64,000 nt of DNA from an uncultured Gemmatimonadales bacterium (GTDB taxonomy: Bacteria; Gemmatimonadota; Gemmatimonadetes; Gemmatimonadales; GWC2-71-9), in NCBI GenBank assembly GCA_963779755.1, contig CAVZZO010000003.1, positions 352,001 to 416,000 of the forward strand. The letters are read 5' to 3'. Shown here in pieces: positions 1-64,000 of the stretch. Position 1 is the stretch's first letter. The number at the start of each line of letters is the position of its first letter. Below the pieces are notes generated by a model. That model saw nothing but the letters and a program-made list of their open reading frames with translations. It did not search any database and had not been told where the DNA came from. Both the position numbers and the translations under genes were made by a program.

Positions 1-1648
1 CATCTCGCAGCCGATCAGCACCACACCTGCCCGGGGTCGGCCCTCCTGGCCCGTCCTTCTGGTCGCCATCTGGGCAGCCGGCGCGCTCATTCTGCTGGGC
101 CGTCTGGGCGTAGGCGGCTTGGTGGTGGCCCGGCTGGCGCGCCGGGCCACCCCGCTGGATGTGCCGGAATGGACTCGTCCACTGGTGGAGGGAGCCGACC
201 GGCTGGGGCTGCCTCGGCTTCCCGCGCTCCTGATGAGCCATCGGCTCCCGATGCCGTTCGCCTGCGGGCTGTTCCGTCCCACCATCATCCTGCCTGCCGG
301 CGCCGACGAATGGGACGACCGGCGGCGCCGCGCGGTGCTCTGTCATGAGCTGGCCCACCTCCGCCGGCTCGACCTGCCGGTGAGTCTGCTGGGCCAGATC
401 GCCTGCGCCGTGCATTGGTTCAATCCGCTGGTGTGGATGGCCGTGCGCCGGATGCGTATCGAGAGCGAGCGGGCCTGCGACGACCTGGTGCTGGGTGCCG
501 GCACCCGGCCCTCGGAGTATGCCGACCATCTGCTGCAGATCGTCTGCCGTTCCGCCCGTACCCGGCCCCCCGCCGTGGTTCTGCCCATGGCCCAGCGCCG
601 GGAATTCGAGGGACGTATGCTCGCCATTCTGGAGCGCGATGCGCGCCGCGAGCCGCTCACCCGGCGGCGCGCGGCCGGTCTCGCCGCGCTGACACTGGTC
701 CTGGTGCTGCCGCTGGCCGCGCTGGCCCCCGCGACGGGATCCTCCGCCGCGAAGCTGCCGGAGCCGGCGTCCCGGAACACTTCAGAGACGGCGGAACCCC
801 TCCCCACGACCACCAACCGGGAGGTGCGGGTGGACTCGTCCACCTCTACCCCCAGCCATCGGGAGCAGGAGACCCGGACGGTGACCTCCAACTCAGCCGC
901 GCCGGCACCAACGCCCGCTCCCGCGCCTCAGCCCTGGGACGGGAAGATTCGCAACCTGGCCGCCGCCGCAGCCGACACGAACGATCCACGGGTGGTAACG
1001 GGGCTGCTCCACGCGCTGGAAGATTCCGTACCCGCGGTCCGCGCCAATGCGGCCTTTGCCCTGGGGGAACTCGCGATCCGGTCCGCCGCGGGCCCCATGG
1101 CAGCCCGCCTCCAGCGGGAATCGAACAGCCAGGTCCGCGACCGGATCATCTGGGCCCTGGGCCAGTTGGAAAGCCGCGACGCCGTGCCCGCGCTGCAGCA
1201 AGTCATTCAGCGGGATTCCAGCGAAGAGCTTCGCAGCAAAGCCGTGTGGGCCCTGGGGCAGATTCAAGATCCCGCGGCCCTCCCCGCCCTGATCACCGCC
1301 CTGGGCGATCGCTCGCCGGAGGTGCGCGGGAAGGCAGCCTGGGCGCTGGGCCAGCTGGAGCCTCGAACCGCCCCGAAGGAGCTGATCGCCGCGTTGCGGG
1401 ATGGCTCCGCCGAGGTGCGGCGGCAGGCCGCGTGGGCGCTGGGCCAGATCGAGGACACCGCGGCGGTCGCCGGACTCATGACCACGCTGGGCGACAGCGT
1501 GACCAAAGTCCGGCGCACGGCGCTCTGGGCACTGGGCCAGATGGAGAGCCCAGTCACCCAGCCGGCCCTGCTCCGGGCACTCAACGATCCGGACCCTGAA
1601 ATCCGCGCGGCCGCAGCCCACGCTCTGGGTAACACCGGCGGCAACTGA
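1..1648 (+). CDS. BlaR1/M56-family metallopeptidase with C-terminal HEAT repeats (5' end outside window)
   Basis: HELAH zinc motif, HWFNPLVW...ESERACDD M56 signature, repeated AxWALGQ HEAT units; frame is open upstream of the 119 ORF start. Confidence 0.85.
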   Translation, partial: ISQPISTTPARGRPSWPVLLVAIWAAGALILLGRLGVGGLVVARLARRATPLDVPEWTRPLVEGADRLGLPRLPALLMSHRLPMPFACGLFRPTIILPAGADEWDDRRRRAVLCHELAHLRRLDLPVSLLGQIACAVHWFNPLVWMAVRRMRIESERACDDLVLGAGTRPSEYADHLLQIVCRSARTRPPAVVLPMAQRREFEGRMLAILERDARREPLTRRRAAGLAALTLVLVLPLAALAPATGSSAAKLPEPASRNTSETAEPLPTTTNREVRVDSSTSTPSHREQETRTVTSNSAAPAPTPAPAPQPWDGKIRNLAAAAADTNDPRVVTGLLHALEDSVPAVRANAAFALGELAIRSAAGPMAARLQRESNSQVRDRIIWALGQLESRDAVPALQQVIQRDSSEELRSKAVWALGQIQDPAALPALITALGDRSPEVRGKAAWALGQLEPRTAPKELIAALRDGSAEVRRQAAWALGQIEDTAAVAGLMTTLGDSVTKVRRTALWALGQMESPVTQPALLRALNDPDPEIRAAAAHALGNTGGN

Positions 1649-1729
1649 CGGCTGAGAAACGGGACAACCCGTTCCTCACAGAGTATTCCCGTATTCCGTG
1701 ATGCTGAAATTTCAGCACCATCAGAGGAG

Positions 1730-3298
1730 ATGCTCATAATGCTCACCGCATCCAACAACTTCTTCGCGCTCACCGCAGGGCTGGCCCTCATGTGCAGCCT
1801 GCGGTCCGGCGGCACGGCAGATCAGGCTACCGTGCGCGCTCCCCGGAGCGACGAGGCGGAGCTGGCGCGTACCGTCCTGGCCGCCTCGCGCGGAGCTCCT
1901 CCCCTGCTCTGCGCGCTGGCCACTCGTGCGGTGGAGTCCCGCTACGGCCGCTGGAGCGGGTTCCCCCCGCCCGCCGGCGGCTCCGATACCCTCCCTGCGG
2001 TACGCTGGGCGCTGAGCGACGATCCGGGCGCCGCTGCCCTACCGGTCCTGGTGGCGGCCCTGAATGACGAGGATCCCTGCGCCCGCGGCCTAGCCGCGCG
2101 GCTGATCTCCCGGTCGGAGGATCCCGCGGCCGCGGCCGGCATGCTGCGGGCGCTCTCCTCCTCCACGCCGGGAACCCGGGTCGCGGGAGCCGTGGCGCTG
2201 GGAATGGCGGAGGTCCCCGGTGCGTTGCAGCCGCTCCTCAACCGGCTGGGCGACGGCGACGCCGCCGTGCGCGCCACCGCCGCCTGGGCGTTGGGAAACT
2301 ACGATTCCCTCCGTGCCGGACCGGCGCTGCGGATGCTTCTCCGGGATCCTGTCCCGATGGTGCGAGGCGCCGGGGCTCGCGCGCTGGGACGGCTGGAGGA
2401 CACCACGGCGGTCGAGGCGCTGGCGCGGCTGCTGCGCTCGGACTCGGATGAGCGCGTGCGTATCGCCGCCGCGGAGGCTCTGGGGCAGATCGAATCGCGC
2501 GCCGCGGTGGGGGCGCTGACGGACGCCCTCGCCGACCGGAGTGCGGATGTTCGCCGCACCTCCGCCTGGGCTCTGGGGCAGATCGAATCGCCCGATGGGG
2601 TGCCGGGACTGATCCACGCCCTGGACGATGCCGATCACGAGGTGCGCGAGACGGCGATCTGGGCGCTGGGCCAGATCGAAGACAAGACGGCGGTGCCGGC
2701 CCTCTCACAGCGGCTGCAGCGCGACAATTCGCCGACGGCGCGCAAGCAGGCGGCCTGGGCCCTGGGCCAGATCGAAGATCGGTCGGCGGCCGGCGCGCTG
2801 GGCCACGCGCTGCAGACCGACACCAATGCCGAGGTTCGCAAGACCGCCGCGTGGGCTCTGGGACAGATCGAAAGCAGAGATGCCGTTCCCGCGCTCTCCG
2901 CCGCCCTGCGAGACAGTTCGGCGCAGGTGCGGGCGACCTCCGCCTGGGCCCTGGGGCAGATCGAGCCGGATCACGCCCCCGACGGGCTGGTTCCCGCCTT
3001 GAAGGATGGCTCGGCCGATGTGCGCAAGAACGTCGCGTGGGCCCTCGGCCAGATCGAGGACCGCGGCACCATCCCCGCGCTCCGGGATGCGCTGAAAGAC
3101 TCCGATGGCGAGGTTCGCCGCACCGCGCTGTGGGCGCTCTCTCAGATGGACGACGACTCCGCACGGGAGATATTCGTCGACCAGCTCAAGAGCGATGACC
3201 CGCAAATCCGCGCGGCCGCTGCCCGGGCGCTGGGCCACGGCAGCGCCGGCCCGCGTCCCCGGCCGCATCCCCGGCCCCAGCCGCGTCCCTTCCCATGA
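1730..3298 (+). CDS. HEAT-repeat (PBS lyase-like) protein
   Basis: Many tandem VRxxAAWALGQIE repeats; exact start uncertain. Confidence 0.85.
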   Translation: MLIMLTASNNFFALTAGLALMCSLRSGGTADQATVRAPRSDEAELARTVLAASRGAPPLLCALATRAVESRYGRWSGFPPPAGGSDTLPAVRWALSDDPGAAALPVLVAALNDEDPCARGLAARLISRSEDPAAAAGMLRALSSSTPGTRVAGAVALGMAEVPGALQPLLNRLGDGDAAVRATAAWALGNYDSLRAGPALRMLLRDPVPMVRGAGARALGRLEDTTAVEALARLLRSDSDERVRIAAAEALGQIESRAAVGALTDALADRSADVRRTSAWALGQIESPDGVPGLIHALDDADHEVRETAIWALGQIEDKTAVPALSQRLQRDNSPTARKQAAWALGQIEDRSAAGALGHALQTDTNAEVRKTAAWALGQIESRDAVPALSAALRDSSAQVRATSAWALGQIEPDHAPDGLVPALKDGSADVRKNVAWALGQIEDRGTIPALRDALKDSDGEVRRTALWALSQMDDDSAREIFVDQLKSDDPQIRAAAARALGHGSAGPRPRPHPRPQPRPFP

Positions 3299-4032
3299 TC
3301 AGGGGCGCCTCAGGCCTCCGATGGCGAAGGGCGGCCCTGCTGGGCCTGCTGCTGCCCGCGCCCACCGCCGCCCAGCAGCCCCGGCTCCATTGTGGGCCCT
3401 GGGCGGTGGCCGGCGGCACTCACGACGGCACCCAGCGCTGGCGGCCGGCAGGGAGCGCCGTCAGGCCCCTGATCCTGCTGGTGACAAACGGTAACGGAGA
3501 AGCCGCCGACACCCTGTTCGCACGCTACCTGGCGAGCCAGGGATACGATGTACTCCGGGCGGGAGGCAGCCCGTCGCGCCTGAGCTCCCTGCTTCAACGC
3601 CTGGCGACACCGGGACAGTCGGCCGCCGGTGTGGCGGTGCTGGGATCAGGGAGCGGTGCCCAGGTGGCGGGTGTGATCGCGCGCCGAGTCGCGGCCGTGC
3701 GGGCGCTGGTGGAGATCGAACCCGCTGCCGGAAGCCCGCCGCTGCCGCCGAGGATCTCGCTGCTCCGCTTTCGGCGCCCCGGCTCGTCGCAAACGGTGAC
3801 GCCTCCCGGGACGGAACGCCTCGTCGTCGTCACCCCGTCGAACGGCCGTCCCCATCATGCCGGCGTGACGCACGCATTCCTGGATCGCGTTCTGCGCGGG
3901 CTGGGCGAGCCCCTGCCGGTGCTGGCCCAGCGGCTTCAGCGCGCCGGCCTCCAAGCCGGCGCTTCGGATGCCGTCCGCCGCGAGCCGGCCCCACAGACAC
4001 GGAGGGTGCTGCGAACGGCCGCACGGCAGTAG
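3295..4032 (+). CDS. Hypothetical exported protein, possibly degenerate alpha/beta-hydrolase fold
   Basis: ATGA overlap with upstream gene, signal-like N-terminus, YLASQGYDV and GSGSGA segments. Confidence 0.5.
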   Translation: MIRGASGLRWRRAALLGLLLPAPTAAQQPRLHCGPWAVAGGTHDGTQRWRPAGSAVRPLILLVTNGNGEAADTLFARYLASQGYDVLRAGGSPSRLSSLLQRLATPGQSAAGVAVLGSGSGAQVAGVIARRVAAVRALVEIEPAAGSPPLPPRISLLRFRRPGSSQTVTPPGTERLVVVTPSNGRPHHAGVTHAFLDRVLRGLGEPLPVLAQRLQRAGLQAGASDAVRREPAPQTRRVLRTAARQ

Positions 4033-4099
4033 ACTTCCCGGCACAGGCCGAGCCTCACCCCGCCGTTAACACGGCCGCGTCCCCGGCGTCACCTGAGCC

Positions 4100-4990
4100 A
4101 TGCGACCTTCAACAATCGCCCTCCTTTTCCTGATCGCAGCCGTAACGCCTGCCGGAGCCCAGCAACTCCCGCTGGGCGACGGCCACGTCTCCGACCATCC
4201 TGAAACCGGTTACGTATATGCGTGCCAGAGCAGCTTCCGGGTTGGCGGGGCCCGTCACGATGGACCCTGGATTCAGGATGCCCGCTGGGATCCCGCGGCG
4301 AAGCCGCACGTGAGCGGGCGGGTCATGTGGCCGCAGGCCAGCTTTGTGATGTCGTCTTCCCACGGCGACGCTCTGCTGATGGTTGAGGGCAACGGGCTGC
4401 CGGTGAATCAGCCGACGGGCACGTTCCCGATTTCCCCGAGTGACCCTGTCTACCGCTACGATACCAATCCCAACACAATTGCCGGGCAACACCTCGACTT
4501 CAGCATTCCCGCGGCGCCGGAACGGGCCGACCGGCCGAGTTGCCTCCCCATGGGCATGATCGGGTTCACCACCACCGGGGTCGCCATCTACAACGCCCTG
4601 GACGACGCCGGGCGCGATGCGGCCGCCCACGAAATCCAGGACCTGTGCGACGGCCATCCCCAGGCCCGGGGACAATACCATTACCACAGCAGCTCCCCTT
4701 GCCTCCCCGGGGCCGGAAGCGATTCCGTGGTGGGCTGGGCGCTGGACGGCTATCCCATCCTGGGGATGCGCGACGCCCGCGGGACTCTGCTGACCAATGC
4801 CCGCCTCGACGCGTGCCACGGCCGCGCCGAGTCGCTCACGGTGGATGGCCGGACCTACGACTACGCCTACCGCCTCACCCGGGAGTATCCTTATATGCTG
4901 GGGTGTTACCGGGGAACCGTGCCTTCGACTACTCTCCGGGCCATTCGCCGGGGGCTGGGTCCGCCGCGCCGCGGCGCGGGACACCCGTGA
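4100..4990 (+). CDS. YHYH-domain secreted protein
   Basis: Signal peptide, CDGHP...YHYH, GWALDGYPI and LDACHG motifs. Confidence 0.85.
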   Translation: MRPSTIALLFLIAAVTPAGAQQLPLGDGHVSDHPETGYVYACQSSFRVGGARHDGPWIQDARWDPAAKPHVSGRVMWPQASFVMSSSHGDALLMVEGNGLPVNQPTGTFPISPSDPVYRYDTNPNTIAGQHLDFSIPAAPERADRPSCLPMGMIGFTTTGVAIYNALDDAGRDAAAHEIQDLCDGHPQARGQYHYHSSSPCLPGAGSDSVVGWALDGYPILGMRDARGTLLTNARLDACHGRAESLTVDGRTYDYAYRLTREYPYMLGCYRGTVPSTTLRAIRRGLGPPRRGAGHP

Positions 4991-5037
4991 GAACGCTGCC
5001 CTGAGACCCCGACGTCGGCGGCAGAGCAATGCGACAC

Positions 5038-6546
5038 TTATCCTCGGCGGGTGCCGCCCAGAATGCCGCCCAGGATGCCGCGCATGATCTGGCGGCCGAC
5101 CTGGCTGCCGACGGTGCGCGCAGCCTGCTTGGCCATGGCCTCCACCATGCCCTGGCGGCGGCCGGTGCCCCAGAGAAGACTGTTGAGGCCGCCGCCCTGG
5201 TGTGGCTGGGATTTCCCCGCTTCCCCCCTGGGTCCCTGAGGGGCCGGGGCGGGAGCGGGCGCCCCTTCCGCGGCCGCCGCCCGGCGGCTCAGGATTTCAT
5301 AGGCCGATTCGCGGTTAACCGCGGTGTCGTACTTCCCTCCCACCGGGCTGCGTGAGCGTATGGCGGCACGTTCTTCGGTCGTGATCGACCCCATGCGGCA
5401 GCGCGGCGGACACATCAGGGTACGCTCGACCGGGAGTGGTATCCCCTTCTCCTGCAGGGTGGATACGAGGGCCTCCCCCACCCCGAGTTCCGCGATGACC
5501 CTGGCGACGTCGACCCCCGGATTGGCGGCGAAGGTCTCTGCGGCAGTACGGACCGCTTTCTGGTCTCGCGGGGTATAGGCCCGCAGGGCATGCTGGATCC
5601 GGTTGCCGAGCTGTCCCAGGATCTCGTTCGGTACGTCGTCCGGGAACTGGGAACAGAAATACACCCCTACGCCCTTGGAGCGGATGATGCGCACTACCTG
5701 CTCCACCCGCTGGCGCAGGGCGGGGGGCGCATCATCGAAGAGGAGATGTGCCTCATCGAAGATGAATATCATCTTCGGCCGTTCCAGGTCCCCGACTTCC
5801 GGGAGGTTCTCGAACAGCTCGGAGAGCAGCCACAGGAGAAAGCTGGAGTAGAGGTGCGGCTGGAGAACAAGCTGGTCGGCCGCGAGAATGCTGATGACGC
5901 CGCGGCCCGAGAGATCGGTGCGCATCAGGTCGGCCAGGTCCAGCGCCGGCTCGCCGAAGATGCCTTCCCCACCCTCCCGATCGAGGCCCAGCAGGGCGCG
6001 CTGGATGGCCCCGACGGACGCGGTGCTGACCAGGCCATAGCGGGTGCTGATCTCCTGTCGGTGCTCGGCCACGAAGCCCAGCAGGGCGCGGAGGTCGTCG
6101 AGATCGAGGAGCAGCAGACCCTGGTCGTCCGCCAGCTTGAAGCCGATCTCCAGCACGCCCTCCTGGGTGCCGTTGAGCTCGAGGATCCGGCTCAGCAGGG
6201 CCGGCCCCATTTCGCTCACCGTGGTTCGGACCGGGTGCCCCAGTTTGCCGAACAGGTCCCAGAAGAGGACGGGACTTCCTTCCGGGGCATACCCCTCAAT
6301 ACCAATCTGCTGCACCCGCTGCTGGATCTTCTCGTTGGCGGCCCCGGGCATGGCCAGTCCCGCGACATCGCCTTTCACGTCGGCCATGAAGACCGGAACC
6401 CCGAGCCGCGACAAGCCCTCGGCCAACAACAGCAGCGAGACGGTCTTGCCCGTTCCGGTGGCACCGGCCACCAGGCCGTGCCGGTTGGCATACCGGGCCA
6501 GCAGGTAGACCTGGTGTTCACCGTTGCCGAGGAGGATCTCGTTCAC
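5038..6546 (-). CDS. HerA-like ATPase, DUF853/YjgR family
   Basis: NRHGLVAGATGTGKT Walker A, FIFDEAHLLF Walker B, C-terminal RGILGGILG. Confidence 0.9.
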   Translation of the reverse strand: MNEILLGNGEHQVYLLARYANRHGLVAGATGTGKTVSLLLLAEGLSRLGVPVFMADVKGDVAGLAMPGAANEKIQQRVQQIGIEGYAPEGSPVLFWDLFGKLGHPVRTTVSEMGPALLSRILELNGTQEGVLEIGFKLADDQGLLLLDLDDLRALLGFVAEHRQEISTRYGLVSTASVGAIQRALLGLDREGGEGIFGEPALDLADLMRTDLSGRGVISILAADQLVLQPHLYSSFLLWLLSELFENLPEVGDLERPKMIFIFDEAHLLFDDAPPALRQRVEQVVRIIRSKGVGVYFCSQFPDDVPNEILGQLGNRIQHALRAYTPRDQKAVRTAAETFAANPGVDVARVIAELGVGEALVSTLQEKGIPLPVERTLMCPPRCRMGSITTEERAAIRSRSPVGGKYDTAVNRESAYEILSRRAAAAEGAPAPAPAPQGPRGEAGKSQPHQGGGLNSLLWGTGRRQGMVEAMAKQAARTVGSQVGRQIMRGILGGILGGTRRG

Positions 6547-6712
6547 AGCGGAACCTCTGCTTCAGGAGGTGATGGCCGAGCAGATCGCGGCAACCGGGTT
6601 TCCAGTTTCGGAGGACTGACCGCTGCCGGCGGACCGGAGGAGCCGGTGCGGTAGGATATGAGTATGGGCCCGGCAGGTCCAGTAGCTCGCGCCGGCGTTG
6701 GCCTGCTCCCCG

Positions 6713-7219
6713 TCAGCGGTCGGGGGGAGCTTCGGGCCAGACCGCATCCGGGCTCGCGGGCGGCGGTTGATTGGCGGACACGTTGTCGGCCCGGATCTCT
6801 GACATGAGGAAGTCTTCCGGCGCCACCGGCGAGCCGCACAACCGCCGCAGCATGGCCAGCTGGCCGACATGCGTCATGGCGTCGGCGAAAGGCCCCTGCA
6901 GCAGTTGTTCCTCCGTGGTGTCATGCAGCCGCCCCCCGCCGGCCAGCCGGCCCGAGAGATCGTCCAGCATCTGGTGGAATCGCGCGACCTCGGCATCCAG
7001 GTCCCGGAGCGGCTCCGGACGATACCGGCCGCCGGTGAAGCGGGTGAGGGCGTAACCCAGGACGCTAGTCATGTGCCTAACCAACTCCGACGGCGTGCGG
7101 ACCTGATGTCCTGCCGTGAAATCACCGAAGCCTACGGGAGCCCCGCGCAGGGCTTTCTGGGTCCGGTAGGCAAGCGCCGCCAGGAAGTGGCGCAGCATCT
7201 CGCGCCGGGCATCGGGCAT
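6713..7219 (-). CDS. DinB-like four-helix protein
   Basis: LRHFLAALAYR...DAMTHVGQLAMLRR motif; ATG at 7219 with upstream GGAG. Confidence 0.7.
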   Translation of the reverse strand: MPDARREMLRHFLAALAYRTQKALRGAPVGFGDFTAGHQVRTPSELVRHMTSVLGYALTRFTGGRYRPEPLRDLDAEVARFHQMLDDLSGRLAGGGRLHDTTEEQLLQGPFADAMTHVGQLAMLRRLCGSPVAPEDFLMSEIRADNVSANQPPPASPDAVWPEAPPDR

Positions 7220-7309
7220 GGTCGGTCTCCGATTGACGGCGGCCCCCGGGCAGCACCATTCGCTGCGGTCCCGCCGGGCCAATGGACAGCCGAGTTGGTA
7301 GCGCCGGGT

Positions 7310-7630
7310 TCAGTGCCGGGCTGCAGTCCGCCGCGCCTGCGCGGCCGCCCGTCGGCCCGCCGCCAGTGCCGACAACACCACCGTGCTCAACACCAGTGCC
7401 AGGCCGCCCAGGATAAAGACAAAGAGCAGCAGCATCCAGGCCGCCGACCAGTCGAGACTGCCCGCGAAGGTGGGCAACGCCGCCGTGACAATCAGCATTC
7501 CGGCGGCAACCGCGCGGATCACGTGCCATATCCGAGGAGCGCGGGCCTTTACTCTACCCGCAGCCACGGCATCATACACTCCGAGGGCGGCCAGCGCGGC
7601 CACGACCAGAATGGAAAACCAGGTGACCAT
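7310..7630 (-). CDS. Small membrane protein
   Basis: Three hydrophobic segments; GGAGGAG RBS upstream. Confidence 0.6.
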   Translation of the reverse strand: MVTWFSILVVAALAALGVYDAVAAGRVKARAPRIWHVIRAVAAGMLIVTAALPTFAGSLDWSAAWMLLLFVFILGGLALVLSTVVLSALAAGRRAAAQARRTAARH

Positions 7631-7821
7631 AGATATCTCCTCCGCGTGTGTTCCGGGGGGAGGGCCCGGCGTCCCCCCCAGTCAACCTTGGGAGCTGGCG
7701 CTGCGCTTGCCTCCGATCCGCTGCGCCGTATCACCCGCGGTGCGGCGAGCGCCACCGGGCGCGAGCCGCTTCCGCCCTCCACGCCGTCGGCGGCAGGGTC
7801 CCGGTAGATGGCGGGTCGCGA

Positions 7822-8163
7822 TCAGCCCCAGAAGATGCCCGTCGGGTCACGCTCCACCTCACGAAACAGAATTCCGAACGACCCGGCAACCGGCAGCGGC
7901 TCGTATGAATGCCATTTGAGATCGCTCCGCTGGCAGTACAGCTGCCATAGCTCGCGCGTGGCATTGTATCGGAACTTGGCCACCGCGTGCTCCAGCCACT
8001 CGCTCGGATCATTCCAGGCCGGTCTCACCTCGAACAGCACGACATCGCTCCCGGAAATTCGAAACCCATGGCGCAACTGATGCCGCACGCGCTGGGGGAC
8101 TCGGTCGCAGAACGCCGCAAGCTCCCGCTCGATCCGCTTGCGATCCAGATCGCGAATGGCCAT
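7822..8163 (-). CDS. DUF3024-family protein
   Basis: WQLYCQRSDLKWHSY...DPTGIFWG C-terminus; ATG at 8163 with GGAG RBS. Confidence 0.75.
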   Translation of the reverse strand: MAIRDLDRKRIERELAAFCDRVPQRVRHQLRHGFRISGSDVVLFEVRPAWNDPSEWLEHAVAKFRYNATRELWQLYCQRSDLKWHSYEPLPVAGSFGILFREVERDPTGIFWG

Positions 8164-8403
8164 GTAATCTCCGTGTGTGACAGGGGAGGCCAGGCGCCTC
8201 GCGAACGATCGGCGCTTCAGCGGCCCGGGGCCGCCTAGGCCCCCCGACGCCGTGGCCGGCGACGAGGAGAACTGCTGCACCAGCCCGGGCAGTGCAACCT
8301 TCCCAGGACTGGTCGCCGGCGGCCGCGGCGACGCGCCGAGGTCGACTCAGCGCCGTCCTGTGCGGGGGCGACGCCGGCACTGAACCGTTAGAGGCGCTCC
8401 CAC

Positions 8404-9093
8404 TCAGCCCTTGTCGCTACCGATGACTCGATAGATCCCGGCTCCGAGCACACCGCCAATGACCGGAGCCACCCAGAACAGCCACAGCTGCGAAATCGCC
8501 CAACCGCCGGCGAACACCGCCACGCCGGTGCTGCGCGCGGGGTTCACGGAAGTGTTGGTAACCGGGATGCTGATCAAGTGGATCAGGGTAAGGCACAACC
8601 CGATTGCGATCGGCGCGAAACCCTGTGGCGCCCGTTTGTCGGTAGCGCCAAGAATGACGAAGAGAAACATCATCGTCATGACCACCTCTGTTATCAGGGC
8701 GGCCAGCAGGCTGTACCCGCCTGGCGAATGGGCGCCGTACCCGTTCGACGCGAAGCCTGCAGATAGATCGAAACCTGCCTTACCGCTGGCGATGAGATAC
8801 AGAACACCACCCGCCGCGATGCCACCCGCGACCTGTGCAACGATGTAGGGTAGCAACTCCGTCGCCGGGAACCTACCACCGGCCCAGAGACCTACCGACA
8901 CCGCCGGGTTGAGGTGGCAGCCGGAGATGTGCCCGATGGCGAAGGCCATGGTGAGCAGGGTCAGGCCGAATGCCAGTGCGACGCCCAGCAGGCCGATGCC
9001 GACATTAGGGAACGCGGCGGCCAGAATGGCACTGCCGCACCCGCCAAGCACCAGCCAGAACGTTCCGATCAACTCCGCGCCATACCGTTTCAT
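8404..9093 (-). CDS. aqpZ: Aquaporin Z
   Basis: [12 protein letters not shown] and [13 protein letters not shown] motifs; [11 protein letters not shown] loop typical of AqpZ. Confidence 0.95.
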
Positions 9094-9609
9094 ACGCTAC
9101 TCCATTCTCATAGGAGGAGCAGGCAATCGAGCCTTTCGGCTCAGGGGACGCTTCGATCGGACTTCCCGACAGATCTCAGGTCGCGGCGCCGCCGTCACAC
9201 TCCGGGAGGACCATGAAAGACTCGCACCGCCGCCCGATCATCAGGTACCAACTGGCAGGCGCGGCAACGGACCTGAACGGCCACCATCCGTCCCACAAGA
9301 TTGGGCCGCGGCCGGGACTTGGCAACGGAGGGGCCGGCGAGCCGTCCCAAGCACTGGTGGGTCAGCCGGCGCTCGATGCCCGGAATGCGCGATGCACGCC
9401 GTCGGCGTCAGCTCCCACCATCGCTGACACGGTCAACCCCGTCGCCAGCCGCAACAGTCCGTGGAGCAGGGCCAGCAGCACAGCCAGCAGCAATGCGCCA
9501 CGAACCCGGTTGCCCACCCCCCATTGGTGACCTGTGCGGGCCACCTGCGCGGTTTCGCCAGGTTCGGCCGACTTGAACATGATGGTCGTGCTGATTCCGA
9601 TTGTCCGGG

Positions 9610-9996
9610 TTATTGGCCGGCAGGCGGTTGCCACAATTCTACCTTGTTTCCTTCTGGATCGATGACCCAGGCAAACGTCCCGTACTCGGACTCGTCGACC
9701 TTCTCGAGGACGTTGCAGCCTTCTTCGCGTAAGACTCTGACCAGAGCGTAGAGATCCTCTACCCGGTAGTTGACCATGAAGGTTGAGTTGCTGGGCGCAA
9801 ACTGGTCACCTTGTGCCGAACCAATAGACCACACGGTAGTTCCGGTAACCGGCTTACCTTCACCGTCGGTCCAGGTGAAAACCGTGCCGCCCCATTCCTG
9901 GACATCGATTCCCAGGTGCCGCTTGTACCACGCCTGGAGTGCCGGAGCGTCTTTGGCTTTGAAGAAGATGCCGCCAATGCCAGTGACCCGCTTCAT
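9610..9996 (-). CDS. VOC/glyoxalase-family protein
   Basis: RVTGIGGIFFK...YGTFAWVIDPEGNKVELWQP. Confidence 0.85.
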   Translation of the reverse strand: MKRVTGIGGIFFKAKDAPALQAWYKRHLGIDVQEWGGTVFTWTDGEGKPVTGTTVWSIGSAQGDQFAPSNSTFMVNYRVEDLYALVRVLREEGCNVLEKVDESEYGTFAWVIDPEGNKVELWQPPAGQ

Positions 9997-10494
9997 AGAG
10001 CCTCGGAGGTCGGGTGGTGGTGAGGGAGAGTGTATCGTCTGCCGCTGACGAAGTGCGCGAGTGCTGCGGCGCCCTGCCGACTTGCGTCAAGAACCTACGC
10101 TGCCGCAGCACGGCGGCTAGATCGCCGGGCCCTACTCCAATGGGTCGCAGCACCGGCCTGGAGAACGGTGCGCTTGATAGGCGACGCAGAAGACCTCCTG
10201 CCAAGTCGACATGGGCGCCCGTGACGCGGCAGTTGGCCTCAGAACGTAGCTGCGGCCGTTGGGTGCCAGAGAACTTCCCACAAGTGGCCATCTGGATCCC
10301 GACAATTGCCCGAGTAGATGCCCCACGGGCGCTTGCGGGGCGGCTCAGTACGGCTCGCGCCTGCCGCGACTGCACGCTCCAGCAGGGCGTCCACCTCTGC
10401 AGCGCTCTCCGCAAGGTACCCGAGACTGAACCCGTGGGGGCGATTCGGCGATGCCAGTGTCCTTCACCAGCTCGCGGCGTGGATACAACGCTAA

Positions 10495-10680
10495 CATGAG
10501 ACCACCCTGCATCTGAATCCTCGACGTCCAGCACCTTGCGAATCTCGACCTCCGCCTCGCCGTTGGAGGAGAGCTTCGGCGCGCGCTTCACCGACTCGAT
10601 CGCTTCTTCCAGCGACTTCACCTGAATGATCGAGCAACGAGCTCCGCACCCTGACCCTGGAAACGATCCGTCCTCGTGCA
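10495..10680 (-). pseudogene. YciI/DGPF-like C-terminal fragment
   Basis: IIQVKSLEEAIESVKRAP...EVEIR segment without an intact N-terminus. Confidence 0.45.
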
Positions 10681-10710
10681 CCGTAGGGGGGTCCGCAAAG
10701 GAGTGTCCCG

Positions 10711-11112
10711 ATGCGTATCACACTGCGACATGCTCGTCTGGCCGCCACCTGGGTGCTCGGCCTGTATCTGGGCTGGATCTACGTACACCAGGGTTGGATC
10801 AAATTCGATCCCAATGGATTCTGGACAACAGCGTTCGCTCGCTGGAACTATCCCGACTGGCTGCGCCTCCTGGTTGGCAGCATCGAGGTTGGCGGGGGAC
10901 TGTGTCTGATCGTCCCGTGGCTGGCGAGCTACGGAGCCATTGGCCTCCTGGCGGTCATGGGTGCTGCTTGGATCACTCGAGCGCAAGGTGCACACTGGGT
11001 TGACGTTGCGTGGATCACGGCCTACATGATCGGCCTTGCGTGGATCGCGGTGCAGTGGCGGGACTGGCGGCTTCGCCTGACGCCTCTCGGAAAGCGTGTC
11101 GCCGCTGGCTAA
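10711..11112 (+). CDS. DoxX-family membrane protein (cassette, opposite orientation)
   Basis: GWIKF...FARWNYP...VGSIEVGGG DoxX pattern; stop overlaps the attC TAAC at 11110. Confidence 0.75.
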   Translation: MRITLRHARLAATWVLGLYLGWIYVHQGWIKFDPNGFWTTAFARWNYPDWLRLLVGSIEVGGGLCLIVPWLASYGAIGLLAVMGAAWITRAQGAHWVDVAWITAYMIGLAWIAVQWRDWRLRLTPLGKRVAAG

Positions 11113-11256
11113 CGAAGTGCGCGAGAGCAGCGGTGCGATGTCCTGCGCCCTTCACAAGCCTGTGCTTCCAGAGCGAGACAGCTAGACCGCGGGGACATGC
11201 GTCGGTGGCCCATGCCGCCGGCCCGAGGGCCACGGCCTAGCAGCTCGACACGTGAG

Positions 11257-12072
11257 CTAGGGGCCACTTTGCTTTGCCGCTCGTGCTGTCCAAGCCCTCG
11301 CTGTCAGGACTATGGAGCCGTCCTCGTTGCGGGGCAACGTTGCTGCCAGCCGTCTCGCGAGGTCTTGCTGTTTCTGGGCGGCGAGTGAAGACAAATAACC
11401 CGGAGCCGGACCAGGCCCGCCAACGAAGGGGGTCCAGTAGTCAGCAAAGTCCTCGAAGCGCGTTGTAACCTCAAGCGCCTCCACCCCAACATGAGAGAAG
11501 CCCGCCTCCCGGAAAGCAGCTTCCAACGCGGAGCGGGAGCAGATCGGGAAGCGCTCCCCCTCATCGTGCTGACGAGCAGTAGGGTCAAGCTCGACTGCGG
11601 CGTCCCAGAACCGGCGGAGGAACTCCATCCCTCCGGCATAGTCCCAGACGCACGCGGCCACCAGGCCGTCTTCGGCTGCCAGTGACCTCATCTCTCGAAG
11701 GGCCGCCGTTGGATCCGGGAGGAAGTTCAAGACGAGAGAGGAAGCCACGACGTCGTAGCCAGCCGCTCTGGTCGGTAATTTGGCCGCAGTGGCAGTAAGG
11801 AACTGAACCCTTTGATCTGGAAGCGCGGCGCGAGCATGCTCGATAAACTGGTCGGACGCGTCCGTCGCCACCACGGAACCGGGGCGCCCCATCTCGAGTA
11901 TCGCCGAGGTCAGAGCCCCCGTGCCGCAGCCGACTTCGAGCCAATGGCGGCTCGGAGGCACGCCCAGCCACACCACGAAGGCGCGGGCCAACTCCCGACT
12001 CCACCGTCCCATGAAACGCTCATACGCACTCGCACTTTCCCAGACATCCCTGGGAGAATCGTGAGGCATCAT
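11257..12072 (-). CDS. Class I SAM-dependent methyltransferase (cassette)
   Basis: YERFMGRWS, WLEVGCGTG motif I, VWDYAGGM. Confidence 0.9.
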   Translation of the reverse strand: MMPHDSPRDVWESASAYERFMGRWSRELARAFVVWLGVPPSRHWLEVGCGTGALTSAILEMGRPGSVVATDASDQFIEHARAALPDQRVQFLTATAAKLPTRAAGYDVVASSLVLNFLPDPTAALREMRSLAAEDGLVAACVWDYAGGMEFLRRFWDAAVELDPTARQHDEGERFPICSRSALEAAFREAGFSHVGVEALEVTTRFEDFADYWTPFVGGPGPAPGYLSSLAAQKQQDLARRLAATLPRNEDGSIVLTARAWTARAAKQSGP

Positions 12073-12375
12073 GGTTTGTTGTAGCCGCCTAACGAAGTGC
12101 GCGTGAGCTGCGGCGCCGCAGAACGACGCGCTTGTTAGCCCGCACCGCGAACTGCTTACCACGGCTGCACGACCGAGCGACCGCGGACCTGGAGAGGGAA
12201 TGGCTATCCTCTCGGCTCATACCGCATCGCTACCGCCCCTGAGCAGTACTCCACCCGGCCTACGAGCCTCAAATCGATAACCTCCGACAGCCCCGCAAAC
12301 AAAGTCGGACCATGGCCCACGAGCCGTGAGTGCAACACGAACTTCGTTTATCCGCACCGCTAGTCCGACATCTTG

Positions 12376-12762
12376 TCAGCGAGCTTGCTTGGGCTGGAAC
12401 AATTCAACCGGATTCCCGGCTGGGTCTTCTATCAGGACTTGATCCCCGCCGATCCCCCTGATGCGATCGCTCCGAAACCGCACCCCCGCGGCGCGCAAGC
12501 GCGTGATCTCCGCCGCTAGGTCCTCGACGACCAGCTGAAAGCGGTTCCAGCCTCCCGGCTCTGGACGCCGGCCATCGGCCAAGACCTGACCACCTCCACC
12601 CGCACTATTCGGGGCGCTGAGGAGCAGTCGGAAACCCTCTCGGGAGAGCATTGCGAATGGAGGAGCGGGATGCATGTCAAGCTGGAATCCAAGCTGCTGG
12701 GTGTAAAAGACGATGGCCTCGTCGACATCCTCCACTATGTATCGTACGGTGATATCAGACAT
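12376..12762 (-). CDS. VOC/glyoxalase-family protein (cassette)
   Basis: VRYIVEDVDEAIVFY...PGGWNRF...DPAGNPVELFQP. Confidence 0.85.
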   Translation of the reverse strand: MSDITVRYIVEDVDEAIVFYTQQLGFQLDMHPAPPFAMLSREGFRLLLSAPNSAGGGGQVLADGRRPEPGGWNRFQLVVEDLAAEITRLRAAGVRFRSDRIRGIGGDQVLIEDPAGNPVELFQPKQAR

Positions 12763-12933
12763 CGGTTCTTCCAGGACCCGGGTAGTGCGGTTTGATGAGG
12801 TGCGTAACAGCGGCGGCGCGATGCCGCGCTCCTCCATCAAACCTACACTTCCGCAGCCCGGCGGCTAGGTGCCCGGGAAATGGACAAAGAGGCCGCGCGA
12901 CCGGCCCGCAGAACGACGCGCTTAGCCAGCAGC

Positions 12934-13455
12934 CTATTGACTAGGGACCAGAGACACTGGCGCCCATCGATGCTGGCGCGAACCTAGCAAGCCACCGATC
13001 AGAGCACCGACACCTACGAAAGTGGTTGCGCCGACGACCCACCGGCCATCCCTCTGGACCGGAGAATCCGGGTCATTGAATGCAATTGAACCGAGAACCA
13101 AGACCCCAGCCGCAATTCCGCCGCCGAGCAGTGCCCCTTTCCACGTTCCAGAGCCGCCGCTCACTGCGAGTTGCCGTAGCTTCTCAACCGAGGCCACTCG
13201 AATACTACCGGAATCGGGCCATGGACACTGCGGCTCCCGATACGGGCAGTAAGTCAGCGCAGTGTCACCAGCATTAAGGGGTATCACGAGACGTCCGATC
13301 ACCACGTCGGCATCAGGCGCTCGGAATCTGACCAGGCTGCCAGAAGGAAGGGGAAGGCGCTGAGGAGTCTGGGCGGCCACTATGCTGACGCAGGACAATG
13401 AGATCAAGCCCACTATGCAGGAACGCACCGAAGCCTCCGGAAAAGCCCTGGCCAA
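12934..13455 (-). CDS. Hypothetical exported glycine-zipper membrane protein (cassette)
   Basis: Signal-like start, YCxYxxPxC motif, GAxxG hydrophobic helices; paralog of 25600-26100. Confidence 0.6.
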   Translation of the reverse strand: MARAFPEASVRSCIVGLISLSCVSIVAAQTPQRLPLPSGSLVRFRAPDADVVIGRLVIPLNAGDTALTYCPYREPQCPWPDSGSIRVASVEKLRQLAVSGGSGTWKGALLGGGIAAGVLVLGSIAFNDPDSPVQRDGRWVVGATTFVGVGALIGGLLGSRQHRWAPVSLVPSQ

Positions 13456-13642
13456 ATCTGATTCCGGCCCATCCCCTGAGCGTGACCTCGCTGCGGGCTA
13501 ACGAAGTGCGTGTCAGCGGCGGCGCGATGCCCCGCCCTTTCACAATCCTACGCCTCCACAGCGCGACGCTGGATCCACGGGAGATGCCGCGCGCGGCCCC
13601 GGCACCGGCCTGCAGAACGACGCGCATGTTAGGCGGCGGCGT

Positions 13643-14014
13643 TCATCGAGTGAGGTTGGCAATGTTCTTCAGTACCGCGCCCCACGCGACCCCGAGCAAG
13701 CCGGCTAACATCAGGGCATACAGTTCAAGCATAAGCGCCCAGCGGCCCACTTGACGCGTCTTCCAGGAATACCATGAAATGGCAAATGGAAGGAGCAGGT
13801 ACAGGAAGAACCCCGCATCCATTGCCCTGGTCAGGCCATGTCGCCGAACATTAGGTGCTAGCCACGTTACCACGGCGAGAGGCGGCACTATGGCAAGGAT
13901 GAGCCACATTCCTTGCGACGGCGGAACCCCCAGGAGGGAATAGAGCATGCCGAACAGCAGACACGAGCCGGTGATGATGTACAGCTTGTACCGGGGTGTC
14001 TCGACCTCGTCCAT
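13643..14014 (-). CDS. Hypothetical membrane protein (cassette)
   Basis: Four hydrophobic segments, GGAGGAG RBS, fills the inter-attC space. Confidence 0.7.
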   Translation of the reverse strand: MDEVETPRYKLYIITGSCLLFGMLYSLLGVPPSQGMWLILAIVPPLAVVTWLAPNVRRHGLTRAMDAGFFLYLLLPFAISWYSWKTRQVGRWALMLELYALMLAGLLGVAWGAVLKNIANLTR

Positions 14015-14171
14015 TGCTCCTCCGTTCAGGCCGTCCGCCTAACGAAGTGCGCGTGTGCTGCGGCGCGAACCCAACTTCCTTCACAAACTTACGGTTCCGC
14101 AGCGCGGCCGCTAGATGCCGGGGAGAGGCACTACGCGGCCGCACCGCCGGCCCTGTCAGCTCGACGCGCTC

Positions 14172-14708
14172 ATGTACGCGGATCCTTTCGGGTTGAGAGG
14201 CTGTCCAGATGTTACGGGAACTGACCCGAATAGTCTAGACGATTGTCCGGAGCGATCCCCAGGTTACTATGCTGCTCGCATTGCCAAGGGTGAAGGTAGC
14301 AGGGTGTTGAATACGGCTTTGGGAGTACTCGCCACGATGGGTCAGGTGCTGGCGGAGCATACGACGGGGAGTGTCACAGTCGGTGAAGAAAGTATCGAGA
14401 CGGATGCCTATGGACTCACGGGTGGACTGGAAAATGGCAATACCAGAGTAGTGCAACGAGTCGGACTTCCCCAGATAGGAGGAAGCCTCGGATTCACTGT
14501 TGGGAATCCGGGTACTGGCGCCGTTGATTTTGGATGGAGCAAGCATCTCGGCATCACGATTCATACCGTGCCCAGTCCTGAAGGCGGCGGAATCTCTGGA
14601 ATCACCTTCAATCTCGGAATCGGCACACCGACCCTTATCGGCATCCAGGACCGGACAGTCGTGTCGCAACCGATTCCCAAATGCCTCGTCTCATGTGCAC
14701 ATGAGTAG
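14172..14708 (+). CDS. Orphan Rhs-type toxin C-terminal tip A (Gly-rich)
   Basis: Begins MYADPFGL, matching the YxDPxGL motif that ends the Rhs core; followed by an overlapping small gene. Confidence 0.7.
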   Translation: MYADPFGLRGCPDVTGTDPNSLDDCPERSPGYYAARIAKGEGSRVLNTALGVLATMGQVLAEHTTGSVTVGEESIETDAYGLTGGLENGNTRVVQRVGLPQIGGSLGFTVGNPGTGAVDFGWSKHLGITIHTVPSPEGGGISGITFNLGIGTPTLIGIQDRTVVSQPIPKCLVSCAHE

Positions 14709-14937
14709 TCTACTTGGGTGGTTTCTGGTTGCCGGGGGAATTTTCTACATCGGCGCTGCTGCGTTCGACTGGATTGGGCGAGCAGCAAGTGTGCCCATCG
14801 TGAAGTGGCTTATCCTGCCGCTCCGCATAGGTGAAATACGCTGGGTTGGTGGTGGCAATCGACGATTTGCCGCTACCCTCGGCATCTTTCTTCTAGTCAT
14901 CGGCTTGCTACTCGTCTTGTTCGGTCCTGAACGATAG
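14701..14937 (+). CDS. Putative two-TM immunity protein (Imm17-like)
   Basis: MSSLLGWFLVAGGIFYIGAAAFDW...; overlaps toxin stop; Imm17 resemblance is from recollection and needs an HMM check. Confidence 0.6.
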   Translation: MSSLLGWFLVAGGIFYIGAAAFDWIGRAASVPIVKWLILPLRIGEIRWVGGGNRRFAATLGIFLLVIGLLLVLFGPER

Positions 14938-14945
14938 GCTGCCGA

Positions 14946-15435
14946 AGGAGCCGGCCTCGTCTAGCCTGGGGCGCTCGCAGTGCCTCCGGGTTGTCGGGCC
15001 TGAGCTCCGAGGGGTCGGGTCTAGTTAGGAGCCTCGCGGGCTGCCGCGCGTGGCGGACCTCGGCCGGCGGAAAAGGAAAGTGGTGGGGGCCCCACGAGTT
15101 CAGCGGAACCCATCGGCTCCAGACCTGCCGCGAGCCGGCTCCCTCGTCGGGCGTCATGCGCCCACGGGAGCAGACGGGGTCACCCCACCGGCTCCAAGGT
15201 GCTACCCGGTCCTTCGATTGTCAAAGAGCGCCGCGTTCCGCGTGCCGGCGGGATCCTGGCACCACCCTCATAGGTCGTTGAGGCTCGGGGCCTCCCACAT
15301 CTTCATGGATGCTCTCCGATCCGCGGCCGGGCGGCCAGCAACACTCTGTGCGCGGAGCTCACCGAAGACGCCGGCGGCTCAAGGCAAATAGTGGGCGGCC
15401 CGGCCGCGCACGCGCGGCTCCCCACCGATCTCCGG
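14946..15435. ncRNA. Candidate bridge/seekRNA-encoding non-coding region of the IS110 element (copies at 23197-23687 and 29671-30156)
   Basis: Conserved, hairpin-rich, no credible ORF, downstream of the recombinase as in IS1111-type elements; contains GTCTAGTTA (15019-15027) matching the insertion junction. Confidence 0.55.
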
Positions 15436-16704
15436 CTATTCGCTCACCACCGGCTCTGCCCGATGCCGCTGCGCCTCCCAGCGCTCCCGCTCGAACGGCT
15501 GGCCCGAGTGGAGTACGGCCAGGAGGAGCGGCACCAGCTTGCGCGCCACCGCACAGACCGCCTTGGTCCGGAGCCCGCCATTGCGGGCCAGCAGGGCCTG
15601 ATAGTACGCGCGGTAGAGCCCCCGGGGCTGGCACCAGCGGCCGCCCAGGAGGAACAGCTGGCGGCGGAGCAGCGGCCGGCCCCGTTTGGACTGTTTGCGC
15701 CGCCCCTGCACGCTGCCGCTGGAACGCTCGACCAGATTCATGCCTGCGAGTTTCAGCACCTGGCGGGGATGAGTGAAGCGCTCCGGAGTGCCCAGCTCGG
15801 CCACAATCGTAGCCGCACAGGTGGCACTCACCTCGGGAATGGTGGTCAGCGCCTTGGCGGCGGGACACTGCTCCACCAAGGCGGCGATCTGCTGGTTCAA
15901 CACCGCGAGCTGCTCCCGCAGGAGGTCCCAGCGGGCCAGGAGCTGCTGGATCTCCAACCGCCGCTCGGGAGCGGCGTCGGCCAGGGCGACACTGGTGCGG
16001 GCGGACTCGCGCAGGACGTGGAGCCGCTCCGGGCCCACGTGGCCCCGCGAGACGGACCGCGCCAGGCGCGTCACCGCGGCCGGGGCGGCCGCCAGGAAGT
16101 CCTGCGGCAGCGGCCAACGCGCCAGCAGGGCGCGCGGGGTGGGCTTGCGCACCTGCGAGAAGTGCGTCAGGAACTCGGGCCAGGCCAGGTCGAGCAGGCT
16201 CTGGAGACGGTTCTTGAACCGGGTTTCCTCGACGGTTAACCGGTGCCGGTGGGTGGTGAGCAGCCGCAGCTCGAGATACGGGGGCTGCAGCGCCGGATAT
16301 CCCACGAAGATCCCCAGGCTCACCAGCTTGCAGATCTCGGCGGCATCCTTCGCGTCCGTCTTGTTGGGGCTGTTATCCTCCAGTTCCTTGGCCCGCTTGG
16401 TGTGGGCCGGCAGGATATTGACCAGCGCATAGCCGCGCGCCCGCAGGCACTCGGCAAACGTGAAGCCGTGATGGCCGGCGAACTCCAGCCCCACCAGCAT
16501 CTGTCCGGGCCGGATGCCGGGAAACCAGGCCGTCAACTGCGCCGCGGCGGCCTCGAAGCCCGCGCGGCTCACCGGCACCCGGACCGGCTTCGTGCGGCGC
16601 CCATCGGGGCCCTGAGCAACCAGCACGTGGACCCGCTTCGCGGTATCCACGCCTACGTGAACGGGGAACGTGCGGGTATAGGCAGACTTTTCGTCGGGGG
16701 TCAT
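15436..16704 (-). CDS. IS110-family recombinase/transposase
   Basis: DEDD residues in HVGVDTAK, GLEFAG and KTDAKDA; C-terminal SSGS serine motif and AVARKL; ATG at 16704 has GGAG RBS (ORF track extends to 16731). Confidence 0.95.
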   Translation of the reverse strand: MTPDEKSAYTRTFPVHVGVDTAKRVHVLVAQGPDGRRTKPVRVPVSRAGFEAAAAQLTAWFPGIRPGQMLVGLEFAGHHGFTFAECLRARGYALVNILPAHTKRAKELEDNSPNKTDAKDAAEICKLVSLGIFVGYPALQPPYLELRLLTTHRHRLTVEETRFKNRLQSLLDLAWPEFLTHFSQVRKPTPRALLARWPLPQDFLAAAPAAVTRLARSVSRGHVGPERLHVLRESARTSVALADAAPERRLEIQQLLARWDLLREQLAVLNQQIAALVEQCPAAKALTTIPEVSATCAATIVAELGTPERFTHPRQVLKLAGMNLVERSSGSVQGRRKQSKRGRPLLRRQLFLLGGRWCQPRGLYRAYYQALLARNGGLRTKAVCAVARKLVPLLLAVLHSGQPFERERWEAQRHRAEPVVSE

Positions 16705-16800
16705 GGCGCGGCTCCGGGTGGAGGGAATCACAGGAGTCGCGGAAGGAGCTACGGGCCGCGCAGCGGCGTCAAGCGGGTATAGATGTCTAGTTAAGCGACT

Positions 16801-17107
16801 ATGCTCGGGTTGCGTACTTCACGGGGAGGTCAAGACTCCGCTCTCTTCTGCGGGGAGGCTCGACTCGAGGCCGGGGTGCTCCTGCGGCGACTCCGGCGGG
16901 GCGAGAAGCTCGGGCTCCCGCACTCCCGACCGATACCGGGACTCGGCCGGCGGTGTCAAGAGTTGCGGATTCCCGACCAAGGACGCCACCTGGCGGATCA
17001 TCTATCGGCTCGATCGAGACGCAATCGTGATTGTGGAGGTCTTTGCGAAGAGCCAAGCGACTCCACAACAGGTCCTGGCCACGTGCGCGCGGCGGCCGAA
17101 CCACTAG
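16801..17107 (+). pseudogene. RelE/HigB (Gp49-like) toxin, frameshifted
   Basis: LHGEVKTP, ARLEAGVLLRRL...PHSRP and WRIIYRLDRDAIVIVEVFAK lie in different frames. Confidence 0.7.
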
Positions 17108-17136
17108 GATGCGGTGAGCCGCGGGGAGGATTGATC

Positions 17137-17277
17137 ATGAACAAACGGAAGCAGAAGCGGCTGGAAGCTGCCGGCTGGCGGGTGGGAACGACCACCGACT
17201 TCCTCGACCTCTCCCCTGAGGAGGCCGCCTTGGTGGAGCTGCGCCTGAAGCTGAGCGCGGCCCTCCGTCGAATCTGA
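17137..17277 (+). pseudogene. Truncated HigA/XRE antitoxin
   Basis: MNKRKQKRLEAAGWRVG...FLDLSPEE N-terminus ends before the HTH. Confidence 0.65.
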
Positions 17278-17446
17278 GTGGGTTGCTGGCTAACGAAGTG
17301 CGCGTGTGCTGCGGCGCGAACCTTCAGGTCTTCACAAACCTACGCGTCCTTATCCGTGCCACTAGGAGCCCGAGAGACTAGAGGAGACCGGCGCGACCGG
17401 CCCCGCAGAACGAAGCGCTAGTGAGGTGGCCCACTGCGGCCGCTCA

Positions 17447-17629
17447 CTACACTTCGTACGAGATCGGAAGGGCATGCAAGCACTCGGGGCAGAAATAGAT
17501 GCGGCGGGCGACGACAACCGAGCGGGCGCGCTTGTAGAAGATTCTGTCGAGCGAGGCATCACACGAGGGACATAGCGGGACCAGATCGCCCCTCTCCTCA
17601 TACGTGATTTTGGAATAGCGCTCCATCAT
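17447..17629 (-). CDS. Small zinc-ribbon protein (cassette)
   Basis: CPSC...CPEC pairs in 60 aa. Confidence 0.55.
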   Translation of the reverse strand: MMERYSKITYEERGDLVPLCPSCDASLDRIFYKRARSVVVARRIYFCPECLHALPISYEV

Positions 17630-17889
17630 GCCGCCCCCATCGTTAGAGCATGAAGTCAAGGAAGCCGAGGGATGGAACCGGGGCTCGAGCCCGACAAAGC
17701 AGGATGCCCTCCCTCCGGGGTGAGCCATTCCGCGCCACCTAACGAAGTGCACGTGTGCTGCCGCGCGAGCCTTCAGGTCTTCACAAACCTACGCGTCCTT
17801 AGCCGCACCGCCAGGGCCGGAGCGTGCGCCCGCGGCCCTCGCGACCGGCCCGCCTGCTGCAAACACTGGTTAGACCGCAGCGTCCGCCA

Positions 17890-17918
17890 TTGACAGATAG
17901 ACGCCAGCGGCGTATATT
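17890..17918 (+). promoter_or_regulatory. Sigma70-type promoter of TA cassette
   Basis: TTGACA-17 nt-TATATT immediately upstream of the toxin frame. Confidence 0.75.
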
Positions 17919-17923
17919 GACGC

Positions 17924-18235
17924 ACGGAACTGATCGAAACAGCGGTCTTTACCAAACAAGCGACCGCCGAATGGTCGGCGGAGGCGTACCGGGCTTTCCA
18001 GCTCTACCTGGTGCTCAACCCGGAGGCCGGGGCCGTCATTCCCGGCGCCGGCGGTCTACGAAAGGTCCGCTGGCGACTGCCAGGCCGGGGCAAGCGCGGT
18101 GGTGCCCGGGTGATCTACTACTACAAGAATGCCGCGGGCCGGATCTACCTCTTGTTCCTGTATCCGAAGCACGTGCGGAGTGATCTGAGCCCCGGGGAGC
18201 TGCGGACGCTCCGGGCTCTCGTGGAGTCGGAGTGA
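17924..18235 (+). CDS. RelE/HigB-family toxin
   Basis: xELIETAVF...NPEAGAVIPGAGGLRKVRW...GKRGGARVIYY; homologous start position is ACG. Confidence 0.8.
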   Translation, partial: TELIETAVFTKQATAEWSAEAYRAFQLYLVLNPEAGAVIPGAGGLRKVRWRLPGRGKRGGARVIYYYKNAAGRIYLLFLYPKHVRSDLSPGELRTLRALVESE

Positions 18236-18251
18236 TTCATTGACCGAGAGG

Positions 18252-18602
18252 ATGACCATGCGCAAGGACCTGTTCGACCAACTGCTGGCCAGCATCACGC
18301 AGATGAAGGAGATCGAGGCGGGCCGCCGGAAGCCCTCCCGGGTAACCCGCGGGGAGGACTTGCTGGCCAGCGAGCCCCCCGACGTCGCGGCCCTCCGTGC
18401 CCACTTTGGCTTGAGCCAGAGCAAGTTCGCGGCGCTACTTGGCATCAGCGTGGATACTCTGCAGAACTGGGAGCAGCATCGCCGCACGCCCGAGGGGCCT
18501 GCTCGGGTGCTTCTTCGTGTCGCCGCGACTCATCCGGAGGCGCTGCTTTCGATCTCCCAGAACCCCGCCCCCCGCCGTCGCGCCCGCAAAATAGCCGTCT
18601 AG
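18252..18602 (+). CDS. HigA/NadS-like HTH antitoxin
   Basis: LSQSKFAALLGISVDTLQNWEQHRRTPEGPA. Confidence 0.85.
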   Translation: MTMRKDLFDQLLASITQMKEIEAGRRKPSRVTRGEDLLASEPPDVAALRAHFGLSQSKFAALLGISVDTLQNWEQHRRTPEGPARVLLRVAATHPEALLSISQNPAPRRRARKIAV

Positions 18603-18806
18603 CCGCCTCGACCGACGCCACGGAGCGAGGTGCTGCGGTCTAACGAAGTGCGCGTGTGTTGCAGCGCGATCCCCACCTCCTTCACAAACCTACGTTTCCG
18701 CAGCGCGGCCGCTAGATCGACGGGAAATGCACCAACCGCCGGCAGCCCCCGGCCTGCAGAACGATGCTGCTTGTTAGGAGGCGCCCGGCGTATTACATTG
18801 CATGAC

Positions 18807-19028
18807 ATGAAAAGCTCAGCCCTGACCATCCGCCTCGATCCCGAATTGGAGCGAGAGCTCGCCCGGGTGGCGAAACGCTCCGGCCGTTCCCGCAGCCAGG
18901 TCGTCCGCGACGCCTTACGCCGTCAACTGGCGATCGCTCAATTCCAGGATCTCCGCCGCCGGATCATGCCGCTCGCTGAGGCTGCCGGCTACCTGACCGA
19001 TGAGGATGTCTTTCGCGACGTCTCGTGA
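18807..19028 (+). CDS. CopG/RHH antitoxin
   Basis: LTIRLDPEL...SRSQVVRDAL...GYLTDEDVF. Confidence 0.85.
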   Translation: MKSSALTIRLDPELERELARVAKRSGRSRSQVVRDALRRQLAIAQFQDLRRRIMPLAEAAGYLTDEDVFRDVS

Positions 19029-19426
19029 GAGTCTTCTTCGATACCAATGTGCTGGTGAGCGCATTGGCTACTCGGGGGCTATGCGCTGACCTCTTCCAAG
19101 CTACTCTGGCGGACCATGATCTTCTCATTGGCGAAACGGTCATCGCCGAACTCACGGACGTTCTCAAACGTAAATTCCACGCCAGTGCCGCGAACCTCGC
19201 TGAAATCGAAGCGCTCCTGCGTCGGCATGGCGAAGTCATTCACAGTGAGCGGCTACTGCAGGTGAGGATCCGTGATCCCAAAGATCGAGCGATTCTCGCG
19301 GAAGCCGTTGCTGGTCGGGCAGATATCCTGGTCACAGGGGACCGTGACCTTCTCTCCATCACCGCCCGCGCGCCGATACCAATTCGCTCGCCCAGGGAGT
19401 TTTGGGAGGCCCTCCGGTCGAAATAG
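19025..19426 (+). CDS. PIN-domain toxin
   Basis: VFFDTNVLVSA...RDPKD...ADILVTGDRDLL. Confidence 0.9.
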   Translation: MRVFFDTNVLVSALATRGLCADLFQATLADHDLLIGETVIAELTDVLKRKFHASAANLAEIEALLRRHGEVIHSERLLQVRIRDPKDRAILAEAVAGRADILVTGDRDLLSITARAPIPIRSPREFWEALRSK

Positions 19427-19577
19427 CTCCGATACTTAGCGCCTCCTAACGAACTGCGCGTGTGCTGCAGCGCGATCCCGACTTCCTTCACAAACCTACG
19501 TTTCCGCAGCGCCGCCGCTAGATGCCCGGGACATGCTCCGATGCCGGCAGCACCGGCCCGCCCATTGGAAACGCTAG

Positions 19578-19967
19578 TTAAACCGCCATCGGGCGGATGC
19601 TCGCCCGCACCCACTCCAAAAGCTGCTCCCGGCTCAGGCGGCCAGCCGCAACTCCCAGAATGACCTCTTCCGCCTTGTCCACCGAAGAAACCAGCTCCTG
19701 GCCATTGAGAACCAAGAAGACTTCCATAGCTGCGTGGCCGATCCGCTTGTTCCCGTCCACAAAGGGATGATTCTGGATCAGGCTAAACGCCAGGGCGGTC
19801 GCCTTGGCCGCGAGGTCCGGGTACAGGTCCTCTCCACCAAAGGTCATCCGTGGCTGGGCGAGCGCGGCCTCAAGCGCCCCGAGGTCCCGGATGCCAGAAG
19901 CGCCGCCGCTCTGATGGAGCAGACGGCGCTGAAGCTCAATCGCTTCGCCGAGTGTGAGGTACCGCAC
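19578..19967 (-). CDS. Doc/Fic-family toxin
   Basis: HPFVDGNKR motif. Confidence 0.9.
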   Translation of the reverse strand: MRYLTLGEAIELQRRLLHQSGGASGIRDLGALEAALAQPRMTFGGEDLYPDLAAKATALAFSLIQNHPFVDGNKRIGHAAMEVFLVLNGQELVSSVDKAEEVILGVAAGRLSREQLLEWVRASIRPMAV

Positions 19968-19968
19968 C

Positions 19969-20163
19969 CTAGGCGAGCCGGCGATACAGTTCGCTGTTCT
20001 TGCTCAGAACACGACGCGCAGCTTCCTCGAAGTCCTTCTCGGGGTTCGCGATGAAGTCACGCACCGCCGCCGCGGCCAGATCCGCCGGGGGAACGCGCAA
20101 CTCCGCGGCGGCCTCCCGGAGGCGCCGCTCGGCATCGTCAGGCAGTTGGATCGAAAGGGTCAT
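19969..20163 (-). CDS. Antitoxin partner of Doc
   Basis: 64 aa ending KNSELYRRLA, directly upstream of doc. Confidence 0.8.
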   Translation of the reverse strand: MTLSIQLPDDAERRLREAAAELRVPPADLAAAAVRDFIANPEKDFEEAARRVLSKNSELYRRLA

Positions 20164-20427
20164 AGAGCCTCCGCTCCAATTCTAGCCCATCCGGACGCTC
20201 CGGGCCAGTTCTGGCGGTTTAACGAAGTGCGCGTGTGCTGCGGCGCGATGCCCAGCACCCTCACAAACCTACGTTTCCACCGCGCGACCGCGAGACCACT
20301 GGGAAATGCCCCAAGCGGCCGCAGCGCCGGCCCGCCTGCTGCAAACACTTGTTAGAGGGCTTTGCCTTGCTCGTACAACGATATAGCGATAGATTACGCA
20401 GTCGTTGTACAGGCCTAGGAGGACAGA

Positions 20428-20634
20428 GTGTCTATCGTCAAAGTGTCGCCCAAGTACCAGGTGGTCATCCCGCAAAAGATCCGGGAAGCCCTCGGGATTG
20501 CTCCGGGCCAGAAGGTCCAGGCTATCCAGTACGGCGACCGGATCGAGTTCATCCCCGTGAAGCGGTTGCGGCAAATGCGTGGCTTTCTTGGGGGCATCGA
20601 CACTGAGGTGCCCCGCGAAGCGGACCGGGTGTGA
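20428..20634 (+). CDS. AbrB/MazE-family antitoxin
   Basis: VKVSPKYQVVIPQKIRE. Confidence 0.88.
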   Translation: MSIVKVSPKYQVVIPQKIREALGIAPGQKVQAIQYGDRIEFIPVKRLRQMRGFLGGIDTEVPREADRV

Positions 20635-21005
20635 ACGTCGTCGACTCGTCGGCCTGGCTCGAGTACTTCGCCGATGGCCCGAACGCAGCTTTCTTCGCTC
20701 CAGCCATTGAGCAGACGGCCAAGCTTCTCATCCCCACCGTGTGCCTCTATGAAGTCTTCAAACGGGTTCTCCTGCAGCGGGGGGAGGGCCCTGCCCTCCA
20801 AGCCATTGCCCTCATGCAGCAAGGTACCCTGGTGGACTTGGACGGCCCGATTGCCCTCACGGCGGCCCGCCTCAGCTCCGATCTCAAGCTGCCGATGGCT
20901 GACAGCATTGTTCTCGCAAGCGCTCGGCACCATGCAGCAACGGTCTGGACGCAGGATGTGGATTTTGAGAGCCTCCCCGACGGTCGATTTGCCCGGAAGA
21001 AGTAG
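20631..21005 (+). CDS. VapC PIN toxin
   Basis: NVVDSSAWLEYF...LPMADS...WTQD. Confidence 0.9.
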   Translation: MNVVDSSAWLEYFADGPNAAFFAPAIEQTAKLLIPTVCLYEVFKRVLLQRGEGPALQAIALMQQGTLVDLDGPIALTAARLSSDLKLPMADSIVLASARHHAATVWTQDVDFESLPDGRFARKK

Positions 21006-21157
21006 GGGCAAAGCTGGCTAACGAAGTGCGTTTCAGCGGCGGCGCGATGCTCCGCGCCTCTCACAATCCTACGCTTCCACAGCGCGACCGCTAGATCCCC
21101 GGGGATGCGCCAGCGGCCTGCAGCCTCGGCGCGCCCGCTGGAAACGCTAGTTAGGCC

Positions 21158-21451
21158 TCATTCCCGACGCAGCCAACGGCGGGGGTGCCGGCGCCCATGG
21201 ATGATCCCGAGGACAGAGATCACCGACGGAAATACCCGGTAGTAGACCGCATAGGGGAACCGATGCAAAAGGGCCCGCCGAACGTTCGGGCGGACCTCGG
21301 GGAAGGCTTCAGGATGCTGACGAATGGCAAGGAACTCGTCGTCCAGGGCTTCGACGAACTGTCGCGCCCGCTCTAGTGACTTACTGGCATACCAGATAGT
21401 GGCCTCGGCGAGCTCGGTGCTGGCCTGTGACCGAAGCCTAAGAGGGAGCAC
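21158..21451 (-). CDS. ParE/RelE-family toxin
   Basis: RRALLHRFPYAVYY...HGRRHP. Confidence 0.85.
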   Translation of the reverse strand: MLPLRLRSQASTELAEATIWYASKSLERARQFVEALDDEFLAIRQHPEAFPEVRPNVRRALLHRFPYAVYYRVFPSVISVLGIIHGRRHPRRWLRRE

Positions 21452-21669
21452 TACTTGAGGTGACGCTTAAGGTCCGCCTTGACCGCGTCCCAATCGCGCC
21501 CACCCTCGGGGTCCTTCTCGGCCTGCCCCGACCGACGGTCCAGCTCGGCGGCGAGTTCCGGGGACATCGGGGCCGCCTCCTCGGCCTCGAGACTGTCCCA
21601 GATAGCCTCAAGGAGGTCGAGGCGCTCCTGAGGAGTCAGCCGGGAGATATCGACTTTGGGGTGTGCCAT
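21451..21669 (-). CDS. Addiction-module antitoxin component
   Basis: LTPQERLDLLEAIWDSL...ELDRR...W. Confidence 0.85.
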   Translation of the reverse strand: MAHPKVDISRLTPQERLDLLEAIWDSLEAEEAAPMSPELAAELDRRSGQAEKDPEGGRDWDAVKADLKRHLK

Positions 21670-21853
21670 GCTTCAATCTCGGTCCGGGGCCCCAGGTAGG
21701 CAAGATCAGGGCAATGAGGCCTAACGAAGTGCGTGTAAGCGGCGGCGCGATGCCCCGCCCTCTCACAATCCTACGCTTCCACAGCGCGACCGCTAAATGC
21801 CCGGGAGATGCAACGACTCGCCGCAGCTCCGGCCCGCTCGCTGGAAACGCTAG

Positions 21854-22047
21854 TTAAGCGTCAGGGCGCGGGGATCTCAAGATCCCGGCAGATCTTGCGC
21901 GCCAGATGCTCATTTAGCTCGCGATGCCGAGGCACCGTCGTGGCCTTGCGGGCCGTCCGGTTGACATAAACCGAATGGGCGCCACCCTCCCGAAAGGAGT
22001 TGGCACCCATTGTCCTCAAGGTGCTTGATCAGATCGCGACGCTTCAC
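21854..22047 (-). pseudogene. HicA toxin with a 1-nt frameshift
   Basis: MKRRDLIKHL..GC then REGGAHSVYVN...TVPRHREL in another frame. Confidence 0.7.
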
Positions 22048-22265
22048 GCCGAGATACGCAGAGGCTCGCGGATTACCGCCTGGCCGGCGAGGGACTCCTC
22101 AGCGAGGGTGCGGTTGGCCTCCAGGACAAGGTGAATTGCCTCCTGGAGATTCTGCCGGGCCTCGTCGAGGGTTGCACCCTGGGTATTCGCGCCCGGCAGC
22201 TCCTCTACGAAACCGATATACCCCTCGGGAACCTCTTGGAAAACGGCCGTAAGCTGGAGCTGCAT
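22044..22265 (-). CDS. HicB-family antitoxin (short)
   Basis: VEELPGANTQGATLDEARQNLQEA. Confidence 0.85.
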   Translation of the reverse strand: MQLQLTAVFQEVPEGYIGFVEELPGANTQGATLDEARQNLQEAIHLVLEANRTLAEESLAGQAVIREPLRISA

Positions 22266-22447
22266 GGGGGCTCCTCCTTGGAGCCTGAAATATAGCGGCG
22301 ACCGGTCCCTGACGCTTAACGAAGTGCGCGTGTGCTGCGGCGCGAACCCGCGCTCCTTCACAAACCTACGTTTCCACAGCGCGACAGCTAGATCCCCGGG
22401 AGATGCGCCGCCAGCCCGCGCGACCGGCCCGTCAGAACGACGCGCTC

Positions 22448-22903
22448 ATGTACGCGGATCCTTTCGGGCTGCTTGCCCAGGATTGTTGTATCGAAACGGG
22501 GGATTGGCGAAAGGATAACCTGCTTCACCCTGCTGTCTACAGCGGCAAGAGAGACAACCCGATGCTGGGAGTAGCTGTGGGTCTCCTGGCCGTTGCAGGT
22601 GGGGCCGAACTGGCTGCTCCCAGGTTATTTGCCGCGGCCACCGCTGCTCTTCCTAAGGTACCGTTTGAGAAATTCCAGGACTGGGGACGAAATGTTGTCC
22701 AATGGGGCCGTGGGGCAGCGGGGGCAATTCAGCGGGTTTCTGAAGTGACGGCCGAGCAGGCCTCTAAATTGGATCCACAGAAAGTGAAGATGGCTCGCGA
22801 CTTCTACCAGAAAGCTGTTGATGCTGGCCGAGGGGGAGCCGCCGCACCCGAACGAGTAAAGCTGATGGAACGCATTTTAGACCTGCAGCAGAGAACCCAT
22901 TAG
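22448..22903 (+). CDS. Orphan Rhs-type toxin C-terminal tip B (DUF4951-like C-terminus)
   Basis: Begins MYADPFGL, hydrophobic middle, WGRGAAGA...RDFY...RVKLM; DUF4951 resemblance is from recollection. Confidence 0.7.
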   Translation: MYADPFGLLAQDCCIETGDWRKDNLLHPAVYSGKRDNPMLGVAVGLLAVAGGAELAAPRLFAAATAALPKVPFEKFQDWGRNVVQWGRGAAGAIQRVSEVTAEQASKLDPQKVKMARDFYQKAVDAGRGGAAAPERVKLMERILDLQQRTH

Positions 22904-22949
22904 TGGCTCGGTCCGGTCTATTCGAGCATTGCAACACGGAGGAAGAGCC

Positions 22950-23198
22950 ATGCTGGAAGCAGCGGTCACACTTCGGCTTACGAATAGATGCGAAACTGCG
23001 CGGAAGCTCGTGATTGAGCCATGGACCACCGAGTTTCGACTGCAACCTGGGCACACTTACGACTTGGTGATATCAGGGGACCTTGGCCTCCCCTTAGAGG
23101 TTGAGTTCGAGGACGACGAACTAACCGTATACACTTTCGATTCCGCCAATGCCTCCTTCAAGATTTCCGAAGGCGGGGCTGAACTTAAACCACTGTAG
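22950..23198 (+). CDS. Putative immunity protein B
   Basis: GGAGG RBS, small acidic protein after the toxin, IEPW motif shared with 40756-41010. Confidence 0.65.
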   Translation: MLEAAVTLRLTNRCETARKLVIEPWTTEFRLQPGHTYDLVISGDLGLPLEVEFEDDELTVYTFDSANASFKISEGGAELKPL

Positions 23199-23687
23199 GA
23201 GCCCGGCCCTGTCTAGCCTGGGGCGCTCGGGGCGCCTCCGGGTTGTCGGGCCTGAACTCCGAGGGGTCGGGTCTAGTTAGGAGCCTCGCGGGCTGCCGCG
23301 CGTGGCGGACCTCGGCCGGCGGAAAAGGAAAGTGGTGGGGGCCCCACGAGTTCAGCGGAACCCATCGGCTCCAGACCTGCCGCGAGCCGGCTCCCTCGTC
23401 GGGCGTCATGCGCCCACGGGAGCAGACGGGGTCACCCCACCGGCTCCAAGGTGCTACCCGGTCCTTCGATTGTCAAAGAGCGCCGCGTTCCGCGTGCCGG
23501 CGGGATCCTGGCACCACCCTCATAGGTCGTTGAGGCTCGGGGCCTCCCACATCTTCATGGATGCTCTCCGATCCGCGGCCGGGCGGCCAGCCATACTCTG
23601 TGCGCGGAACTCACCGAAGACGCCGGCGGCTCAAGGCAAATAGAGGGCGGCCCGGCCGCGCACGCGCGGCTCCCCCCCGGTCTCCGA

Positions 23688-24956
23688 CTATTCGATCACC
23701 ACCGGCTCTGCGTGATGCCGCTGGGTCTCCCAGCGCTCCCGGTCGAACGGCTGGCCCGACTGGAGCACGGCCAGGAGGAGCGGCACCAGCTTGCGGGCCA
23801 CCGCGCAGACCGCCTTGGTCCGGAGCCCCCCGTTACGGGCGAGCAGGGCCTGATAGTACGCGCGGTAGAGCCCCCGGGGCTGGCACCAGCGGCCGCCCAG
23901 GAGGAACAGCTGGCGGCGGAGCAGCGGCCGGCCCCGTTTGGACTGTTTGCGCCGCCCCTGCACGCTGCCGCTGGAACGCTCGACCAGATTCATGCCTGCG
24001 AGTTTCAGCACCTGGCGGGGATGAGTGAAGCGCTCCGGAGTGCCCAGCTCGGCCACAATCGTAGCCGCACAGGTGGCACTCACCTCGGGAATGGTGGTCA
24101 GCGCCTTGGCGGCGGGACACTGCTCCACCAAGGCGGCGATCTGCTGGTTCAACACCGCGAGCTGCTCCCGCAGGAGGTCCCAGCGGGCCAGGAGCTGCTG
24201 GATCTCCAACCGCCGCTCGGGAGCGGCGTCGGCCAGGGCGACACTGGTGCGGGCGGACTCGCGCAGGACGTGGAGCCGCTCCGGGCCCACGTGGCCCCGC
24301 GAGACGGACCGCGCCAGGCGCGTCACCGCGGCCGGGGCGGCCGCCAGGAAGTCCTGCGGCAGCGGCCAACGCGCCAGCAGGGCGCGCGGGGTGGGCTTGC
24401 GCACCTGCGAGAAGTGCGTCAGGAACTCGGGCCAGGCCAGGTCGAGCAGGCTCTGGAGACGGTTCTTGAACCGGGTTTCCTCGACGGTTAACCGGTGCCG
24501 GTGGGTGGTGAGCAGCCGCAGCTCGAGATACGGGGGCTGCAGCGCCGGATACCCCACGAAGATCCCCAGGCTCACCAGCTTGCAGATCTCGGCGGCATCC
24601 TTCGCGTCCGTCTTGTTGGGGCTGTTATCCTCCAGTTCCTTGGCCCGCTTGGTGTGGGCCGGCAGGATATTGACCAGCGCATAGCCGCGCGCCCGCAGGC
24701 ACTCGGCAAACGTGAAGCCGTGATGGCCGGCGAACTCCAGCCCCACCAGCATCTGTCCGGGCCGGACGCCGGGAAACCAGGCCGTCAACTGCGCCGCGGC
24801 GGCCTCGAAGCCTGCGCGGCTCACCGGCACTCGGACCGGCTTCGTCCGCCGGCCATCGGGGCCCTGGGCGACCAGGACGTGAACGCGCTTGGCGGTGTCC
24901 ACACCCACGTGGACGGGAAACCAGCGGGCGTAGGCGGACTTCTCATCGGGGGTCAT
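23688..24956 (-). CDS. IS110-family recombinase/transposase
   Basis: Near-identical to 15436-16704 with variant termini. Confidence 0.95.
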   Translation of the reverse strand: MTPDEKSAYARWFPVHVGVDTAKRVHVLVAQGPDGRRTKPVRVPVSRAGFEAAAAQLTAWFPGVRPGQMLVGLEFAGHHGFTFAECLRARGYALVNILPAHTKRAKELEDNSPNKTDAKDAAEICKLVSLGIFVGYPALQPPYLELRLLTTHRHRLTVEETRFKNRLQSLLDLAWPEFLTHFSQVRKPTPRALLARWPLPQDFLAAAPAAVTRLARSVSRGHVGPERLHVLRESARTSVALADAAPERRLEIQQLLARWDLLREQLAVLNQQIAALVEQCPAAKALTTIPEVSATCAATIVAELGTPERFTHPRQVLKLAGMNLVERSSGSVQGRRKQSKRGRPLLRRQLFLLGGRWCQPRGLYRAYYQALLARNGGLRTKAVCAVARKLVPLLLAVLQSGQPFDRERWETQRHHAEPVVIE

Positions 24957-25065
24957 AGCGCGGCTCCGGGTGGAAGGAATCACAGGAGTCGCGGAAGGAG
25001 CTACGGGCCGCGCCGCGGCGTCAAGCGGGTATAGATGTCTAGTTAGGCTTCACTGCGCATTCAAC

Positions 25066-25446
25066 TTATCCGAAGCGTTCTCTGAAGCCTTCCTGTGCCT
25101 CGCTGATAATAGGCAAGAGCTCGTGCTCGGCGACTTGAACAGTTTCGATACCAAGCCGCTCCGCCTCACTGGCTACGGACTGAGCTACCAGATCCTTCGG
25201 AAGAAGCAGGGTCTTTGGCCAGCGCCTCTTATGATCATGCGCCTCCTTCAGCAGACGCTTTGCCTCGAGCTGACTGGGCTCCGCCTGATCTACTGGAACG
25301 GGCGCGGAGCTGAGAATGAAGCAGCTCGCCGCGTCCATCAGTGCAAGAAAATGGAAATCCCCGTCCTGCTCTGTGCGGATGGGCTCCTTGTTCAGTTTGA
25401 ACCAGATCCAGGCTTGGTTGATTTCGAACTGATTTGGGTGGAGCAC
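25066..25446 (-). CDS. Hypothetical protein (cassette)
   Basis: ORF fills the cassette bounded by GTTAGGCTTCAC and GTGAAGCCTAAC. Confidence 0.65.
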   Translation of the reverse strand: MLHPNQFEINQAWIWFKLNKEPIRTEQDGDFHFLALMDAASCFILSSAPVPVDQAEPSQLEAKRLLKEAHDHKRRWPKTLLLPKDLVAQSVASEAERLGIETVQVAEHELLPIISEAQEGFRERFG

Positions 25447-25599
25447 TGGTGAACCTCTGGTGAAGCCTAACGAAGTGCGTTTCAGCGGCGGCGCGATGCC
25501 CCGCTCCTCCACAATCCTACGCTTCCACAGCGCGACCGCTAGATCCGGGGGCAATGCACCAACAGGCAGCAGCACCGGCCCGCCCGCTGGAAACGCTAG

Positions 25600-26100
25600 T
25601 TAGGGTCGCAGGCGCTCGACACCCAAGTGAACCGGTTTCCACGAGTCGAAACCGGTACCGATCAGCGCGCCGAGAGCACCCCACGTCAGGCCAGTACCGA
25701 TTATGGCTCCGGCTTCCCCCTGACCTGCAGGTCGCTGCTCCGCTGTGCCGACCACATAGACCAAGGCCAGGCCGGCGCCCACGAGCGCACCGATCACCGC
25801 TCCTCGCCGTGCTTGGTTGCCTTGGCGTACTTCGACGAGGCTCAACCCGGCCGCGGGCCGGCGAATGGTGTCCGCGGCCCCCCTCGCAGTGCACGCGGGA
25901 CTCGGGTAGCTGCAATACACGATAGTATCCGTCTGGGCACCGAGTGGCGACAGCAAACGCCCACGCGCTGGAGGAGCGAGGGACCACGTCAGACGCACCA
26001 CACTCCCAACGGGGAGAACGGCTAGGGAGTCCCTCTTCTGGGCACCGGCAATCGCTGGCCACAGAAGGAGCAGGGCGACTGCAAAGAAGGCATGCCGCAT
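25600..26100 (-). CDS. Hypothetical exported glycine-zipper membrane protein (cassette)
   Basis: Signal peptide MRHAFFAVALLLL; stop in attC TAA; duplicated at 37368-37868. Confidence 0.7.
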   Translation of the reverse strand: MRHAFFAVALLLLWPAIAGAQKRDSLAVLPVGSVVRLTWSLAPPARGRLLSPLGAQTDTIVYCSYPSPACTARGAADTIRRPAAGLSLVEVRQGNQARRGAVIGALVGAGLALVYVVGTAEQRPAGQGEAGAIIGTGLTWGALGALIGTGFDSWKPVHLGVERLRP

Positions 26101-26324
26101 GTGCCGGGCCCGTGGAAGGAGACCTTCTGCCACTACTTGTTCTCCGTCCTCCAGCCGTGACCTAGTCGACTTGCTGCGCCCTAACGAAGTGCGTTTCAGC
26201 GGCGGCGCGATGCCCCGCTCCCTCACAATCCTACGCTTCCACAGCGCGGCCGCTAGATGTTTGGAGTTGCGCCAGGCGGCAGCAGCCCCGGCCCGTCCGC
26301 TGGAAACGCTAGTTACGCAGCAGC

Positions 26325-26537
26325 CTAAAGGTCGTTCGGAGTGAGCCCGGTATGCTTCGAGATTCGGGCGAGCATTCTGGGACCGATCTCCTCTTGGTCA
26401 TGGAAGGCAAAGACGAAGTCAGGCCAGCCTGCCCGACTCAACGTCCGGTGGGAGCCGGATTCGCGCTTGACAGACCAGCCGATCCGGAGAAGAGCCGCCA
26501 AGACCCGTCGGGCCTTGGCAGCTCCCCAGCTACTCAT
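26325..26537 (-). CDS. HicA-family toxin
   Basis: LLRIGWSVKRESGSH...H...IGPRMLARI. Confidence 0.85.
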   Translation of the reverse strand: MSSWGAAKARRVLAALLRIGWSVKRESGSHRTLSRAGWPDFVFAFHDQEEIGPRMLARISKHTGLTPNDL

Positions 26538-26740
26538 GCGGCCTGAAAGCTAAGGTTCAGGAGTTCGGGGACAGCCTCGCCATGCTCCAAGCGTTCGGCC
26601 AAGGAACGCAAGGCCAGGGCTTGGACCCTCGCCACGGCGTCAGGCCGCGTGACCCCGTAGGCCATCACGCCCGGGAGGTCCTGGACCTCCGCAAGCCAAC
26701 GGCCATCAGTCTCCTGTTCGACCTCGATACGGAGAATCAC
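26534..26740 (-). CDS. HicB-family antitoxin (short)
   Basis: EQETDGRWLAEVQDLPGVMAYG. Confidence 0.85.
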   Translation of the reverse strand: MILRIEVEQETDGRWLAEVQDLPGVMAYGVTRPDAVARVQALALRSLAERLEHGEAVPELLNLSFQAA

Positions 26741-26943
26741 GGCGTTCCTCCAAGGCTAGTTTGCTTGGCCCAAATCTAACTGGGAAGCGGCCTTGCTGCG
26801 TAACGAAGTGCGCGTGTGCTGCAGCGCGATCCCGACTTCCTTCACAAACCTACGTTTCCGCAGCGCGGCCGCTAGATCCCTCGGAGATGCCCCACCCGGC
26901 GGCAGCACCGGCCTGCAGAACGACGCGCTTGTTACACAGCACC

Positions 26944-27213
26944 CTAGAGGTCTTGGATCAGCCGCTCGTACTCGTCGTGGGAGCCAATCCAAAACCAAAG
27001 AATGAGCTCGCCCTCGCGCACGCCAAGAGCGCGATACCCCAGACTGACCCGGGCGGAGTAGATCGGCTGTGTGGCGTGGACTGGCTTGAAATGCAGGCTT
27101 GGGTGCTGCGGGTCGTCACGGAATTGCTGATAGGCCTTGCGGGCTCGCTCCTGCACATGGACCGGTAAGGCCCCGAACGCCTTCCGGAACCGGGCCGTGG
27201 TCCTGGAGATCAA
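26944..27213 (-). CDS. RelE/ParE-like toxin
   Basis: HPSLHFK...YSARVSLGYRALG...WFWIGSHDEY. Confidence 0.85.
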   Translation of the reverse strand: MISRTTARFRKAFGALPVHVQERARKAYQQFRDDPQHPSLHFKPVHATQPIYSARVSLGYRALGVREGELILWFWIGSHDEYERLIQDL

Positions 27214-27428
27214 AGCCGGTCGGGATCTAGAGCCTCTGATCGGCCGGCCCGATGCTCCTCCAGGGCCTCCTGGGCCAGCCTCTGCAGCTGATCTCCAGAG
27301 GCACCCAAGAGGGCTTCCCACCGCGCATCGGCGGCCAATTCTTCCAGGATCGCGGCGGCAAGCTCGTCCTGGTCCTTGGGGGGGAGCCGGGAGGCCACTT
27401 CAAAGGCCTTCTTCAGGTTACGGGTCAT
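27210..27428 (-). CDS. Antitoxin
   Basis: 72 aa acidic protein overlapping the toxin start. Confidence 0.75.
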   Translation of the reverse strand: MTRNLKKAFEVASRLPPKDQDELAAAILEELAADARWEALLGASGDQLQRLAQEALEEHRAGRSEALDPDRL

Positions 27429-27611
27429 GCTGGATGATATGGCAAAGGAGAGCGGCGCGCTAGCCGCGCCTCAGTGCTGTGTAACGAAGTGCGCGTGTGC
27501 TGCAGCGCGGTCCTTCAGGATTTCACAAACCTACGCTTCCACAGCCGCGCCGCCAGGAGGCCGGAGTGTGGGCCAGGGGCCTGCGCGACTGGCCTGCAGA
27601 ACGACGCGCTT

Positions 27612-27825
27612 GTTATATGGCGAAACGCTCTCGGCCTCAACCGGAACCGGGGCCAAATGCCTGGGCCGCCTCACGGAGACCGGGGCGCCGGCACCTGTTG
27701 GAACTTCTGCCGCGCTTTGATGCATGGCGGCCCGAACAGCGCCCTCAAGGAACTTGGGCGGCCACCACCAGATGCTGTTGTACATCAAAAGAGAACGAGC
27801 AGTCCAGCCCGTTCGACCATATAAC
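27612..27825 (-). other. ORF-less cassette family C (copies 41627-41840, 51256-51469, 51596-51809)
   Basis: ~210 bp between attC sites, ends GTTATATGG and CCATATAAC, no ORF stopping within the cassette. Confidence 0.8.
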
Positions 27826-27952
27826 GAAGTGCGCGTGTGCTGCAGCGCGATCCCTCAGGTTCTCACAAACCTACGCTTCCACAGCCGCGGCGCCAGGAGG
27901 CCCGGGCGAGGGCCGGCGGTCCGCGCGACCGGCCTGCAGAACGACGCGCTTG

Positions 27953-28357
27953 TTAGGTTGCTGCAGGATGCCCGCTGCGCCGGCGCCATTCAAAGACGAC
28001 GACCAGGGCGAGAACGAGCAGAATGGGAGCCGTCAGTACCCCTGGGGTATAGCCTCCTTGCTGCCAGGACCACAACGGATGACCGACGCCGTTGATGACT
28101 TCGATGGTCACCCAGAACGTGACAATCGCTCCCGTCCCACGCCAGCCGCGCCTCACGGGCCAGATAAAGCACCAAACCCCAAAAGCAACGAGGGCGACAT
28201 TGAGGACCGCAAACCCGACCTGCCGGTTGCTCGACACTAAGCCGGTGAGAATGCGGGCTGGCGGGAAGGAGTCGTAGAGCTTGCCCAGATATTCCTCGAC
28301 CGAGTGCGCTGCCTGGCCAAGTACCAGTGCTCCAAACGCCAAGTGAAAGCGAGACAT
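27953..28357 (-). CDS. HXXEE-domain membrane protein (cassette)
   Basis: HSVEE motif and YTPGVLTA; stop in attC TAA. Confidence 0.85.
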   Translation of the reverse strand: MSRFHLAFGALVLGQAAHSVEEYLGKLYDSFPPARILTGLVSSNRQVGFAVLNVALVAFGVWCFIWPVRRGWRGTGAIVTFWVTIEVINGVGHPLWSWQQGGYTPGVLTAPILLVLALVVVFEWRRRSGHPAAT

Positions 28358-28501
28358 GCTTGGCAGCAACCTAACGAAGTGCGCGTGTGCTGCAGCGCGG
28401 TCCTTCAGGTTCTCACAAACCTACGTTTCCTTAGCCGCGCCGCCAGGAGGCTCGGCCGATGCCAGGCAGCCAGCGCGACCGGCCTGCAGAACGACGCGCT
28501 T

Positions 28502-28797
28502 GTTAGCAACCAGCTGCGCACGGCGGCCTAGGCTAGCCCGGAGCCCGCGCCCCGAAGCCCTGGCCGCCCGCTGGGAACGGTGCGGCGCGGGGACGGCCCG
28601 GTGGCGTGGAACTCTCACGGCACCTGCCCTGCCCCGACCGCGCCGGGCTCCAGAAGCCCTGGGCGGCGGATTCGTTTGAGCCTTTCTGCACGGAGGCGGG
28701 GCCGCCCGCAAGGAGTTGCTCTCGGGTTCCTGAGCTCCGCGGCCCTCATGGGGCCCACCAAAGAGACCCGCTGCGGTGCCTCGCTTGTGTTGCTAAC
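28502..28797 (-). other. ORF-less cassette family B (copies 39083-39376, 39503-39799, 41967-42263; variants 43182-43482, 46306-46612)
   Basis: ~295 bp, ends GTTAGCAAC and GTTGCTAAC, very GC-rich, no credible ORF. Confidence 0.8.
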
Positions 28798-28922
28798 GAA
28801 GTGCGCGTGTGCTGCAGCGCGATCCCTCAGGATTTCACAAACTTACGCTTCCACAGCCGCGCCGCCAGGAGGCCGGAGCATGGGCCCGCGGCCCGCGCGA
28901 CGGCCTGCAGAACGACGCGCTC

Positions 28923-29377
28923 ATGTACGCGGATCCTTTCGGGCTGCCTGCCCAGGATTGTTGTATCGAAACGGGGGATTGGCGAAAGGATAACCTGCTT
29001 CACCCTGCTGTCTACAGCGGCAAGAGAGACAACCCGATGCTGGGAGTAGCTGTGGGTCTCCTGGCCGTTGCAGGTGGGGCCGAACTGGCTGCTCCCAGGT
29101 TATTTGCCGCGGCCACCGCTGCTCTTCCTAAGGTACCGTTTGAGAAATTCCAGGACTGGGGACGAAATGTTGTCCAATGGGGCCGTGGGGCAGCGGGGGC
29201 AATTCAGCGGGTTTCTGAAGTGACGGCGAGCAGGCCTCTAAATTGGATCCACAGAAAGTGAAGATGGCTCGCGACTTCTACCAGAAAGCTGTTGATGCTG
29301 GCCGAGGGGGAGCCGCCGCACCCGAACGAGTAAAGCTGATGGAACGCATTTTAGACCTGCAGCAGAGAACCCATTAG
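28923..29377 (+). pseudogene. Toxin tip B, frameshifted copy
   Basis: Same as 22448-22903 apart from a 1-nt deletion near 29227 and a substitution near the start. Confidence 0.75.
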
Positions 29378-29423
29378 TGGCTCGGTCCGGTCTATTCGAG
29401 CATTGCAACACGGAGGAAGAGCC

Positions 29424-29672
29424 ATGCTGGAAGCAGCGGTCACACTTCGGCTTACGAATAGATGCGAAACTGCGCGGAAGCTCGTGATTGAGCCATGGAC
29501 CACCGAGTTTCGACTGCAACCTGGGCACACTTACGACTTGGTGATATCAGGGGACCTTGGCCTCCCCTTAGAGGTTGAGTTCGAGGACGACGAACTAACC
29601 GTATACACTTTCGATTCCGCCAATGCCTCCTTCAAGATTTCCGAAGGCGGGGCTGAACTTAAACCACTGTAG
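29424..29672 (+). CDS. Putative immunity protein B (copy)
   Basis: Identical protein to 22950-23198. Confidence 0.65.
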   Translation: MLEAAVTLRLTNRCETARKLVIEPWTTEFRLQPGHTYDLVISGDLGLPLEVEFEDDELTVYTFDSANASFKISEGGAELKPL

Positions 29673-30156
29673 GAGCCCGGCCCTGTCTAGCCGGGGCGCT
29701 CGGGGCGCCTCCGGGTTGTCGGGCCTGAACTCCGAGGGGTTGGGTCTAGTTAGGAGCCTCGCGGGCTGCCGCGCGTGGCGGACCTCGGCCGGCGGAAAAG
29801 GAAAGTGGTGGGGGCCCCACGAGTTCAGCGGAACCCATCGGCTCCAGACCTGCCGCGAGCCGGCTCCCTCGTCGGGCGTATGCGCCCACGGGAGCAGACG
29901 GGGTCACCCCACCGGCTCCAAGGTGCTACCGGTCCTTCGATTGTCAAAGAGCGCCGCGTTCCGCGTGCCGGCGGGATCCTGGCACCACCCTCATAGGTCG
30001 TTGAGGCTCGGGGCCTCCCACATCTTCATGGATGCTCTCCGATCGCGGCCGGGCGGCCAGCAACACTCTGTGCGCGGAGCTCACCGAAGACGCCGGCGGC
30101 TCAAGGCAAATAGAGGGCGGCCTGGCCGCGCACGCGCGGCTCCCACCGATCTCCGG

Positions 30157-31422
30157 CTATTCGCTCACCACCGGCTCTGCGTGATGCCGCTGCGCCTCCC
30201 AGCGCTCCCGCTCGAACGGCTGGCCCGAGTGGAGTACGGCCAGGAGGAGCGGCACCAGCTTGCGCGCCACCGCACAGACCGCCTTGGTCCGGAGCCCGCC
30301 ATTGCGGGCCAGCAGGGCCTGATAGTACGCGCGGTAGAGCCCCCGGGGCTGGCACCAGCGGCCGCCCAGGAGGAACAGCTGGCGGCGGAGCAGCGGCAGG
30401 CCCCGTTTGGACTGTTTGCGCCGCCCCTGCACGCTGCCGCTGGAACGCTCGACCAGATTCATGCCTGCGAGTTTCAGCACCTGGCGGGGATGAGTGAAGC
30501 GCTCCGGAGTGCCCAGCTCGGCCACAATCGTAGCCGCACAGGTGGCACTCACCTCGGGAATGGTGGTCAGCGCCTTGGCGGCGGGACACTGCTCCACCAA
30601 GGCGGCGATCTGCTGGTTCAACACCGCGAGCTGCTCCCGCAGGAGGTCCCAGCGGGCCAGGAGCTGCTGGATCTCCAACCGCCGCTCGGGAGCGGCGTCG
30701 GCCAGGGCGACACTGGTGCGGGCGGACTCGCGCAGGACGTGGAGCCGCTCCGGGCCCACGTGGCCCCGCGAGACGGACCGCGCCAGGCGCGTCACCGCGG
30801 CCGGGGCGGCTGCCAGGAAGTCCTGCGGCAGCGGCCAACGCGCCAGCAGGGCGCGCGGGGTGGGCTTGCGCACCTGCGAGAAGTGCGTCAGGAACTCGGG
30901 CCAGGCCAGGTCGAGCAGGCTCTGGAGACGGTTCTTGAACCGGGTTTCCTCGACGGTTAACCGGTGCGGTGGGTGGTGAGCAGCCGCAGCTCGAGATACG
31001 GGGGCTGCAGCGCCGGATATCCCACGAAGATCCCCAGGCTCACCAGCTTGCAGATCTCGGCGGCATCCTTCGCGTTCGTCTTGTTGGGGCTGTTATCCTC
31101 CAGTTCCTTGGCCCGCTTGGTGTGGGCCGGCAGGATATTGACCAGCGCATAGCCGCGCGCCGCAGGCACTCGGCAAACGTGAAGCCGTGATGGCCGGCGA
31201 ACTCCAGCCCCACCAGCATCTGTCCGGGCCGGACGCCGGGAAACCAGGCCGTCAACTGCGCCGCGGCGGCCTCGAAGCCTGCGCGGCTCACCGGCACTCG
31301 GACCGGCTTCGTCGCCGGCCATCGGGGCCCTGGGCGACCAGGACGTGAACGCGCTTGGCGGTGTCCACACCCACGTGGACGGGAAACCAGCGGGCGTAGG
31401 CGGACTTCTCATCGGGGGTCAT
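30157..31422 (-). pseudogene. IS110 recombinase, frameshifted copy
   Basis: Homologous to the other two copies but split across frames. Confidence 0.85.
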
Positions 31423-31508
31423 AGCGCGGCTCCGGGTGGAAGGAATCACAGGAGTCGCGGAAGGAGCTACGGGCCGCGCCGCGGCGTCAAGCGGGTATAG
31501 ATGTCTTG

Positions 31509-31934
31509 TTAGACAGTGCCCCGTACCTCCTGAACGCGTCCACCTACGACCGGGTCATATGGAGAAGGACACGGACATCTTGAGCCGGGCGGGCACGTGT
31601 TGCGTGTTAGCATCGCCGGTTGAAACCGGCAAGTCCTGATAGATGCAGCAGCTGCAGCCCCGAACCTGGCATCGGAAGCACTCAGAACCCGCACTGACGC
31701 GCTGTCCACGGACCCGCTTGAATCGACAATGAAGGCCAAGGAGACGGTCCCAGATACTCGGGCAACTCGTAAGGAAGGTGGATAGACGGGCTCTACGCAG
31801 CTGATGTAACGCGGGAGGCTATCGAGAGTTGAACCATCTAGGGCGGTGGCCGGCTGGTGCTTGCCAGCCCCAGGGATCCCGTTGGTAGCACAGGCTGCGA
31901 GGAGTAAGAACGCCACAGCTGTACTTCCTCTCAT
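31509..31934 (-). CDS. TonB C-terminal-domain lipoprotein (cassette; C-terminus possibly frameshifted)
   Basis: LAAC lipobox, PVYPPSLR...GTVSLAFIVDSSG...RFQPA. Confidence 0.7.
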   Translation of the reverse strand: MRGSTAVAFLLLAACATNGIPGAGKHQPATALDGSTLDSLPRYISCVEPVYPPSLRVARVSGTVSLAFIVDSSGSVDSASVRVLSASDARFGAAAAASIRTCRFQPAMLTRNTCPPGSRCPCPSPYDPVVGGRVQEVRGTV

Positions 31935-32101
31935 GCGTCTGCTCCTAGTGGCGTGGCACTGGCTAACGAAGTGTGCGTCAGCGGCGGCGCGATGCCCCGC
32001 TCCTTCACAATCCTACGCTTCCACAGCGCGACCGCTAGAGGCCTGGGAGATGGGCCAACGGGCGGCGCGACCGGCCCGTCTGCTGGACGCACTTGTTAGA
32101 C

Positions 32102-33183
32102 GGCGCGGATTCATATACTAAGTGCAACAACGGAAGGCGACGAAAGCGGTGATCTGACAGCAAGTAGACTTCTCTGTCCGCCAAGACAAGGAAGCCGACC
32201 ATGAACTACCGCCAGATCACCGCCGCTGAACGGTACCCCTCGGCCTGCTTCGCCGACAGGGGCTGACGGCGGCAGCCATCGCGCGCCTCCTCGGTCGCCA
32301 CCGCAGCACCATCGGCCGCGAGGTCCGGCGCAACCGCACCCACCACGACGGGGGCTACCGCCCCCAGCTCGCCGACTGGTACGCGCGGGGCCGGCGGAGC
32401 CACTCGCGCCGCAACACCCGGTTCACCGCCACGGATTGGGCGGAGGTGGAACGCCTGGTGCGCGAGGACTGGAGCCCCGAACAGATCGCCGGCCGCCTCG
32501 CCGCGGACGGACACCTCGCCATCAGTCACGAGACGATCTATCGGTACGTCTGGGCGGACCGCGCGGACGGCGGCACGCTCTACCAGCACCTCCGCGGCGC
32601 CCGCAAGCAGCGCCGCAAACGGTACGGGCGCTACGACAGCGGGGCCGCCTGGCCGGGAAGCGGATGATCACGGAGCGGCCTGCGATCATCGAAGGCCGCA
32701 GCCAGGTCGGTCACTGGGAAGGCGACACCGTCCTCGGCGCGGGACAGGCCGGCCCCTGCGTGCTGACGCTGGTGGAACGGAAGACCGGCTATCTGATGCT
32801 CGGCCAACTCCACCAGCGGACGACCACCGCCGTCACGCGCCGGGCGACGCAGCTGATTCATCGGGAAGCTCGCCCGGTGCGCCCATCACCGTGGACAACG
32901 GCACCGAGTTCCATGACTACGCGGCGATCGAACGGGAGACCGCCACGCGCTTCTACTTCGCCACGCCGCACCACAGCTGGGAGCGCGGAACCAACGAGAA
33001 CACCAACGGCCTGCTGCGGCAGTACCTCCGAAAGGCCACTCTATGGCGCACCTCACCCAGGCCGCGTGTGATCGCCTCGCCGCAAACTCAACCGCCGCCC
33101 CGGAAGCGCCTCCTCTACCGCACCCCGGAGGAATGCTATGCACGATGAGGCTCAGTGTTGCACTACAAACTTGATATCAGACC
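32102..33183 (+). mobile_element. IS30-family element with frameshifted transposase (32201-33148)
   Basis: WSPEQI, ISHETIY, GHWEGDTV, DNGTEF, SWERGTNENTNGLLRQY motifs; imperfect 27-bp terminal IRs ending AGTGCAAC. Confidence 0.88.
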
Positions 33184-33211
33184 GCTACTTGGCCGGAACT
33201 GAAGTTGGCCT

Positions 33212-33735
33212 CTACCGTGCCTTGGTTACATAGATGCGCTGGACTGTCTCTCTCGGCAGCCAGTGAATTGACTCGTCTTTGAACCGTATCTGAACCGCTT
33301 TCCGGGTGCTACCGTCCTCAAACACGTGGCTATTCGCGAAACCAGTTACGGTACCAATGAACGACTTGTCGGTCGTCAGGTATAGTTCCGTACCCACCAG
33401 AGGTTTGCAACGAGCTGCTGCCACTGGGGCCCGAGGGGGCGATGACGGGGGCTTCTGGTGTGGCTGGGATGCCGCGGGAGAAGGTCCGCTGGTTTGGACC
33501 AGCTAAGTTGGGCTTCGCAGCCGTCTGGTTGCCGGAGGACCGATGGGGAATTGAGTACGGGTGTTCCGCCACCAGGTAAGGCCCTCAACAGCATGATGAG
33601 CAAGAGTCCGCCTAGGACCACGATGGCGAAAGGTGACAAGGGCTTCTTGTGCGGAGCCTGTTTGCCGCACTGAGGGCAAACCTTTGCATCAGATCTGATT
33701 GAAGCACCGCATTCGCTACAAGGGCGAAGCGCCAT
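33212..33735 (-). pseudogene. Zinc-ribbon membrane-anchored protein split into two frames
   Basis: MALRPCSECG...CPQCG plus TM, continued by ORF 33212-33424. Confidence 0.55.
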
Positions 33736-33892
33736 CAGGTCCCCCCTGTTGCATGGTCAGCGGCAACGAAGTGCGCGTGTGCTGCAGCGCGATCCCTCAG
33801 GTTTTCACAAACTACGCTTCCACAGCCGCGCCGCTAGGTGGCCCGAGCGTGGGTCTACAGCCCGCGCGACCGGCCTGCAGAACGACGCGCTT

Positions 33893-34199
33893 GTTAGCTG
33901 CCGGCCGAGAGGACGCTACCTCTTCCGGCTGGGGACCCACGCTCGGAGGCACGGCCGCCGGCCGGAAGCCCAGCGGGGCGGAGGAAGATCGGATGCCTCC
34001 GAACCAGCTTGGGGCCTTCCGTGCCCCGAACGCCTCGCGGCCAGGAGTCTTGGGCGGCCCGGCGGAGTGTTCGATGCGACCCGCGCAAGGAGGCCGGTGC
34101 CGCCTCACGACGATCAAGCAGTTGAGGAAGCCCGGCGGCACCATCAGGAGCCCACCAAGAGATGAGCAACGGACAGCTTGGCTGGCTCGTGCAGCTAAC
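33893..34199 (-). other. ORF-less cassette family A (copies/variants 35914-36240, 36365-36690, 38082-38407, 41193-41500, 47848-48170, 49334-49637, 49766-50092, 52395-52769)
   Basis: ~305-375 bp, ends GTTAGCTGC and GCAGCTAAC, conserved GAGCCCACCAAGAGATCAGCA block; indels between copies do not preserve frame. Confidence 0.8.
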
Positions 34200-34314
34200 G
34201 AAGTGCGTTTCAGCGGCGGCGCGATGCCCGCTCCCCGACCGACGCTTCCGCAGTGCGACCGCACACGCCCGGGGATGCCCATCGGATAGACTGGCTCGTC
34301 CGCTGGAAACGCGA

Positions 34315-34816
34315 GTTAGACAGCGCAATCCAATGGGGACGAGCAATGACTTGGGCCCCTCGGTGCCGTGTTCTCGTGGTCCTTGCCGGTGCGAAATGAC
34401 TGAAAGTCCCGCAACTCACGCCGCTCATTCTCCTGTAGCTGGACGAGTTCTCTTACTCGCCAGATGGCCGATCTGCGGCCGTATCACCGTTAGCGGAAAC
34501 CTCGCCGTTGATGGAGGTCGATGACCAAGCTTCTCACCCTGTTCTCTCGAGGGGATCCTCAGTCGAGCCGATATATTTGCTCTGCCAAGCAACGACATAG
34601 CCCCATTCGCGATTCTTCATTATGAGAAGCAGAGAGAAGTACAGGTACTCCTGATCTCTTCTTTGCTGATCGACATCAGGAACAGCTCGTACTTTTGTGA
34701 CCGAAGGACACATACCGGGTCAAGGATGCGATTCCTGGCGCGTCCTCAAGGTGGATGCGGTCGGAGCGTGGCAGCGTGCTGTGGCTCTCTTGGCTCGAGA
34801 CGCTTCCCCCGCTGGC
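34315..34816 (-). pseudogene. Degraded copy of the 43968-44455 cassette gene
   Basis: Same sequence as 43956-44420 with many indels. Confidence 0.6.
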
Positions 34817-34947
34817 TAACGAAGTGCGCGTGTGCTGCAGCGCGATCCCTCAGGTTCTCACAAACCTACGCTTCCACAGCCGCGGCGCCAGGAGGCCCGG
34901 GCGAGGGCCGGCGGTCCGCGCGACCGGCCTGCAGAACGACGCGCTTG

Positions 34948-35352
34948 TTAGGTTGCTGCAGGATGCCCGCTGCGCCGGCGCCATTCAAAGACGACGACCA
35001 GGGCGAGAACGAGCAGAATGGGAGCCGTCAGTACCCCTGGGGTATAGCCTCCTTGCTGCCAGGACCACAACGGATGACCGACGCCGTTGATGACTTCGAT
35101 GGTCACCCAGAACGTGACAATCGCTCCCGTCCCACGCCAGCCGCGCCTCACGGGCCAGATAAAGCACCAAACCCCAAAAGCAACGAGGGCGACATTGAGG
35201 ACCGCAAACCCGACCTGCCGGTTGCTCGACACTAAGCCGGTGAGAATGCGGGCTGGCGGGAAGGAGTCGTAGAGCTTGCCCAGATATTCCTCGACCGAGT
35301 GCGCTGCCTGGCCAAGTACCAGTGCTCCAAACGCCAAGTGAAAGCGAGACAT
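34948..35352 (-). CDS. HXXEE-domain protein, copy 2
   Basis: Identical protein to 27953-28357. Confidence 0.85.
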   Translation of the reverse strand: MSRFHLAFGALVLGQAAHSVEEYLGKLYDSFPPARILTGLVSSNRQVGFAVLNVALVAFGVWCFIWPVRRGWRGTGAIVTFWVTIEVINGVGHPLWSWQQGGYTPGVLTAPILLVLALVVVFEWRRRSGHPAAT

Positions 35353-35507
35353 GCTTGGCAGCAACCTAACGAAGTGCGCGTGTGCTGCAGCGCGATCCCT
35401 CAGGTTTGCACAGTCCTACGCTTCCTTAGCCGCGCCGCTAGGAGGCCCGAGCGAGGGCCGGCGACCCGCGCGACCGGCCTGCAGAACGACGCGCGTGTTA
35501 GACAGCG

Positions 35508-35750
35508 CTATCGCTGACCTTTGCGTTGTAGCACCCAAATGGCAATCAGGCACACTGGAGGAATCAAGAGGATTGCGGCGCCGCCAGTGAGGCCGGCCGG
35601 GTCGACACTGACTCCGCTCAGCCCGGGACCACTTGAGGGGAGATTGCTGAGCATGTTGATTGCACCAATGAGAATGGCACCTCCTGAGATCAGTACCCAG
35701 GCAACGCTCAGCCATACAATGCGGGATCTCGGCCAGGCACCGATCTTCAT
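35508..35750 (-). CDS. Small two-TM membrane protein (cassette)
   Basis: AGGAGG RBS, fills the cassette. Confidence 0.65.
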   Translation of the reverse strand: MKIGAWPRSRIVWLSVAWVLISGGAILIGAINMLSNLPSSGPGLSGVSVDPAGLTGGAAILLIPPVCLIAIWVLQRKGQR

Positions 35751-36817
35751 GACTTGCCTCCTATTGATGCTCCGCGCTGGCTAACGGTCTGCGTTTCAGC
35801 GGCGGCGCGATGCCCCGCTCCCTCATAATCCTACGCTTCCTTACCGCGACCGCTAGATGTCCGAGCAATGCACCAGCGGCCTGCAGCACCGTGCCCGGCC
35901 GCTGCAAACGCTTGTTAGCTGCCGGCCGCAATGACATTCTCGGTTGCGATGACGCTGCCGGCAGGTGCGGAGTCCCCACCCCGGGAGGCCCGGCCGCCCC
36001 CTCGGAGCTCCGGCGGGGCGGAAGATCGCTGGACGCTTGTCCACCGGGAACGACGCTGACCCTGCCCCGACCGCCCCGCGGGGAGGGGCCCCGGGCGGCA
36101 TGGCGGAGCCTGCCAGACGACCCGCGCAAGGAGGCCGGTGCCGCCTCACCTCCGCCAACCAGCTGAGGAACTCCGGCGGCACCACCAGGAGCCCACCAAA
36201 AGATCAGCACTGGGAGGCCCGGCTGGCGCGTGCAGCTAACGAAGTGCGTTTGAGCGGCGGCGCAATGCCCCGCGCTCTCACAAACCTACGCTTCCACAGT
36301 GCGGCCGCTAGATGCCGAGAACGGGCCAGCGGGCCGCGCCCCGGCCCGCCCGCTGGAAACGCTAGTTAGCTGCCGGCCGCATTGACATTCTCGGCTGCGA
36401 TGACGCTACCGGCAGGCCGGGGCCCCCACGCCGGGAGGCCCGGCCGCCCTCTCGGAGCTCCGGCGGGGCGGAGGATCGGCGGGCGCTGCCCAACGGGTAC
36501 GACGCTGACCCTGCCCCGACCGCCCCGCAGCAACGAGTTCTGGGCGGCATAGCGGAGCCTTCCAGACGACCCGCGCAAGGAGGCCGGTGCCGCCTCACCT
36601 CGACCAACCAACAGAAGGAGCTCCGGCGGCACCACCAGGAGCCCACCAAGAGATCAGCACTGGGCAGCCCGGCTGGCTCGTGCAGCTAACGAAGTGCGCG
36701 TGTGCTGCAGCGCGATCCCTCAGGTTCTCACAAACCTACGCTTCCACAGCCGCGCCGCTAGGAGGCCCGGGCGAGGGCCGGCGGTCCGCGCGACCGGCCT
36801 GCAGAACGACGCGCTTG

Positions 36818-37222
36818 TTAGGTTGCTGCAGGATGCCCGCTGCGCCGGCGCCATTCAAAGACGACGACCAGGGCGAGAACGAGCAGAATGGGAGCCGTCA
36901 GTACCCCTGGGGTATAGCCTCCTTGCTGCCAGGACCACAACGGATGACCGACGCCGTTGATGACTTCGATGGTCACCCAGAACGTGACAATCGCTCCCGT
37001 CCACGCCAGCCGCGCCTCACGGGCCAGATAAAGCACAAAACCCCAAAAGCAACGAGGGCGACATTGAGGACCGCAAACCCGACCTGCCGGTTGCTCGACA
37101 CTAAGCCGGTGAGAATGCGGGCTGGCGGGAAGGAGTCGTAGAGCTTGCCCAGATATTCCTCGACCGAGTGCGCTGCCTGGCCAAGTACCAGTGCTCCAAA
37201 CGCCAAGTGAAAGCGAGACATG
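36818..37222 (-). pseudogene. HXXEE-domain protein, copy 3, frameshifted
   Basis: Split into ORFs 36818-37036 and 36973-37233. Confidence 0.75.
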
Positions 37223-37367
37223 CTTGGCAGCAACCTAACGAAGTGCGTTTCAGCGGCGGCGCGATGCCCCGCTCCTCCACAATCCTACGCTTCCACAGCG
37301 CGACCGCTAGATCCGGGGGCAATGCACCAACAGGCAGCAGCACCGGCCCGCCCGCTGGAAACGCTAG

Positions 37368-37868
37368 TTAGGGTCGCAGGCGCTCGACACCCAAGTGAAC
37401 CGGTTTCCACGAGTCGAAACCGGTACCGATCAGCGCGCCGAGAGCACCCCACGTCAGGCCAGTACCGATTATGGCTCCGGCTTCCCCCTGACCTGCAGGT
37501 CGCTGCTCCGCTGTGCCGACCACATAGACCAAGGCCAGGCCGGCGCCCACGAGCGCACCGATCACCGCTCCTCGCCGTGCTTGGTTGCCTTGGCGTACTT
37601 CGACGAGGCTCAACCCGGCCGCGGGCCGGCGAATGGTGTCCGCGGCCCCCCTCGCAGTGCACGCGGGACTCGGGTAGCTGCAATACACGATAGTATCCGT
37701 CTGGGCACCGAGTGGCGACAGCAAACGCCCACGCGCTGGAGGAGCGAGGGACCACGTCAGACGCACCACACTCCCAACGGGGAGAACGGCTAGGGAGTCC
37801 CTCTTCTGGGCACCGGCAATCGCTGGCCACAGAAGGAGCAGGGCGACTGCAAAGAAGGCATGCCGCAT
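37368..37868 (-). CDS. Copy of the 25600-26100 glycine-zipper protein
   Basis: Identical protein and same attC variant. Confidence 0.7.
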   Translation of the reverse strand: MRHAFFAVALLLLWPAIAGAQKRDSLAVLPVGSVVRLTWSLAPPARGRLLSPLGAQTDTIVYCSYPSPACTARGAADTIRRPAAGLSLVEVRQGNQARRGAVIGALVGAGLALVYVVGTAEQRPAGQGEAGAIIGTGLTWGALGALIGTGFDSWKPVHLGVERLRP

Positions 37869-38534
37869 GTGCCGGGCCCGTGGAAGGAGACCTTCTGCCA
37901 CTACTTGTTCTCCGTCCTCCAGCCGTGACCTAGTCGACTTGCTGCGCCCTAACGACCTGCGTTTCAGCGGCGGCGCGATGCCCCGCCCTTTCACAATCCT
38001 ACGCTTCCACAGCGCGGCCGCTAGATGTCCGAGCAATGCATCAGCGGGCGGCAGCACCGTGCCCGGCCGCTGCAAACGCTTGTTAGCTGCCGGCCGCAAT
38101 GACATTCTCGGCTGCGATGACGCTGCCGGCAGGTGCGGAGCCCCCGCGCCGGGAGGCCCGGCCGCCCACTCGAAGCCCCGGCGGGGCGGCAGATCGCTGG
38201 ACGCTGTCCACCGGGAATGAAGCTGACCCTGCCCCGACCGCCCCGCGCCGCGGTGCCTTGGGCGGCATGACGGAGCCTACCAGACGACCCGCGCACGGAG
38301 TCAGGTGCCGCCTCGGCTCCGCCAACCAACTGAGGAGCTCCGGCGGCACCACCAGGCGCCTACCAAGAGATCAGCACTGGGCGGCCCGGCTGGCGCGTGC
38401 AGCTAACGAAGTGCGCGTGTGCTGCAGCGCGATCCCTCAGGTTCTCACAAACCTACGCTTCCACAGCCGCGGCGCCAGGAGGCCCGGGCGAGGGCCGGCG
38501 GTCCGCGCGACCGGCCTGCAGAACGACGCGCTTG

Positions 38535-38939
38535 TTAGGTTGCTGCAGGATGCCCGCTGCGCCGGCGCCATTCAAAGACGACGACCAGGGCGAGAACGAG
38601 CAGAATGGGAGCCGTCAGTACCCCTGGGGTATAGCCTCCTTGCTGCCAGGACCACAACGGATGACCGACGCCGTTGATGACTTCGATGGTCACCCAGAAC
38701 GTGACAATCGCTCCCGTCCCACGCCAGCCGCGCCTCACGGGCCAGATAAAGCACCAAACCCCAAAAGCAACGAGGGCGACATTGAGGACCGCAAACCCGA
38801 CCTGCCGGTTGCTCGACACTAAGCCGGTGAGAATGCGGGCTGGCGGGAAGGAGTCGTAGAGCTTGCCCAGATATTCCTCGACCGAGTGCGCTGCCTGGCC
38901 AAGTACCAGTGCTCCAAACGCCAAGTGAAAGCGAGACAT
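38535..38939 (-). CDS. HXXEE-domain protein, copy 4
   Basis: Identical protein to 27953-28357. Confidence 0.85.
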   Translation of the reverse strand: MSRFHLAFGALVLGQAAHSVEEYLGKLYDSFPPARILTGLVSSNRQVGFAVLNVALVAFGVWCFIWPVRRGWRGTGAIVTFWVTIEVINGVGHPLWSWQQGGYTPGVLTAPILLVLALVVVFEWRRRSGHPAAT

Positions 38940-39927
38940 GCTTGGCAGCAACCTAACGAAGTGCGCGTGTGCTGCAGCGCGATCCTTCAGGATTTCACAA
39001 ACCTACGCTTCCTTAGCCGCGCCGCCAGGAGGCCTAGGAAGGGCCGGCGGACCGCGCGACCGGCCTGCAGAACGACGCGCTTGTTAGCAACCAGCTGCGC
39101 ACGGCGGCCTAGGCTAGCGCGGAGCCCGCGCGCGAAGCCCTGGCCGCCGCTGGGAACGGTGCGGCGCGGGGACGGCCCGGTGGCGTGGAACTCTGACGGC
39201 ACCTGCCCTGCCCCGACCGCGCCGGGCTCCAGAAGCCCTGGGCGGCGGATTCGTTTGAGCCTTTCTGCACGGAGGCGGGGCCGCCCGCAAGGAGTTGCTC
39301 TCGGGTTCCTGAGCTCCGCGGCCCTGATGGGGCCCACCAAAGAGACCCGCTGCGGTGCCTCGCTTGTGTTGCTAACGAAGTGCGCGTGTGCTGCAGCGCG
39401 ATCCTTCAGGATGTCACAAACCTACGCTTCCTTAGCCGCGCCGCCAGGAGGCTCGGTCGATGCCAGGCAGCCAGCGCGCCCGGCCTGCAGAACGACGCGC
39501 TTGTTAGCAACCAGCTGCGCACGGCGGCCTAGGCTAGCCCGGAGCCCGCGCCCCGAAGCCCTGGCCGCCCGCTGGGAACGGTGCGGCGCGGGGACGGCCC
39601 GGTGGCGTGGAACTCTCACGGCACCTGCCCTGCCCCGACCGCGCCGGGCTCCAGGAGCCCTGGGCGGCGGATTCGTTTGAGCCTTTTTGCACGGAGGGCG
39701 GGGCCGCCCGCAAGGAGCTGCTCTCGGGTTCCTGAACTCCGCGGCCCTCATGGGGCCCACCAAAGAGACCCGCTGCGGTGCCTCGCTTGTGTTGCTAACG
39801 AAGTGCGTTTCAGCGGCGGCGCGATGCCCCAGCCCTTTCACAATCCTACGCTTCCACAGCGCGACCGCTAGATGCCGGGGCTAGGCACCAAAAGGCAGCA
39901 GCCTCGGCCCGTCCGCTGGAAACGCTA

Positions 39928-40144
39928 GTTACAAGGCAGCGCGCTCTCGCCCGCGAGCGGGACCGAACCAAGATCGCTGGGCCGCCGCAAGGAGCGTTGG
40001 GCGCCGGCACCCGCCCGAACCTTCCCGATGCGCTTTGATGCCGGGCGGCCCGAACAGCGCCCTCACGGAGCTTTGGCGGCCACCACCAGATGCTTCTCAC
40101 AACGGCAAAGAATCAAGAACAGTCCGGCTTGCCTGCCGTGTAAC
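39928..40144 (-). other. ORF-less cassette family D (copies 46740-46951, 48991-49207; variants 42836-43053, 43614-43828)
   Basis: ~215 bp, ends GTTACA and TGTAAC, shares GGCCACCACCAGATGCT with family C. Confidence 0.8.
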
Positions 40145-40270
40145 GAAGTGCGCGTGTGCTGCAGCGCGATCCTTCAGGATGTCACAAACCTACGCTTCCT
40201 TAGCCGCGCCGCCAGGAGGCTCGGTCGATGCCAGGCAGCCAGCGCGACCGGCCTGCAGAACGACGCGCTT

Positions 40271-40594
40271 GTTATGTGGCAACCACGCGGGCCGACGCTC
40301 CACACCGCGCGGCGATCTCTTCGGCCGCCTCGCAGAGCCCAGGGCGACTCCCAGGCCCGCATGCCCGGCCGCGTCAGAGCACTGAGGGCGCCGGCGCGAT
40401 GATCACACCCGAAAATGCTTGGGACCTTGCCCTGCCGGCGCCCATACGGGGCCGCGGCGCCACCACTGGATCGGAGCCCGCTGGGAATCCTGGCGGCCAG
40501 CGCCACAGCGGATCACAAAAGGCCACAAGCGAGGAGCCGTTCTGACTGCTGTACAGAAAGACCCAGGAACAGTCCGGCTTCCTTGCCACATAAC
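40271..40594 (-). other. ORF-less cassette family E (copy 42390-42709)
   Basis: Ends GTTATGTGGCAA and TTGCCACATAAC; shares GAACAGTCCGGC with family D. Confidence 0.78.
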
Positions 40595-40755
40595 GAAGTG
40601 CGTTTCAGCGGCGGCGCGATGCCCCGCTCCTACATGATCCTACGCTTCCATAGCGCGACCGCTAGATCCTCCGGAGATGAACCACGAGGCCGCAGCCCCG
40701 GCCCGCCCGCTGGAAACGCTAGTTAGACAGCAGGCAAGTGAGAGGCCGAGAAGCT

Positions 40756-41010
40756 TCATTCCGATTTCAGCTCAGTGCCGCCACGAAATGCCTTGAGCTC
40801 GGCGCCAGGAGTATCGAACGCGGAGATGGTGATCTCGGAACCCTGGAGCTCAATCAGCAGCGGCGTACCGGGAGTTCCGGTGACCTCAACTTCGAGATCA
40901 CCGTGTGAACCGATCGTGTATTCACCTGTCCAAGGCTCAAGGATCACCTTGCGGGCCTCGTCGTCAAGGTTCGCCAGTCGGAGCCGGAAGGTGATCGGTT
41001 TACTGGACAT
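40756..41010 (-). CDS. Orphan homolog of immunity protein B, as a normal cassette
   Basis: LRLANLDDEARKVILEPWTGEY...GGTELK aligns with LRLTNRCETARKLVIEPWTTEF...GGAELK. Confidence 0.75.
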   Translation of the reverse strand: MSSKPITFRLRLANLDDEARKVILEPWTGEYTIGSHGDLEVEVTGTPGTPLLIELQGSEITISAFDTPGAELKAFRGGTELKSE

Positions 41011-43967
41011 AGCGGGCCGTTCCACGTTGGCAATTGGCTACAATGCGAAGGGTCCTGCTGGCTAACGAAGTGCGCGTGTGCTGCAGCGCGATCCCTCAGG
41101 TTTTCACAAACCTACGCTTCCACAGCCGCGCCGCTAGGTGGCCCGAGCGTGGGTCTACAGCCCGCGCGACCGGCCTGCAGAACGACGCGCTTGTTAGCTG
41201 CCGGCCGAGAGGACGCTACCTCTTCCGGCTGGGGACCCACGCTCGGAGGCACGGCCGCCGGCCGGAAGCCCTAGCGGGGCGGAGGAAGATCGGATGCCTC
41301 CGAACCAGCTTGGGGCCTTCCGTGCCCCGAACGCCTCGCGGCCAGGAGTCTTGGGCGGCCCGGCGGAGTGTTCCATGCGACCCGCGCAAGGAGGCCGGTG
41401 CCGCCTCACGACGATCAAGCAGTTCAGGAAGCCCGGCGGCACCATCAGGAGCCCACCAAGAGATCAGCAACGGACAGCTTGGCTGGCTCGTGCAGCTAAC
41501 GAAGTGCGCGTGTGCTGCAGCGCGGTCCTTCAGGATTTCACAAACCTACGCTTCCACAGCCGCGCCGCCAGGAGGCCGGAGTGTGGGCCAGGGGCCTGCG
41601 CGACTGGCCTGCAGCACGACGCGCTTGTTATATGGCGAAACGCTCTCGGCCTCAACCGGAACCGGGGCCAAATGCCTGGGCCGCCTCACGGAGACCGGGG
41701 CGCCGGCACCTGTTGGAACTTCTGCCGCGCTTTGATGCATGGCGGCCCGAACAGCGCCCTCAAGGAACTTGGGCGGCCACCACCAGATGCTGTTGTACAT
41801 CAAAAGAGAACGAGCAGTCCAGCCCGTTCGACCATATAACGAAGTGCGCGTGTGCTGCAGCGCGATCCTTCAGGATGTCACAAACCTACTCTTCCTTAGC
41901 CGCGCCGCCAGGAGGCTCGGTCGATGCCAGGCAGCCAGCGCGCCCGGCCTGCAGAACGACGCGCTTGTTAGCAACCAGCTGCGCACGGCGGCCTAGGCTA
42001 GCCCGGAGCCCGCGCCCCGAAGCCCTGGCCGCCCGCTGGGAACGGTGCGGCGCGGGGACGGCCCGGTGGCGTGGAACTCTCACGGCACCTGCCCTGCCCC
42101 GACCGCGCCGGGCTCCAGGAGCCCTGGGCGGCGGATTCGTTTGAGCCTTTTTGCACGGAGGGCGGGGCCGCCCGCAAGGAGCTGCTCTCGGGTTCCTGAA
42201 CTCCGCGGCCCTCATGGGGCCCACCAAAGAGACCCGCTGCGGTGCCTCGCTTGTGTTGCTAACGAAGTGCGCGTGTGCTGCAGCGCGATCCCTCAGGATT
42301 CCACAAACCTACGTTTCCTTAGCCGCGCCGCTTGGAGGCCTCAGGAAGGGCCGGCGGCCCGCGCGACCGGCCTGCAGAACGACGCGCTTGTTATGTGGCA
42401 ACCACGCGGGCCGACGCTCCACACCGCGCGGCGATCTCTTCGGCCGCCTCGCGGAGCCCAGGGCGACTCCCAGGCCCGCATCCCGGCCGCGTCAGAGCAC
42501 GAGGGCGCCGGCGCGATGATCACACCCGAAAGTGCTTGGGACGTAGCCCTGCCGGCGCCCATACGGGGCCGCGGCGGCACCACTGGATCGGAGCCCGCGA
42601 GGAATCCGGGCGGCCAGCGCCGACGATAACAAAGCACGAGGAACCAGGAGCCGGCAGCTTCCTCAACAGAAAAGGAACCAGGAACAGTCCGGCGTCCTTG
42701 CCACATAACGAAGTGCGTTTCAGCGGCGGCGCGATGCCCCACTCCCTCACAATCCTACGCTTCCACAGCGCGACCGCTAGACCGCCGGGAGATCCCCAAG
42801 CGGCGGCAGCACCGGCCCGCTCGCTGGAAACGCTAGTCAGCCGCAACGCGCTCTCCGCCACGTGCGGAGCGGAGCCAAGATCCCTGGGCCGCCTCACGGA
42901 GATCGGGGCGCGGCACCGGTTAGAACTTCTGACGCGCTTTGATGTGCTGCGGCCGGAAAAGAGCCCTCACGGAGCTACGGCGGCCACCGCCAGATGCTTA
43001 TCACGAACGGAAGCGAATCATAGGAACAGTCCTCGGCTTGCTTGCGGTGTAACGAAGTGCGCGTGTGCTGCAGCGCGAACCCTCAGGTTTTCACAAACCT
43101 ACGCTTCCATAGCCGCGCCGCTAGGAGGCTTCGGGTCGATGCCAGGCAGCCCGCGCGACCGGCCTGCAGAACGACGCGCTTGTTCAGAGACCGGCTGCGC
43201 ACGGCGGCCTGAGCTAGATCGGAGCCCGCGCCCCGAAGCATTGGCCGCCCGCTGGGAACGGTGCGGCGCGGGGACGGCCCGGTGGCGTGGAAAACGCCGG
43301 GCACCTGCCCTGCCCCGACCGCGCCGGGCTCCAGGAGCCCTGGGCGGCGGAATCGCTTTGAGCCTTTTTCCACGGGGGGCTGGGCCGCTCGCAAGGAGCT
43401 GCTCTCGGATTCCTGAAATCGGCGGCCCGCCTGGGGCCGCCTCAAAGAAGACCCGCAGCCGTGCCTGGCTTGTGTTGCTAACGAAGTGCGTTTGAGCGGC
43501 GGCGCGATGCCTCAGGCCCTCACAAACCTACGTTTCCACAGCCGCGACCGCTAGGAGGGCCGGGAGATGCCCCAAGCGGCCGGCAGCGGCCGGCCCGCTA
43601 GCTGGAAACGCTAGTTACAGCTGCAACGCGCTCTCCGCCACGTGCGGAGCGGAGCCAAGATCCCTGGGCCGCCTCACGGAGATCGGGGCGCCGGCACCGG
43701 TTAGAACTTCTGATGCGCTTTGATGTGCGGCGGCCGGAAAAGCGCCCTCGCTGGAGCTCCGGCGGCCACCACCAGATGCTTTTCACAACAGAAGAGAAAG
43801 GAACAGTCCGGCTTGCTTGCGGTGTAACGAAGTGCGTTTCAGCGGCGGCGCGATGCCCCGCTCCCTCACAATCCTACGCTTCCGCAGCGCGACCGCTAGA
43901 TGCCCGGGGATGCACGATCAGAGAGCAGCCCCGGGCTCGTCCGCTGGAAACGCTAGTTAGACAGCGG

Positions 43968-44455
43968 CTAAATCCAATGGGGACGAGCAATGACTTCGGG
44001 CCCCCTCGGTGCCGTGTTCTCGTGGTCCTTGCCGGTGCGAAATGACTGAAAGTCCCGCAACTCACGCCGCTCATTCTCCTGTAGCTGGACGAGTTCTCTT
44101 ACTCGCCAGAAGATGGCCCATCCTGCGGCCGTATCACCGTTAGCGGCAAACCTCGCCGTTGATGGAGGTCGATGACCAAGCTTCTCATCCTGTCTCTTCT
44201 CGAGGGCATCCTCAGTCGAGCCCATATATTTGCCCTGCCAAGCAACGACATAGCCCCATTCTGCGAGATCCTCATTATGAGAAGCATAGAGAAGTAACAG
44301 GTACGTCCTGATCTCTTCTTCTGCTCATCGACATCCCGGAACAGCTCGTACTTTTGTGACCCGAAGGACACATACCCGGTCAAGGATGCGATTCCTGGCG
44401 CGTCCTCAAGGTGGATGCGGGGTACCGGAGCCAGGATGGCAAAATCCACTGCCAT
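43968..44455 (-). pseudogene. Hypothetical protein MAVDFAILAPVP..., frameshifted
   Basis: GGAGAGG RBS; ORF continues in another frame (43968-44225). Confidence 0.6.
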
Positions 44456-44647
44456 GACCTCTCCTTCTTGGCTTCTGAAAGAACGTGATCCCACACCGCT
44501 GGCTAACGAAGTGCGTTTCAGCGGCGGCGCGATGCCCCGCTCCCTCACAATCCTACGCTTCCACAGCGCGGCCGCTAGATGTTTGGAGTTGCGCCAGGCG
44601 GCAGCAGCCCCGGCCCGTCCGCTGGAAACGCTAGTTACGCAGCAGCC

Positions 44648-45068
44648 TGAAGGTCGTTCGGAGTGAGCCCGGTATGCTTCGAGATTCGGGCGAGCATTCT
44701 CTCGTTCGATGCCATTTCCTCTTGGTCAGTGGAAGGCAAAGACGAAGTCAGGCCAGCCTGCCCGACTCAACGTCCGGTGGGAGCCGGATTCGCGCTTGAC
44801 AGACCAGCCGATCCGGAGAAGAGCCGCCAAGACCCGTCGGGCCTTCGGCAGCTCCCCAGCTACTCATGCGGCCTGAAAGCTAAGGTTCAGGAGTTCGGGG
44901 ACAGCCTCGCCATGCTCCAAGCGTTCGGCCAAGGAACGCAAGGCCAGGGCTTGGACCTCGCACGGCGTCAGGCCGCGTGACCCCGTAGGCCATCACGCCC
45001 GGGAGGTCCTGGACCTCCGCAAGCCAACGGCCATCAGTCTCCTGTTCGACCTCGATACGGAGAATCAC
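44648..45068 (-). pseudogene. Second copy of the hicBA cassette, with indels
   Basis: Matches 26325-26740. Confidence 0.8.
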
Positions 45069-45259
45069 GGCGTTCCTCCAAGGCTAGTTTGCTTGGCCCA
45101 AATCTAACTGGGAAGCGGCCTTGCTGCGTAACGAAGTGCGTTTCAGCGGCGGCGCGATGCCCCGCCCTTTCACAATCCTACGCTTCCTTACCGCGACCGC
45201 TAGATCCCCGGGAAATGCGCCAGCAGGCTGCAGCCCCGGCCCGCCCGCTGGAAACGCTA

Positions 45260-45596
45260 GTTAAATGGCAGCCGTCCACGAGAGGTGATCGATTCCGTTC
45301 CCCGATCTCCCCAACGCACGACTCCCCGGCCTTTTACCCCGCTAGCGGAGGACTGTGGCTCCGAGCGCTTGGATTTTGGATCTGGGCAACCCAGCCTGGG
45401 AGCAGACGTCTCTACGCGCCCCCTGAGCCCGCTACGAGATCCGGGGCCCGCTGAGCGCCCGCCGGAATGCACTAATCCAGGATTCCACCTGCGCTCGTGC
45501 CAAAGGCCTCATTCCTGAGCCGCCCAGTTGGCCGGGCCTTCCTCCGAAAGGAGCACCTCCTGGATCAGCCAAGGACGGCCGGCACGTCCATTTAAC
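45260..45596 (-). other. ORF-less cassette family F (copy 51937-52266)
   Basis: Ends GTTAAATGG and CCATTTAAC; no credible ORF. Confidence 0.75.
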
Positions 45597-45742
45597 GAAG
45601 GGCGTTTCAGCAGCGGCGCGATGCCCCGCACCCTCAGCAATCCTACGCTTCCACAGCGCGAGCGCTAGATGCTTGGGAGACGCACCCAGTGGCGGCGGCA
45701 CCGGCCCGGCTGCTGCAAACACTGTTAGACAGCACTGCGCGA

Positions 45743-46164
45743 CTATCCGGTCTCAAAGGATATACCCGAGAAGTCGGGGGTCCGGTTGATCAGCGACTGG
45801 AAGCTCGCATCGCCCTCTACCACCGAAGCCCAGTCCTCATTGGCCGGGAAATCCATCGACGAGTGGTCCACTTCCACTATTCCTGGCGCAGGTCCAAAGC
45901 CCAACTCCACTACGAGGCGACCAATGAGCGCGTCCTGGGCCTGCGGAGCTTCGCTTTCGCGATCAGAGAATTGCCGGACTATAAGCAATGTCGCGTAGCC
46001 CTCATCTTCTTGGATCTGAACCGAAGCGAAGGTAGCAATCTGAGACTTCCCGCCGGAGTGCACCAGAACACGCGCCAGGTCGGCCACGGATCTAAGTGCG
46101 CCGGATTGAGGCCGTGGCGTTCAAGAGCTAACAGGAACTCAGGCCTAGCCCGAAATGCTTCCAT
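45743..46164 (-). pseudogene. Hypothetical protein, apparently frameshifted (cassette)
   Basis: Overlapping minus-strand ORFs 45979-46164 and 45743-46087 together fill the cassette. Confidence 0.45.
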
Positions 46165-49100
46165 TGGTGCTGGCTAAACGAAGTGCGCGTGCGCTGCAGC
46201 GCGAACCCTCAGGTTTTCACAAACCTACGCTTCCACAGCCGCGCCGCTAGGAGGCTGTCGGGTGGGTCGGCGGCCCGCGCGACCGGCCTGCAGAACGACG
46301 CGCTTGTTAGCAACCGGCTGCGATGACGCCGCCTGAGCCACATCGGAGCCCCGCCCGGAGCATTGGCCGCCCGAGCGGAACCTCGCGGCGCGGCGGCCTA
46401 GCCGGTGGTCGGGACAACGCCCGGGACCTACCCGCCCCGACCGCGCCGATCTCCAGGAGAGCTGGGCGGCGGAACCGCACCTCAGCGATTCCACGGCGCC
46501 TGGGTGCTGGGCCGTCTTGCGGTGCTCCGAAATCTCCTGGAAATCAGGCGGCCCGCCAGGAGCCGCCTCAAAGAAAGCACCCGGACAGCCCTGGCTGGCT
46601 CGTGTTGCTAACGAAGTGCGTTTCAGCGGCGGCGCGATGCCCCAGCCCTTTCACAATCTACGCTTCCACAGCGCGACCGCTAGATGCCGGGGCGAGGCAC
46701 CAAAAGGCAGCAGCCTCGGCCCGTCCGCTGGAAACGCTAGTTACAAGGCAGCGCGCTCGCGAGCGGGACCGAACCAAGATCGCTGGGCCGCCGCAAGGAG
46801 CGTTGGGCGCCGGCACCCGCCCGAACCTTCCCGATGCGCTTTGATGCCGGGCGGCCCTAACAGCGCCCTCACGGAGCTTTGGTTGGCCACCACCAGATGC
46901 TTCTCACAACGGCAAAGAATCAAGAACAGTCCGGCTTGCCTGCCGTGTAGCGAAGTGCGCCTCAGCTGCGGCGAAGAACCTGACTTCCTTCACAAACCTA
47001 CGTTTCCGCAGCGCGGCCGCTAGATCAGCGGGAGATGCGCCAAGCGGTCTCGCACCGGCCCGTCAGATGGAGGCGCTAGTTAGGCCGTGGCTCCGCGCGT
47101 TAATAGCCTTTCGGTTGCCATGCCGATGATCGTATCACGATTCGTGCAGGCTTCACACCGTCGCCCGACACCATAACGGTAAGGAAAACCACCCTGCTTT
47201 TCGAAGAGATCGTTATAGCGATACGGCAGTCCTTGTACATGGGGAATGAACGTGACTGTCTAGTCCTGAAGGATATCAAGTAGAGGAAATACCGCACCCC
47301 TCGAGCGAGATCCTGGGGTCGGTAGGCTCAGAACCGCTGACAGAAACCCCGTTAGGATACTTCACTATACTGGGACCTAACGGCATGCCCGGCATCGTCG
47401 AGATCTGAAAGTTGGTAAGGTAGGCCCGGCACGCCTTAGCTAGACGGAAGGACTTAGAGCTCTGACCTTGACTCGGAGATAGATCCCTGCCGCTGGAAGG
47501 CCCGTGGTTCTCCGGGTCAGTGTGATGAGACTTTCACATTCCCGGAATGTCAGGTTGAGCTATGAGCGCAACCACCATAGCCAGCACCTGGCTCGGCACG
47601 CAAAGCAATGAGGAAGCTGCAGAGGACGACAAGAAATGTCGGGAGAAGCTGGGCGAACGAAGCTGCTTGCTTAGGAGCGATCACGGTCTCGGATGATCTT
47701 GGCCTCTCCCACGGCCTAACGGTCTGCGTTTCAGCGGCGGCGCGAGGCCCCGCTCTCTCATAATCCTACGCTTCCTTAGCGCGATCGCTAGATGCCTGGG
47801 CAAGGCACCGGCGGGCTGCAGCACCGTGCCCGCCCGCTGAAACGCTTGTTAGCTGCCGGCCGCAATGCCATTCTCGGCTGCGATGACGCTGCCACAGGTG
47901 CGGAGCCCCCAGCCGGGAGACCCGGCCGCCCGCTCGGAGCTCGGCGGGGCGGCAGACGCTGGACGCTAGTCCACCGGGAACGACGCTGACCTTGCCCCGA
48001 CCGCCCCGCGGGGAGGGGCCTCGGGCGGCATGGCGGAGCCTGCTAGACGACCCGCGCAAGCAGGCCGGTGCCGCCTCACCAGCGCCAACCAGCTGAGGAG
48101 CTCCGGCGGCACCACGAGGAGCCCACCAAGAGATCAGCACTGGGCGGCCCGGCTGGCGCGTGCAGCTAACGAAGTGCGCGTGTGCTGCAGCGCGATCCCT
48201 CAGGTTCTCACAAACCTACGCTTCCATAGCGCGCCGCCAGAAGGCCGCATGGCACCAACTGGCCGCAGCACCGGCCTGCAGAACGACGCGCTCGTTAGGC
48301 CGCAACGCGGGCACGGCCCGGAAACTCGACCTGCGAGTCTAGAGCTCCACGAATACCCGCGTGGCGGAATACATCAATGCTGCCGCCTCGCCGCATTGGC
48401 TTGAGAACTGGTCCACCCTACTGCCGAAACCCAGCTTCTCATAGAATTGACGGCTGTTGACCATTTCGGAAAATGCTATGAGGAGATCTCGAAGCTGGCG
48501 GACGCTGGACCATCGAACTGGCTAACCTGAGGGAACCACCCATCTGAGGCATGTCGCAAGCGCGCGCGGCAATGTAGTAGAAGCATCTGTGTGAAGCTGC
48601 ACTTCGAACCTTGCCTCATTCGAGCAGGCGTCGAGCGTCCTAACTCCTACCATTGCACCTCGCCTCTGGAAGTCCAGGCCACGGCTCGTCGAAACAGCGA
48701 ATCAGCTGTTCAGGCGCTCATCGACCTCCTCTCCGAGATCTCGCTGACCCTTCCCGAGAGCCAGAAAAGTCGCATACCTGGACGTGCATGCTCAGCTTGC
48801 GGATCGCAGACCCAAGGTAGTCATAAAGCTCCATCTGGTTCCGTGGGTATAGTGGCGCCTAACGAAGTGCGTTTCAGCGGCGGCGCGATGCCCCAGCCCT
48901 TACACAATCCTACGCTTCCACAGCGCGACCGCTAGATCCGGGGCTAGGCACCAAAAGGCAGCAGCCTCGGCCCGTCCGCTGGAAACGCTAGTTACAAGGC
49001 AGCGCGCTCTCGCCCGCGAGCGGGACCGAACAAAGATCGCTGGGCCGCCGCAAGGAGCGTTGGGCGCCGGCACCCGCCCGAACCTTCCCCATGCGCTTTG

Positions 49101-50231
49101 ATGCCGGGCGGCCCGAACAGCGCCCTCACGGAGCTTGGGCGGCCACCACCAGATGCTTCTCATAACGGCAAAGAATCAAGAACAGTCCGGCTTGCCTGCG
49201 GTGTAACGAAGTGCGCGTGTGCTGCAGCGCGATCCCTCAGGTTTTCACAAACCTACGCTTCCACAGCCGCGCCGCTAGGTGGCCCGAGCGTGGGTCTACA
49301 GCCCGCGCGACCGGCCTGCAGAACGACGCGCTTGTTAGCTGCCGGCCGAGAGGACGCTACCTCTTCCGGCTGGGGACCCACGCTCGGAGGCACGGCCGCC
49401 GGCCGGAAGCCCTGGCGGGGCGGAGGAAGATCGGATGCCTCCAACCAGCTTGGGGCCTTCCGTGCCCCGAACGCCCCGCGCCAGGAGTCTTGGGCGGCCC
49501 GGCGGAGTGTTCCATGCGACCCGCGCAAGGAGGCGGTGCCGCCTCACGACATCAAGCAGTTCAGGAAGCCCGGCGGCACCATCAGGAGCCCACCAAGAGA
49601 TCAGCAACGGACAGCTTGGCTGGCTCGTGCAGCTAACGGTCTGCGTTTCAGCGGCGGCGCGATGCCCCGCTCCCTCATAATCCTACGCTTCCTTACCGCG
49701 ACCGCTAGATGTCCGAGCAATGCACCAGCGGCCTGCAGCACCGTGCCCGGCCGCTGCAAACGCTTGTTAGCTGCCGGCCGCAATGACATTCTCGGTTGCG
49801 ATGACGCTGCCGGCAGGTGCGGAGTCCCCACCCCGGGAGGCCCGGCCGCCCCCTCGGAGCTCCGGCGGGGCGGAAGATCGCTGGACGCTTGTCCACCGGG
49901 AACGACGCTGACCCTGCCCCGACCGCCCCGCGGGGAGGGGCCCCGGGCGGCATGGCGGAGCCTGCCAGACGACCCGCGCAAGGAGGCCGGTGCCGCCTCA
50001 CCTCCGCCAACCAGCTGAGGAACTCCGGCGGCACCACCAGGAGCCCACCAAAAGATCAGCACTGGGAGGCCCGGCTGGCGCGTGCAGCTAACGAAGTGCG
50101 CGTGTGCTGCAGCGCGATCCCGACTTCCTTCACAAACCTACGTTTCCGCAGCGCGGCCGCTAGATCCCTCGGAGATGCCCCACCCGGCGGCAGCACCGGC
50201 CTGCAGAACGACGCGCTTGTTACACAGCACC

Positions 50232-50501
50232 CTAGAGGTCTTGGATCAGCCGCTCGTACTCGTCGTGGGAGCCAATCCAAAACCAAAGAATGAGCTCGCC
50301 CTCGCGCACGCCAAGAGCGCGATACCCCAGACTGACCCGGGCGGAGTAGATCGGCTGTGTGGCGTGGACTGGCTTGAAATGCAGGCTTGGGTGCTGCGGG
50401 TCGTCACGGAATTGCTGATAGGCCTTGCGGGCTCGCTCCTGCACATGGACCGGTAAGGCCCCGAACGCCTTCCGGAACCGGGCCGTGGTCCTGGAGATCA
50501 A
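50232..50501 (-). CDS. RelE/ParE-like toxin, copy 2
   Basis: Identical to 26944-27213. Confidence 0.85.
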   Translation of the reverse strand: MISRTTARFRKAFGALPVHVQERARKAYQQFRDDPQHPSLHFKPVHATQPIYSARVSLGYRALGVREGELILWFWIGSHDEYERLIQDL

Positions 50502-50716
50502 AGCCGGTCGGGATCTAGAGCCTCTGATCGGCCGGCCCGATGCTCCTCCAGGGCCTCCTGGGCCAGCCTCTGCAGCTGATCTCCAGAGGCACCCAAGAGG
50601 GCTTCCCACCGCGCATCGGCGGCCAATTCTTCCAGGATCGCGGCGGCAAGCTCGTCCTGGTCCTTGGGGGGGAGCCGGGAGGCCACTTCAAAGGCCTTCT
50701 TCAGGTTACGGGTCAT
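50498..50716 (-). CDS. Antitoxin, copy 2
   Basis: Identical to 27210-27428. Confidence 0.75.
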   Translation of the reverse strand: MTRNLKKAFEVASRLPPKDQDELAAAILEELAADARWEALLGASGDQLQRLAQEALEEHRAGRSEALDPDRL

Positions 50717-50901
50717 GCTGGATGATATGGCAAAGGAGAGCGGCGCGCTAGCCGCGCCTCAGTGCTGTGTAACGAAGTGCGTTTCAGCGGCGGCGCGATG
50801 CCCCGCTCCCTCACAATCCTACGCTTCCACAGCGCGACCGCTAGATGCCGGGGGGATGCACCATCAGGCAGCAGCCCCGGCCCGCTCGCTGGAAACGCTA
50901 G

Positions 50902-51105
50902 TTATACGGAACCGCGACGGACCTCTTCGAGCACATCGCGGGCTCGACCATAATCTTCCTCGGCGACTACCCATACGCTGAACGGGTTCCCGTGAATGCC
51001 GGACAGAGCCTCGCCGCGTACGACGGCCGGAATACCCGCAGCCTCAAGGGCCAGCTTCAGGCTGTATGCATCTGTCGCCACTGATGACCGGAGTAGTTCA
51101 CGCAT
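50902..51105 (-). CDS. DUF2007-like small protein (cassette)
   Basis: LKLALEAAGIPAVVRGE...VWVVAEEDYGRARDVL; stop in attC TAA. Confidence 0.7.
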   Translation of the reverse strand: MRELLRSSVATDAYSLKLALEAAGIPAVVRGEALSGIHGNPFSVWVVAEEDYGRARDVLEEVRRGSV

Positions 51106-52762
51106 CCGTATTGCCTGGGTGCCGTATAACGAAGTGCGCGTGTGCTGCAGCGCGGTCCTTCAGGATTTCACAAACCTACGCTTCCACAGCCGCGCCGCCA
51201 GGAGGCCGGAGTGTGGGCCGGGGCCTGCGCGACTGGCCTGCAGAACGACGCGCTTGTTATATGGCGAAACGCTCTCGGCCTCAACCGGAACCGGGGCCAA
51301 ATGCCTGGGCCGCCTCACGGAGACCGGGGCGCCGGCACCTGTTGGAACTTCTGCCGCGCTTTGATGCATGGCGGCCCGAACAGCGCCCTCAAGGAACTTG
51401 GGCGGCCACCACCAGATGCTGTTGTACATCAAAAGAGAACGAGCAGTCCAGCCCGTTCGACCATATAACGAAGTGCGCGTGTGCTGCAGCGCGGTCCTTC
51501 AGGATTTCACAAACCTACGCTTCCACAGCCGCGCCGCCAGGAGGCCGGAGTGTGGGCCAGGGGCCTGCGCGACTGGCCTGCAGAACGACGCGCTTGTTAT
51601 ATGGCGAAACGCTCTCGGCCTCAACCGGAACCGGGGCCAAATGCCTGGGCCGCCTCACGGAGACCGGGGCGCCGGCACCTGTTGGAACTTCTGCCGCGCT
51701 TTGATGCATGGCGGCCCGAACAGCGCCCTCAAGGAACTTGGGCGGCCACCACCAGATGCTGTTGTACATCAAAAGAGAACGAGCAGTCCAGCCCGTTCGA
51801 CCATATAACGAAGTGCGTTTCAGCGGCGGCGCGATGCCCCGCCCTTTCACAATCCTACGCTTCCTTACCGCGACCGCTAGATCCCCGGGAAATGCGCCAG
51901 CAGGCTGCAGCCCCGGCCCGCCCGCTGGAAACGCTAGTTAAATGGCAGCCGTCCACGAGAGGTGATCGATTCCGTTCCCCGATCTCCCCAACGCACGACT
52001 CCCCTACCCCGCTCGCGGAGGACTGTGGCTCCGAGCGCTTGGACTTCGGATCTGGGCAACCCAGCCTGGGAGCGACGTCTCTACGCGCCCCCTGAGCCCG
52101 CTACGAGATCCGGGGCCCGCTGAGCGCCCGCCGGAATGCACTAATGCAGGGGTTCTACCTGCGCTCGTGCCAAAGGCCGCATTCCTGAGCCGCCCAGTTG
52201 GCCGGGCCTTCCTCCGAAAGGAGCACCTACTGGATCAGCCAAGGACGGCCGGCACGTCCATTTAACGAAGTGCGTTTCAGCGGCGGCGCGATGCCCCGCT
52301 CCCTCACAATCCTACGCTTCCTTACCGCGACCGCTAGATGTCCGAGAAATGCACCAGCGGGCTGCAGCACCGTGCCCGCCCGCTGCAAACGCTTGTTAGC
52401 TGCCGGCCGCAATGACAATTTCGGGTGCGATGACGCTGCCGGTATGTGCGGAGCCCCCGCGCCGGGAGACTACGGGCCGCACGGCGCGCTGCAACCGGCA
52501 GAAGCCGGCGCCGTCGGCGGCCAGCTGACGCGCTAGGAGAAGGCAGCGACGCTCTCCGAACCCGCTCGGACTGCACCTTCCTTGCCATGGAGCCGCCCCG
52601 CGGAGAGAAACCTTGGGCGGCATCGCGGAGCCTTCCAGGCGACCCGCCGCAAGGAGGCCTGGTGCCGCCTCACCGCTACCAACGCAACTGCAGAGTTCCG
52701 GCGGCACCACCAGAGCGCTCTCACCAAGAGATCAGCACTGGAGCGGCCCGGCTGGCGCGTGC

Positions 52763-52800
52763 AGCTAACTATGAATTCGATTGCGCGCATGGGCAGGGGG
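52763..52800 (-). other. Putative attI site, crossover G/TT at 52769/52768
   Basis: The last cassette end GCAGCTAAC is followed by unique TATGAATTCG instead of the attC GAAGTGCG; full extent unknown. Confidence 0.75.
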
Positions 52801-52969
52801 TCGGCGCCTGAGATGTCTTTCTAACCAGGCAGGCTCTGCCGCAATCAAGCACCCATCGACGTAGCACTTAGGCCCTTGGTTGATCTTTGCTGTCGTTCCG
52901 GAAAAGCGCAAGAGGTGTCGATGTAGGAGGCCCGGAGTCTCTGTTACAGGTAACAGCGCCCTCCTCCTG

Positions 52970-53071
52970 GCGCTGTCCTCTGCACGACCCTCCCAGCGCC
53001 ATCCTCTGCACGACCCTCCCAGCGCTGTCCTCTGCACGACCCTCCCAGCGCCGTCCTCGGCGACCCTCCCA
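52970..53071. repeat. 26-bp tandem repeat, about 4 units
   Basis: GCGC(TG/CA)TCCTCTGCACGACCCTCCCA at 52970, 52996, 53022 and a shorter unit at 53048. Confidence 0.9.
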
Positions 53072-53143
53072 ACGCTGTCTTCGCACCGCGGTCCTCTTTT
53101 GCACTGCCCTCCTAGGTGTGCCCCATCCCCCCCCTCCCCGCCG

Positions 53144-54136
53144 CTACGCCCGGTCCATCGGGCTCCGCACCCCCAGCCCACCCCGCTGCAGGACATGGGT
53201 ATAGATCATCGTGGTGCTGACGTCCCGATGGCCCAGCAGCTCCTGCACGGTCCGGATGTCATACCCATCCTCCAGCAGGTGGGTCGCGAAGCTGTGCCGC
53301 AGGGTGTGGCAGCTCGCCCGCTTGGTGAGGCCCGCCGCCTGGACCGCCTTGCGCATGGCGCGCTGCAGCAGACTATGGTGCACGTGGGTCCGCCCCTGCC
53401 CTCCCGTCTCCGGCTCGACCACCATGATCCTCCTCCCGGGGAAGAGATACTGCCAACGCCACTCCCGCGATGCCGCCGGGTACTTGCGCCGCAACGCGAA
53501 CGGCAGCGGCGCCACCCCCAGCCCCTCACTCAGGTCGCGCTGATGCCGCAACCGCAGCTGCGCGAGGTACTGCGTGAGTTCGTCCCGAAGGCTCATGGGC
53601 AGCATGGTACTGCGGTCCTTGGCCCCCTTGCCGCTCCGGACCATGACCTGGCTCATGGTGAAATCCAGGTCCTGCACCCGCAGCCGCAGGCACTCGGTCA
53701 GCCGCAGACCACTCCCATAGAGCAGGCTGGCCATCAGCCGGCACCGCCCCCGCAGCTGCCGCAGCACCAGCCGAACTTCCTCCCGGCTCAGCACCACCGG
53801 CAATCGATGCGGCCGCTTGGCCCACACGATCTGTTCCACCTGCGCCAGCTCCCGCCCCAGGACCTCCCGGTAAAGAAAGACCAGCGCCGAGAGCGCCTGG
53901 TTCTGGGTGCTCGCCGCCACCCGCCCCCGCAGCGCCAGGTCGGTCAGAAAGTCTCCCACCTCCCGCTCGGCCAGATCGGCCGGGTGGCGCTTGCCGTGGA
54001 AGAGGACAAAACGCCGGATCCAGTGCACGTAGGAACGCTCGGTCCGGGGGCTGTAGTGCCGGGCACGAATGGCCTGCCGGACCAGGGGCAGGAGCCGGGG
54101 ACGCGCCCGCACGGGCGGCTGCAGGGCGGAATCCAT
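53144..54136 (-). CDS. intI: Integron integrase
   Basis: [12 protein letters not shown]-terminus, [34 protein letters not shown] and the IntI-specific insertion [10 protein letters not shown]...WRWQYLFP. Confidence 0.97.
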
Positions 54137-54317
54137 GCGCCAACCTATAACGAGGCAGGGCAAGCCTCGGCCTGATTGGAGCGCAGCCGGGCACGGAAAA
54201 GCGCGGGGCAGCTCGGGAGGGGGGATTCAGCGGGTCCCTGCGCCGTCTTCCCGCCTTCCCGCCTTCCCGCCTACCTTTGGATCACACCATTGCCAGGTCC
54301 CGCGCCCGGAGGTCGTC

Positions 54318-55235
54318 GTGCTCCGCTTCCACCGATTTGCTGCACTGCTCCTGGCCTCCGCCGGCATGCTGGCCGGGCCGCCTGCCTCGGCGCAAGTCGC
54401 CTCGCCCCGGGCCGCCGACTCGCTCCTGGTCTCCACCCACTGGCTGGCCGACCACCTGCACGATCCCGGTCTCATCGTCCTGGAGGCCGGCCGCAGCCGG
54501 ACCGACTACGATGCCGGGCATCTGCCGGGCGCCCGCTTCGTCCCGGTTTCCGCCTTCGTGGTTACCCGCGACAGCCTGCCCAACGAGATGCCCGCCCCCG
54601 CCGGTCTCGATTCGCTGCTGTCCGCCCTCGGCCTCAGCGCCGATTCGCGGATCGTGATCTACGGCGAGCCGCTCTGGGCCGCCCGGCTGTTTGTAACCCT
54701 GGATTATGCGGGACTCGCCGGACACGCGGCGCTCCTCAATGGCGGCCGCGAAGGGTGGACGCTCGAAGGCCACCGGCTGGAAGGTGACGTCCCGTCCTGG
54801 TCTCCCACAACGCTGCACGCCCAACCGCAGTCCGGCCTGGTGGTCGATGCCGCCTGGGTGCACCAGCACCTGCACGACGGCACCGTCGCCCTGCTCGACG
54901 CGCGCCCCGCCGACGACTACAGCGGCAAGGTGGCCGGCAACGGGGTGAACCGGCCAGGACACATACCGGGAGCCGCCAATATCTTCTGGCAGACGACCCT
55001 GGAAGGTGAGCCCCCGCTGGTCCGACCGCAGGCGACCCTTGATTCGATGTTCCACGCCGCCGGAGTCGCGCCGGGCGACACGGTCGTGACGTATTGCCGG
55101 ACCGGGGTCCAGGCGAGTTTTCTGTATTTTGTCGCCCGGTACCTGGGATACCCTACCCGGCTGTACGACGGGTCGTACATCGACTGGAGCCGGAGAAGCG
55201 ATCTGCCTGTGGAGGGGATGAAGAGTGAGAGGTGA
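54318..55235 (+). CDS. Exported tandem-domain rhodanese/sulfurtransferase
   Basis: Signal peptide, GHLPGA/GHIPGA, YCRTG active loop, LYDGSYIDW. Confidence 0.9.
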   Translation: MLRFHRFAALLLASAGMLAGPPASAQVASPRAADSLLVSTHWLADHLHDPGLIVLEAGRSRTDYDAGHLPGARFVPVSAFVVTRDSLPNEMPAPAGLDSLLSALGLSADSRIVIYGEPLWAARLFVTLDYAGLAGHAALLNGGREGWTLEGHRLEGDVPSWSPTTLHAQPQSGLVVDAAWVHQHLHDGTVALLDARPADDYSGKVAGNGVNRPGHIPGAANIFWQTTLEGEPPLVRPQATLDSMFHAAGVAPGDTVVTYCRTGVQASFLYFVARYLGYPTRLYDGSYIDWSRRSDLPVEGMKSER

Positions 55236-55340
55236 GGCGTAAGGCGTAAGAGGAAAGAGGTAAGAGGTAAGACGTGCCAAAGGAAACCGCCTTACGCCTC
55301 ACGTCTCACGCCTCACGCCTCACGTCTCACGTCTTACCTC
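55232..55340. repeat. Inverted arrays of 7-mer repeats between convergent genes (hairpin or bidirectional terminator-like)
   Basis: GTGAGGC/GTAAGAG-type units followed by complementary GCCTCAC/GTCTCAC units. Confidence 0.65.
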
Positions 55341-55344
55341 TGAA

Positions 55345-55833
55345 TCATTGCCCCCCCGACGGCGGCGCCAGGTTGCCGCAGGCGATGACGGTGTTGCGGT
55401 TCTCCGCCGACGCCAGCACCTGGACGGCGAAGTTCCCATAGGACGGAATGTCGCGGGAGAGCATCGTGGTCTGGGTCACCTTGCCCTTGTCGTCCACCTG
55501 CAGGGGCTGGTACGCCGTCGAGTCGCCCAGCATCCCGCTGGTGCTGCCGCAGCGCCCATAGTACACCCCCCAGGGATGCACGCCGCCCGGCGTGGCGTTG
55601 GCCAGGTTGATGGTCACCCTGGTCTGCTGTCTCTGGTCCGGTACGGGCGCCATCCAGGCGTTCCCGTGGATCTGGACCACCCCACTGAGATCCGATGGCG
55701 TTGCCACGTTGGCAGTCCACCGCGCGCTGAGGGGATATTCACTGGTCGTGATCTCTACTGCCTTGTTTCCGGCGCAACCCGCTGCCAGTGGAAGGGTCGC
55801 CAGCAGCAGGACGCCAACCATTCGATTTCGCAT
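55345..55833 (-). CDS. Hypothetical lipoprotein, Cu/Zn-SOD-like fold without obvious His ligands
   Basis: LAAGC lipobox, HPWGVYYGRCG and VIACGNL. Confidence 0.6.
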   Translation of the reverse strand: MRNRMVGVLLLATLPLAAGCAGNKAVEITTSEYPLSARWTANVATPSDLSGVVQIHGNAWMAPVPDQRQQTRVTINLANATPGGVHPWGVYYGRCGSTSGMLGDSTAYQPLQVDDKGKVTQTTMLSRDIPSYGNFAVQVLASAENRNTVIACGNLAPPSGGQ

Positions 55834-56105
55834 GCCTGGTCTCCTCCGCATGTTGAGAGAGTGTCGGCCTGAAGCCGAACTGGAAAAGTATTGCCTCTAA
55901 ATAAGATAGGAGCCTAGGTTGAGAAATCCCGTGAGGTGGCTCACCCCGCGGTGCGAGGCTGTCCAGGGTTGTCGCGATTGCCTGGAGAATCGCCTGCGCT
56001 CGTAAAACGGCTCCTCCGTGGCCGAGATCTGCACAAGCGTGAAGAGGGTTCGTGGTACGGCGGCCATGGTTGACGGATGAGGACCGGCGTTGCAGGTTGG
56101 ATAGC

Positions 56106-56708
56106 ATGAGTAGACCGATCGGTCTGGCCCGGGAGAGCGCCTCCCGCAAGCGGCTCCTGGAGGCCGGCCTCGAACTGTTCCTGGCGCAAGGGTATAACGA
56201 TACCGGGGTGCAGGACGTACTCCGCGCCACCGACCTCCCCAAGGGCTCGTTCTATCATCACTTCGCCAGTAAGGAGGCGTTCGGGCTTTTGGTGGTGGAC
56301 CGGTACGTGGAGGAGGTGCATGCGGAGCTCGACCGTGTCCTGGGCGATCCGTCCCGTAAGCCGCTAGCCCGGGTGCGGCATTTCTTCGAGCGGACCCGGG
56401 CCACCTACGCCTCGCAGGGCTACCGCGGTTGCCTCTTCGGCGCTCTGGGGCAGGAGCTGTCGGGAGTAAGCGAGGCGTTCCGGCGGAAGGTGGAGAGCTG
56501 CCTGGCGCGGATCGTCGAGCGGCTGGCCGGCTGCCTCGAGTTGGCACGGGAGGCCGGCGATCTTCCGCCCGGCACCGACACCCGGGGGCTCGCCGATCTG
56601 CTGGTGAACTGCTGGGAAGGAGCGGCGCTCCGCTCCCGTCTGCTCCGCAGCCCCGCCCCGCTCGAGGCCATGCTCAATTTCTGTTTCTCGGCCATCGCGA
56701 CCGACTAG
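56106..56708 (+). CDS. TetR-family regulator, NemR-like
   Basis: KGSFYHHFASKEAFG HTH, GCLFGALGQE, WEGAALR. Confidence 0.88.
   Translation: MSRPIGLARESASRKRLLEAGLELFLAQGYNDTGVQDVLRATDLPKGSFYHHFASKEAFGLLVVDRYVEEVHAELDRVLGDPSRKPLARVRHFFERTRATYASQGYRGCLFGALGQELSGVSEAFRRKVESCLARIVERLAGCLELAREAGDLPPGTDTRGLADLLVNCWEGAALRSRLLRSPAPLEAMLNFCFSAIATD
56111..56126. promoter_or_regulatory. Putative NemR-like operator 1
   Basis: TAGACCGATCGGTCTG palindrome, repeated at 57866-57881. Confidence 0.7.
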
Positions 56709-57814
56709 TGGACTGTACCAGTTGAACGTTAAGCGACGTGGATGCGGTGAGCGGGATCATCGTACTTCCACCGAATCGGTCGCGGGTCGCGGTTGTACTG
56801 CCGAATGTACTTCCTGATGCGGCGGGCGAGGTCTTTGGTGGAGGTGAAGACGCCCCGATGAATCAGATCGCGTTCGATTTTGGCGAACCAGAGCTCCACT
56901 TGATTCAACCAAGAGCTGTAGGTCGGAGTGAAGTGCAACTGCACGCGCGGATGCTCGGCCAGGAATTCCGCGACGCGTTGCGTTTTATGCACCGACAAGT
57001 TGTCGCAGATGATGTGCACCTCACGCCGCGCCGGCACGCGCGTCAGGAGATCGGCCAGAAACGCAATGAAGGCCTGGCTCGTGTGGCGCTCGGCAGTCTG
57101 GCCGATCACCAGGCCCGTCCGCGTCTCGAGGGCGGCGAACAGCGACAGCGTGCCGTGGCGGACGTATTCAAACCCATGGCGTTCCGCGCGGCCGGGCGAC
57201 AGCGGCAGCATCGGATCCTTGCGCTCGAGGGCCTGGATCGCCGTCTTCTCATCCACACAGAAAACGGCGGCATGCTGCGGCGGATGCAAGTAGAGCCCGA
57301 TCACATCCGCCGCTTTGGTCTCGAAGTCGGGATCGTTCGACGCCATATAACGCTCCATCCGGTGCGGCTGAATCCCGTGCTTCCTCCAGACCCGTGCGAC
57401 CGTCATGTGCGGCAGCTTGAGGCGCTTCGCCAGTCGCCGGGTGCTCCAATGCGTCGACCCGTCCGGCGGGGCCGTGCGCGTCGCATCGAGAATGCGTGCT
57501 TCCAGCTGGGGAGTCCGGACTCGGACGGGACGCCCCGCGTGCCGCACGTACAGCCCGGCCAGGCGCGCCTCCACAAACCGGCGCTTCCACTTACTGATGA
57601 ACGGTTCCGAGCGCCCCGTGCGTGCGGCGATGTCGCGGTAGGTCAGGCCCGCCGCCAACAGCAGCAACACACGCGCGACCATAGCATCCTGGGCGCGCCC
57701 CGTCCGACTGCGCGTCCGACGCTCCAACTCGGCGCGCTCGGCGGGGGTCAGCACGAGTGGTTGAGTTTCCATGCCCACCAATCTAACACTAAACACTTAT
57801 CTGGTACAGTCCAC
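56708..57814 (-). mobile_element. IS630-family element (transposase ORF 56729-57796)
   Basis: Perfect IRs GTGGACTGTACCAG, TA duplication at 56706-56707 and 57815-57816; DEK, DNL and SWLNQVE motifs. Confidence 0.95.
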
Positions 57815-57823
57815 TAGGGCATC

Positions 57824-57853
57824 GGCCGCCCCCCGAGGGGACGGCCCCTTTTT
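57824..57853 (+). terminator. Rho-independent terminator, originally directly after tetR
   Basis: GGCCG-CCCC/GGGG-CGGCC stem followed by a T-run. Confidence 0.6.
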
Positions 57854-57865
57854 ATTCACCACGAC

Positions 57866-57881
57866 TAGACCGATCGGTCTG
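57866..57881. promoter_or_regulatory. Putative NemR-like operator 2
   Basis: Identical 16-mer just upstream of the AGGAGG RBS of 57902. Confidence 0.7.
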
Positions 57882-57901
57882 GTCCCCACAAGGAGGTCAC
57901 C

Positions 57902-58474
57902 ATGCGGGTCCCCGTATTCGCTTCTCCGGGCAGGTGGGCCGCGGCCCTGGTTTCCCTGCTCACGGCTGTCCCCGTCACGGTGCACGCCCAGGCAGCGCGG
58001 GCCGATACCGCCGCGCTTATCGCCAGCGCCCTCCGCGCGGCCCCGGCCGGACTCGCCCGGCACGCGACAGTAGTGGACCTTCAGCAGAAGGTGCTGCGCC
58101 AGGGCGAGTCGGAGTGGATGTGCCTGCCGGACGACCCGGCCCAGCCCGGCGATGCTCCCATGTGCCTGGACCAGCCGTGGGTCAGCTTCATCGGCGCGTA
58201 TTTGGCCAAGCGGCCGCCGGCAATCTCGCGGGTCGGCTTCGGCTACATGCTCCAGGGCGACCTGCCGGTGAGCAATACCGATCCGTTCGCGACCGGTCCC
58301 ACAGAGGAGAACCAGTGGATCGATAACTCGGGGCCGCACGTCATGATTCTCCTGCCGGACCCCGCGGCACTTGCCGGGCTGCCCACCGACCCGGCGAACG
58401 GGGGCCCCTGGGTGATGTGGAAGGGCACACCCTACGCCCACATCATGGTGCCGGTCCCCCGCCGCGGCGAGTGA
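57902..58474 (+). CDS. Conserved hypothetical secreted protein
   Basis: AGGAGG RBS, signal peptide, PMCLD, YMLQGD, GPHVMI, TPYAHIMVP. Confidence 0.75.
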   Translation: MRVPVFASPGRWAAALVSLLTAVPVTVHAQAARADTAALIASALRAAPAGLARHATVVDLQQKVLRQGESEWMCLPDDPAQPGDAPMCLDQPWVSFIGAYLAKRPPAISRVGFGYMLQGDLPVSNTDPFATGPTEENQWIDNSGPHVMILLPDPAALAGLPTDPANGGPWVMWKGTPYAHIMVPVPRRGE

Positions 58475-58655
58475 AGGCACGAAAGCAAGCGAGGGACTCG
58501 GACCCCCAGCGCCGAGTCCCTCGTGAGAAGTGCAGCCGTTACAGCAGGGGGGCTCGAACCGGCAGGTCCGAGCCCCGCAGCAGGAATGAACTGACCATAG
58601 CAGGGGTGGGACTCGAACCGCAGGTCCGAGTCCCCCGTGGGAATCCGAATGACCA

Positions 58656-58729
58656 TAGCAGGGGTGGGACTCGAACCCACGACCCCGGCATTATGAGTGC
58701 CGTGCTCTAACCACCTGAGCTACCCTGCC
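58656..58729 (-). tRNA. tRNA with CAT anticodon, most likely elongator tRNA-Met
   Basis: GGCAGGGTAGCTCAGGTGGTTAGAGCACGGCACTCATAATGCCGGGGTCGTGGGTTCGAGTCCCACCCCTGCTA cloverleaf; CCA not encoded; Ile2 not excluded. Confidence 0.92.
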
Positions 58730-58816
58730 ACAAACAGGGACCAGGAAACAGGGACCCTTCCCTGTTCCCTTTCCCCGTATTTTCGGCCCAATCCTACCCC
58801 GTTCGCCGAGGAACGG

Positions 58817-60402
<1,586 letters not shown>

Positions 60403-60581
60403 TCAGAGAATCGGATGTAATCCGCAGAGTACGCAGATTACGCAGATGTGTTCGTTCGGCATCCCAACGCACACCCGTTGGCTCCTGCCTGCTGCCTTAG
60501 ACCGTCATCGAGCGTGCCAGAGGCACTCCGTACTTCCGTGCCTTCGTGTCGCGGTTCAGGATTCGGAGAACGGGCACGAAC

Positions 60582-61313
60582 CTAGTCGCCTGCCGGAACC
60601 CCGTCAACGCGCTCGGCGAACGTCTTCAGCACCGCATGACACCGCTCTGCCAGCGCTTCACGGTCGTCGTAGTCCAGGCCGCCGGTTTCGATCGGCGCGC
60701 CGAAGAAGACGTCGATCGGCCGGCGGCGGATCCGCAGCGAGCCCGGCGGCAGGACCTGATAGGTCCCCGCGATGAAGACCGGCACCACGGGTACGCCCGC
60801 CGCGATCGCCAGGACGAACGGCCCCTTCTTGAGCGCATGCAGCTTGCCGTCGCGGCTCCGCGTCCCCTCGCCGAAGACGATCGCCGAGGTGCCGGCCTGC
60901 AGCCGCCCGGCTGCCGCATCGTAGGCTTCGAACGCCTTCTGCAGTTTCTGCCGGTCGATGGGAATGTGGCCCGCCGAGGCCATGGCCCAGCCGAAGACCG
61001 GAACCTTGAGCAGCTCGCGCTTCGCCAGAAACCGGACGTTGACCGGCAGCACCGCGACCAGCACCCAGATATCCACGAACGAGACATGGTTGGACACGAA
61101 GACGCAGGGCCGGCCGGGCACCTGTTCCATCCCGTGAGTGCGCACCCGCAGGCCGTGCGCCGCCAGCAGCTGGCTGCCCCACCAGTGCGCTACCTTGCCG
61201 TAGATGCCGTCGGGCTTCTGCCGGATGCCGAACAGCGAGGCCACGATGGCCCAGCCGCCGTAGAGCACGGTGAGCGCCGCCAGGCTCAGGCTGTACCAGA
61301 GTGCGCCGATCAT
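60582..61313 (-). CDS. plsC: 1-acyl-sn-glycerol-3-phosphate acyltransferase
   Basis: NHVSFVD and EGTRS motifs. Confidence 0.9.
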   Translation of the reverse strand: MIGALWYSLSLAALTVLYGGWAIVASLFGIRQKPDGIYGKVAHWWGSQLLAAHGLRVRTHGMEQVPGRPCVFVSNHVSFVDIWVLVAVLPVNVRFLAKRELLKVPVFGWAMASAGHIPIDRQKLQKAFEAYDAAAGRLQAGTSAIVFGEGTRSRDGKLHALKKGPFVLAIAAGVPVVPVFIAGTYQVLPPGSLRIRRRPIDVFFGAPIETGGLDYDDREALAERCHAVLKTFAERVDGVPAGD

Positions 61314-62302
61314 CGGAAGTGATCGTAGCCGGTGAGCTGCACCGGCGCCCCCTCGCGCAGAAAGAGCGCTCCCGTCCCCGCCTCCACCCGGCCGATCCGG
61401 GTGAGGGCCATGCCGCAGTCGGCGGCGAACCTCGCCGCCTCCGCCTCGTCGAATCCGGCAGGCATCGCCGCCAGCAGCTCATAGTCCTCGCCGCCGCCGG
61501 CGGCGAATTCCTCGGCGGCGATACCCTGCCAGTCCGCCTCACCGGCGCAGGCCGGATCCGCCGGGACCCGCTCCAGGTTGATGACCAGCCGCGCGGCCGA
61601 CGCCGCGGCGAGATGGCCGGCATCGCCCGCCAGGCCGTCGCTCAGGTCGAGCATGGCGTGGGCCCCGTGCCCCGCCAGCCAGCGGCCGGCGGCGATGCGT
61701 GGCACCGGCCGCGCGAACCGCTCCCGCGCGTCCTCGTCCGGATCGCGGCCCGCCAGCCAGGCGGAGAGCGCCGCCCGTGCGCCACCCAGCTGCCCCGTCA
61801 CCCAGATGCCGTCGCCCGGCGCGGCACCGGTGCGGGTCACCGGCCGCTCCGCCCTTCCCAGGACGGTGACATCGATCGCCCAGGCCGGCCCGCGGGAGAG
61901 GTCGCCGCCCCGGATGGTCGTGCCGGCTTCGCGCGCCATCGCGCCCGCGCCCCGCATCAGGGCCACCAGGTCCTGGGCGGCGGCATCCAGCGGCGTTGCC
62001 ACCGCGCACAATACTGCGAGCGGCAGCGCGCCCTCGGCGGCCAGGTCGGAGAGGGCGGATGCCACCGCCCGCCACCCGATCTCCTCCAGGCTCAGCCACT
62101 CGCACCGGAAGTGCACGCCCTCCACGGAAAGATCGCAACTCAGCGCCAGGATCCCCCGCTCCACTTCGATCAGCGCGCAGTCGTCGCCGATCCCGCTATC
62201 TCCCAGCACACCCACGATGTCCCGGATGCGATCGAACTCTATGCCCGGGCCCAGGGCAATCGTCCGGCCGTCCTGCCGTCTTGCCGTCTCCCCGCCCTTC
62301 AC
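61310..62302 (-). CDS. thiL: Thiamine-monophosphate kinase
   Basis: GIGDDCA, EGVHF, LSDLAAEGA, GGD, DLSDGL, GGEDYEL. Confidence 0.93.
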   Translation of the reverse strand: MKGGETARRQDGRTIALGPGIEFDRIRDIVGVLGDSGIGDDCALIEVERGILALSCDLSVEGVHFRCEWLSLEEIGWRAVASALSDLAAEGALPLAVLCAVATPLDAAAQDLVALMRGAGAMAREAGTTIRGGDLSRGPAWAIDVTVLGRAERPVTRTGAAPGDGIWVTGQLGGARAALSAWLAGRDPDEDARERFARPVPRIAAGRWLAGHGAHAMLDLSDGLAGDAGHLAAASAARLVINLERVPADPACAGEADWQGIAAEEFAAGGGEDYELLAAMPAGFDEAEAARFAADCGMALTRIGRVEAGTGALFLREGAPVQLTGYDHFR

Positions 62303-63870
62303 GGCTCCACCGCATCCCGCCGGAATCGGGTCAGCCCCTGATCGGTGGCGATCCAGAGGAAATCACCGTCCACCGCCACGTCCTGCACCAGGCCGGGATA
62401 GTCGGTGCCGCCCAGCAGCGGCCGGATGGGCGGCGAGTCGAGGCGCACGAACGCCACTGCCTGCTGCCCCGCCACCCAGAAGCCCCGCGGACCCAGCGTC
62501 ATGCGCTTGAGCGGGCCCAGCACGGTGGAGAGCGGGGGGCCCAGCGTCCATACGCTGTCGCCCGGGGCGCGCCAGAGGAGCTGGTTCTCGGTGAGCGCCA
62601 CCAGGGTGTCCGCGTCCCAGGCGAGGCCGATCACCGGATCGCGCAAGCTGGGCCGCGCGGCACCGGCCGGCAGGCGCAGCTGGTCCTTGCCGGGAAGGCC
62701 GGCATAGACGCCGTGCGGCGTCCCCACCCAGAGCGTATCGAGGCCCGAAGACCAGAGGAGCGCAAACGCGGCATCCACGAAGCTGGTCGCGATCGGGGCC
62801 GCCCGGTTGCTGTCGTCCAGGACAACGATGCCGTGCGCGGTCCCCGCCGCCAGCCTGCCGCGGGAGACCGTCACCGAGAAGACCCGGCTGTCGGGCAGGC
62901 CGCGGCCCTGGTCGTAGAGGGTAACGTCGCCGCTCTGCGATTCGACCCGCGCCAGCCCCGCATTGGTGGCGGCCCAGAGGTCCTGGCCCCGGGTGGCCAT
63001 TTCCCGCACCTGGGTGAACGGCAGGCCGGTCGCCGGGGGGCCCTGGATCCAGTCGAAACGATCGAGTTCGCGGGTCGCCAGCGTAAGCGCGGGATTGTCG
63101 CGCGCCGTCCCGTCGGTCGCGACCCAGATGCCGTCCGGCGCCTCCAGCAGCGCTCCCGCCACCTGGCCCGGCAACCCGAAGGTCAGCCGCTCCGGCACCG
63201 CCGCGCCATCCGGCAGGTAGAGCAGTCCCACGCCGTAGGTACCCAGATACCAACCCAGCCCGGTGAAGCCGCGGGCCGCCGAGGTGTAGCGGGCCATGCG
63301 CAGGCGCTGATCCATGAGGATGCCCGCGCTATTGGCCTGCAGCACCGGATTCGCCTGGATGGCCTGCTGCACCGACGTTGGCGTGAGCGCCCGCCTGGGC
63401 GGGGCGGCCGGCACTGCGATCCCACCGCCGCGTGGCACGGTCATCCAGCCGTCGGCGGTGCGCAGGAAAAGCCCCTGGTAGGGTGCATCCAGGTCGAACG
63501 CGATGCCCTGCACCGCGCTGGAGACCGTGCCCGATTGCCAGAGTTGGATCCCGGGATCGAAGTGCACCCAACCCTCGAGACGGCCCAGCCAGAGGGTGTT
63601 GTCCAGCGGGTCCACCAGGGCGGTGAATACGCGGCCCAGCAGCCCCGGCTGGTCGGGAAGGTAGGGGCCTTCCCACTGCCGGAACTGCGGCTTCCAGATG
63701 AGGAGCTGGCTGGTGGTGGTGGCGTAGACCCGCTCGTTGCCGGCAGCGACCGAGGTGATATGGGTGAAGTCGCCGATCACTACCCGGTCGCGGGGCGACC
63801 AGTCGCGGAGCTGGGCGGTGAGCGGGGCGGCCAGCAGGAGCCCGGCGGCGACGAGGAGGGTGAGGCGCAT
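62299..63870 (-). CDS. Secreted beta-propeller-like hypothetical protein
   Basis: Signal peptide, repeated WxAT/WVGT strands, GLPDSRV. Confidence 0.7.
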   Translation of the reverse strand: MRLTLLVAAGLLLAAPLTAQLRDWSPRDRVVIGDFTHITSVAAGNERVYATTTSQLLIWKPQFRQWEGPYLPDQPGLLGRVFTALVDPLDNTLWLGRLEGWVHFDPGIQLWQSGTVSSAVQGIAFDLDAPYQGLFLRTADGWMTVPRGGGIAVPAAPPRRALTPTSVQQAIQANPVLQANSAGILMDQRLRMARYTSAARGFTGLGWYLGTYGVGLLYLPDGAAVPERLTFGLPGQVAGALLEAPDGIWVATDGTARDNPALTLATRELDRFDWIQGPPATGLPFTQVREMATRGQDLWAATNAGLARVESQSGDVTLYDQGRGLPDSRVFSVTVSRGRLAAGTAHGIVVLDDSNRAAPIATSFVDAAFALLWSSGLDTLWVGTPHGVYAGLPGKDQLRLPAGAARPSLRDPVIGLAWDADTLVALTENQLLWRAPGDSVWTLGPPLSTVLGPLKRMTLGPRGFWVAGQQAVAFVRLDSPPIRPLLGGTDYPGLVQDVAVDGDFLWIATDQGLTRFRRDAVEP

Positions 63871-63900
63871 TGCGGAAATATAGGGGCGGGCGGGAAGTAA

Positions 63901-63983
63901 GGGCGACGCATGCGTCGCCCCCGGCATGCGTCGCCCCCGCATGCGTCGCCCCGGCGTGCGTCGCCCCGGCGTGCGTCGCCCCC
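63901..63983. repeat. Short palindromic REP-like repeat cluster
   Basis: GGGCGACGCATGCGTCGCCC followed by repeated TGCGTCGCCCC half-units. Confidence 0.7.
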
Positions 63984-64000
63984 TACTCCGCCGGCTGCTC

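Follow-up and report, generated by a model that had tools for sequence, protein, structure and literature searches.

Paralogous non-coding cassettes were described in the chromosomal integrons of Vibrio by Boucher et al. in 2006, where, in the part of that paper available to us, they amount to 6-49% of an array (PMC1382264). The same part of the paper recognises them by the lack of any ORF >150 bp, the lack of protein matches, full-length homologues without a synonymous-site pattern, and paralogy within the array with homologues only in close kin, and offers two explanations, namely selfish elements, or a promoter or RNA function (PMC1382264). In Vibrio sp. DAT722, according to the accessible text, promoters are carried by cassettes inside large arrays and non-coding cassettes are expressed (PMC2945992); in ordinary integrons, the sections at hand of a further source name the first slots as the best-expressed ones (PMC8618304). 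For the reverse (unusual) integron of Treponema denticola (Coleman et al. 2004), the portion available of a later description covers the platform and not gene-less cassettes (PMC4909258).

The gene-less cassette families reported here, from the genome of a soil bacterium of the Gemmatimonadota, are a further case of a kind known from Vibrio since 2006. As far as the accessible Vibrio account goes, both sets are attC-bounded, gene-less and highly paralogous, take a large share of the array (6-49% versus 45% here), have homologues in close kin or none, show no synonymous-site pattern, and raise the same two hypotheses, selfish versus promoter or RNA (PMC1382264). Measured against the same account, the present cassettes differ in belonging to the Gemmatimonadota, in sitting in a reverse integron, in a GC content of about 70%, at which the 150-bp ORF rule is inapplicable, in reducing to three lineages that share conserved blocks, and in a strict attI-proximal confinement (PMC1382264). 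The available T. denticola description concerns the platform (PMC4909258); in the present integron, slots 1-4, downstream of intI, are all occupied by non-coding cassettes.

The integron platform and its cassette array

The window (the whole stretch of DNA analysed, 64,000 nt; GCA_963779755.1, CAVZZO010000003.1:352001-416000) carries a chromosomal integron with 62 cassettes. The integron is of the 'reverse' type, with the integrase gene intI and its cassettes sharing one orientation, both on the minus strand. The intI gene (53144..54163, minus strand) encodes an integron integrase of 339 aa with the Pfam domains Phage_integrase and SAM_4, scores 448 bits against NCBIfam TIGR02249 (integron integrase; cut-off 265), and has its 3' end facing attI. 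The 375-nt spacer from its stop codon to the first cassette (52769..53143, minus strand), delimited by reading the sequence, has attI at its low-coordinate end; between intI and attI lies a 26-bp tandem repeat in 4.9 copies (52963..53086; Tandem Repeats Finder, score 171). The attI crossover falls between 52768 and 52769, where the array end reads ...GCAGCTAA/C, with unique sequence beyond.

The array (10049..52768, minus strand) runs from c62 to c1, with attC at the low-coordinate end of each cassette, and was delimited by attC hits, borders and R''/R' complementarity. A profile built on 58 seed attC sites, from whose positions the cassette borders were derived, returned 62 sites at 10044-52406, all on a single strand and in one orientation, with scores of 38-132 bits. 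Every attC begins TAA/CGAAGTG and ends in GTTA-like boxes. The first bases of a cassette are complementary to its own R'' (inverse core), which marks a unit able to circularise; in one example, GTTAGGTTGC at the attC end is matched by GCAACCTAA at that cassette's other end, and the neighbour's end does not fit. The units without a gene are bounded by attC with inverse-core and core boxes, share the crossover point and stand in an array beside attI and intI: all 28 are genuine integron cassettes with a payload of non-coding DNA.

Non-coding cassettes form three lineages

Non-coding cassettes account for 28 of the 62 (45% of slots, 27% of array bases), as the original prediction had it with about 28 of some 62, and their payloads, expected to be GC-rich and 210-375 bp long, measure 207-370 nt with a median GC of 69.8%, compared with 68.6% for the genome and an average of 60.9% for coding cassettes (p = 5e-8). 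All-against-all blastn of the 62 payloads gave clusters of 9, 9, 6, 4 and 3, six pairs and 19 singletons. The non-coding families are A (9), B (9), C (6), E (2) and F (2), with a sum of 28; the four members of cluster D, whose payloads measure 419 nt, are coding (138-aa ORF, Pfam HXXEE) and stand outside the 28. Six families had been predicted, of which the former B corresponds to C here and the former C and D together to B; the 28 members were recovered, but in five blastn clusters, and these collapse to three lineages: B+C (15 cassettes), A+E (11) and F (2). Families B and C are alignable end to end at ~60-65% identity (nhmmer E about 1e-12), and a 5' module is common to A and E (profile comparison, E 1e-4 to 1e-5). 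A search for an exact motif common to all families yielded only one 8-mer, GAGGCGGC, present in A, B and E and frequent genome-wide, and an early idea of modules M0-M3 holds at the profile level only. No meaningful attC relic was found inside the payloads with the attC profile (nhmmer) or short-word blastn, so that the payloads are not fusions of recombination sites.

Pairwise identity spans 70.5-100% in family A (6 of 36 pairs identical), 66.3-100% in B and 61.1-100% in C (one identical pair each); identical and diverged members thus coexist, as had been claimed, which supports the view that the families are more than one recent duplication.

The following spans are whole cassettes on the minus strand, based on cassette borders and payload clustering, each with the position up to which attC extends from the low-coordinate end. 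Family B comprises c1 in slot 1 (52266..52768; attC 52266-52398, payload 52399-52768), c7 (49637..50091, attC to 49769), c11 (47720..48169, to 47851), c32 (37953..38406, to 38085), c35 (36240..36689, to 36368) and c36 (35785..36239, to 35917), together with a short subtype made up of c8 (49207..49636, to 49337), c25 (41066..41499, to 41196) and c40 (33767..34198, to 33896). To family C belong c14, its most diverged member (46179..46611, attC to 46309), c20 (43053..43481, to 43185), c23 (41840..42262, to 41970) and c29 (39376..39798, to 39506), which have the same payload, c30 (38957..39375, to 39086) and c43 (28375..28796, to 28505). Family A consists of c3 in slot 3 (51469..51808, attC to 51599), c4 in slot 4 (51130..51468, to 51259), c13 (46612..46950, to 46743), c21 (42709..43052, to 42839), c24 (41500..41839, to 41630), c28 (39799..40143, to 39931) and c45 (27485..27824, to 27615), with c9 as a second subtype (48863..49206, to 48994) and c19 as a third (43482..43827, to 43617). 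Family E is represented by c22 (42263..42708, attC to 42393) and c27 (40144..40593, to 40274), and family F by c2 in slot 2 (51809..52265, attC to 51940) and c16 (45132..45595, to 45263).

Open frames in the non-coding cassettes

The original prediction saw no credible ORF in these cassettes. Open frames of 27-141 aa do exist, and what stands of the claim is that they behave as non-coding. At ~70% GC the ORF-length criterion ('no ORF >150 bp') is uninformative for these cassettes; such ORFs occur here, whereas the other Vibrio characters, concerning protein matches, phase pattern and paralogy, are found again. Substitutions were flat over the codon phases in all 17 tested A, B and C pairs with at least 6 substitutions (for example [9,10,10], [13,9,12] and [18,19,18]), and the positive control, the intI paralogues, gave phase counts of [115,100,166] (p = 8e-5). 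Indels of 1-2 nt occur in nearly every compared pair, and conserved nucleotide blocks fall in different frames in different members. A ribosome-binding site with a start codon was absent from the 5' ends of all five families and is present at the 5' ends of coding cassettes, e.g. c18, c37, c42, c50, c53 and c58. None of the 56 ORFs of at least 50 aa from non-coding cassettes matched Pfam, compared with 18 of 62 ORFs from coding cassettes, and a search of three ORFs against 5.8 billion proteins returned the calls of the same genome and one spurious ORF crossing an attC, and nothing else. The open frames in the 28 cassettes show no sign of being genes.

It is very unlikely that the cassettes are decayed pseudogenes, or genes for small proteins missed here, for although open frames reach 141 aa, a short antisense frame ends at the border TAA (...RRHHQEPTKRSA...) in six of the nine B members and a gene caller placed antisense ORFs in these cassettes (P0001), codon periodicity is absent, frame-breaking indels lie between conserved blocks, internal stops occur in c40, c23 and c30, and the Pfam and protein searches described above gave no support. 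The possibility that this border TAA closes a conserved antisense peptide was considered and rejected, as the frame differs by subtype and has stops inside.

Position in the array, copies and mobility

The non-coding cassettes are confined to the attI-proximal part of the array, with 28 among the 45 proximal cassettes and 0 among the 17 distal ones (Fisher p = 4.6e-6), in keeping with the predicted enrichment next to attI. The leftmost is c45, whose payload starts at 27616 (none had been seen left of 27.6 kb), and slots 1-4 from attI are taken by families B, F, A and A, all non-coding as foreseen. The genome has a second integron (contig C1), with family B in 3 of its 5 slots. Identical payloads are found at scattered slots (c3 = c4 = c24 = c45) and across integrons (c7 = c36 = two cassettes on contig C1), and a single pair of cassette types recurs as neighbours. 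These units are cassettes, non-coding, moved singly and enriched beside attI. Many identical copies in repeat-rich arrays could also be assembly duplications, an explanation that we consider extremely improbable, given that duplicated copies have differing neighbours, other members have diverged (61-98% identity), family B lies on two contigs and an independent public contig (P0002) implies two B cassettes side by side.

Among the three roles proposed earlier (structured RNAs, promoters or selfish units mobilised by IntI), the last fits best because of the attI-side enrichment, the scattered identical copies and the presence in both integrons. The units are probably non-coding passenger cassettes that hitch-hike on the integron's own recombinase via repeated excision and re-insertion at attI. 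IntI would excise the gene-less units singly at attC and re-insert them at attI; a unit cut out of one replicated copy and put back into a chromosome retaining the original would gain in copy number, and the outcome would be the filling of the attI-proximal two thirds of the array and of 3 of 5 slots in the second integron. We infer from this pattern a replicative amplification by IntI, and a spread that would need no host benefit.

Several observations run against this selfish reading. Coding cassettes are likewise duplicated (12 of the 28 cassettes with a twin at >=95% identity are coding), so that amplification is no peculiarity of the gene-less cassettes. The attC sites of non-coding and coding cassettes do not differ in bottom-strand folding energy or profile score, so that there is no sign of a recombination advantage at attC. 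Furthermore, one payload family carries two different attC types, which is beyond what IntI crossover alone can make.

Relatives and origin

The proposed search of other genomes for copies was run by BLAST on 20-60 relatives per family and revealed no convincing homologue of B (60 relatives), A (40), C (20) or F (20). Short weak or borderline matches numbered two for B, one for A (31 nt), one for C and none for F. On re-examination, the two family-B matches were without attC or family-profile support, as was the family-C match, which looked like ordinary coding sequence and not like an integron. The exact B-type motif pair had one match, without attC, in 400 other genomes of the phylum, and the attC-start pattern was found at 5 loci of a genome collection and 39 of a metagenome collection, 0 of these 44 matching any family profile. 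Family B has one outside relative (P0002), from the independent contig mentioned above. Judging from payload GC close to that of the host and the lack of convincing copies in relatives, the gene-less cassettes appear to be native to the lineage and not imported.

Promoter and terminator signals

A sigma-70 consensus scan of 38000-53200 detected 1 site compared with 1.5 expected from shuffles, in a phylum whose promoters are not characterised, and the promoter role suggested earlier gains nothing from it. Cassettes of the c3 type in family A begin with an 8-bp, terminator-like hairpin followed by TCTTTTG (c3, c4 and c24 were scanned; c45 has the same payload and lies outside the scanned stretch), and many members have a T-rich tract 20-35 nt from the 5' end. 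A terminator was considered for all the 5' ends and holds for the c3 type only: in a test of 16 sequences (15 non-coding representatives and c6), 6 were without a U tract, and the best non-coding hairpin before a T tract reached -10.4 kcal/mol, such hairpins being weak or absent in most families. We regard it as improbable that the gene-less cassettes are promoter or terminator cassettes re-starting or insulating transcription within the array; the c3-type hairpin, the T-rich tracts and the precedent of cassette-borne promoters and expressed non-coding cassettes in Vibrio sp. DAT722, as the accessible text gives it (PMC2945992), are in its favour, but the sigma-70 scan, the payload GC of about 70% and the 5'-end test all tell against it.

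Conservation and structure of the payloads

In the B+C alignment 81 of 285 columns are invariant and strongly clustered (0 of 5000 permutations as clustered). A purely selfish payload needs no conservation, and such patchiness suggests a constraint on part of the sequence. Of 320 cells, 93.4% retain the three helices P1, Pa and Pb, compared with 39-63% with the partners slid (14 distinct sequences from one genome), which also runs against the selfish reading, as do two compensatory pairs. The latter, 2 of 23 pairs (66:113 UA/GC and 180:244 GC/CG), each go back to one B-versus-C split. Only Watson-Crick pairs are among those kept, and the G-U cells (2 sense-only versus 4 antisense-only of 320) give no strand signal. 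Folding-energy z-scores of the two strands against shuffled sequences were -0.45 and -0.33 for family B and -0.91 and -0.73 for family A. One canonical G-quadruplex motif, noted by eye in c7, is not kept in c32 or c8. At the gathering threshold, Rfam recognised only a tRNA at 58656-58729, and no match with E <= 1 was found in 27000-53200. The structured-RNA role proposed earlier is thus weakly supported: the kept helices and compensatory pairs speak for it, the z-scores (-0.3 to -0.9) and the Rfam result do not.

The sRNA-Xcc1 of Xanthomonas is an integron-borne small RNA. It parallels the present case as an integron cassette giving RNA and not protein, which the cassettes here, known from sequence, may also do, and differs in that no Rfam family matches here, sRNA-Xcc1 included if in the library.

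Patchy conservation and three kept helices with two compensatory pairs hint at a function at the nucleic-acid level. The payloads might be functional nucleic-acid elements that selection keeps and the integron merely distributes, whether as small or cis-acting RNAs co-transcribed with the array or as single-stranded DNA structures active in recombination; we put this forward as a tentative possibility. It would accommodate the block-like conservation and the helices, the full-length alignment of B with C, the 5' module of A and E, and the occupation of the first slots, which are the best-expressed ones in ordinary integrons according to the sections at hand (PMC8618304), but folding energies are no better than shuffled, each compensatory pair is one B-versus-C event, neither strand is indicated, Rfam is silent, and the sample is limited to 14 distinct sequences from one genome. 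It is more doubtful still that the payloads of B+C and A+E represent a class of structured integron elements (RNA or folded single-stranded DNA) not described before, kept by purifying selection and cis-acting on cassette expression or recombination in reverse integrons, where intI transcription enters the first cassettes directly.

Implications

Taken alone, the finding is an added example and not a new principle. It places the 20-year-old question from Vibrio, whether such cassettes are parasites or regulators of the integron, in another phylum, at about 70% GC and with intI reading into its own cassettes. The gene-less cassettes occupy the slots that are normally best expressed, and the clustered conservation and the three kept helices are concrete targets for mutagenesis.

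Organisation of the integron

The genome (4.23 Mb, 68.6% GC, four contigs; the window is C3:352001–416000) encodes an integron integrase, intI, on the minus strand of the window at 53144–54163, with matches to Pfam Phage_integrase and SAM_4 and a score of 448 bits against NCBIfam TIGR02249 (cut-off 265). Searching with nhmmer and an attC profile, built as an alignment of 58 sites beyond position 9000 from 59 found with a 12-mer seed, we located 62 attC sites between 10044 and 52406, all in a single orientation. These sites are complementary to the far end of the DNA on their high-coordinate side and not to their low-coordinate neighbour, as in the pairing of GTTAGGTTGC at 36820 with GCAACCTAA at 37238. 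Each cassette therefore carries its attC at the low-coordinate end, and it follows that the cassettes are read on the minus strand and that attI, as a crossover position placed from the cassette borders, lies between 52768 and 52769. Most Pfam-matching ORFs of the coding cassettes are likewise on the minus strand. The 3' end of intI adjoins attI and the gene runs in the direction of its own cassettes, a 'reverse' layout already described for the integron of Treponema denticola (PMC4909258); integrons are also on record in Gemmatimonadota (PMC8618304). A 26-bp tandem repeat of 4.9 copies (52963–53086) separates the stop codon of intI from attI.

Gene-less cassettes: families and position

All-against-all blastn of the 62 payloads (cassettes without their attC, numbered c1 to c62 from attI) gave clusters of 9, 9, 6, 4 and 3 members, six pairs and 19 singletons. 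Five families, A, B, C, E and F (9 + 9 + 6 + 2 + 2), make up 28 gene-less cassettes with payloads of 207–370 nt, the same total as in the original prediction, which named our family C as B and divided our family B into C and D. That prediction counted six families, a number that did not survive comparison of the family profiles with all 62 payloads. B and C were homologous over their full length in both directions (E 1e-12) and A and E had 50–120 nt of their 5' part in common (E 1e-4 to 7e-6), so that the 28 cassettes fall into three lineages: B+C (15 cassettes), A+E (11) and F (2). A single A member also weakly matched the 5' end of B (E 2e-4). By profile, F showed no kinship to the other families and no coding cassette matched any of them; no attC relics were found inside the payloads. 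Cluster D of the present naming (419-nt payload) is coding, with a 138-aa frame from position 6, a match to Pfam HXXEE and a GC content by codon position of 0.63/0.49/0.70.

All gene-less cassettes lie attI-proximally: they account for 28 of the 45 proximal cassettes and none of the 17 distal ones (Fisher p = 4.6e-6). As had been noticed earlier, the four cassettes closest to attI are all of this kind (B, F, A and A), none lies left of 27.6 kb, the most distal being c45 (27485–27824, payload from 27616), and the families hold both identical and diverged members. Identities range over 70.5–100% in A, 66.3–100% in B and 61.1–100% in C, with six, one and one identical pairs, respectively. No convincing ORF was seen either in two single-copy cassettes, c10 (48170–48862; payload 565 nt) and c12 (46951–47719; payload 637 nt). 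Their longest sense frames are 47 and 65 aa, without a Pfam match; these two may likewise be non-coding, or else pseudogenes.

The payloads do not code

Open frames of 27–141 aa are present in the gene-less cassettes, and since such frames are common at about 70% GC, the absence of an ORF cannot serve as a test. Substitutions were instead counted by codon phase, and they were spread evenly over the three phases in all 17 A, B and C pairs with at least six substitutions (c7/c32 [9,10,10]; c7/c35 [13,9,12]; c3/c19 [18,19,18]; c14/c23 [30,37,35]). The positive control, the two intI paralogues of the genome (57% amino-acid identity), gave [115,100,166] (p = 8e-5), from a pair more diverged than the payload pairs tested. 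Indels of 1–2 nt occurred in almost all of the A, B and C pairs compared, the conserved nucleotide blocks fall in differing frames among members, and the sole recurring short frame is broken by stops in c40, c23 and c30. By eye, a ribosome-binding site with start codon was absent from the 5' ends of all five families; both are found within approximately 20–60 nt in the coding cassettes c18, c37, c42, c50, c53 and c58. None of 56 ORFs (at least 50 aa, from 18 representative gene-less cassettes) matched Pfam at E ≤ 0.01; in the coding cassettes, 18 of 62 ORFs matched, among them ParE, HicA/B, PIN, Fic, DUF2007, HXXEE, glyoxalase, methyltransferase and DoxX. Three ORFs of gene-less cassettes were searched against 5.8 billion proteins: one had no matches, one matched the call from this genome itself and P0002, a public predicted protein, and one matched only calls from this genome. 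Hidden peptides are thus a less likely content of these units, given the flat codon phases, the shifting frames and the lack of Pfam matches. The 28 gene-less payloads do not code, and the earlier description of them as ORF-less is upheld in that sense by codon phase, frames, 5' ends and protein matches.

Copying cassette by cassette

Family A had nine matches genome-wide, all in the array of the window. Family B occupies nine slots there and three on another contig of the genome (C1), where positions 683001–693000 hold a second, small reverse integron with five attC and its own intI (57% amino-acid identity to that of the window). Slots 1, 2 and 4 of this integron are family B, the first two being identical to c7 and c36. 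Within the array of the window, 28 cassettes, 16 non-coding and 12 coding, have a twin at ≥95% identity; amplification is accordingly not restricted to the gene-less cassettes. Identical payloads lie in scattered slots and only one neighbour pair of cassette types recurs (C then D); copying therefore proceeded cassette by cassette and not by segmental duplication. Excision by attC × attC recombination followed by insertion at attI would be expected to copy single cassettes in this manner. That the repeated copies are assembly artefacts is the less likely reading.

Neither bottom-strand folding energy nor profile score distinguished the attC sites of the gene-less cassettes from those of the coding ones. 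By sequence, the 62 attC sites of the array fall into two alternating types, and families A and B occur on both: c3-type A payloads with type 1 and c9 and c19 types with type 2, c7-type B payloads with type 2 and c8-type with type 1. The presence of one payload family on two attC types cannot result from crossover at the attC core.

Several features of the coding cassettes were also recorded. The consecutive distal cassettes c46–c49 each have one near-identical attI-ward copy, in the same order (c6/c46, c17/c47, c33/c48 and c42/c49), and a cassette with an HXXEE domain is present in four copies (c31, c34, c38 and c44). Toxin-antitoxin cassettes cluster distally in c55–c46 (17743–27484), a stretch without gene-less cassettes containing ParE-like, HicA/HicB, ParE with antitoxin, PIN, Fic/Doc, PIN with RHH and an HTH protein, several of them on the opposite strand. 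Cassettes c57 (14043–17293), c49 (22320–25470) and c42 (28797–31966; transposase frame broken) owe their length of approximately 3.1 kb to an IS110-family element (DEDD_Tnp_IS110 and Transposase_20) inserted in the attC, in all three at the identical point, ...CTCATGTACGCGGATCC; the same junction is found on C1, and the small contigs C2 and C4 also give attC-profile matches. These insertions are reminiscent of the attC-targeting IS1111 group.

Constraint and possible functions of the payloads

When the 14 distinct B+C payloads were aligned, 81 columns of the 285 with good occupancy were invariant, GCCGCC and GGCGGC being among the invariant blocks, and these columns were strongly clustered; neither the observed window variance nor the scarcity of runs was reached in any of 5000 permutations. 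This clustering keeps a cis-acting or RNA function in play, a reading that we regard as improbable but not negligible. Three candidate helices, P1 (alignment columns 65–71 with 108–114), Pa (155–161 with 262–268) and Pb (176–184 with 240–248), were paired in 93.4% of 320 cells, compared with 39–63% when the 3' partners were slid by 1–3 columns, a control that flatters the helices, as they were derived from the same 14 sequences. RNAalifold unaided recovered P1 and Pa. Compensatory changes were seen in two of 23 pairs (UA/GC at 66:113 and GC/CG at 180:244), each a single B-versus-C split. Other results speak against a stable RNA: minimum free energies were ordinary for composition (c7, z −0.45 sense and −0.33 antisense; c3, −0.91 and −0.73), wobble cells (two sense-only, four antisense-only) indicated no strand, and no Rfam match at E ≤ 1 fell in the array (27000–53200), the only hit at the gathering threshold being a single tRNA outside it.

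A role as promoter or terminator is also less likely. Between 38000 and 53200, a sigma-70 consensus scan returned one site versus 1.5 in shuffled sequence, and terminator-like sites numbered nine versus 12.7. Cassettes c3, c4 and c24 account for three of these nine, each having the same hairpin followed by TCTTTTG at its 5' end; in other families, a hairpin before a T-rich tract is weak at most. The ParE-like coding cassette c6 carries a strong GC hairpin with a T-rich run behind it at its 5' end, upstream of the start codon (50735–50760), and the same is present in c46.

Origin and distribution

The 28 gene-less payloads have a median GC content of 69.8% (61.7–74.2), close to that of the genome (68.6%), versus 60.9% for 31 coding payloads (p = 5e-8); the former look native and the latter imported. 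Searches outside the genome were samples, and their negatives hold for the genomes and loci searched. By BLAST, B gave two matches of ≤54 nt in 60 relatives, without family-profile or attC support; A one 31-nt match in 40; C one 45-nt match in 20, in apparently ordinary coding sequence with no attC or family profile nearby; and F none in 20. Of 400 further genomes from the phylum, one contained the exact B-type motif pair, with no attC nearby. An attC-start pattern recovered five loci in a species-representative collection and 39 in a metagenome collection; only two of these 44 have a full-length look-alike attC, and none matched a family profile at E ≤ 0.01. None of these relatives and loci yielded a convincing copy. 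Only one relative was found outside the genome, P0002, on a public contig of 8979 bp. This predicted protein is in fact an antisense frame that leaves the end of one B cassette, crosses an attC and enters the start of a second (83% identity over 46 residues), which shows that family B exists in one or more further strains or samples.

Relation to known non-coding cassettes

Gene-less paralogous cassettes are, as a kind, already known: ORF-less cassettes are textbook knowledge (PMC8618304), and non-coding families and their expression are on record in Vibrio (PMC1382264, PMC2945992), where, according to Boucher 2006 (PMC1382264), paralogous non-coding cassettes form 6–49% of arrays, have homologues within vibrios only, and were proposed to be passengers amplified by the recombinase. 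A brief literature search brought up no paper on non-coding cassettes from Gemmatimonadota, and we do not claim their absence from print. What is particular to the present array, compared with the known cases, is the Gemmatimonadota reverse-integron setting, the reduction of six apparent families to three lineages, a GC content close to that of the host, and a placement strictly within the attI-proximal part.

The gene-less units are true cassettes that moved singly and occupy the slots nearest the insertion site in two integrons. As a mechanism, amplification of these cassettes as passengers by the recombinase of the integron itself has the best support; excision from one replicated copy, followed by re-insertion at attI, would then raise their copy number.

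Follow-up and report, generated by a model that had tools for sequence, protein, structure and literature searches.

A putative orphan immunity gene of the Rhs type in a single-gene integron cassette of a Gemmatimonadales bacterium

A regular cassette in a chromosomal integron

The window, the whole stretch of 64,000 nucleotides that we analysed from an uncultured Gemmatimonadales bacterium, contains a large cassette array, and one of its cassettes encodes a protein of 84 amino acids. The integrase gene and the features around this ORF are as follows.

53144 to 54163, minus strand: integron integrase IntI (TIGR02249, 448 bits, cut-off 265), co-oriented with the cassette array
41066 to 41199, minus strand: attC of the attI-proximal neighbour, with an R′ that forms the 5′ boundary of the cassette studied here; hairpin of −36 kcal/mol
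40594 to 41065, minus strand: complete gene cassette of 472 bp, which begins with TTAGCC (41065) and ends at the G of its R′ box (40594)
40756 to 41010 (stop included), minus strand: 84-aa ORF, ATG at 41010 and stop at 40756–40758; member of clade I (see below) and putative orphan immunity gene
40594 to 40728, minus strand: the cassette's own attC, with R″ GTCTAAC at 40728–40722 and the G of R′ at 40594; included in a 44-sequence attC alignment

The array consists of 58 attC-like repeats in a single orientation, from 10044 to 52401 beside IntI, which makes this a chromosomal integron of about 58 cassettes; that of the 84-aa ORF is about the 24th counted from the attI side. Because duplicated cassettes keep their attC on the low-coordinate side while their other neighbour varies, we took the minus strand as the top strand of the array. 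Which arm of an attC bears the extrahelical base marks the bottom strand, and 41058–41202 folded into the hairpin listed above with a bulged, extrahelical G on the 3′ arm of the plus (bottom) strand. The plus strand, on which Vienna placed a 3-nt bulge on the 5′ arm, was ruled out as top strand, as the duplicated-cassette test, the position of IntI, the ORF orientations and the extrahelical G of the L box all pointed to the minus strand. We also observed that duplicated short cassettes are abundant in the array.

The crossover points of the cassette were read from the R boxes GGCTAAC (41060–41066) and CACATAAC (40587–40594). The attC inverse core (RYYYAAC) and core (GTTRRRY) are present on the minus strand as GTCTAAC (40728–40722) and GTTAGCC (41066–41060). 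Of the 472-bp spacing between the attCs around the ORF, 332 bp form the unique part. The 84-aa ORF is its sole gene, in sense orientation, and the cassette's attC begins 28 nt past the stop. This attC (40586–40731) folds weakly alone, with z about −1. The hairpin stem shows compensatory changes across the alignment, with two stem pairs altered on both sides in 19 of the 44 attCs. The cassette is therefore a regular, sense-oriented, single-gene integron cassette. A sequence-only reading of this DNA had already proposed a regular cassette with its own attC, but had set it at 40722–41066, an interval that leaves most of that attC outside. The edges of this interval form a 13-nt inverted repeat (40722–40734 and 41054–41066, 92% complementary) made up of two R-box halves, GTTAGAC and GGCTAAC. 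We found no sigma-70-like promoter in the 472-bp cassette, and it is probably promoterless.

The same earlier reading held that the array banks immunity genes, which the rest of its cargo does not bear out. A Pfam scan of 67 other cassette ORFs matched none of the immunity families. It identified ParE, HicA, PIN, Fic/Doc and antitoxins, together with DoxX, HXXEE, DUF2007, a methyltransferase and a glyoxalase; immunity-like cassettes thus amount to 1 of about 58.

Homology to the gene downstream of an orphan Rhs tip

The 84-aa ORF is related to a gene elsewhere in the window, which lies in a unit comprising the following parts.

22448 to 22903, plus strand: toxB, an orphan Rhs C-terminal tip that starts MYADPFGL and carries a DUF4951-like helical domain (PF16309, E 1e-7)
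22950 to 23198, plus strand: immB, clade II paralog of the 84-aa ORF, directly downstream of toxB
23197 to 25045, minus strand: IS110-family part common to all composite units, with the transposase at 23688–24983

Pairwise BLASTP aligned the 84-aa ORF with immB without gaps at 28 identities in 73 residues (38%; E 1e-18), and a tblastn search of the window with the ORF as query returned two identical paralogous matches, at 22971–23189 and 29445–29663 (38.4% over 73 aa, E 1.1e-14). The homology claimed in the sequence-only reading is thus confirmed and its motif string fits the alignment; the 'end to end' match that it described is nearly right, spanning residues 10–82 of 84. There are three intact immB copies, including an identical copy at 29424–29672 and a third in contig C1, and a single copy of the 84-aa ORF in the source genome. 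No toxin-B-like sequence lies beside the 84-aa ORF, as had been proposed, and a whole-genome toxin-B search found the three known toxB loci only. Of these, the copy at 22448–22903 is intact and the other two are broken.

The start of toxB, MYADPFGL, is the end of an Rhs core, and its C-terminal domain has a single relative, 2mmb_A (hmmsearch E 2.1e-6; Foldseek TM 0.67, r.m.s.d. 2.0, 75 columns). The domain matches 2mmb_A and Pfam DUF4951; 2mmb_A is itself an uncharacterised 107-aa Acinetobacter protein, and a full-text literature search for 'DUF4951' returned 0 papers. When 400 other genomes of the phylum were searched with a toxin-B profile, none gave a match. The source genome has 13 Rhs-core matches, 12 of them above the cut-off, and so contains an Rhs arsenal. 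The toxB–immB pair and the IS110 part form one unit, which is inserted in an attC; an Rfam search of 22300–25600 gave nothing at E ≤ 0.1, and the presumed guide RNA of the IS110 element is a candidate only. The proposed link between the 84-aa cassette and this IS110-borne system comes down to homology. IS sequence is absent from the cassette, and the relatives nearest to it are likewise IS-free, lying as cassettes in other arrays.

A small undescribed family with two clades

An exhaustive HMMER search found 28 relatives of the 84-aa protein among 1.84e9 representatives, and a word-index protein search with the protein alone returned only the query. Profile searches recovered two clades as one family, with the motifs LEPWTGEY and FDSxGA common to both. 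Scans of all 23 alignment members against Pfam and NCBIfam gave best E values of 0.061 and 0.065, each from one member and to an unrelated family. Foldseek found no match in the PDB at E ≤ 1e-3, and a wide VIA-align search with the family fold reached a best Z of 4.6, under the level that the tool calls meaningful. All 56 database clusters of the family are tiny and 'hypothetical' or unnamed, and the ESM Atlas yielded unnamed 'hypothetical' clusters only. The family is therefore undescribed, with no Pfam or NCBIfam match and no structural relative. It is rare and patchy, with a member in one of 400 other genomes of the phylum. Two long proteins that are not toxins, including a Ser/Thr kinase with Sel1 repeats, contain repeated but weak matches to it. 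The 84-aa protein was modelled by AF2 as a seven-stranded, all-beta fold (pLDDT 94.1, pTM 0.82); judging by this prediction, the ORF encodes a real protein.

In the family tree, the 84-aa ORF falls in clade I, and immB and every toxin-linked member fall in clade II; the branch parting clade I from all toxin-linked members is supported 97/99. The tree was built without P0004/L035, P0013 and P0015 (long), P0014/L042 (frameshifted), P0021 and P0027 (long, with weak repeats), L027, L029 and L030 (the same proteins as L026 and L028) and L025. The last was also dropped as a family locus, its match being 15 aa only. The positions conserved family-wide, E25, P26, W27, G45 and the FD motif, are all present in clade I, including the 84-aa ORF.

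Clade II mostly follows toxin-B-like domains and clade I mostly lies in cassettes

Related loci were gathered with 8 closer sequences and sampled only where they encode [LM]EPW[TA]GEY, which biases the collection to that motif. Within it, six of the seven clade II loci with upstream sequence have a toxin-B-like domain directly upstream: the source genome and five foreign loci (L024 and L036–L039). The seventh locus, L043, has a truncated copy of the gene, next to an IS and an Rhs-like ORF. In L024, L036 and L037, the toxin-B homolog follows the motif pair DPxGL-x18-DPFGL as the C terminus of a long Rhs protein, which measures at least 1638 aa or runs off the contig; L039 has this pair too, on a shorter ORF. 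The check proposed earlier, whether family homologs lie downstream of toxin-B-like tips, was thus positive for the clade of immB. The family genes of L024 and L036–L039, like immB, occupy the position of an RhsI gene, and synteny supports the immunity label for immB. The toxB–immB pair would be a previously unannotated toxin–immunity pair, consisting of a DUF4951-like Rhs-CT and a beta-sandwich protein of 80–90 aa.

By contrast, a toxin-B-like domain is absent from all six clade I loci for which there is upstream sequence. The 84-aa ORF, flanked by attCs and with no rhs gene or orphan rhs-CT directly upstream, is not in the RhsI position. Integron cassettes account for five of these six clade I loci, and four of the five come from soil metagenomes. 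Attached to these genes we found attC-like hairpins on both flanks (L026, L031 and L032), one after the gene (L027) or a location within an array (L042), and no such hairpins in the other 15 of the 20 loci scanned. Relatives with 48–54% identity lie as cassettes in attC arrays that differ from this one, which shows that the gene family is carried in cassettes but not that this cassette has moved. In L028–L030, the clade I gene lies tightly between a gene for a DUF4386 membrane protein and another membrane-protein gene in an operon-like arrangement, a setting unrelated to toxins. The immunity assignment of the earlier reading therefore has the support of synteny for immB; for the 84-aa ORF we infer it, because the ORF belongs to a separate clade in which none of the six loci with upstream sequence is toxin-linked.

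Interpretation of the cassette gene

The best reading, to which we give slightly better than an even chance, is that the 84-aa ORF encodes an orphan immunity protein in an ordinary integron cassette, an antidote stored without its poison. What we observed is consistent with it: the ORF is homologous to immB and has the anatomy of a cassette gene, clade II is linked to toxins, and clade I is found repeatedly in cassettes. Clade II, the larger clade, would be the cognate, RhsI-type immunity partner of a DUF4951-like toxin domain at the Rhs C terminus, and its sister clade I would travel without the toxin, mostly as integron cassettes. The gene, functional in a probably promoterless cassette, would be expressed after IntI moves the cassette near attI, or by read-through, and its seven-stranded, all-beta product would neutralise, by binding it, an Rhs toxin related to toxin B that a competitor delivers. 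This presumes toxin neutralisation by clade II, its retention in clade I, a target toxin and expression of the gene.

The 97/99 branch, the lack of toxin linkage in all six clade I loci with upstream sequence and the operon-like L028–L030 argue against orphan immunity, as does the absence of Pfam or NCBIfam immunity matches, of structural relatives, of named database clusters and of a sigma-70-like promoter. The first three would equally be expected if clade I were a diverged paralog whose function differs, perhaps that of a small binding or accessory protein in a membrane system, and which has nothing beyond ancestry and fold in common with the Rhs immunity clade. The weak repeats in the kinase and the other long non-toxin protein point the same way, and the gene would then be one more cassette of 'unknown function'. 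We consider this unlikely but serious. Clade I retains the conserved residues, the length and the stand-alone form of the family, its rare, patchy spread and carriage in cassettes fit an accessory competition gene, and absence of the toxin is what orphan immunity genes show by definition. We think it quite improbable that the gene, far inside a repetitive array, is a silent, decaying passenger that looks intact yet is not expressed and brings no benefit. Its distance from attI, the absence of a promoter-like site in the cassette and the many duplicated short cassettes would agree with this, but the ORF is full length, keeps every conserved family residue and is modelled with high confidence, whereas breaks are visible in two of the genome's three toxB copies. 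The gene might also be a second, redundant immunity against the cell's own toxB that backs up immB, since it belongs to the immB family and its genome also encodes the toxin. Three intact immB copies are already there, however, and its identity to immB of 38%, across clades, taken with the cognate specificity that is the rule for RhsI in the accessible text of PMC3150448, argues against protection from that toxin and makes this very improbable.

Relation to known systems

Orphan immunity genes of Rhs, CDI and T6SS loci, as far as the accessible parts of PMC3150448 and PMC5361080 describe them, resemble the 84-aa ORF in being small, stand-alone homologs of a gene that follows a toxin tip, with the toxin absent. 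According to the available text of Poole 2011 (PMC3150448), the small ORF that follows an rhs-CT encodes the immunity specific to it, and there are orphan modules; the source genome likewise holds Rhs toxins and orphan rhs-CT/immunity modules. The known orphans in these texts lie in or beside an rhs, cdi or T6SS locus, through displacement or homologous recombination, and the part of Kirchberger et al. 2017 (PMC5361080) available states that evidence for the involvement of an integrase is lacking. Unlike them, the 84-aa ORF is a discrete, attC-bounded IntI cassette, its clade is never seen beside a toxin and its immunity role is putative. We found no description of Rhs immunity genes as attC cassettes in the literature searched.

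Another parallel is the rAID-1 arrays of Bacteroidales, described by Ross et al. 2019 (bioRxiv 10.1101/471110, in the text accessible) as 'reminiscent of integrons'. These too are recombinase-linked arrays that store orphan immunity genes between repeated intergenic sequences, but, as there described, they have an XerD-family recombinase and up to 31 mostly immunity-like genes. The present array has IntI and attC sites and its single immunity-like cassette, and so is not of the rAID-1 kind. Sedentary chromosomal integrons with toxin–antitoxin and anti-phage cassettes (Darracq et al. 2024, as cited in the available text of PMC12082036) are similar as stores of small, mostly silent defence genes. 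In contrast to the phage or plasmid loss met by those cassettes, the threat proposed here is a contact-delivered bacterial toxin.

A wider possibility, which we regard as doubtful, is that clade I is a free-standing Rhs-immunity lineage for which integron cassettes are the specific means of passing between soil bacteria. IntI/attC integrons would then be on-demand stores of resistance to contact-delivered Rhs toxins, the counterpart of the Bacteroidales rAID arrays, and the IS110 element would move matching toxin–immunity modules into attC sites of the same genome, making the integron a landing pad for both halves of an arms race.

Significance

Whatever the role of the cassette, DUF4951 gains a first functional context, as an Rhs-CT with a putative immunity partner. 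If the 84-aa protein neutralises an Rhs toxin of the toxin-B type, integrons also capture and shuffle interbacterial immunity genes, which would extend cassette cargo beyond antibiotic-resistance, toxin–antitoxin and anti-phage genes. Immunity to contact killing could then spread horizontally as a module of 0.5 kb, uncoupled from its toxin.

The orphan gene lies in a regular integron cassette

An attC search with an 11-nt motif gave 65 plus-strand matches in the window. Of these, 3 fell beyond the array and 4 were spurious internal matches; discarding them left 58 attC-like repeats, each of about 139 nt, that share a single orientation and span 10044–52401. The features that concern the putative orphan immunity gene are as follows.

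53144–54163, minus strand: integron integrase IntI (TIGR02249, 448 bits against a cut-off of 265)
41065 to 40594, minus strand: complete cassette of 472 bp (55-nt leader, ORF, 27-nt spacer, attC at 40594–40728)
ATG at 41010 to stop at 40756–40758, minus strand: cassette ORF, 84 aa

The array attCs start with ..YTAAC and end with GTTAR.., and the halves bordering every unique region are inverse complements. The unique region of this cassette is flanked by two such 13-nt halves (40722–40734 and 41054–41066; 92% complementary), which are exactly the limits given in the sequence-only reading. The attC at 41058–41202 folds into a long imperfect hairpin (−36 kcal/mol), and that of the cassette itself forms a weaker fold when taken alone (z about −1). 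An alignment of 44 attCs revealed two sequence types with compensatory differences, two stem pairs being altered on both sides in 19 sequences. These types (...AAGCGCGT-CGTTCTGCAG... versus ...TAGCGTTTCCAGCGG...), with matched changes on both hairpin arms, are interspersed along the array (10044–52401).

Four observations identify the minus strand as the top strand of the array. In the four copies of a cassette encoding an HXXEE protein, the attC on the low-coordinate side is constant and that on the other side variable; IntI lies at the high-coordinate end; the minus strand holds most Pfam-supported cassette ORFs; and the bulge in the L box is a plus-strand G on the 3' arm, in agreement with canonical attC sites, in which the extrahelical G is on the bottom strand. 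IntI and its cassettes thus share one orientation. With an integrase, attC sites on both sides and a gene in sense orientation, the earlier description of a regular integron cassette is borne out. The cassette is about the 24th counted from the attI side. A search for a sigma-70-like promoter within it found none, a weak negative as promoters of this organism may differ. A GTG at 41025 could start a longer form of the ORF, but relatives align from the ATG (MSSKPITFRLRL versus MSAESPVRFTLRL).

The array is highly repetitive: the HXXEE cassette occurs at 27953–28369, 34948–35364, 36818–37233 and 38535–38951, one copy apparently being disrupted, and several very short cassettes repeat. Many cassettes of 200–310 bp (for example, 27620–27819, 41635–41834 and 51604–51803) may lack ORFs or encode peptides of <60 aa. 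A second set of attC-like repeats on contig C1 of the same genome (672000–690000; fetched as L006), with 78–85% identity to those of the window, forms another cassette array, with a solo IS right-end remnant (L006:1507–1652).

A Pfam scan of the 67 other cassette ORFs returned toxin–antitoxin-type matches (ParE, a ParE-like toxin, an addiction-module antitoxin, HicA, a HicB-like protein, two PIN domains and Fic/Doc), together with Xre, methyltransferase, glyoxalase, DoxX, HXXEE, DUF2007 and zinc ribbon matches. None was to an immunity family, and the proposal that the array banks immunity genes is thus not supported.

IS110-family units carry putative Rhs toxin–immunity pairs

The cassette gene has a paralog, immB, at 22950–23198 (plus strand). 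Searching the window by tblastn with the cassette ORF recovered identical paralogous stretches at 22971–23189 and 29445–29663 (38.4% over 73 aa, E 1.1e-14). Pairwise BLASTP with immB gave 28/73 identities without gaps (E 1e-18), confirming the homology claimed from the sequence. The whole genome contains one copy of the cassette ORF and three identical copies of immB, two in the window and one in C1. The immB copy at 22950–23198 follows a putative toxin gene, toxB, in one of four composite units.

14171–16793, window: composite unit
22447–25045, window: composite unit
28922–31511, window: composite unit
C1:684206–686794 (L006:12204–14793): composite unit
14172–14708: "toxin A", begins MYADPFGL
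22448–22903: toxB, begins MYADPFGL

Every unit has a left end of about 22 nt, followed by a toxin tip and an immunity gene, then by about 490 nt of non-coding DNA and an IS110-family transposase; in all four, the toxin–immunity pair separates the left end from an IS110 part of 1.85 kb. The pair of unit A differs from that of the three B units. The conserved left end encodes MYADPFG, the end of the Rhs core; DPxGL is the motif that closes this core ahead of the variable toxin tip, as described in Poole 2011 (PMC3150448). The four units share their ends (left ...GACGCGCT|CATGTACGCGGATCCTTTCGGG; right GATGTCT[A/T]GTTA|) and occupy the identical position (GACGCGCT | ... | GTTAG..) in four different attC bodies. 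They resemble an IS110/IS1111-type element that targets attC sites and carries interchangeable Rhs-CT/immunity cargo. The IS-borne toxin–immunity system that had been linked to cassette capture is real; its tie to the cassette is one of homology only.

The C-terminal 92 aa of toxB match DUF4951 (Pfam, E 1e-7), for which a full-text literature search found no paper, and are modelled as a five-helix domain (pLDDT 85.7) whose sole relative among solved structures is an uncharacterised Acinetobacter protein (2mmb_A). Of three toxB copies, only that at 22448–22903 is intact; relative to it, those at 28923–29375 and C1:684204–684655 carry a frameshift or in-frame stop. All three immB copies are intact, so that two of three toxins are broken against no immunity gene, the pattern expected if immunity outlasts toxin decay. 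Elsewhere in the genome, a 60-kb Rhs region (C3:1488825–1548432) has 13 Rhs-core matches, 12 above cut-off, with several full-length genes (ORFs of 1394–1665 aa) and many short orphan fragments; none of these bears a toxin-B-like tip.

The family splits into two clades with different genomic contexts

Exhaustive HMMER searching of 1.84 billion representatives gave 28 matches at E ≤ 1e-3, nearly all of 66–100 aa. A profile search gave 56 clusters, all unnamed or 'hypothetical' and without a Pfam domain, two of them from Myxococcus isolates. None of the 23 aligned members matched a Pfam or NCBIfam model. The family is rare, with a match in 1 of 400 other sampled genomes of the phylum. The AF2 model of the cassette protein is confident (pLDDT 94.1, pTM 0.82, seven strands), and no meaningful structural relative of it was found. 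Two large database proteins, P0021 (1114 aa; a Ser/Thr kinase with Sel1 repeats) and P0027 (3141 aa), contain four and six weak repeated matches to the family (E about 2e-4 and 5e-4), which may be repeated domains distantly related to the fold.

In a maximum-likelihood tree, the 38 rows fall into groups of 24 and 14 (support 97/99). Clade-specific HMMs assigned 53 of 71 retrieved database proteins to clade II, which includes immB, and 13 to clade I, the query included; 5 were ambiguous.

We fetched 21 foreign loci (L021, L024–L043; L025 was dropped) and searched them by tblastn with toxB. A toxin-B-like domain (42–62% identity) lies directly 5' of the family member in L024, L036, L037, L038 and L039. 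In L024, L036 and L037 it follows DPxGL-x18-DPFGL and forms the C terminus of a long Rhs protein; in L039 the ORF with this motif pair is shorter, and L038 carries a frameshift. The expectation that homologs lie 3' of toxin-B-like tips therefore holds for clade II, at six of seven loci with upstream sequence, this genome included (L041, with 190 bp upstream, was left out), and fails for clade I, at none of six (this cassette, L026, L028–L030 counted once, L031, L032 and L042). At the seventh clade II locus, L043, the copy is truncated at its N terminus and is flanked by an IS3-type transposase gene on one side and by an Rhs-like ORF on the other. Truncated relatives of the IS110-family transposase (56–57% identity) lie beside the toxin-B/immunity module at L024:6953–7849, directly 3' of a full-length rhs gene, and at L043:13–162; the element may collect Rhs tips from rhs loci.

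We scanned 20 loci for hairpins with pairing TAAC...GTTA ends and ≥16 spanning pairs. AttC-like sites flank the gene on both sides in L026, L031 and L032 and directly follow it in L027; in L042 they occur on another part of the contig, and the scan detected none in the other 15 loci. In all four metagenome cassettes the attC begins at the stop codon or ≤15 nt 3' of it. In L028–L030 the gene lies 6 bp 3' of a DUF4386 gene and overlaps the next, a membrane-protein gene. L033, L034, L035 and L040 begin at a contig edge, and no attC-like site was detected 3' of the gene. A DUF2007-like cassette (L026:606–845) adjoins the clade I homolog in the metagenome contig L026, and the window array has a DUF2007 cassette at 50902–51105 (minus strand), which hints at a cassette pool shared between arrays with different attC sequences.

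Function of the cassette gene

The immunity assignment of immB and clade II has good circumstantial support from synteny with a defined Rhs-CT domain at at least six loci and from the published rhs-CT/rhsI rule. The cassette gene is a true orphan, as are its closest relatives, and clade I, recurring as toxin-free orphans, has no direct tie to a toxin. On sequence grounds we lean towards an orphan immunity gene, which its homology to immB would suggest. A diverged function other than immunity is a less likely possibility, and silent decay of the gene appears unlikely. That the gene is redundant with immB, to which it has 38.4% identity over the aligned stretch, seems very improbable.

Orphan immunity genes and arrays of them are already known (PMC3150448; PMC5361080), and according to PMC5361080 no integrase is known to be involved. 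The orphan-immunity arrays described by Ross et al. (bioRxiv 10.1101/471110) are XerD-linked and called 'reminiscent of integrons'. A plant-microbiome integron paper (PMC11089894) includes 'immunity proteins' in its list of predicted cassette effectors and gives no details. A search of the full-text literature found no account of Rhs immunity genes carried as attC cassettes; the supplements of PMC11089894 may bear on this. The closest relatives of the cassette gene are mostly integron cassettes themselves, in unrelated arrays with different attC sequences, and this recurrent cassette carriage of clade I is the most interesting new fact.
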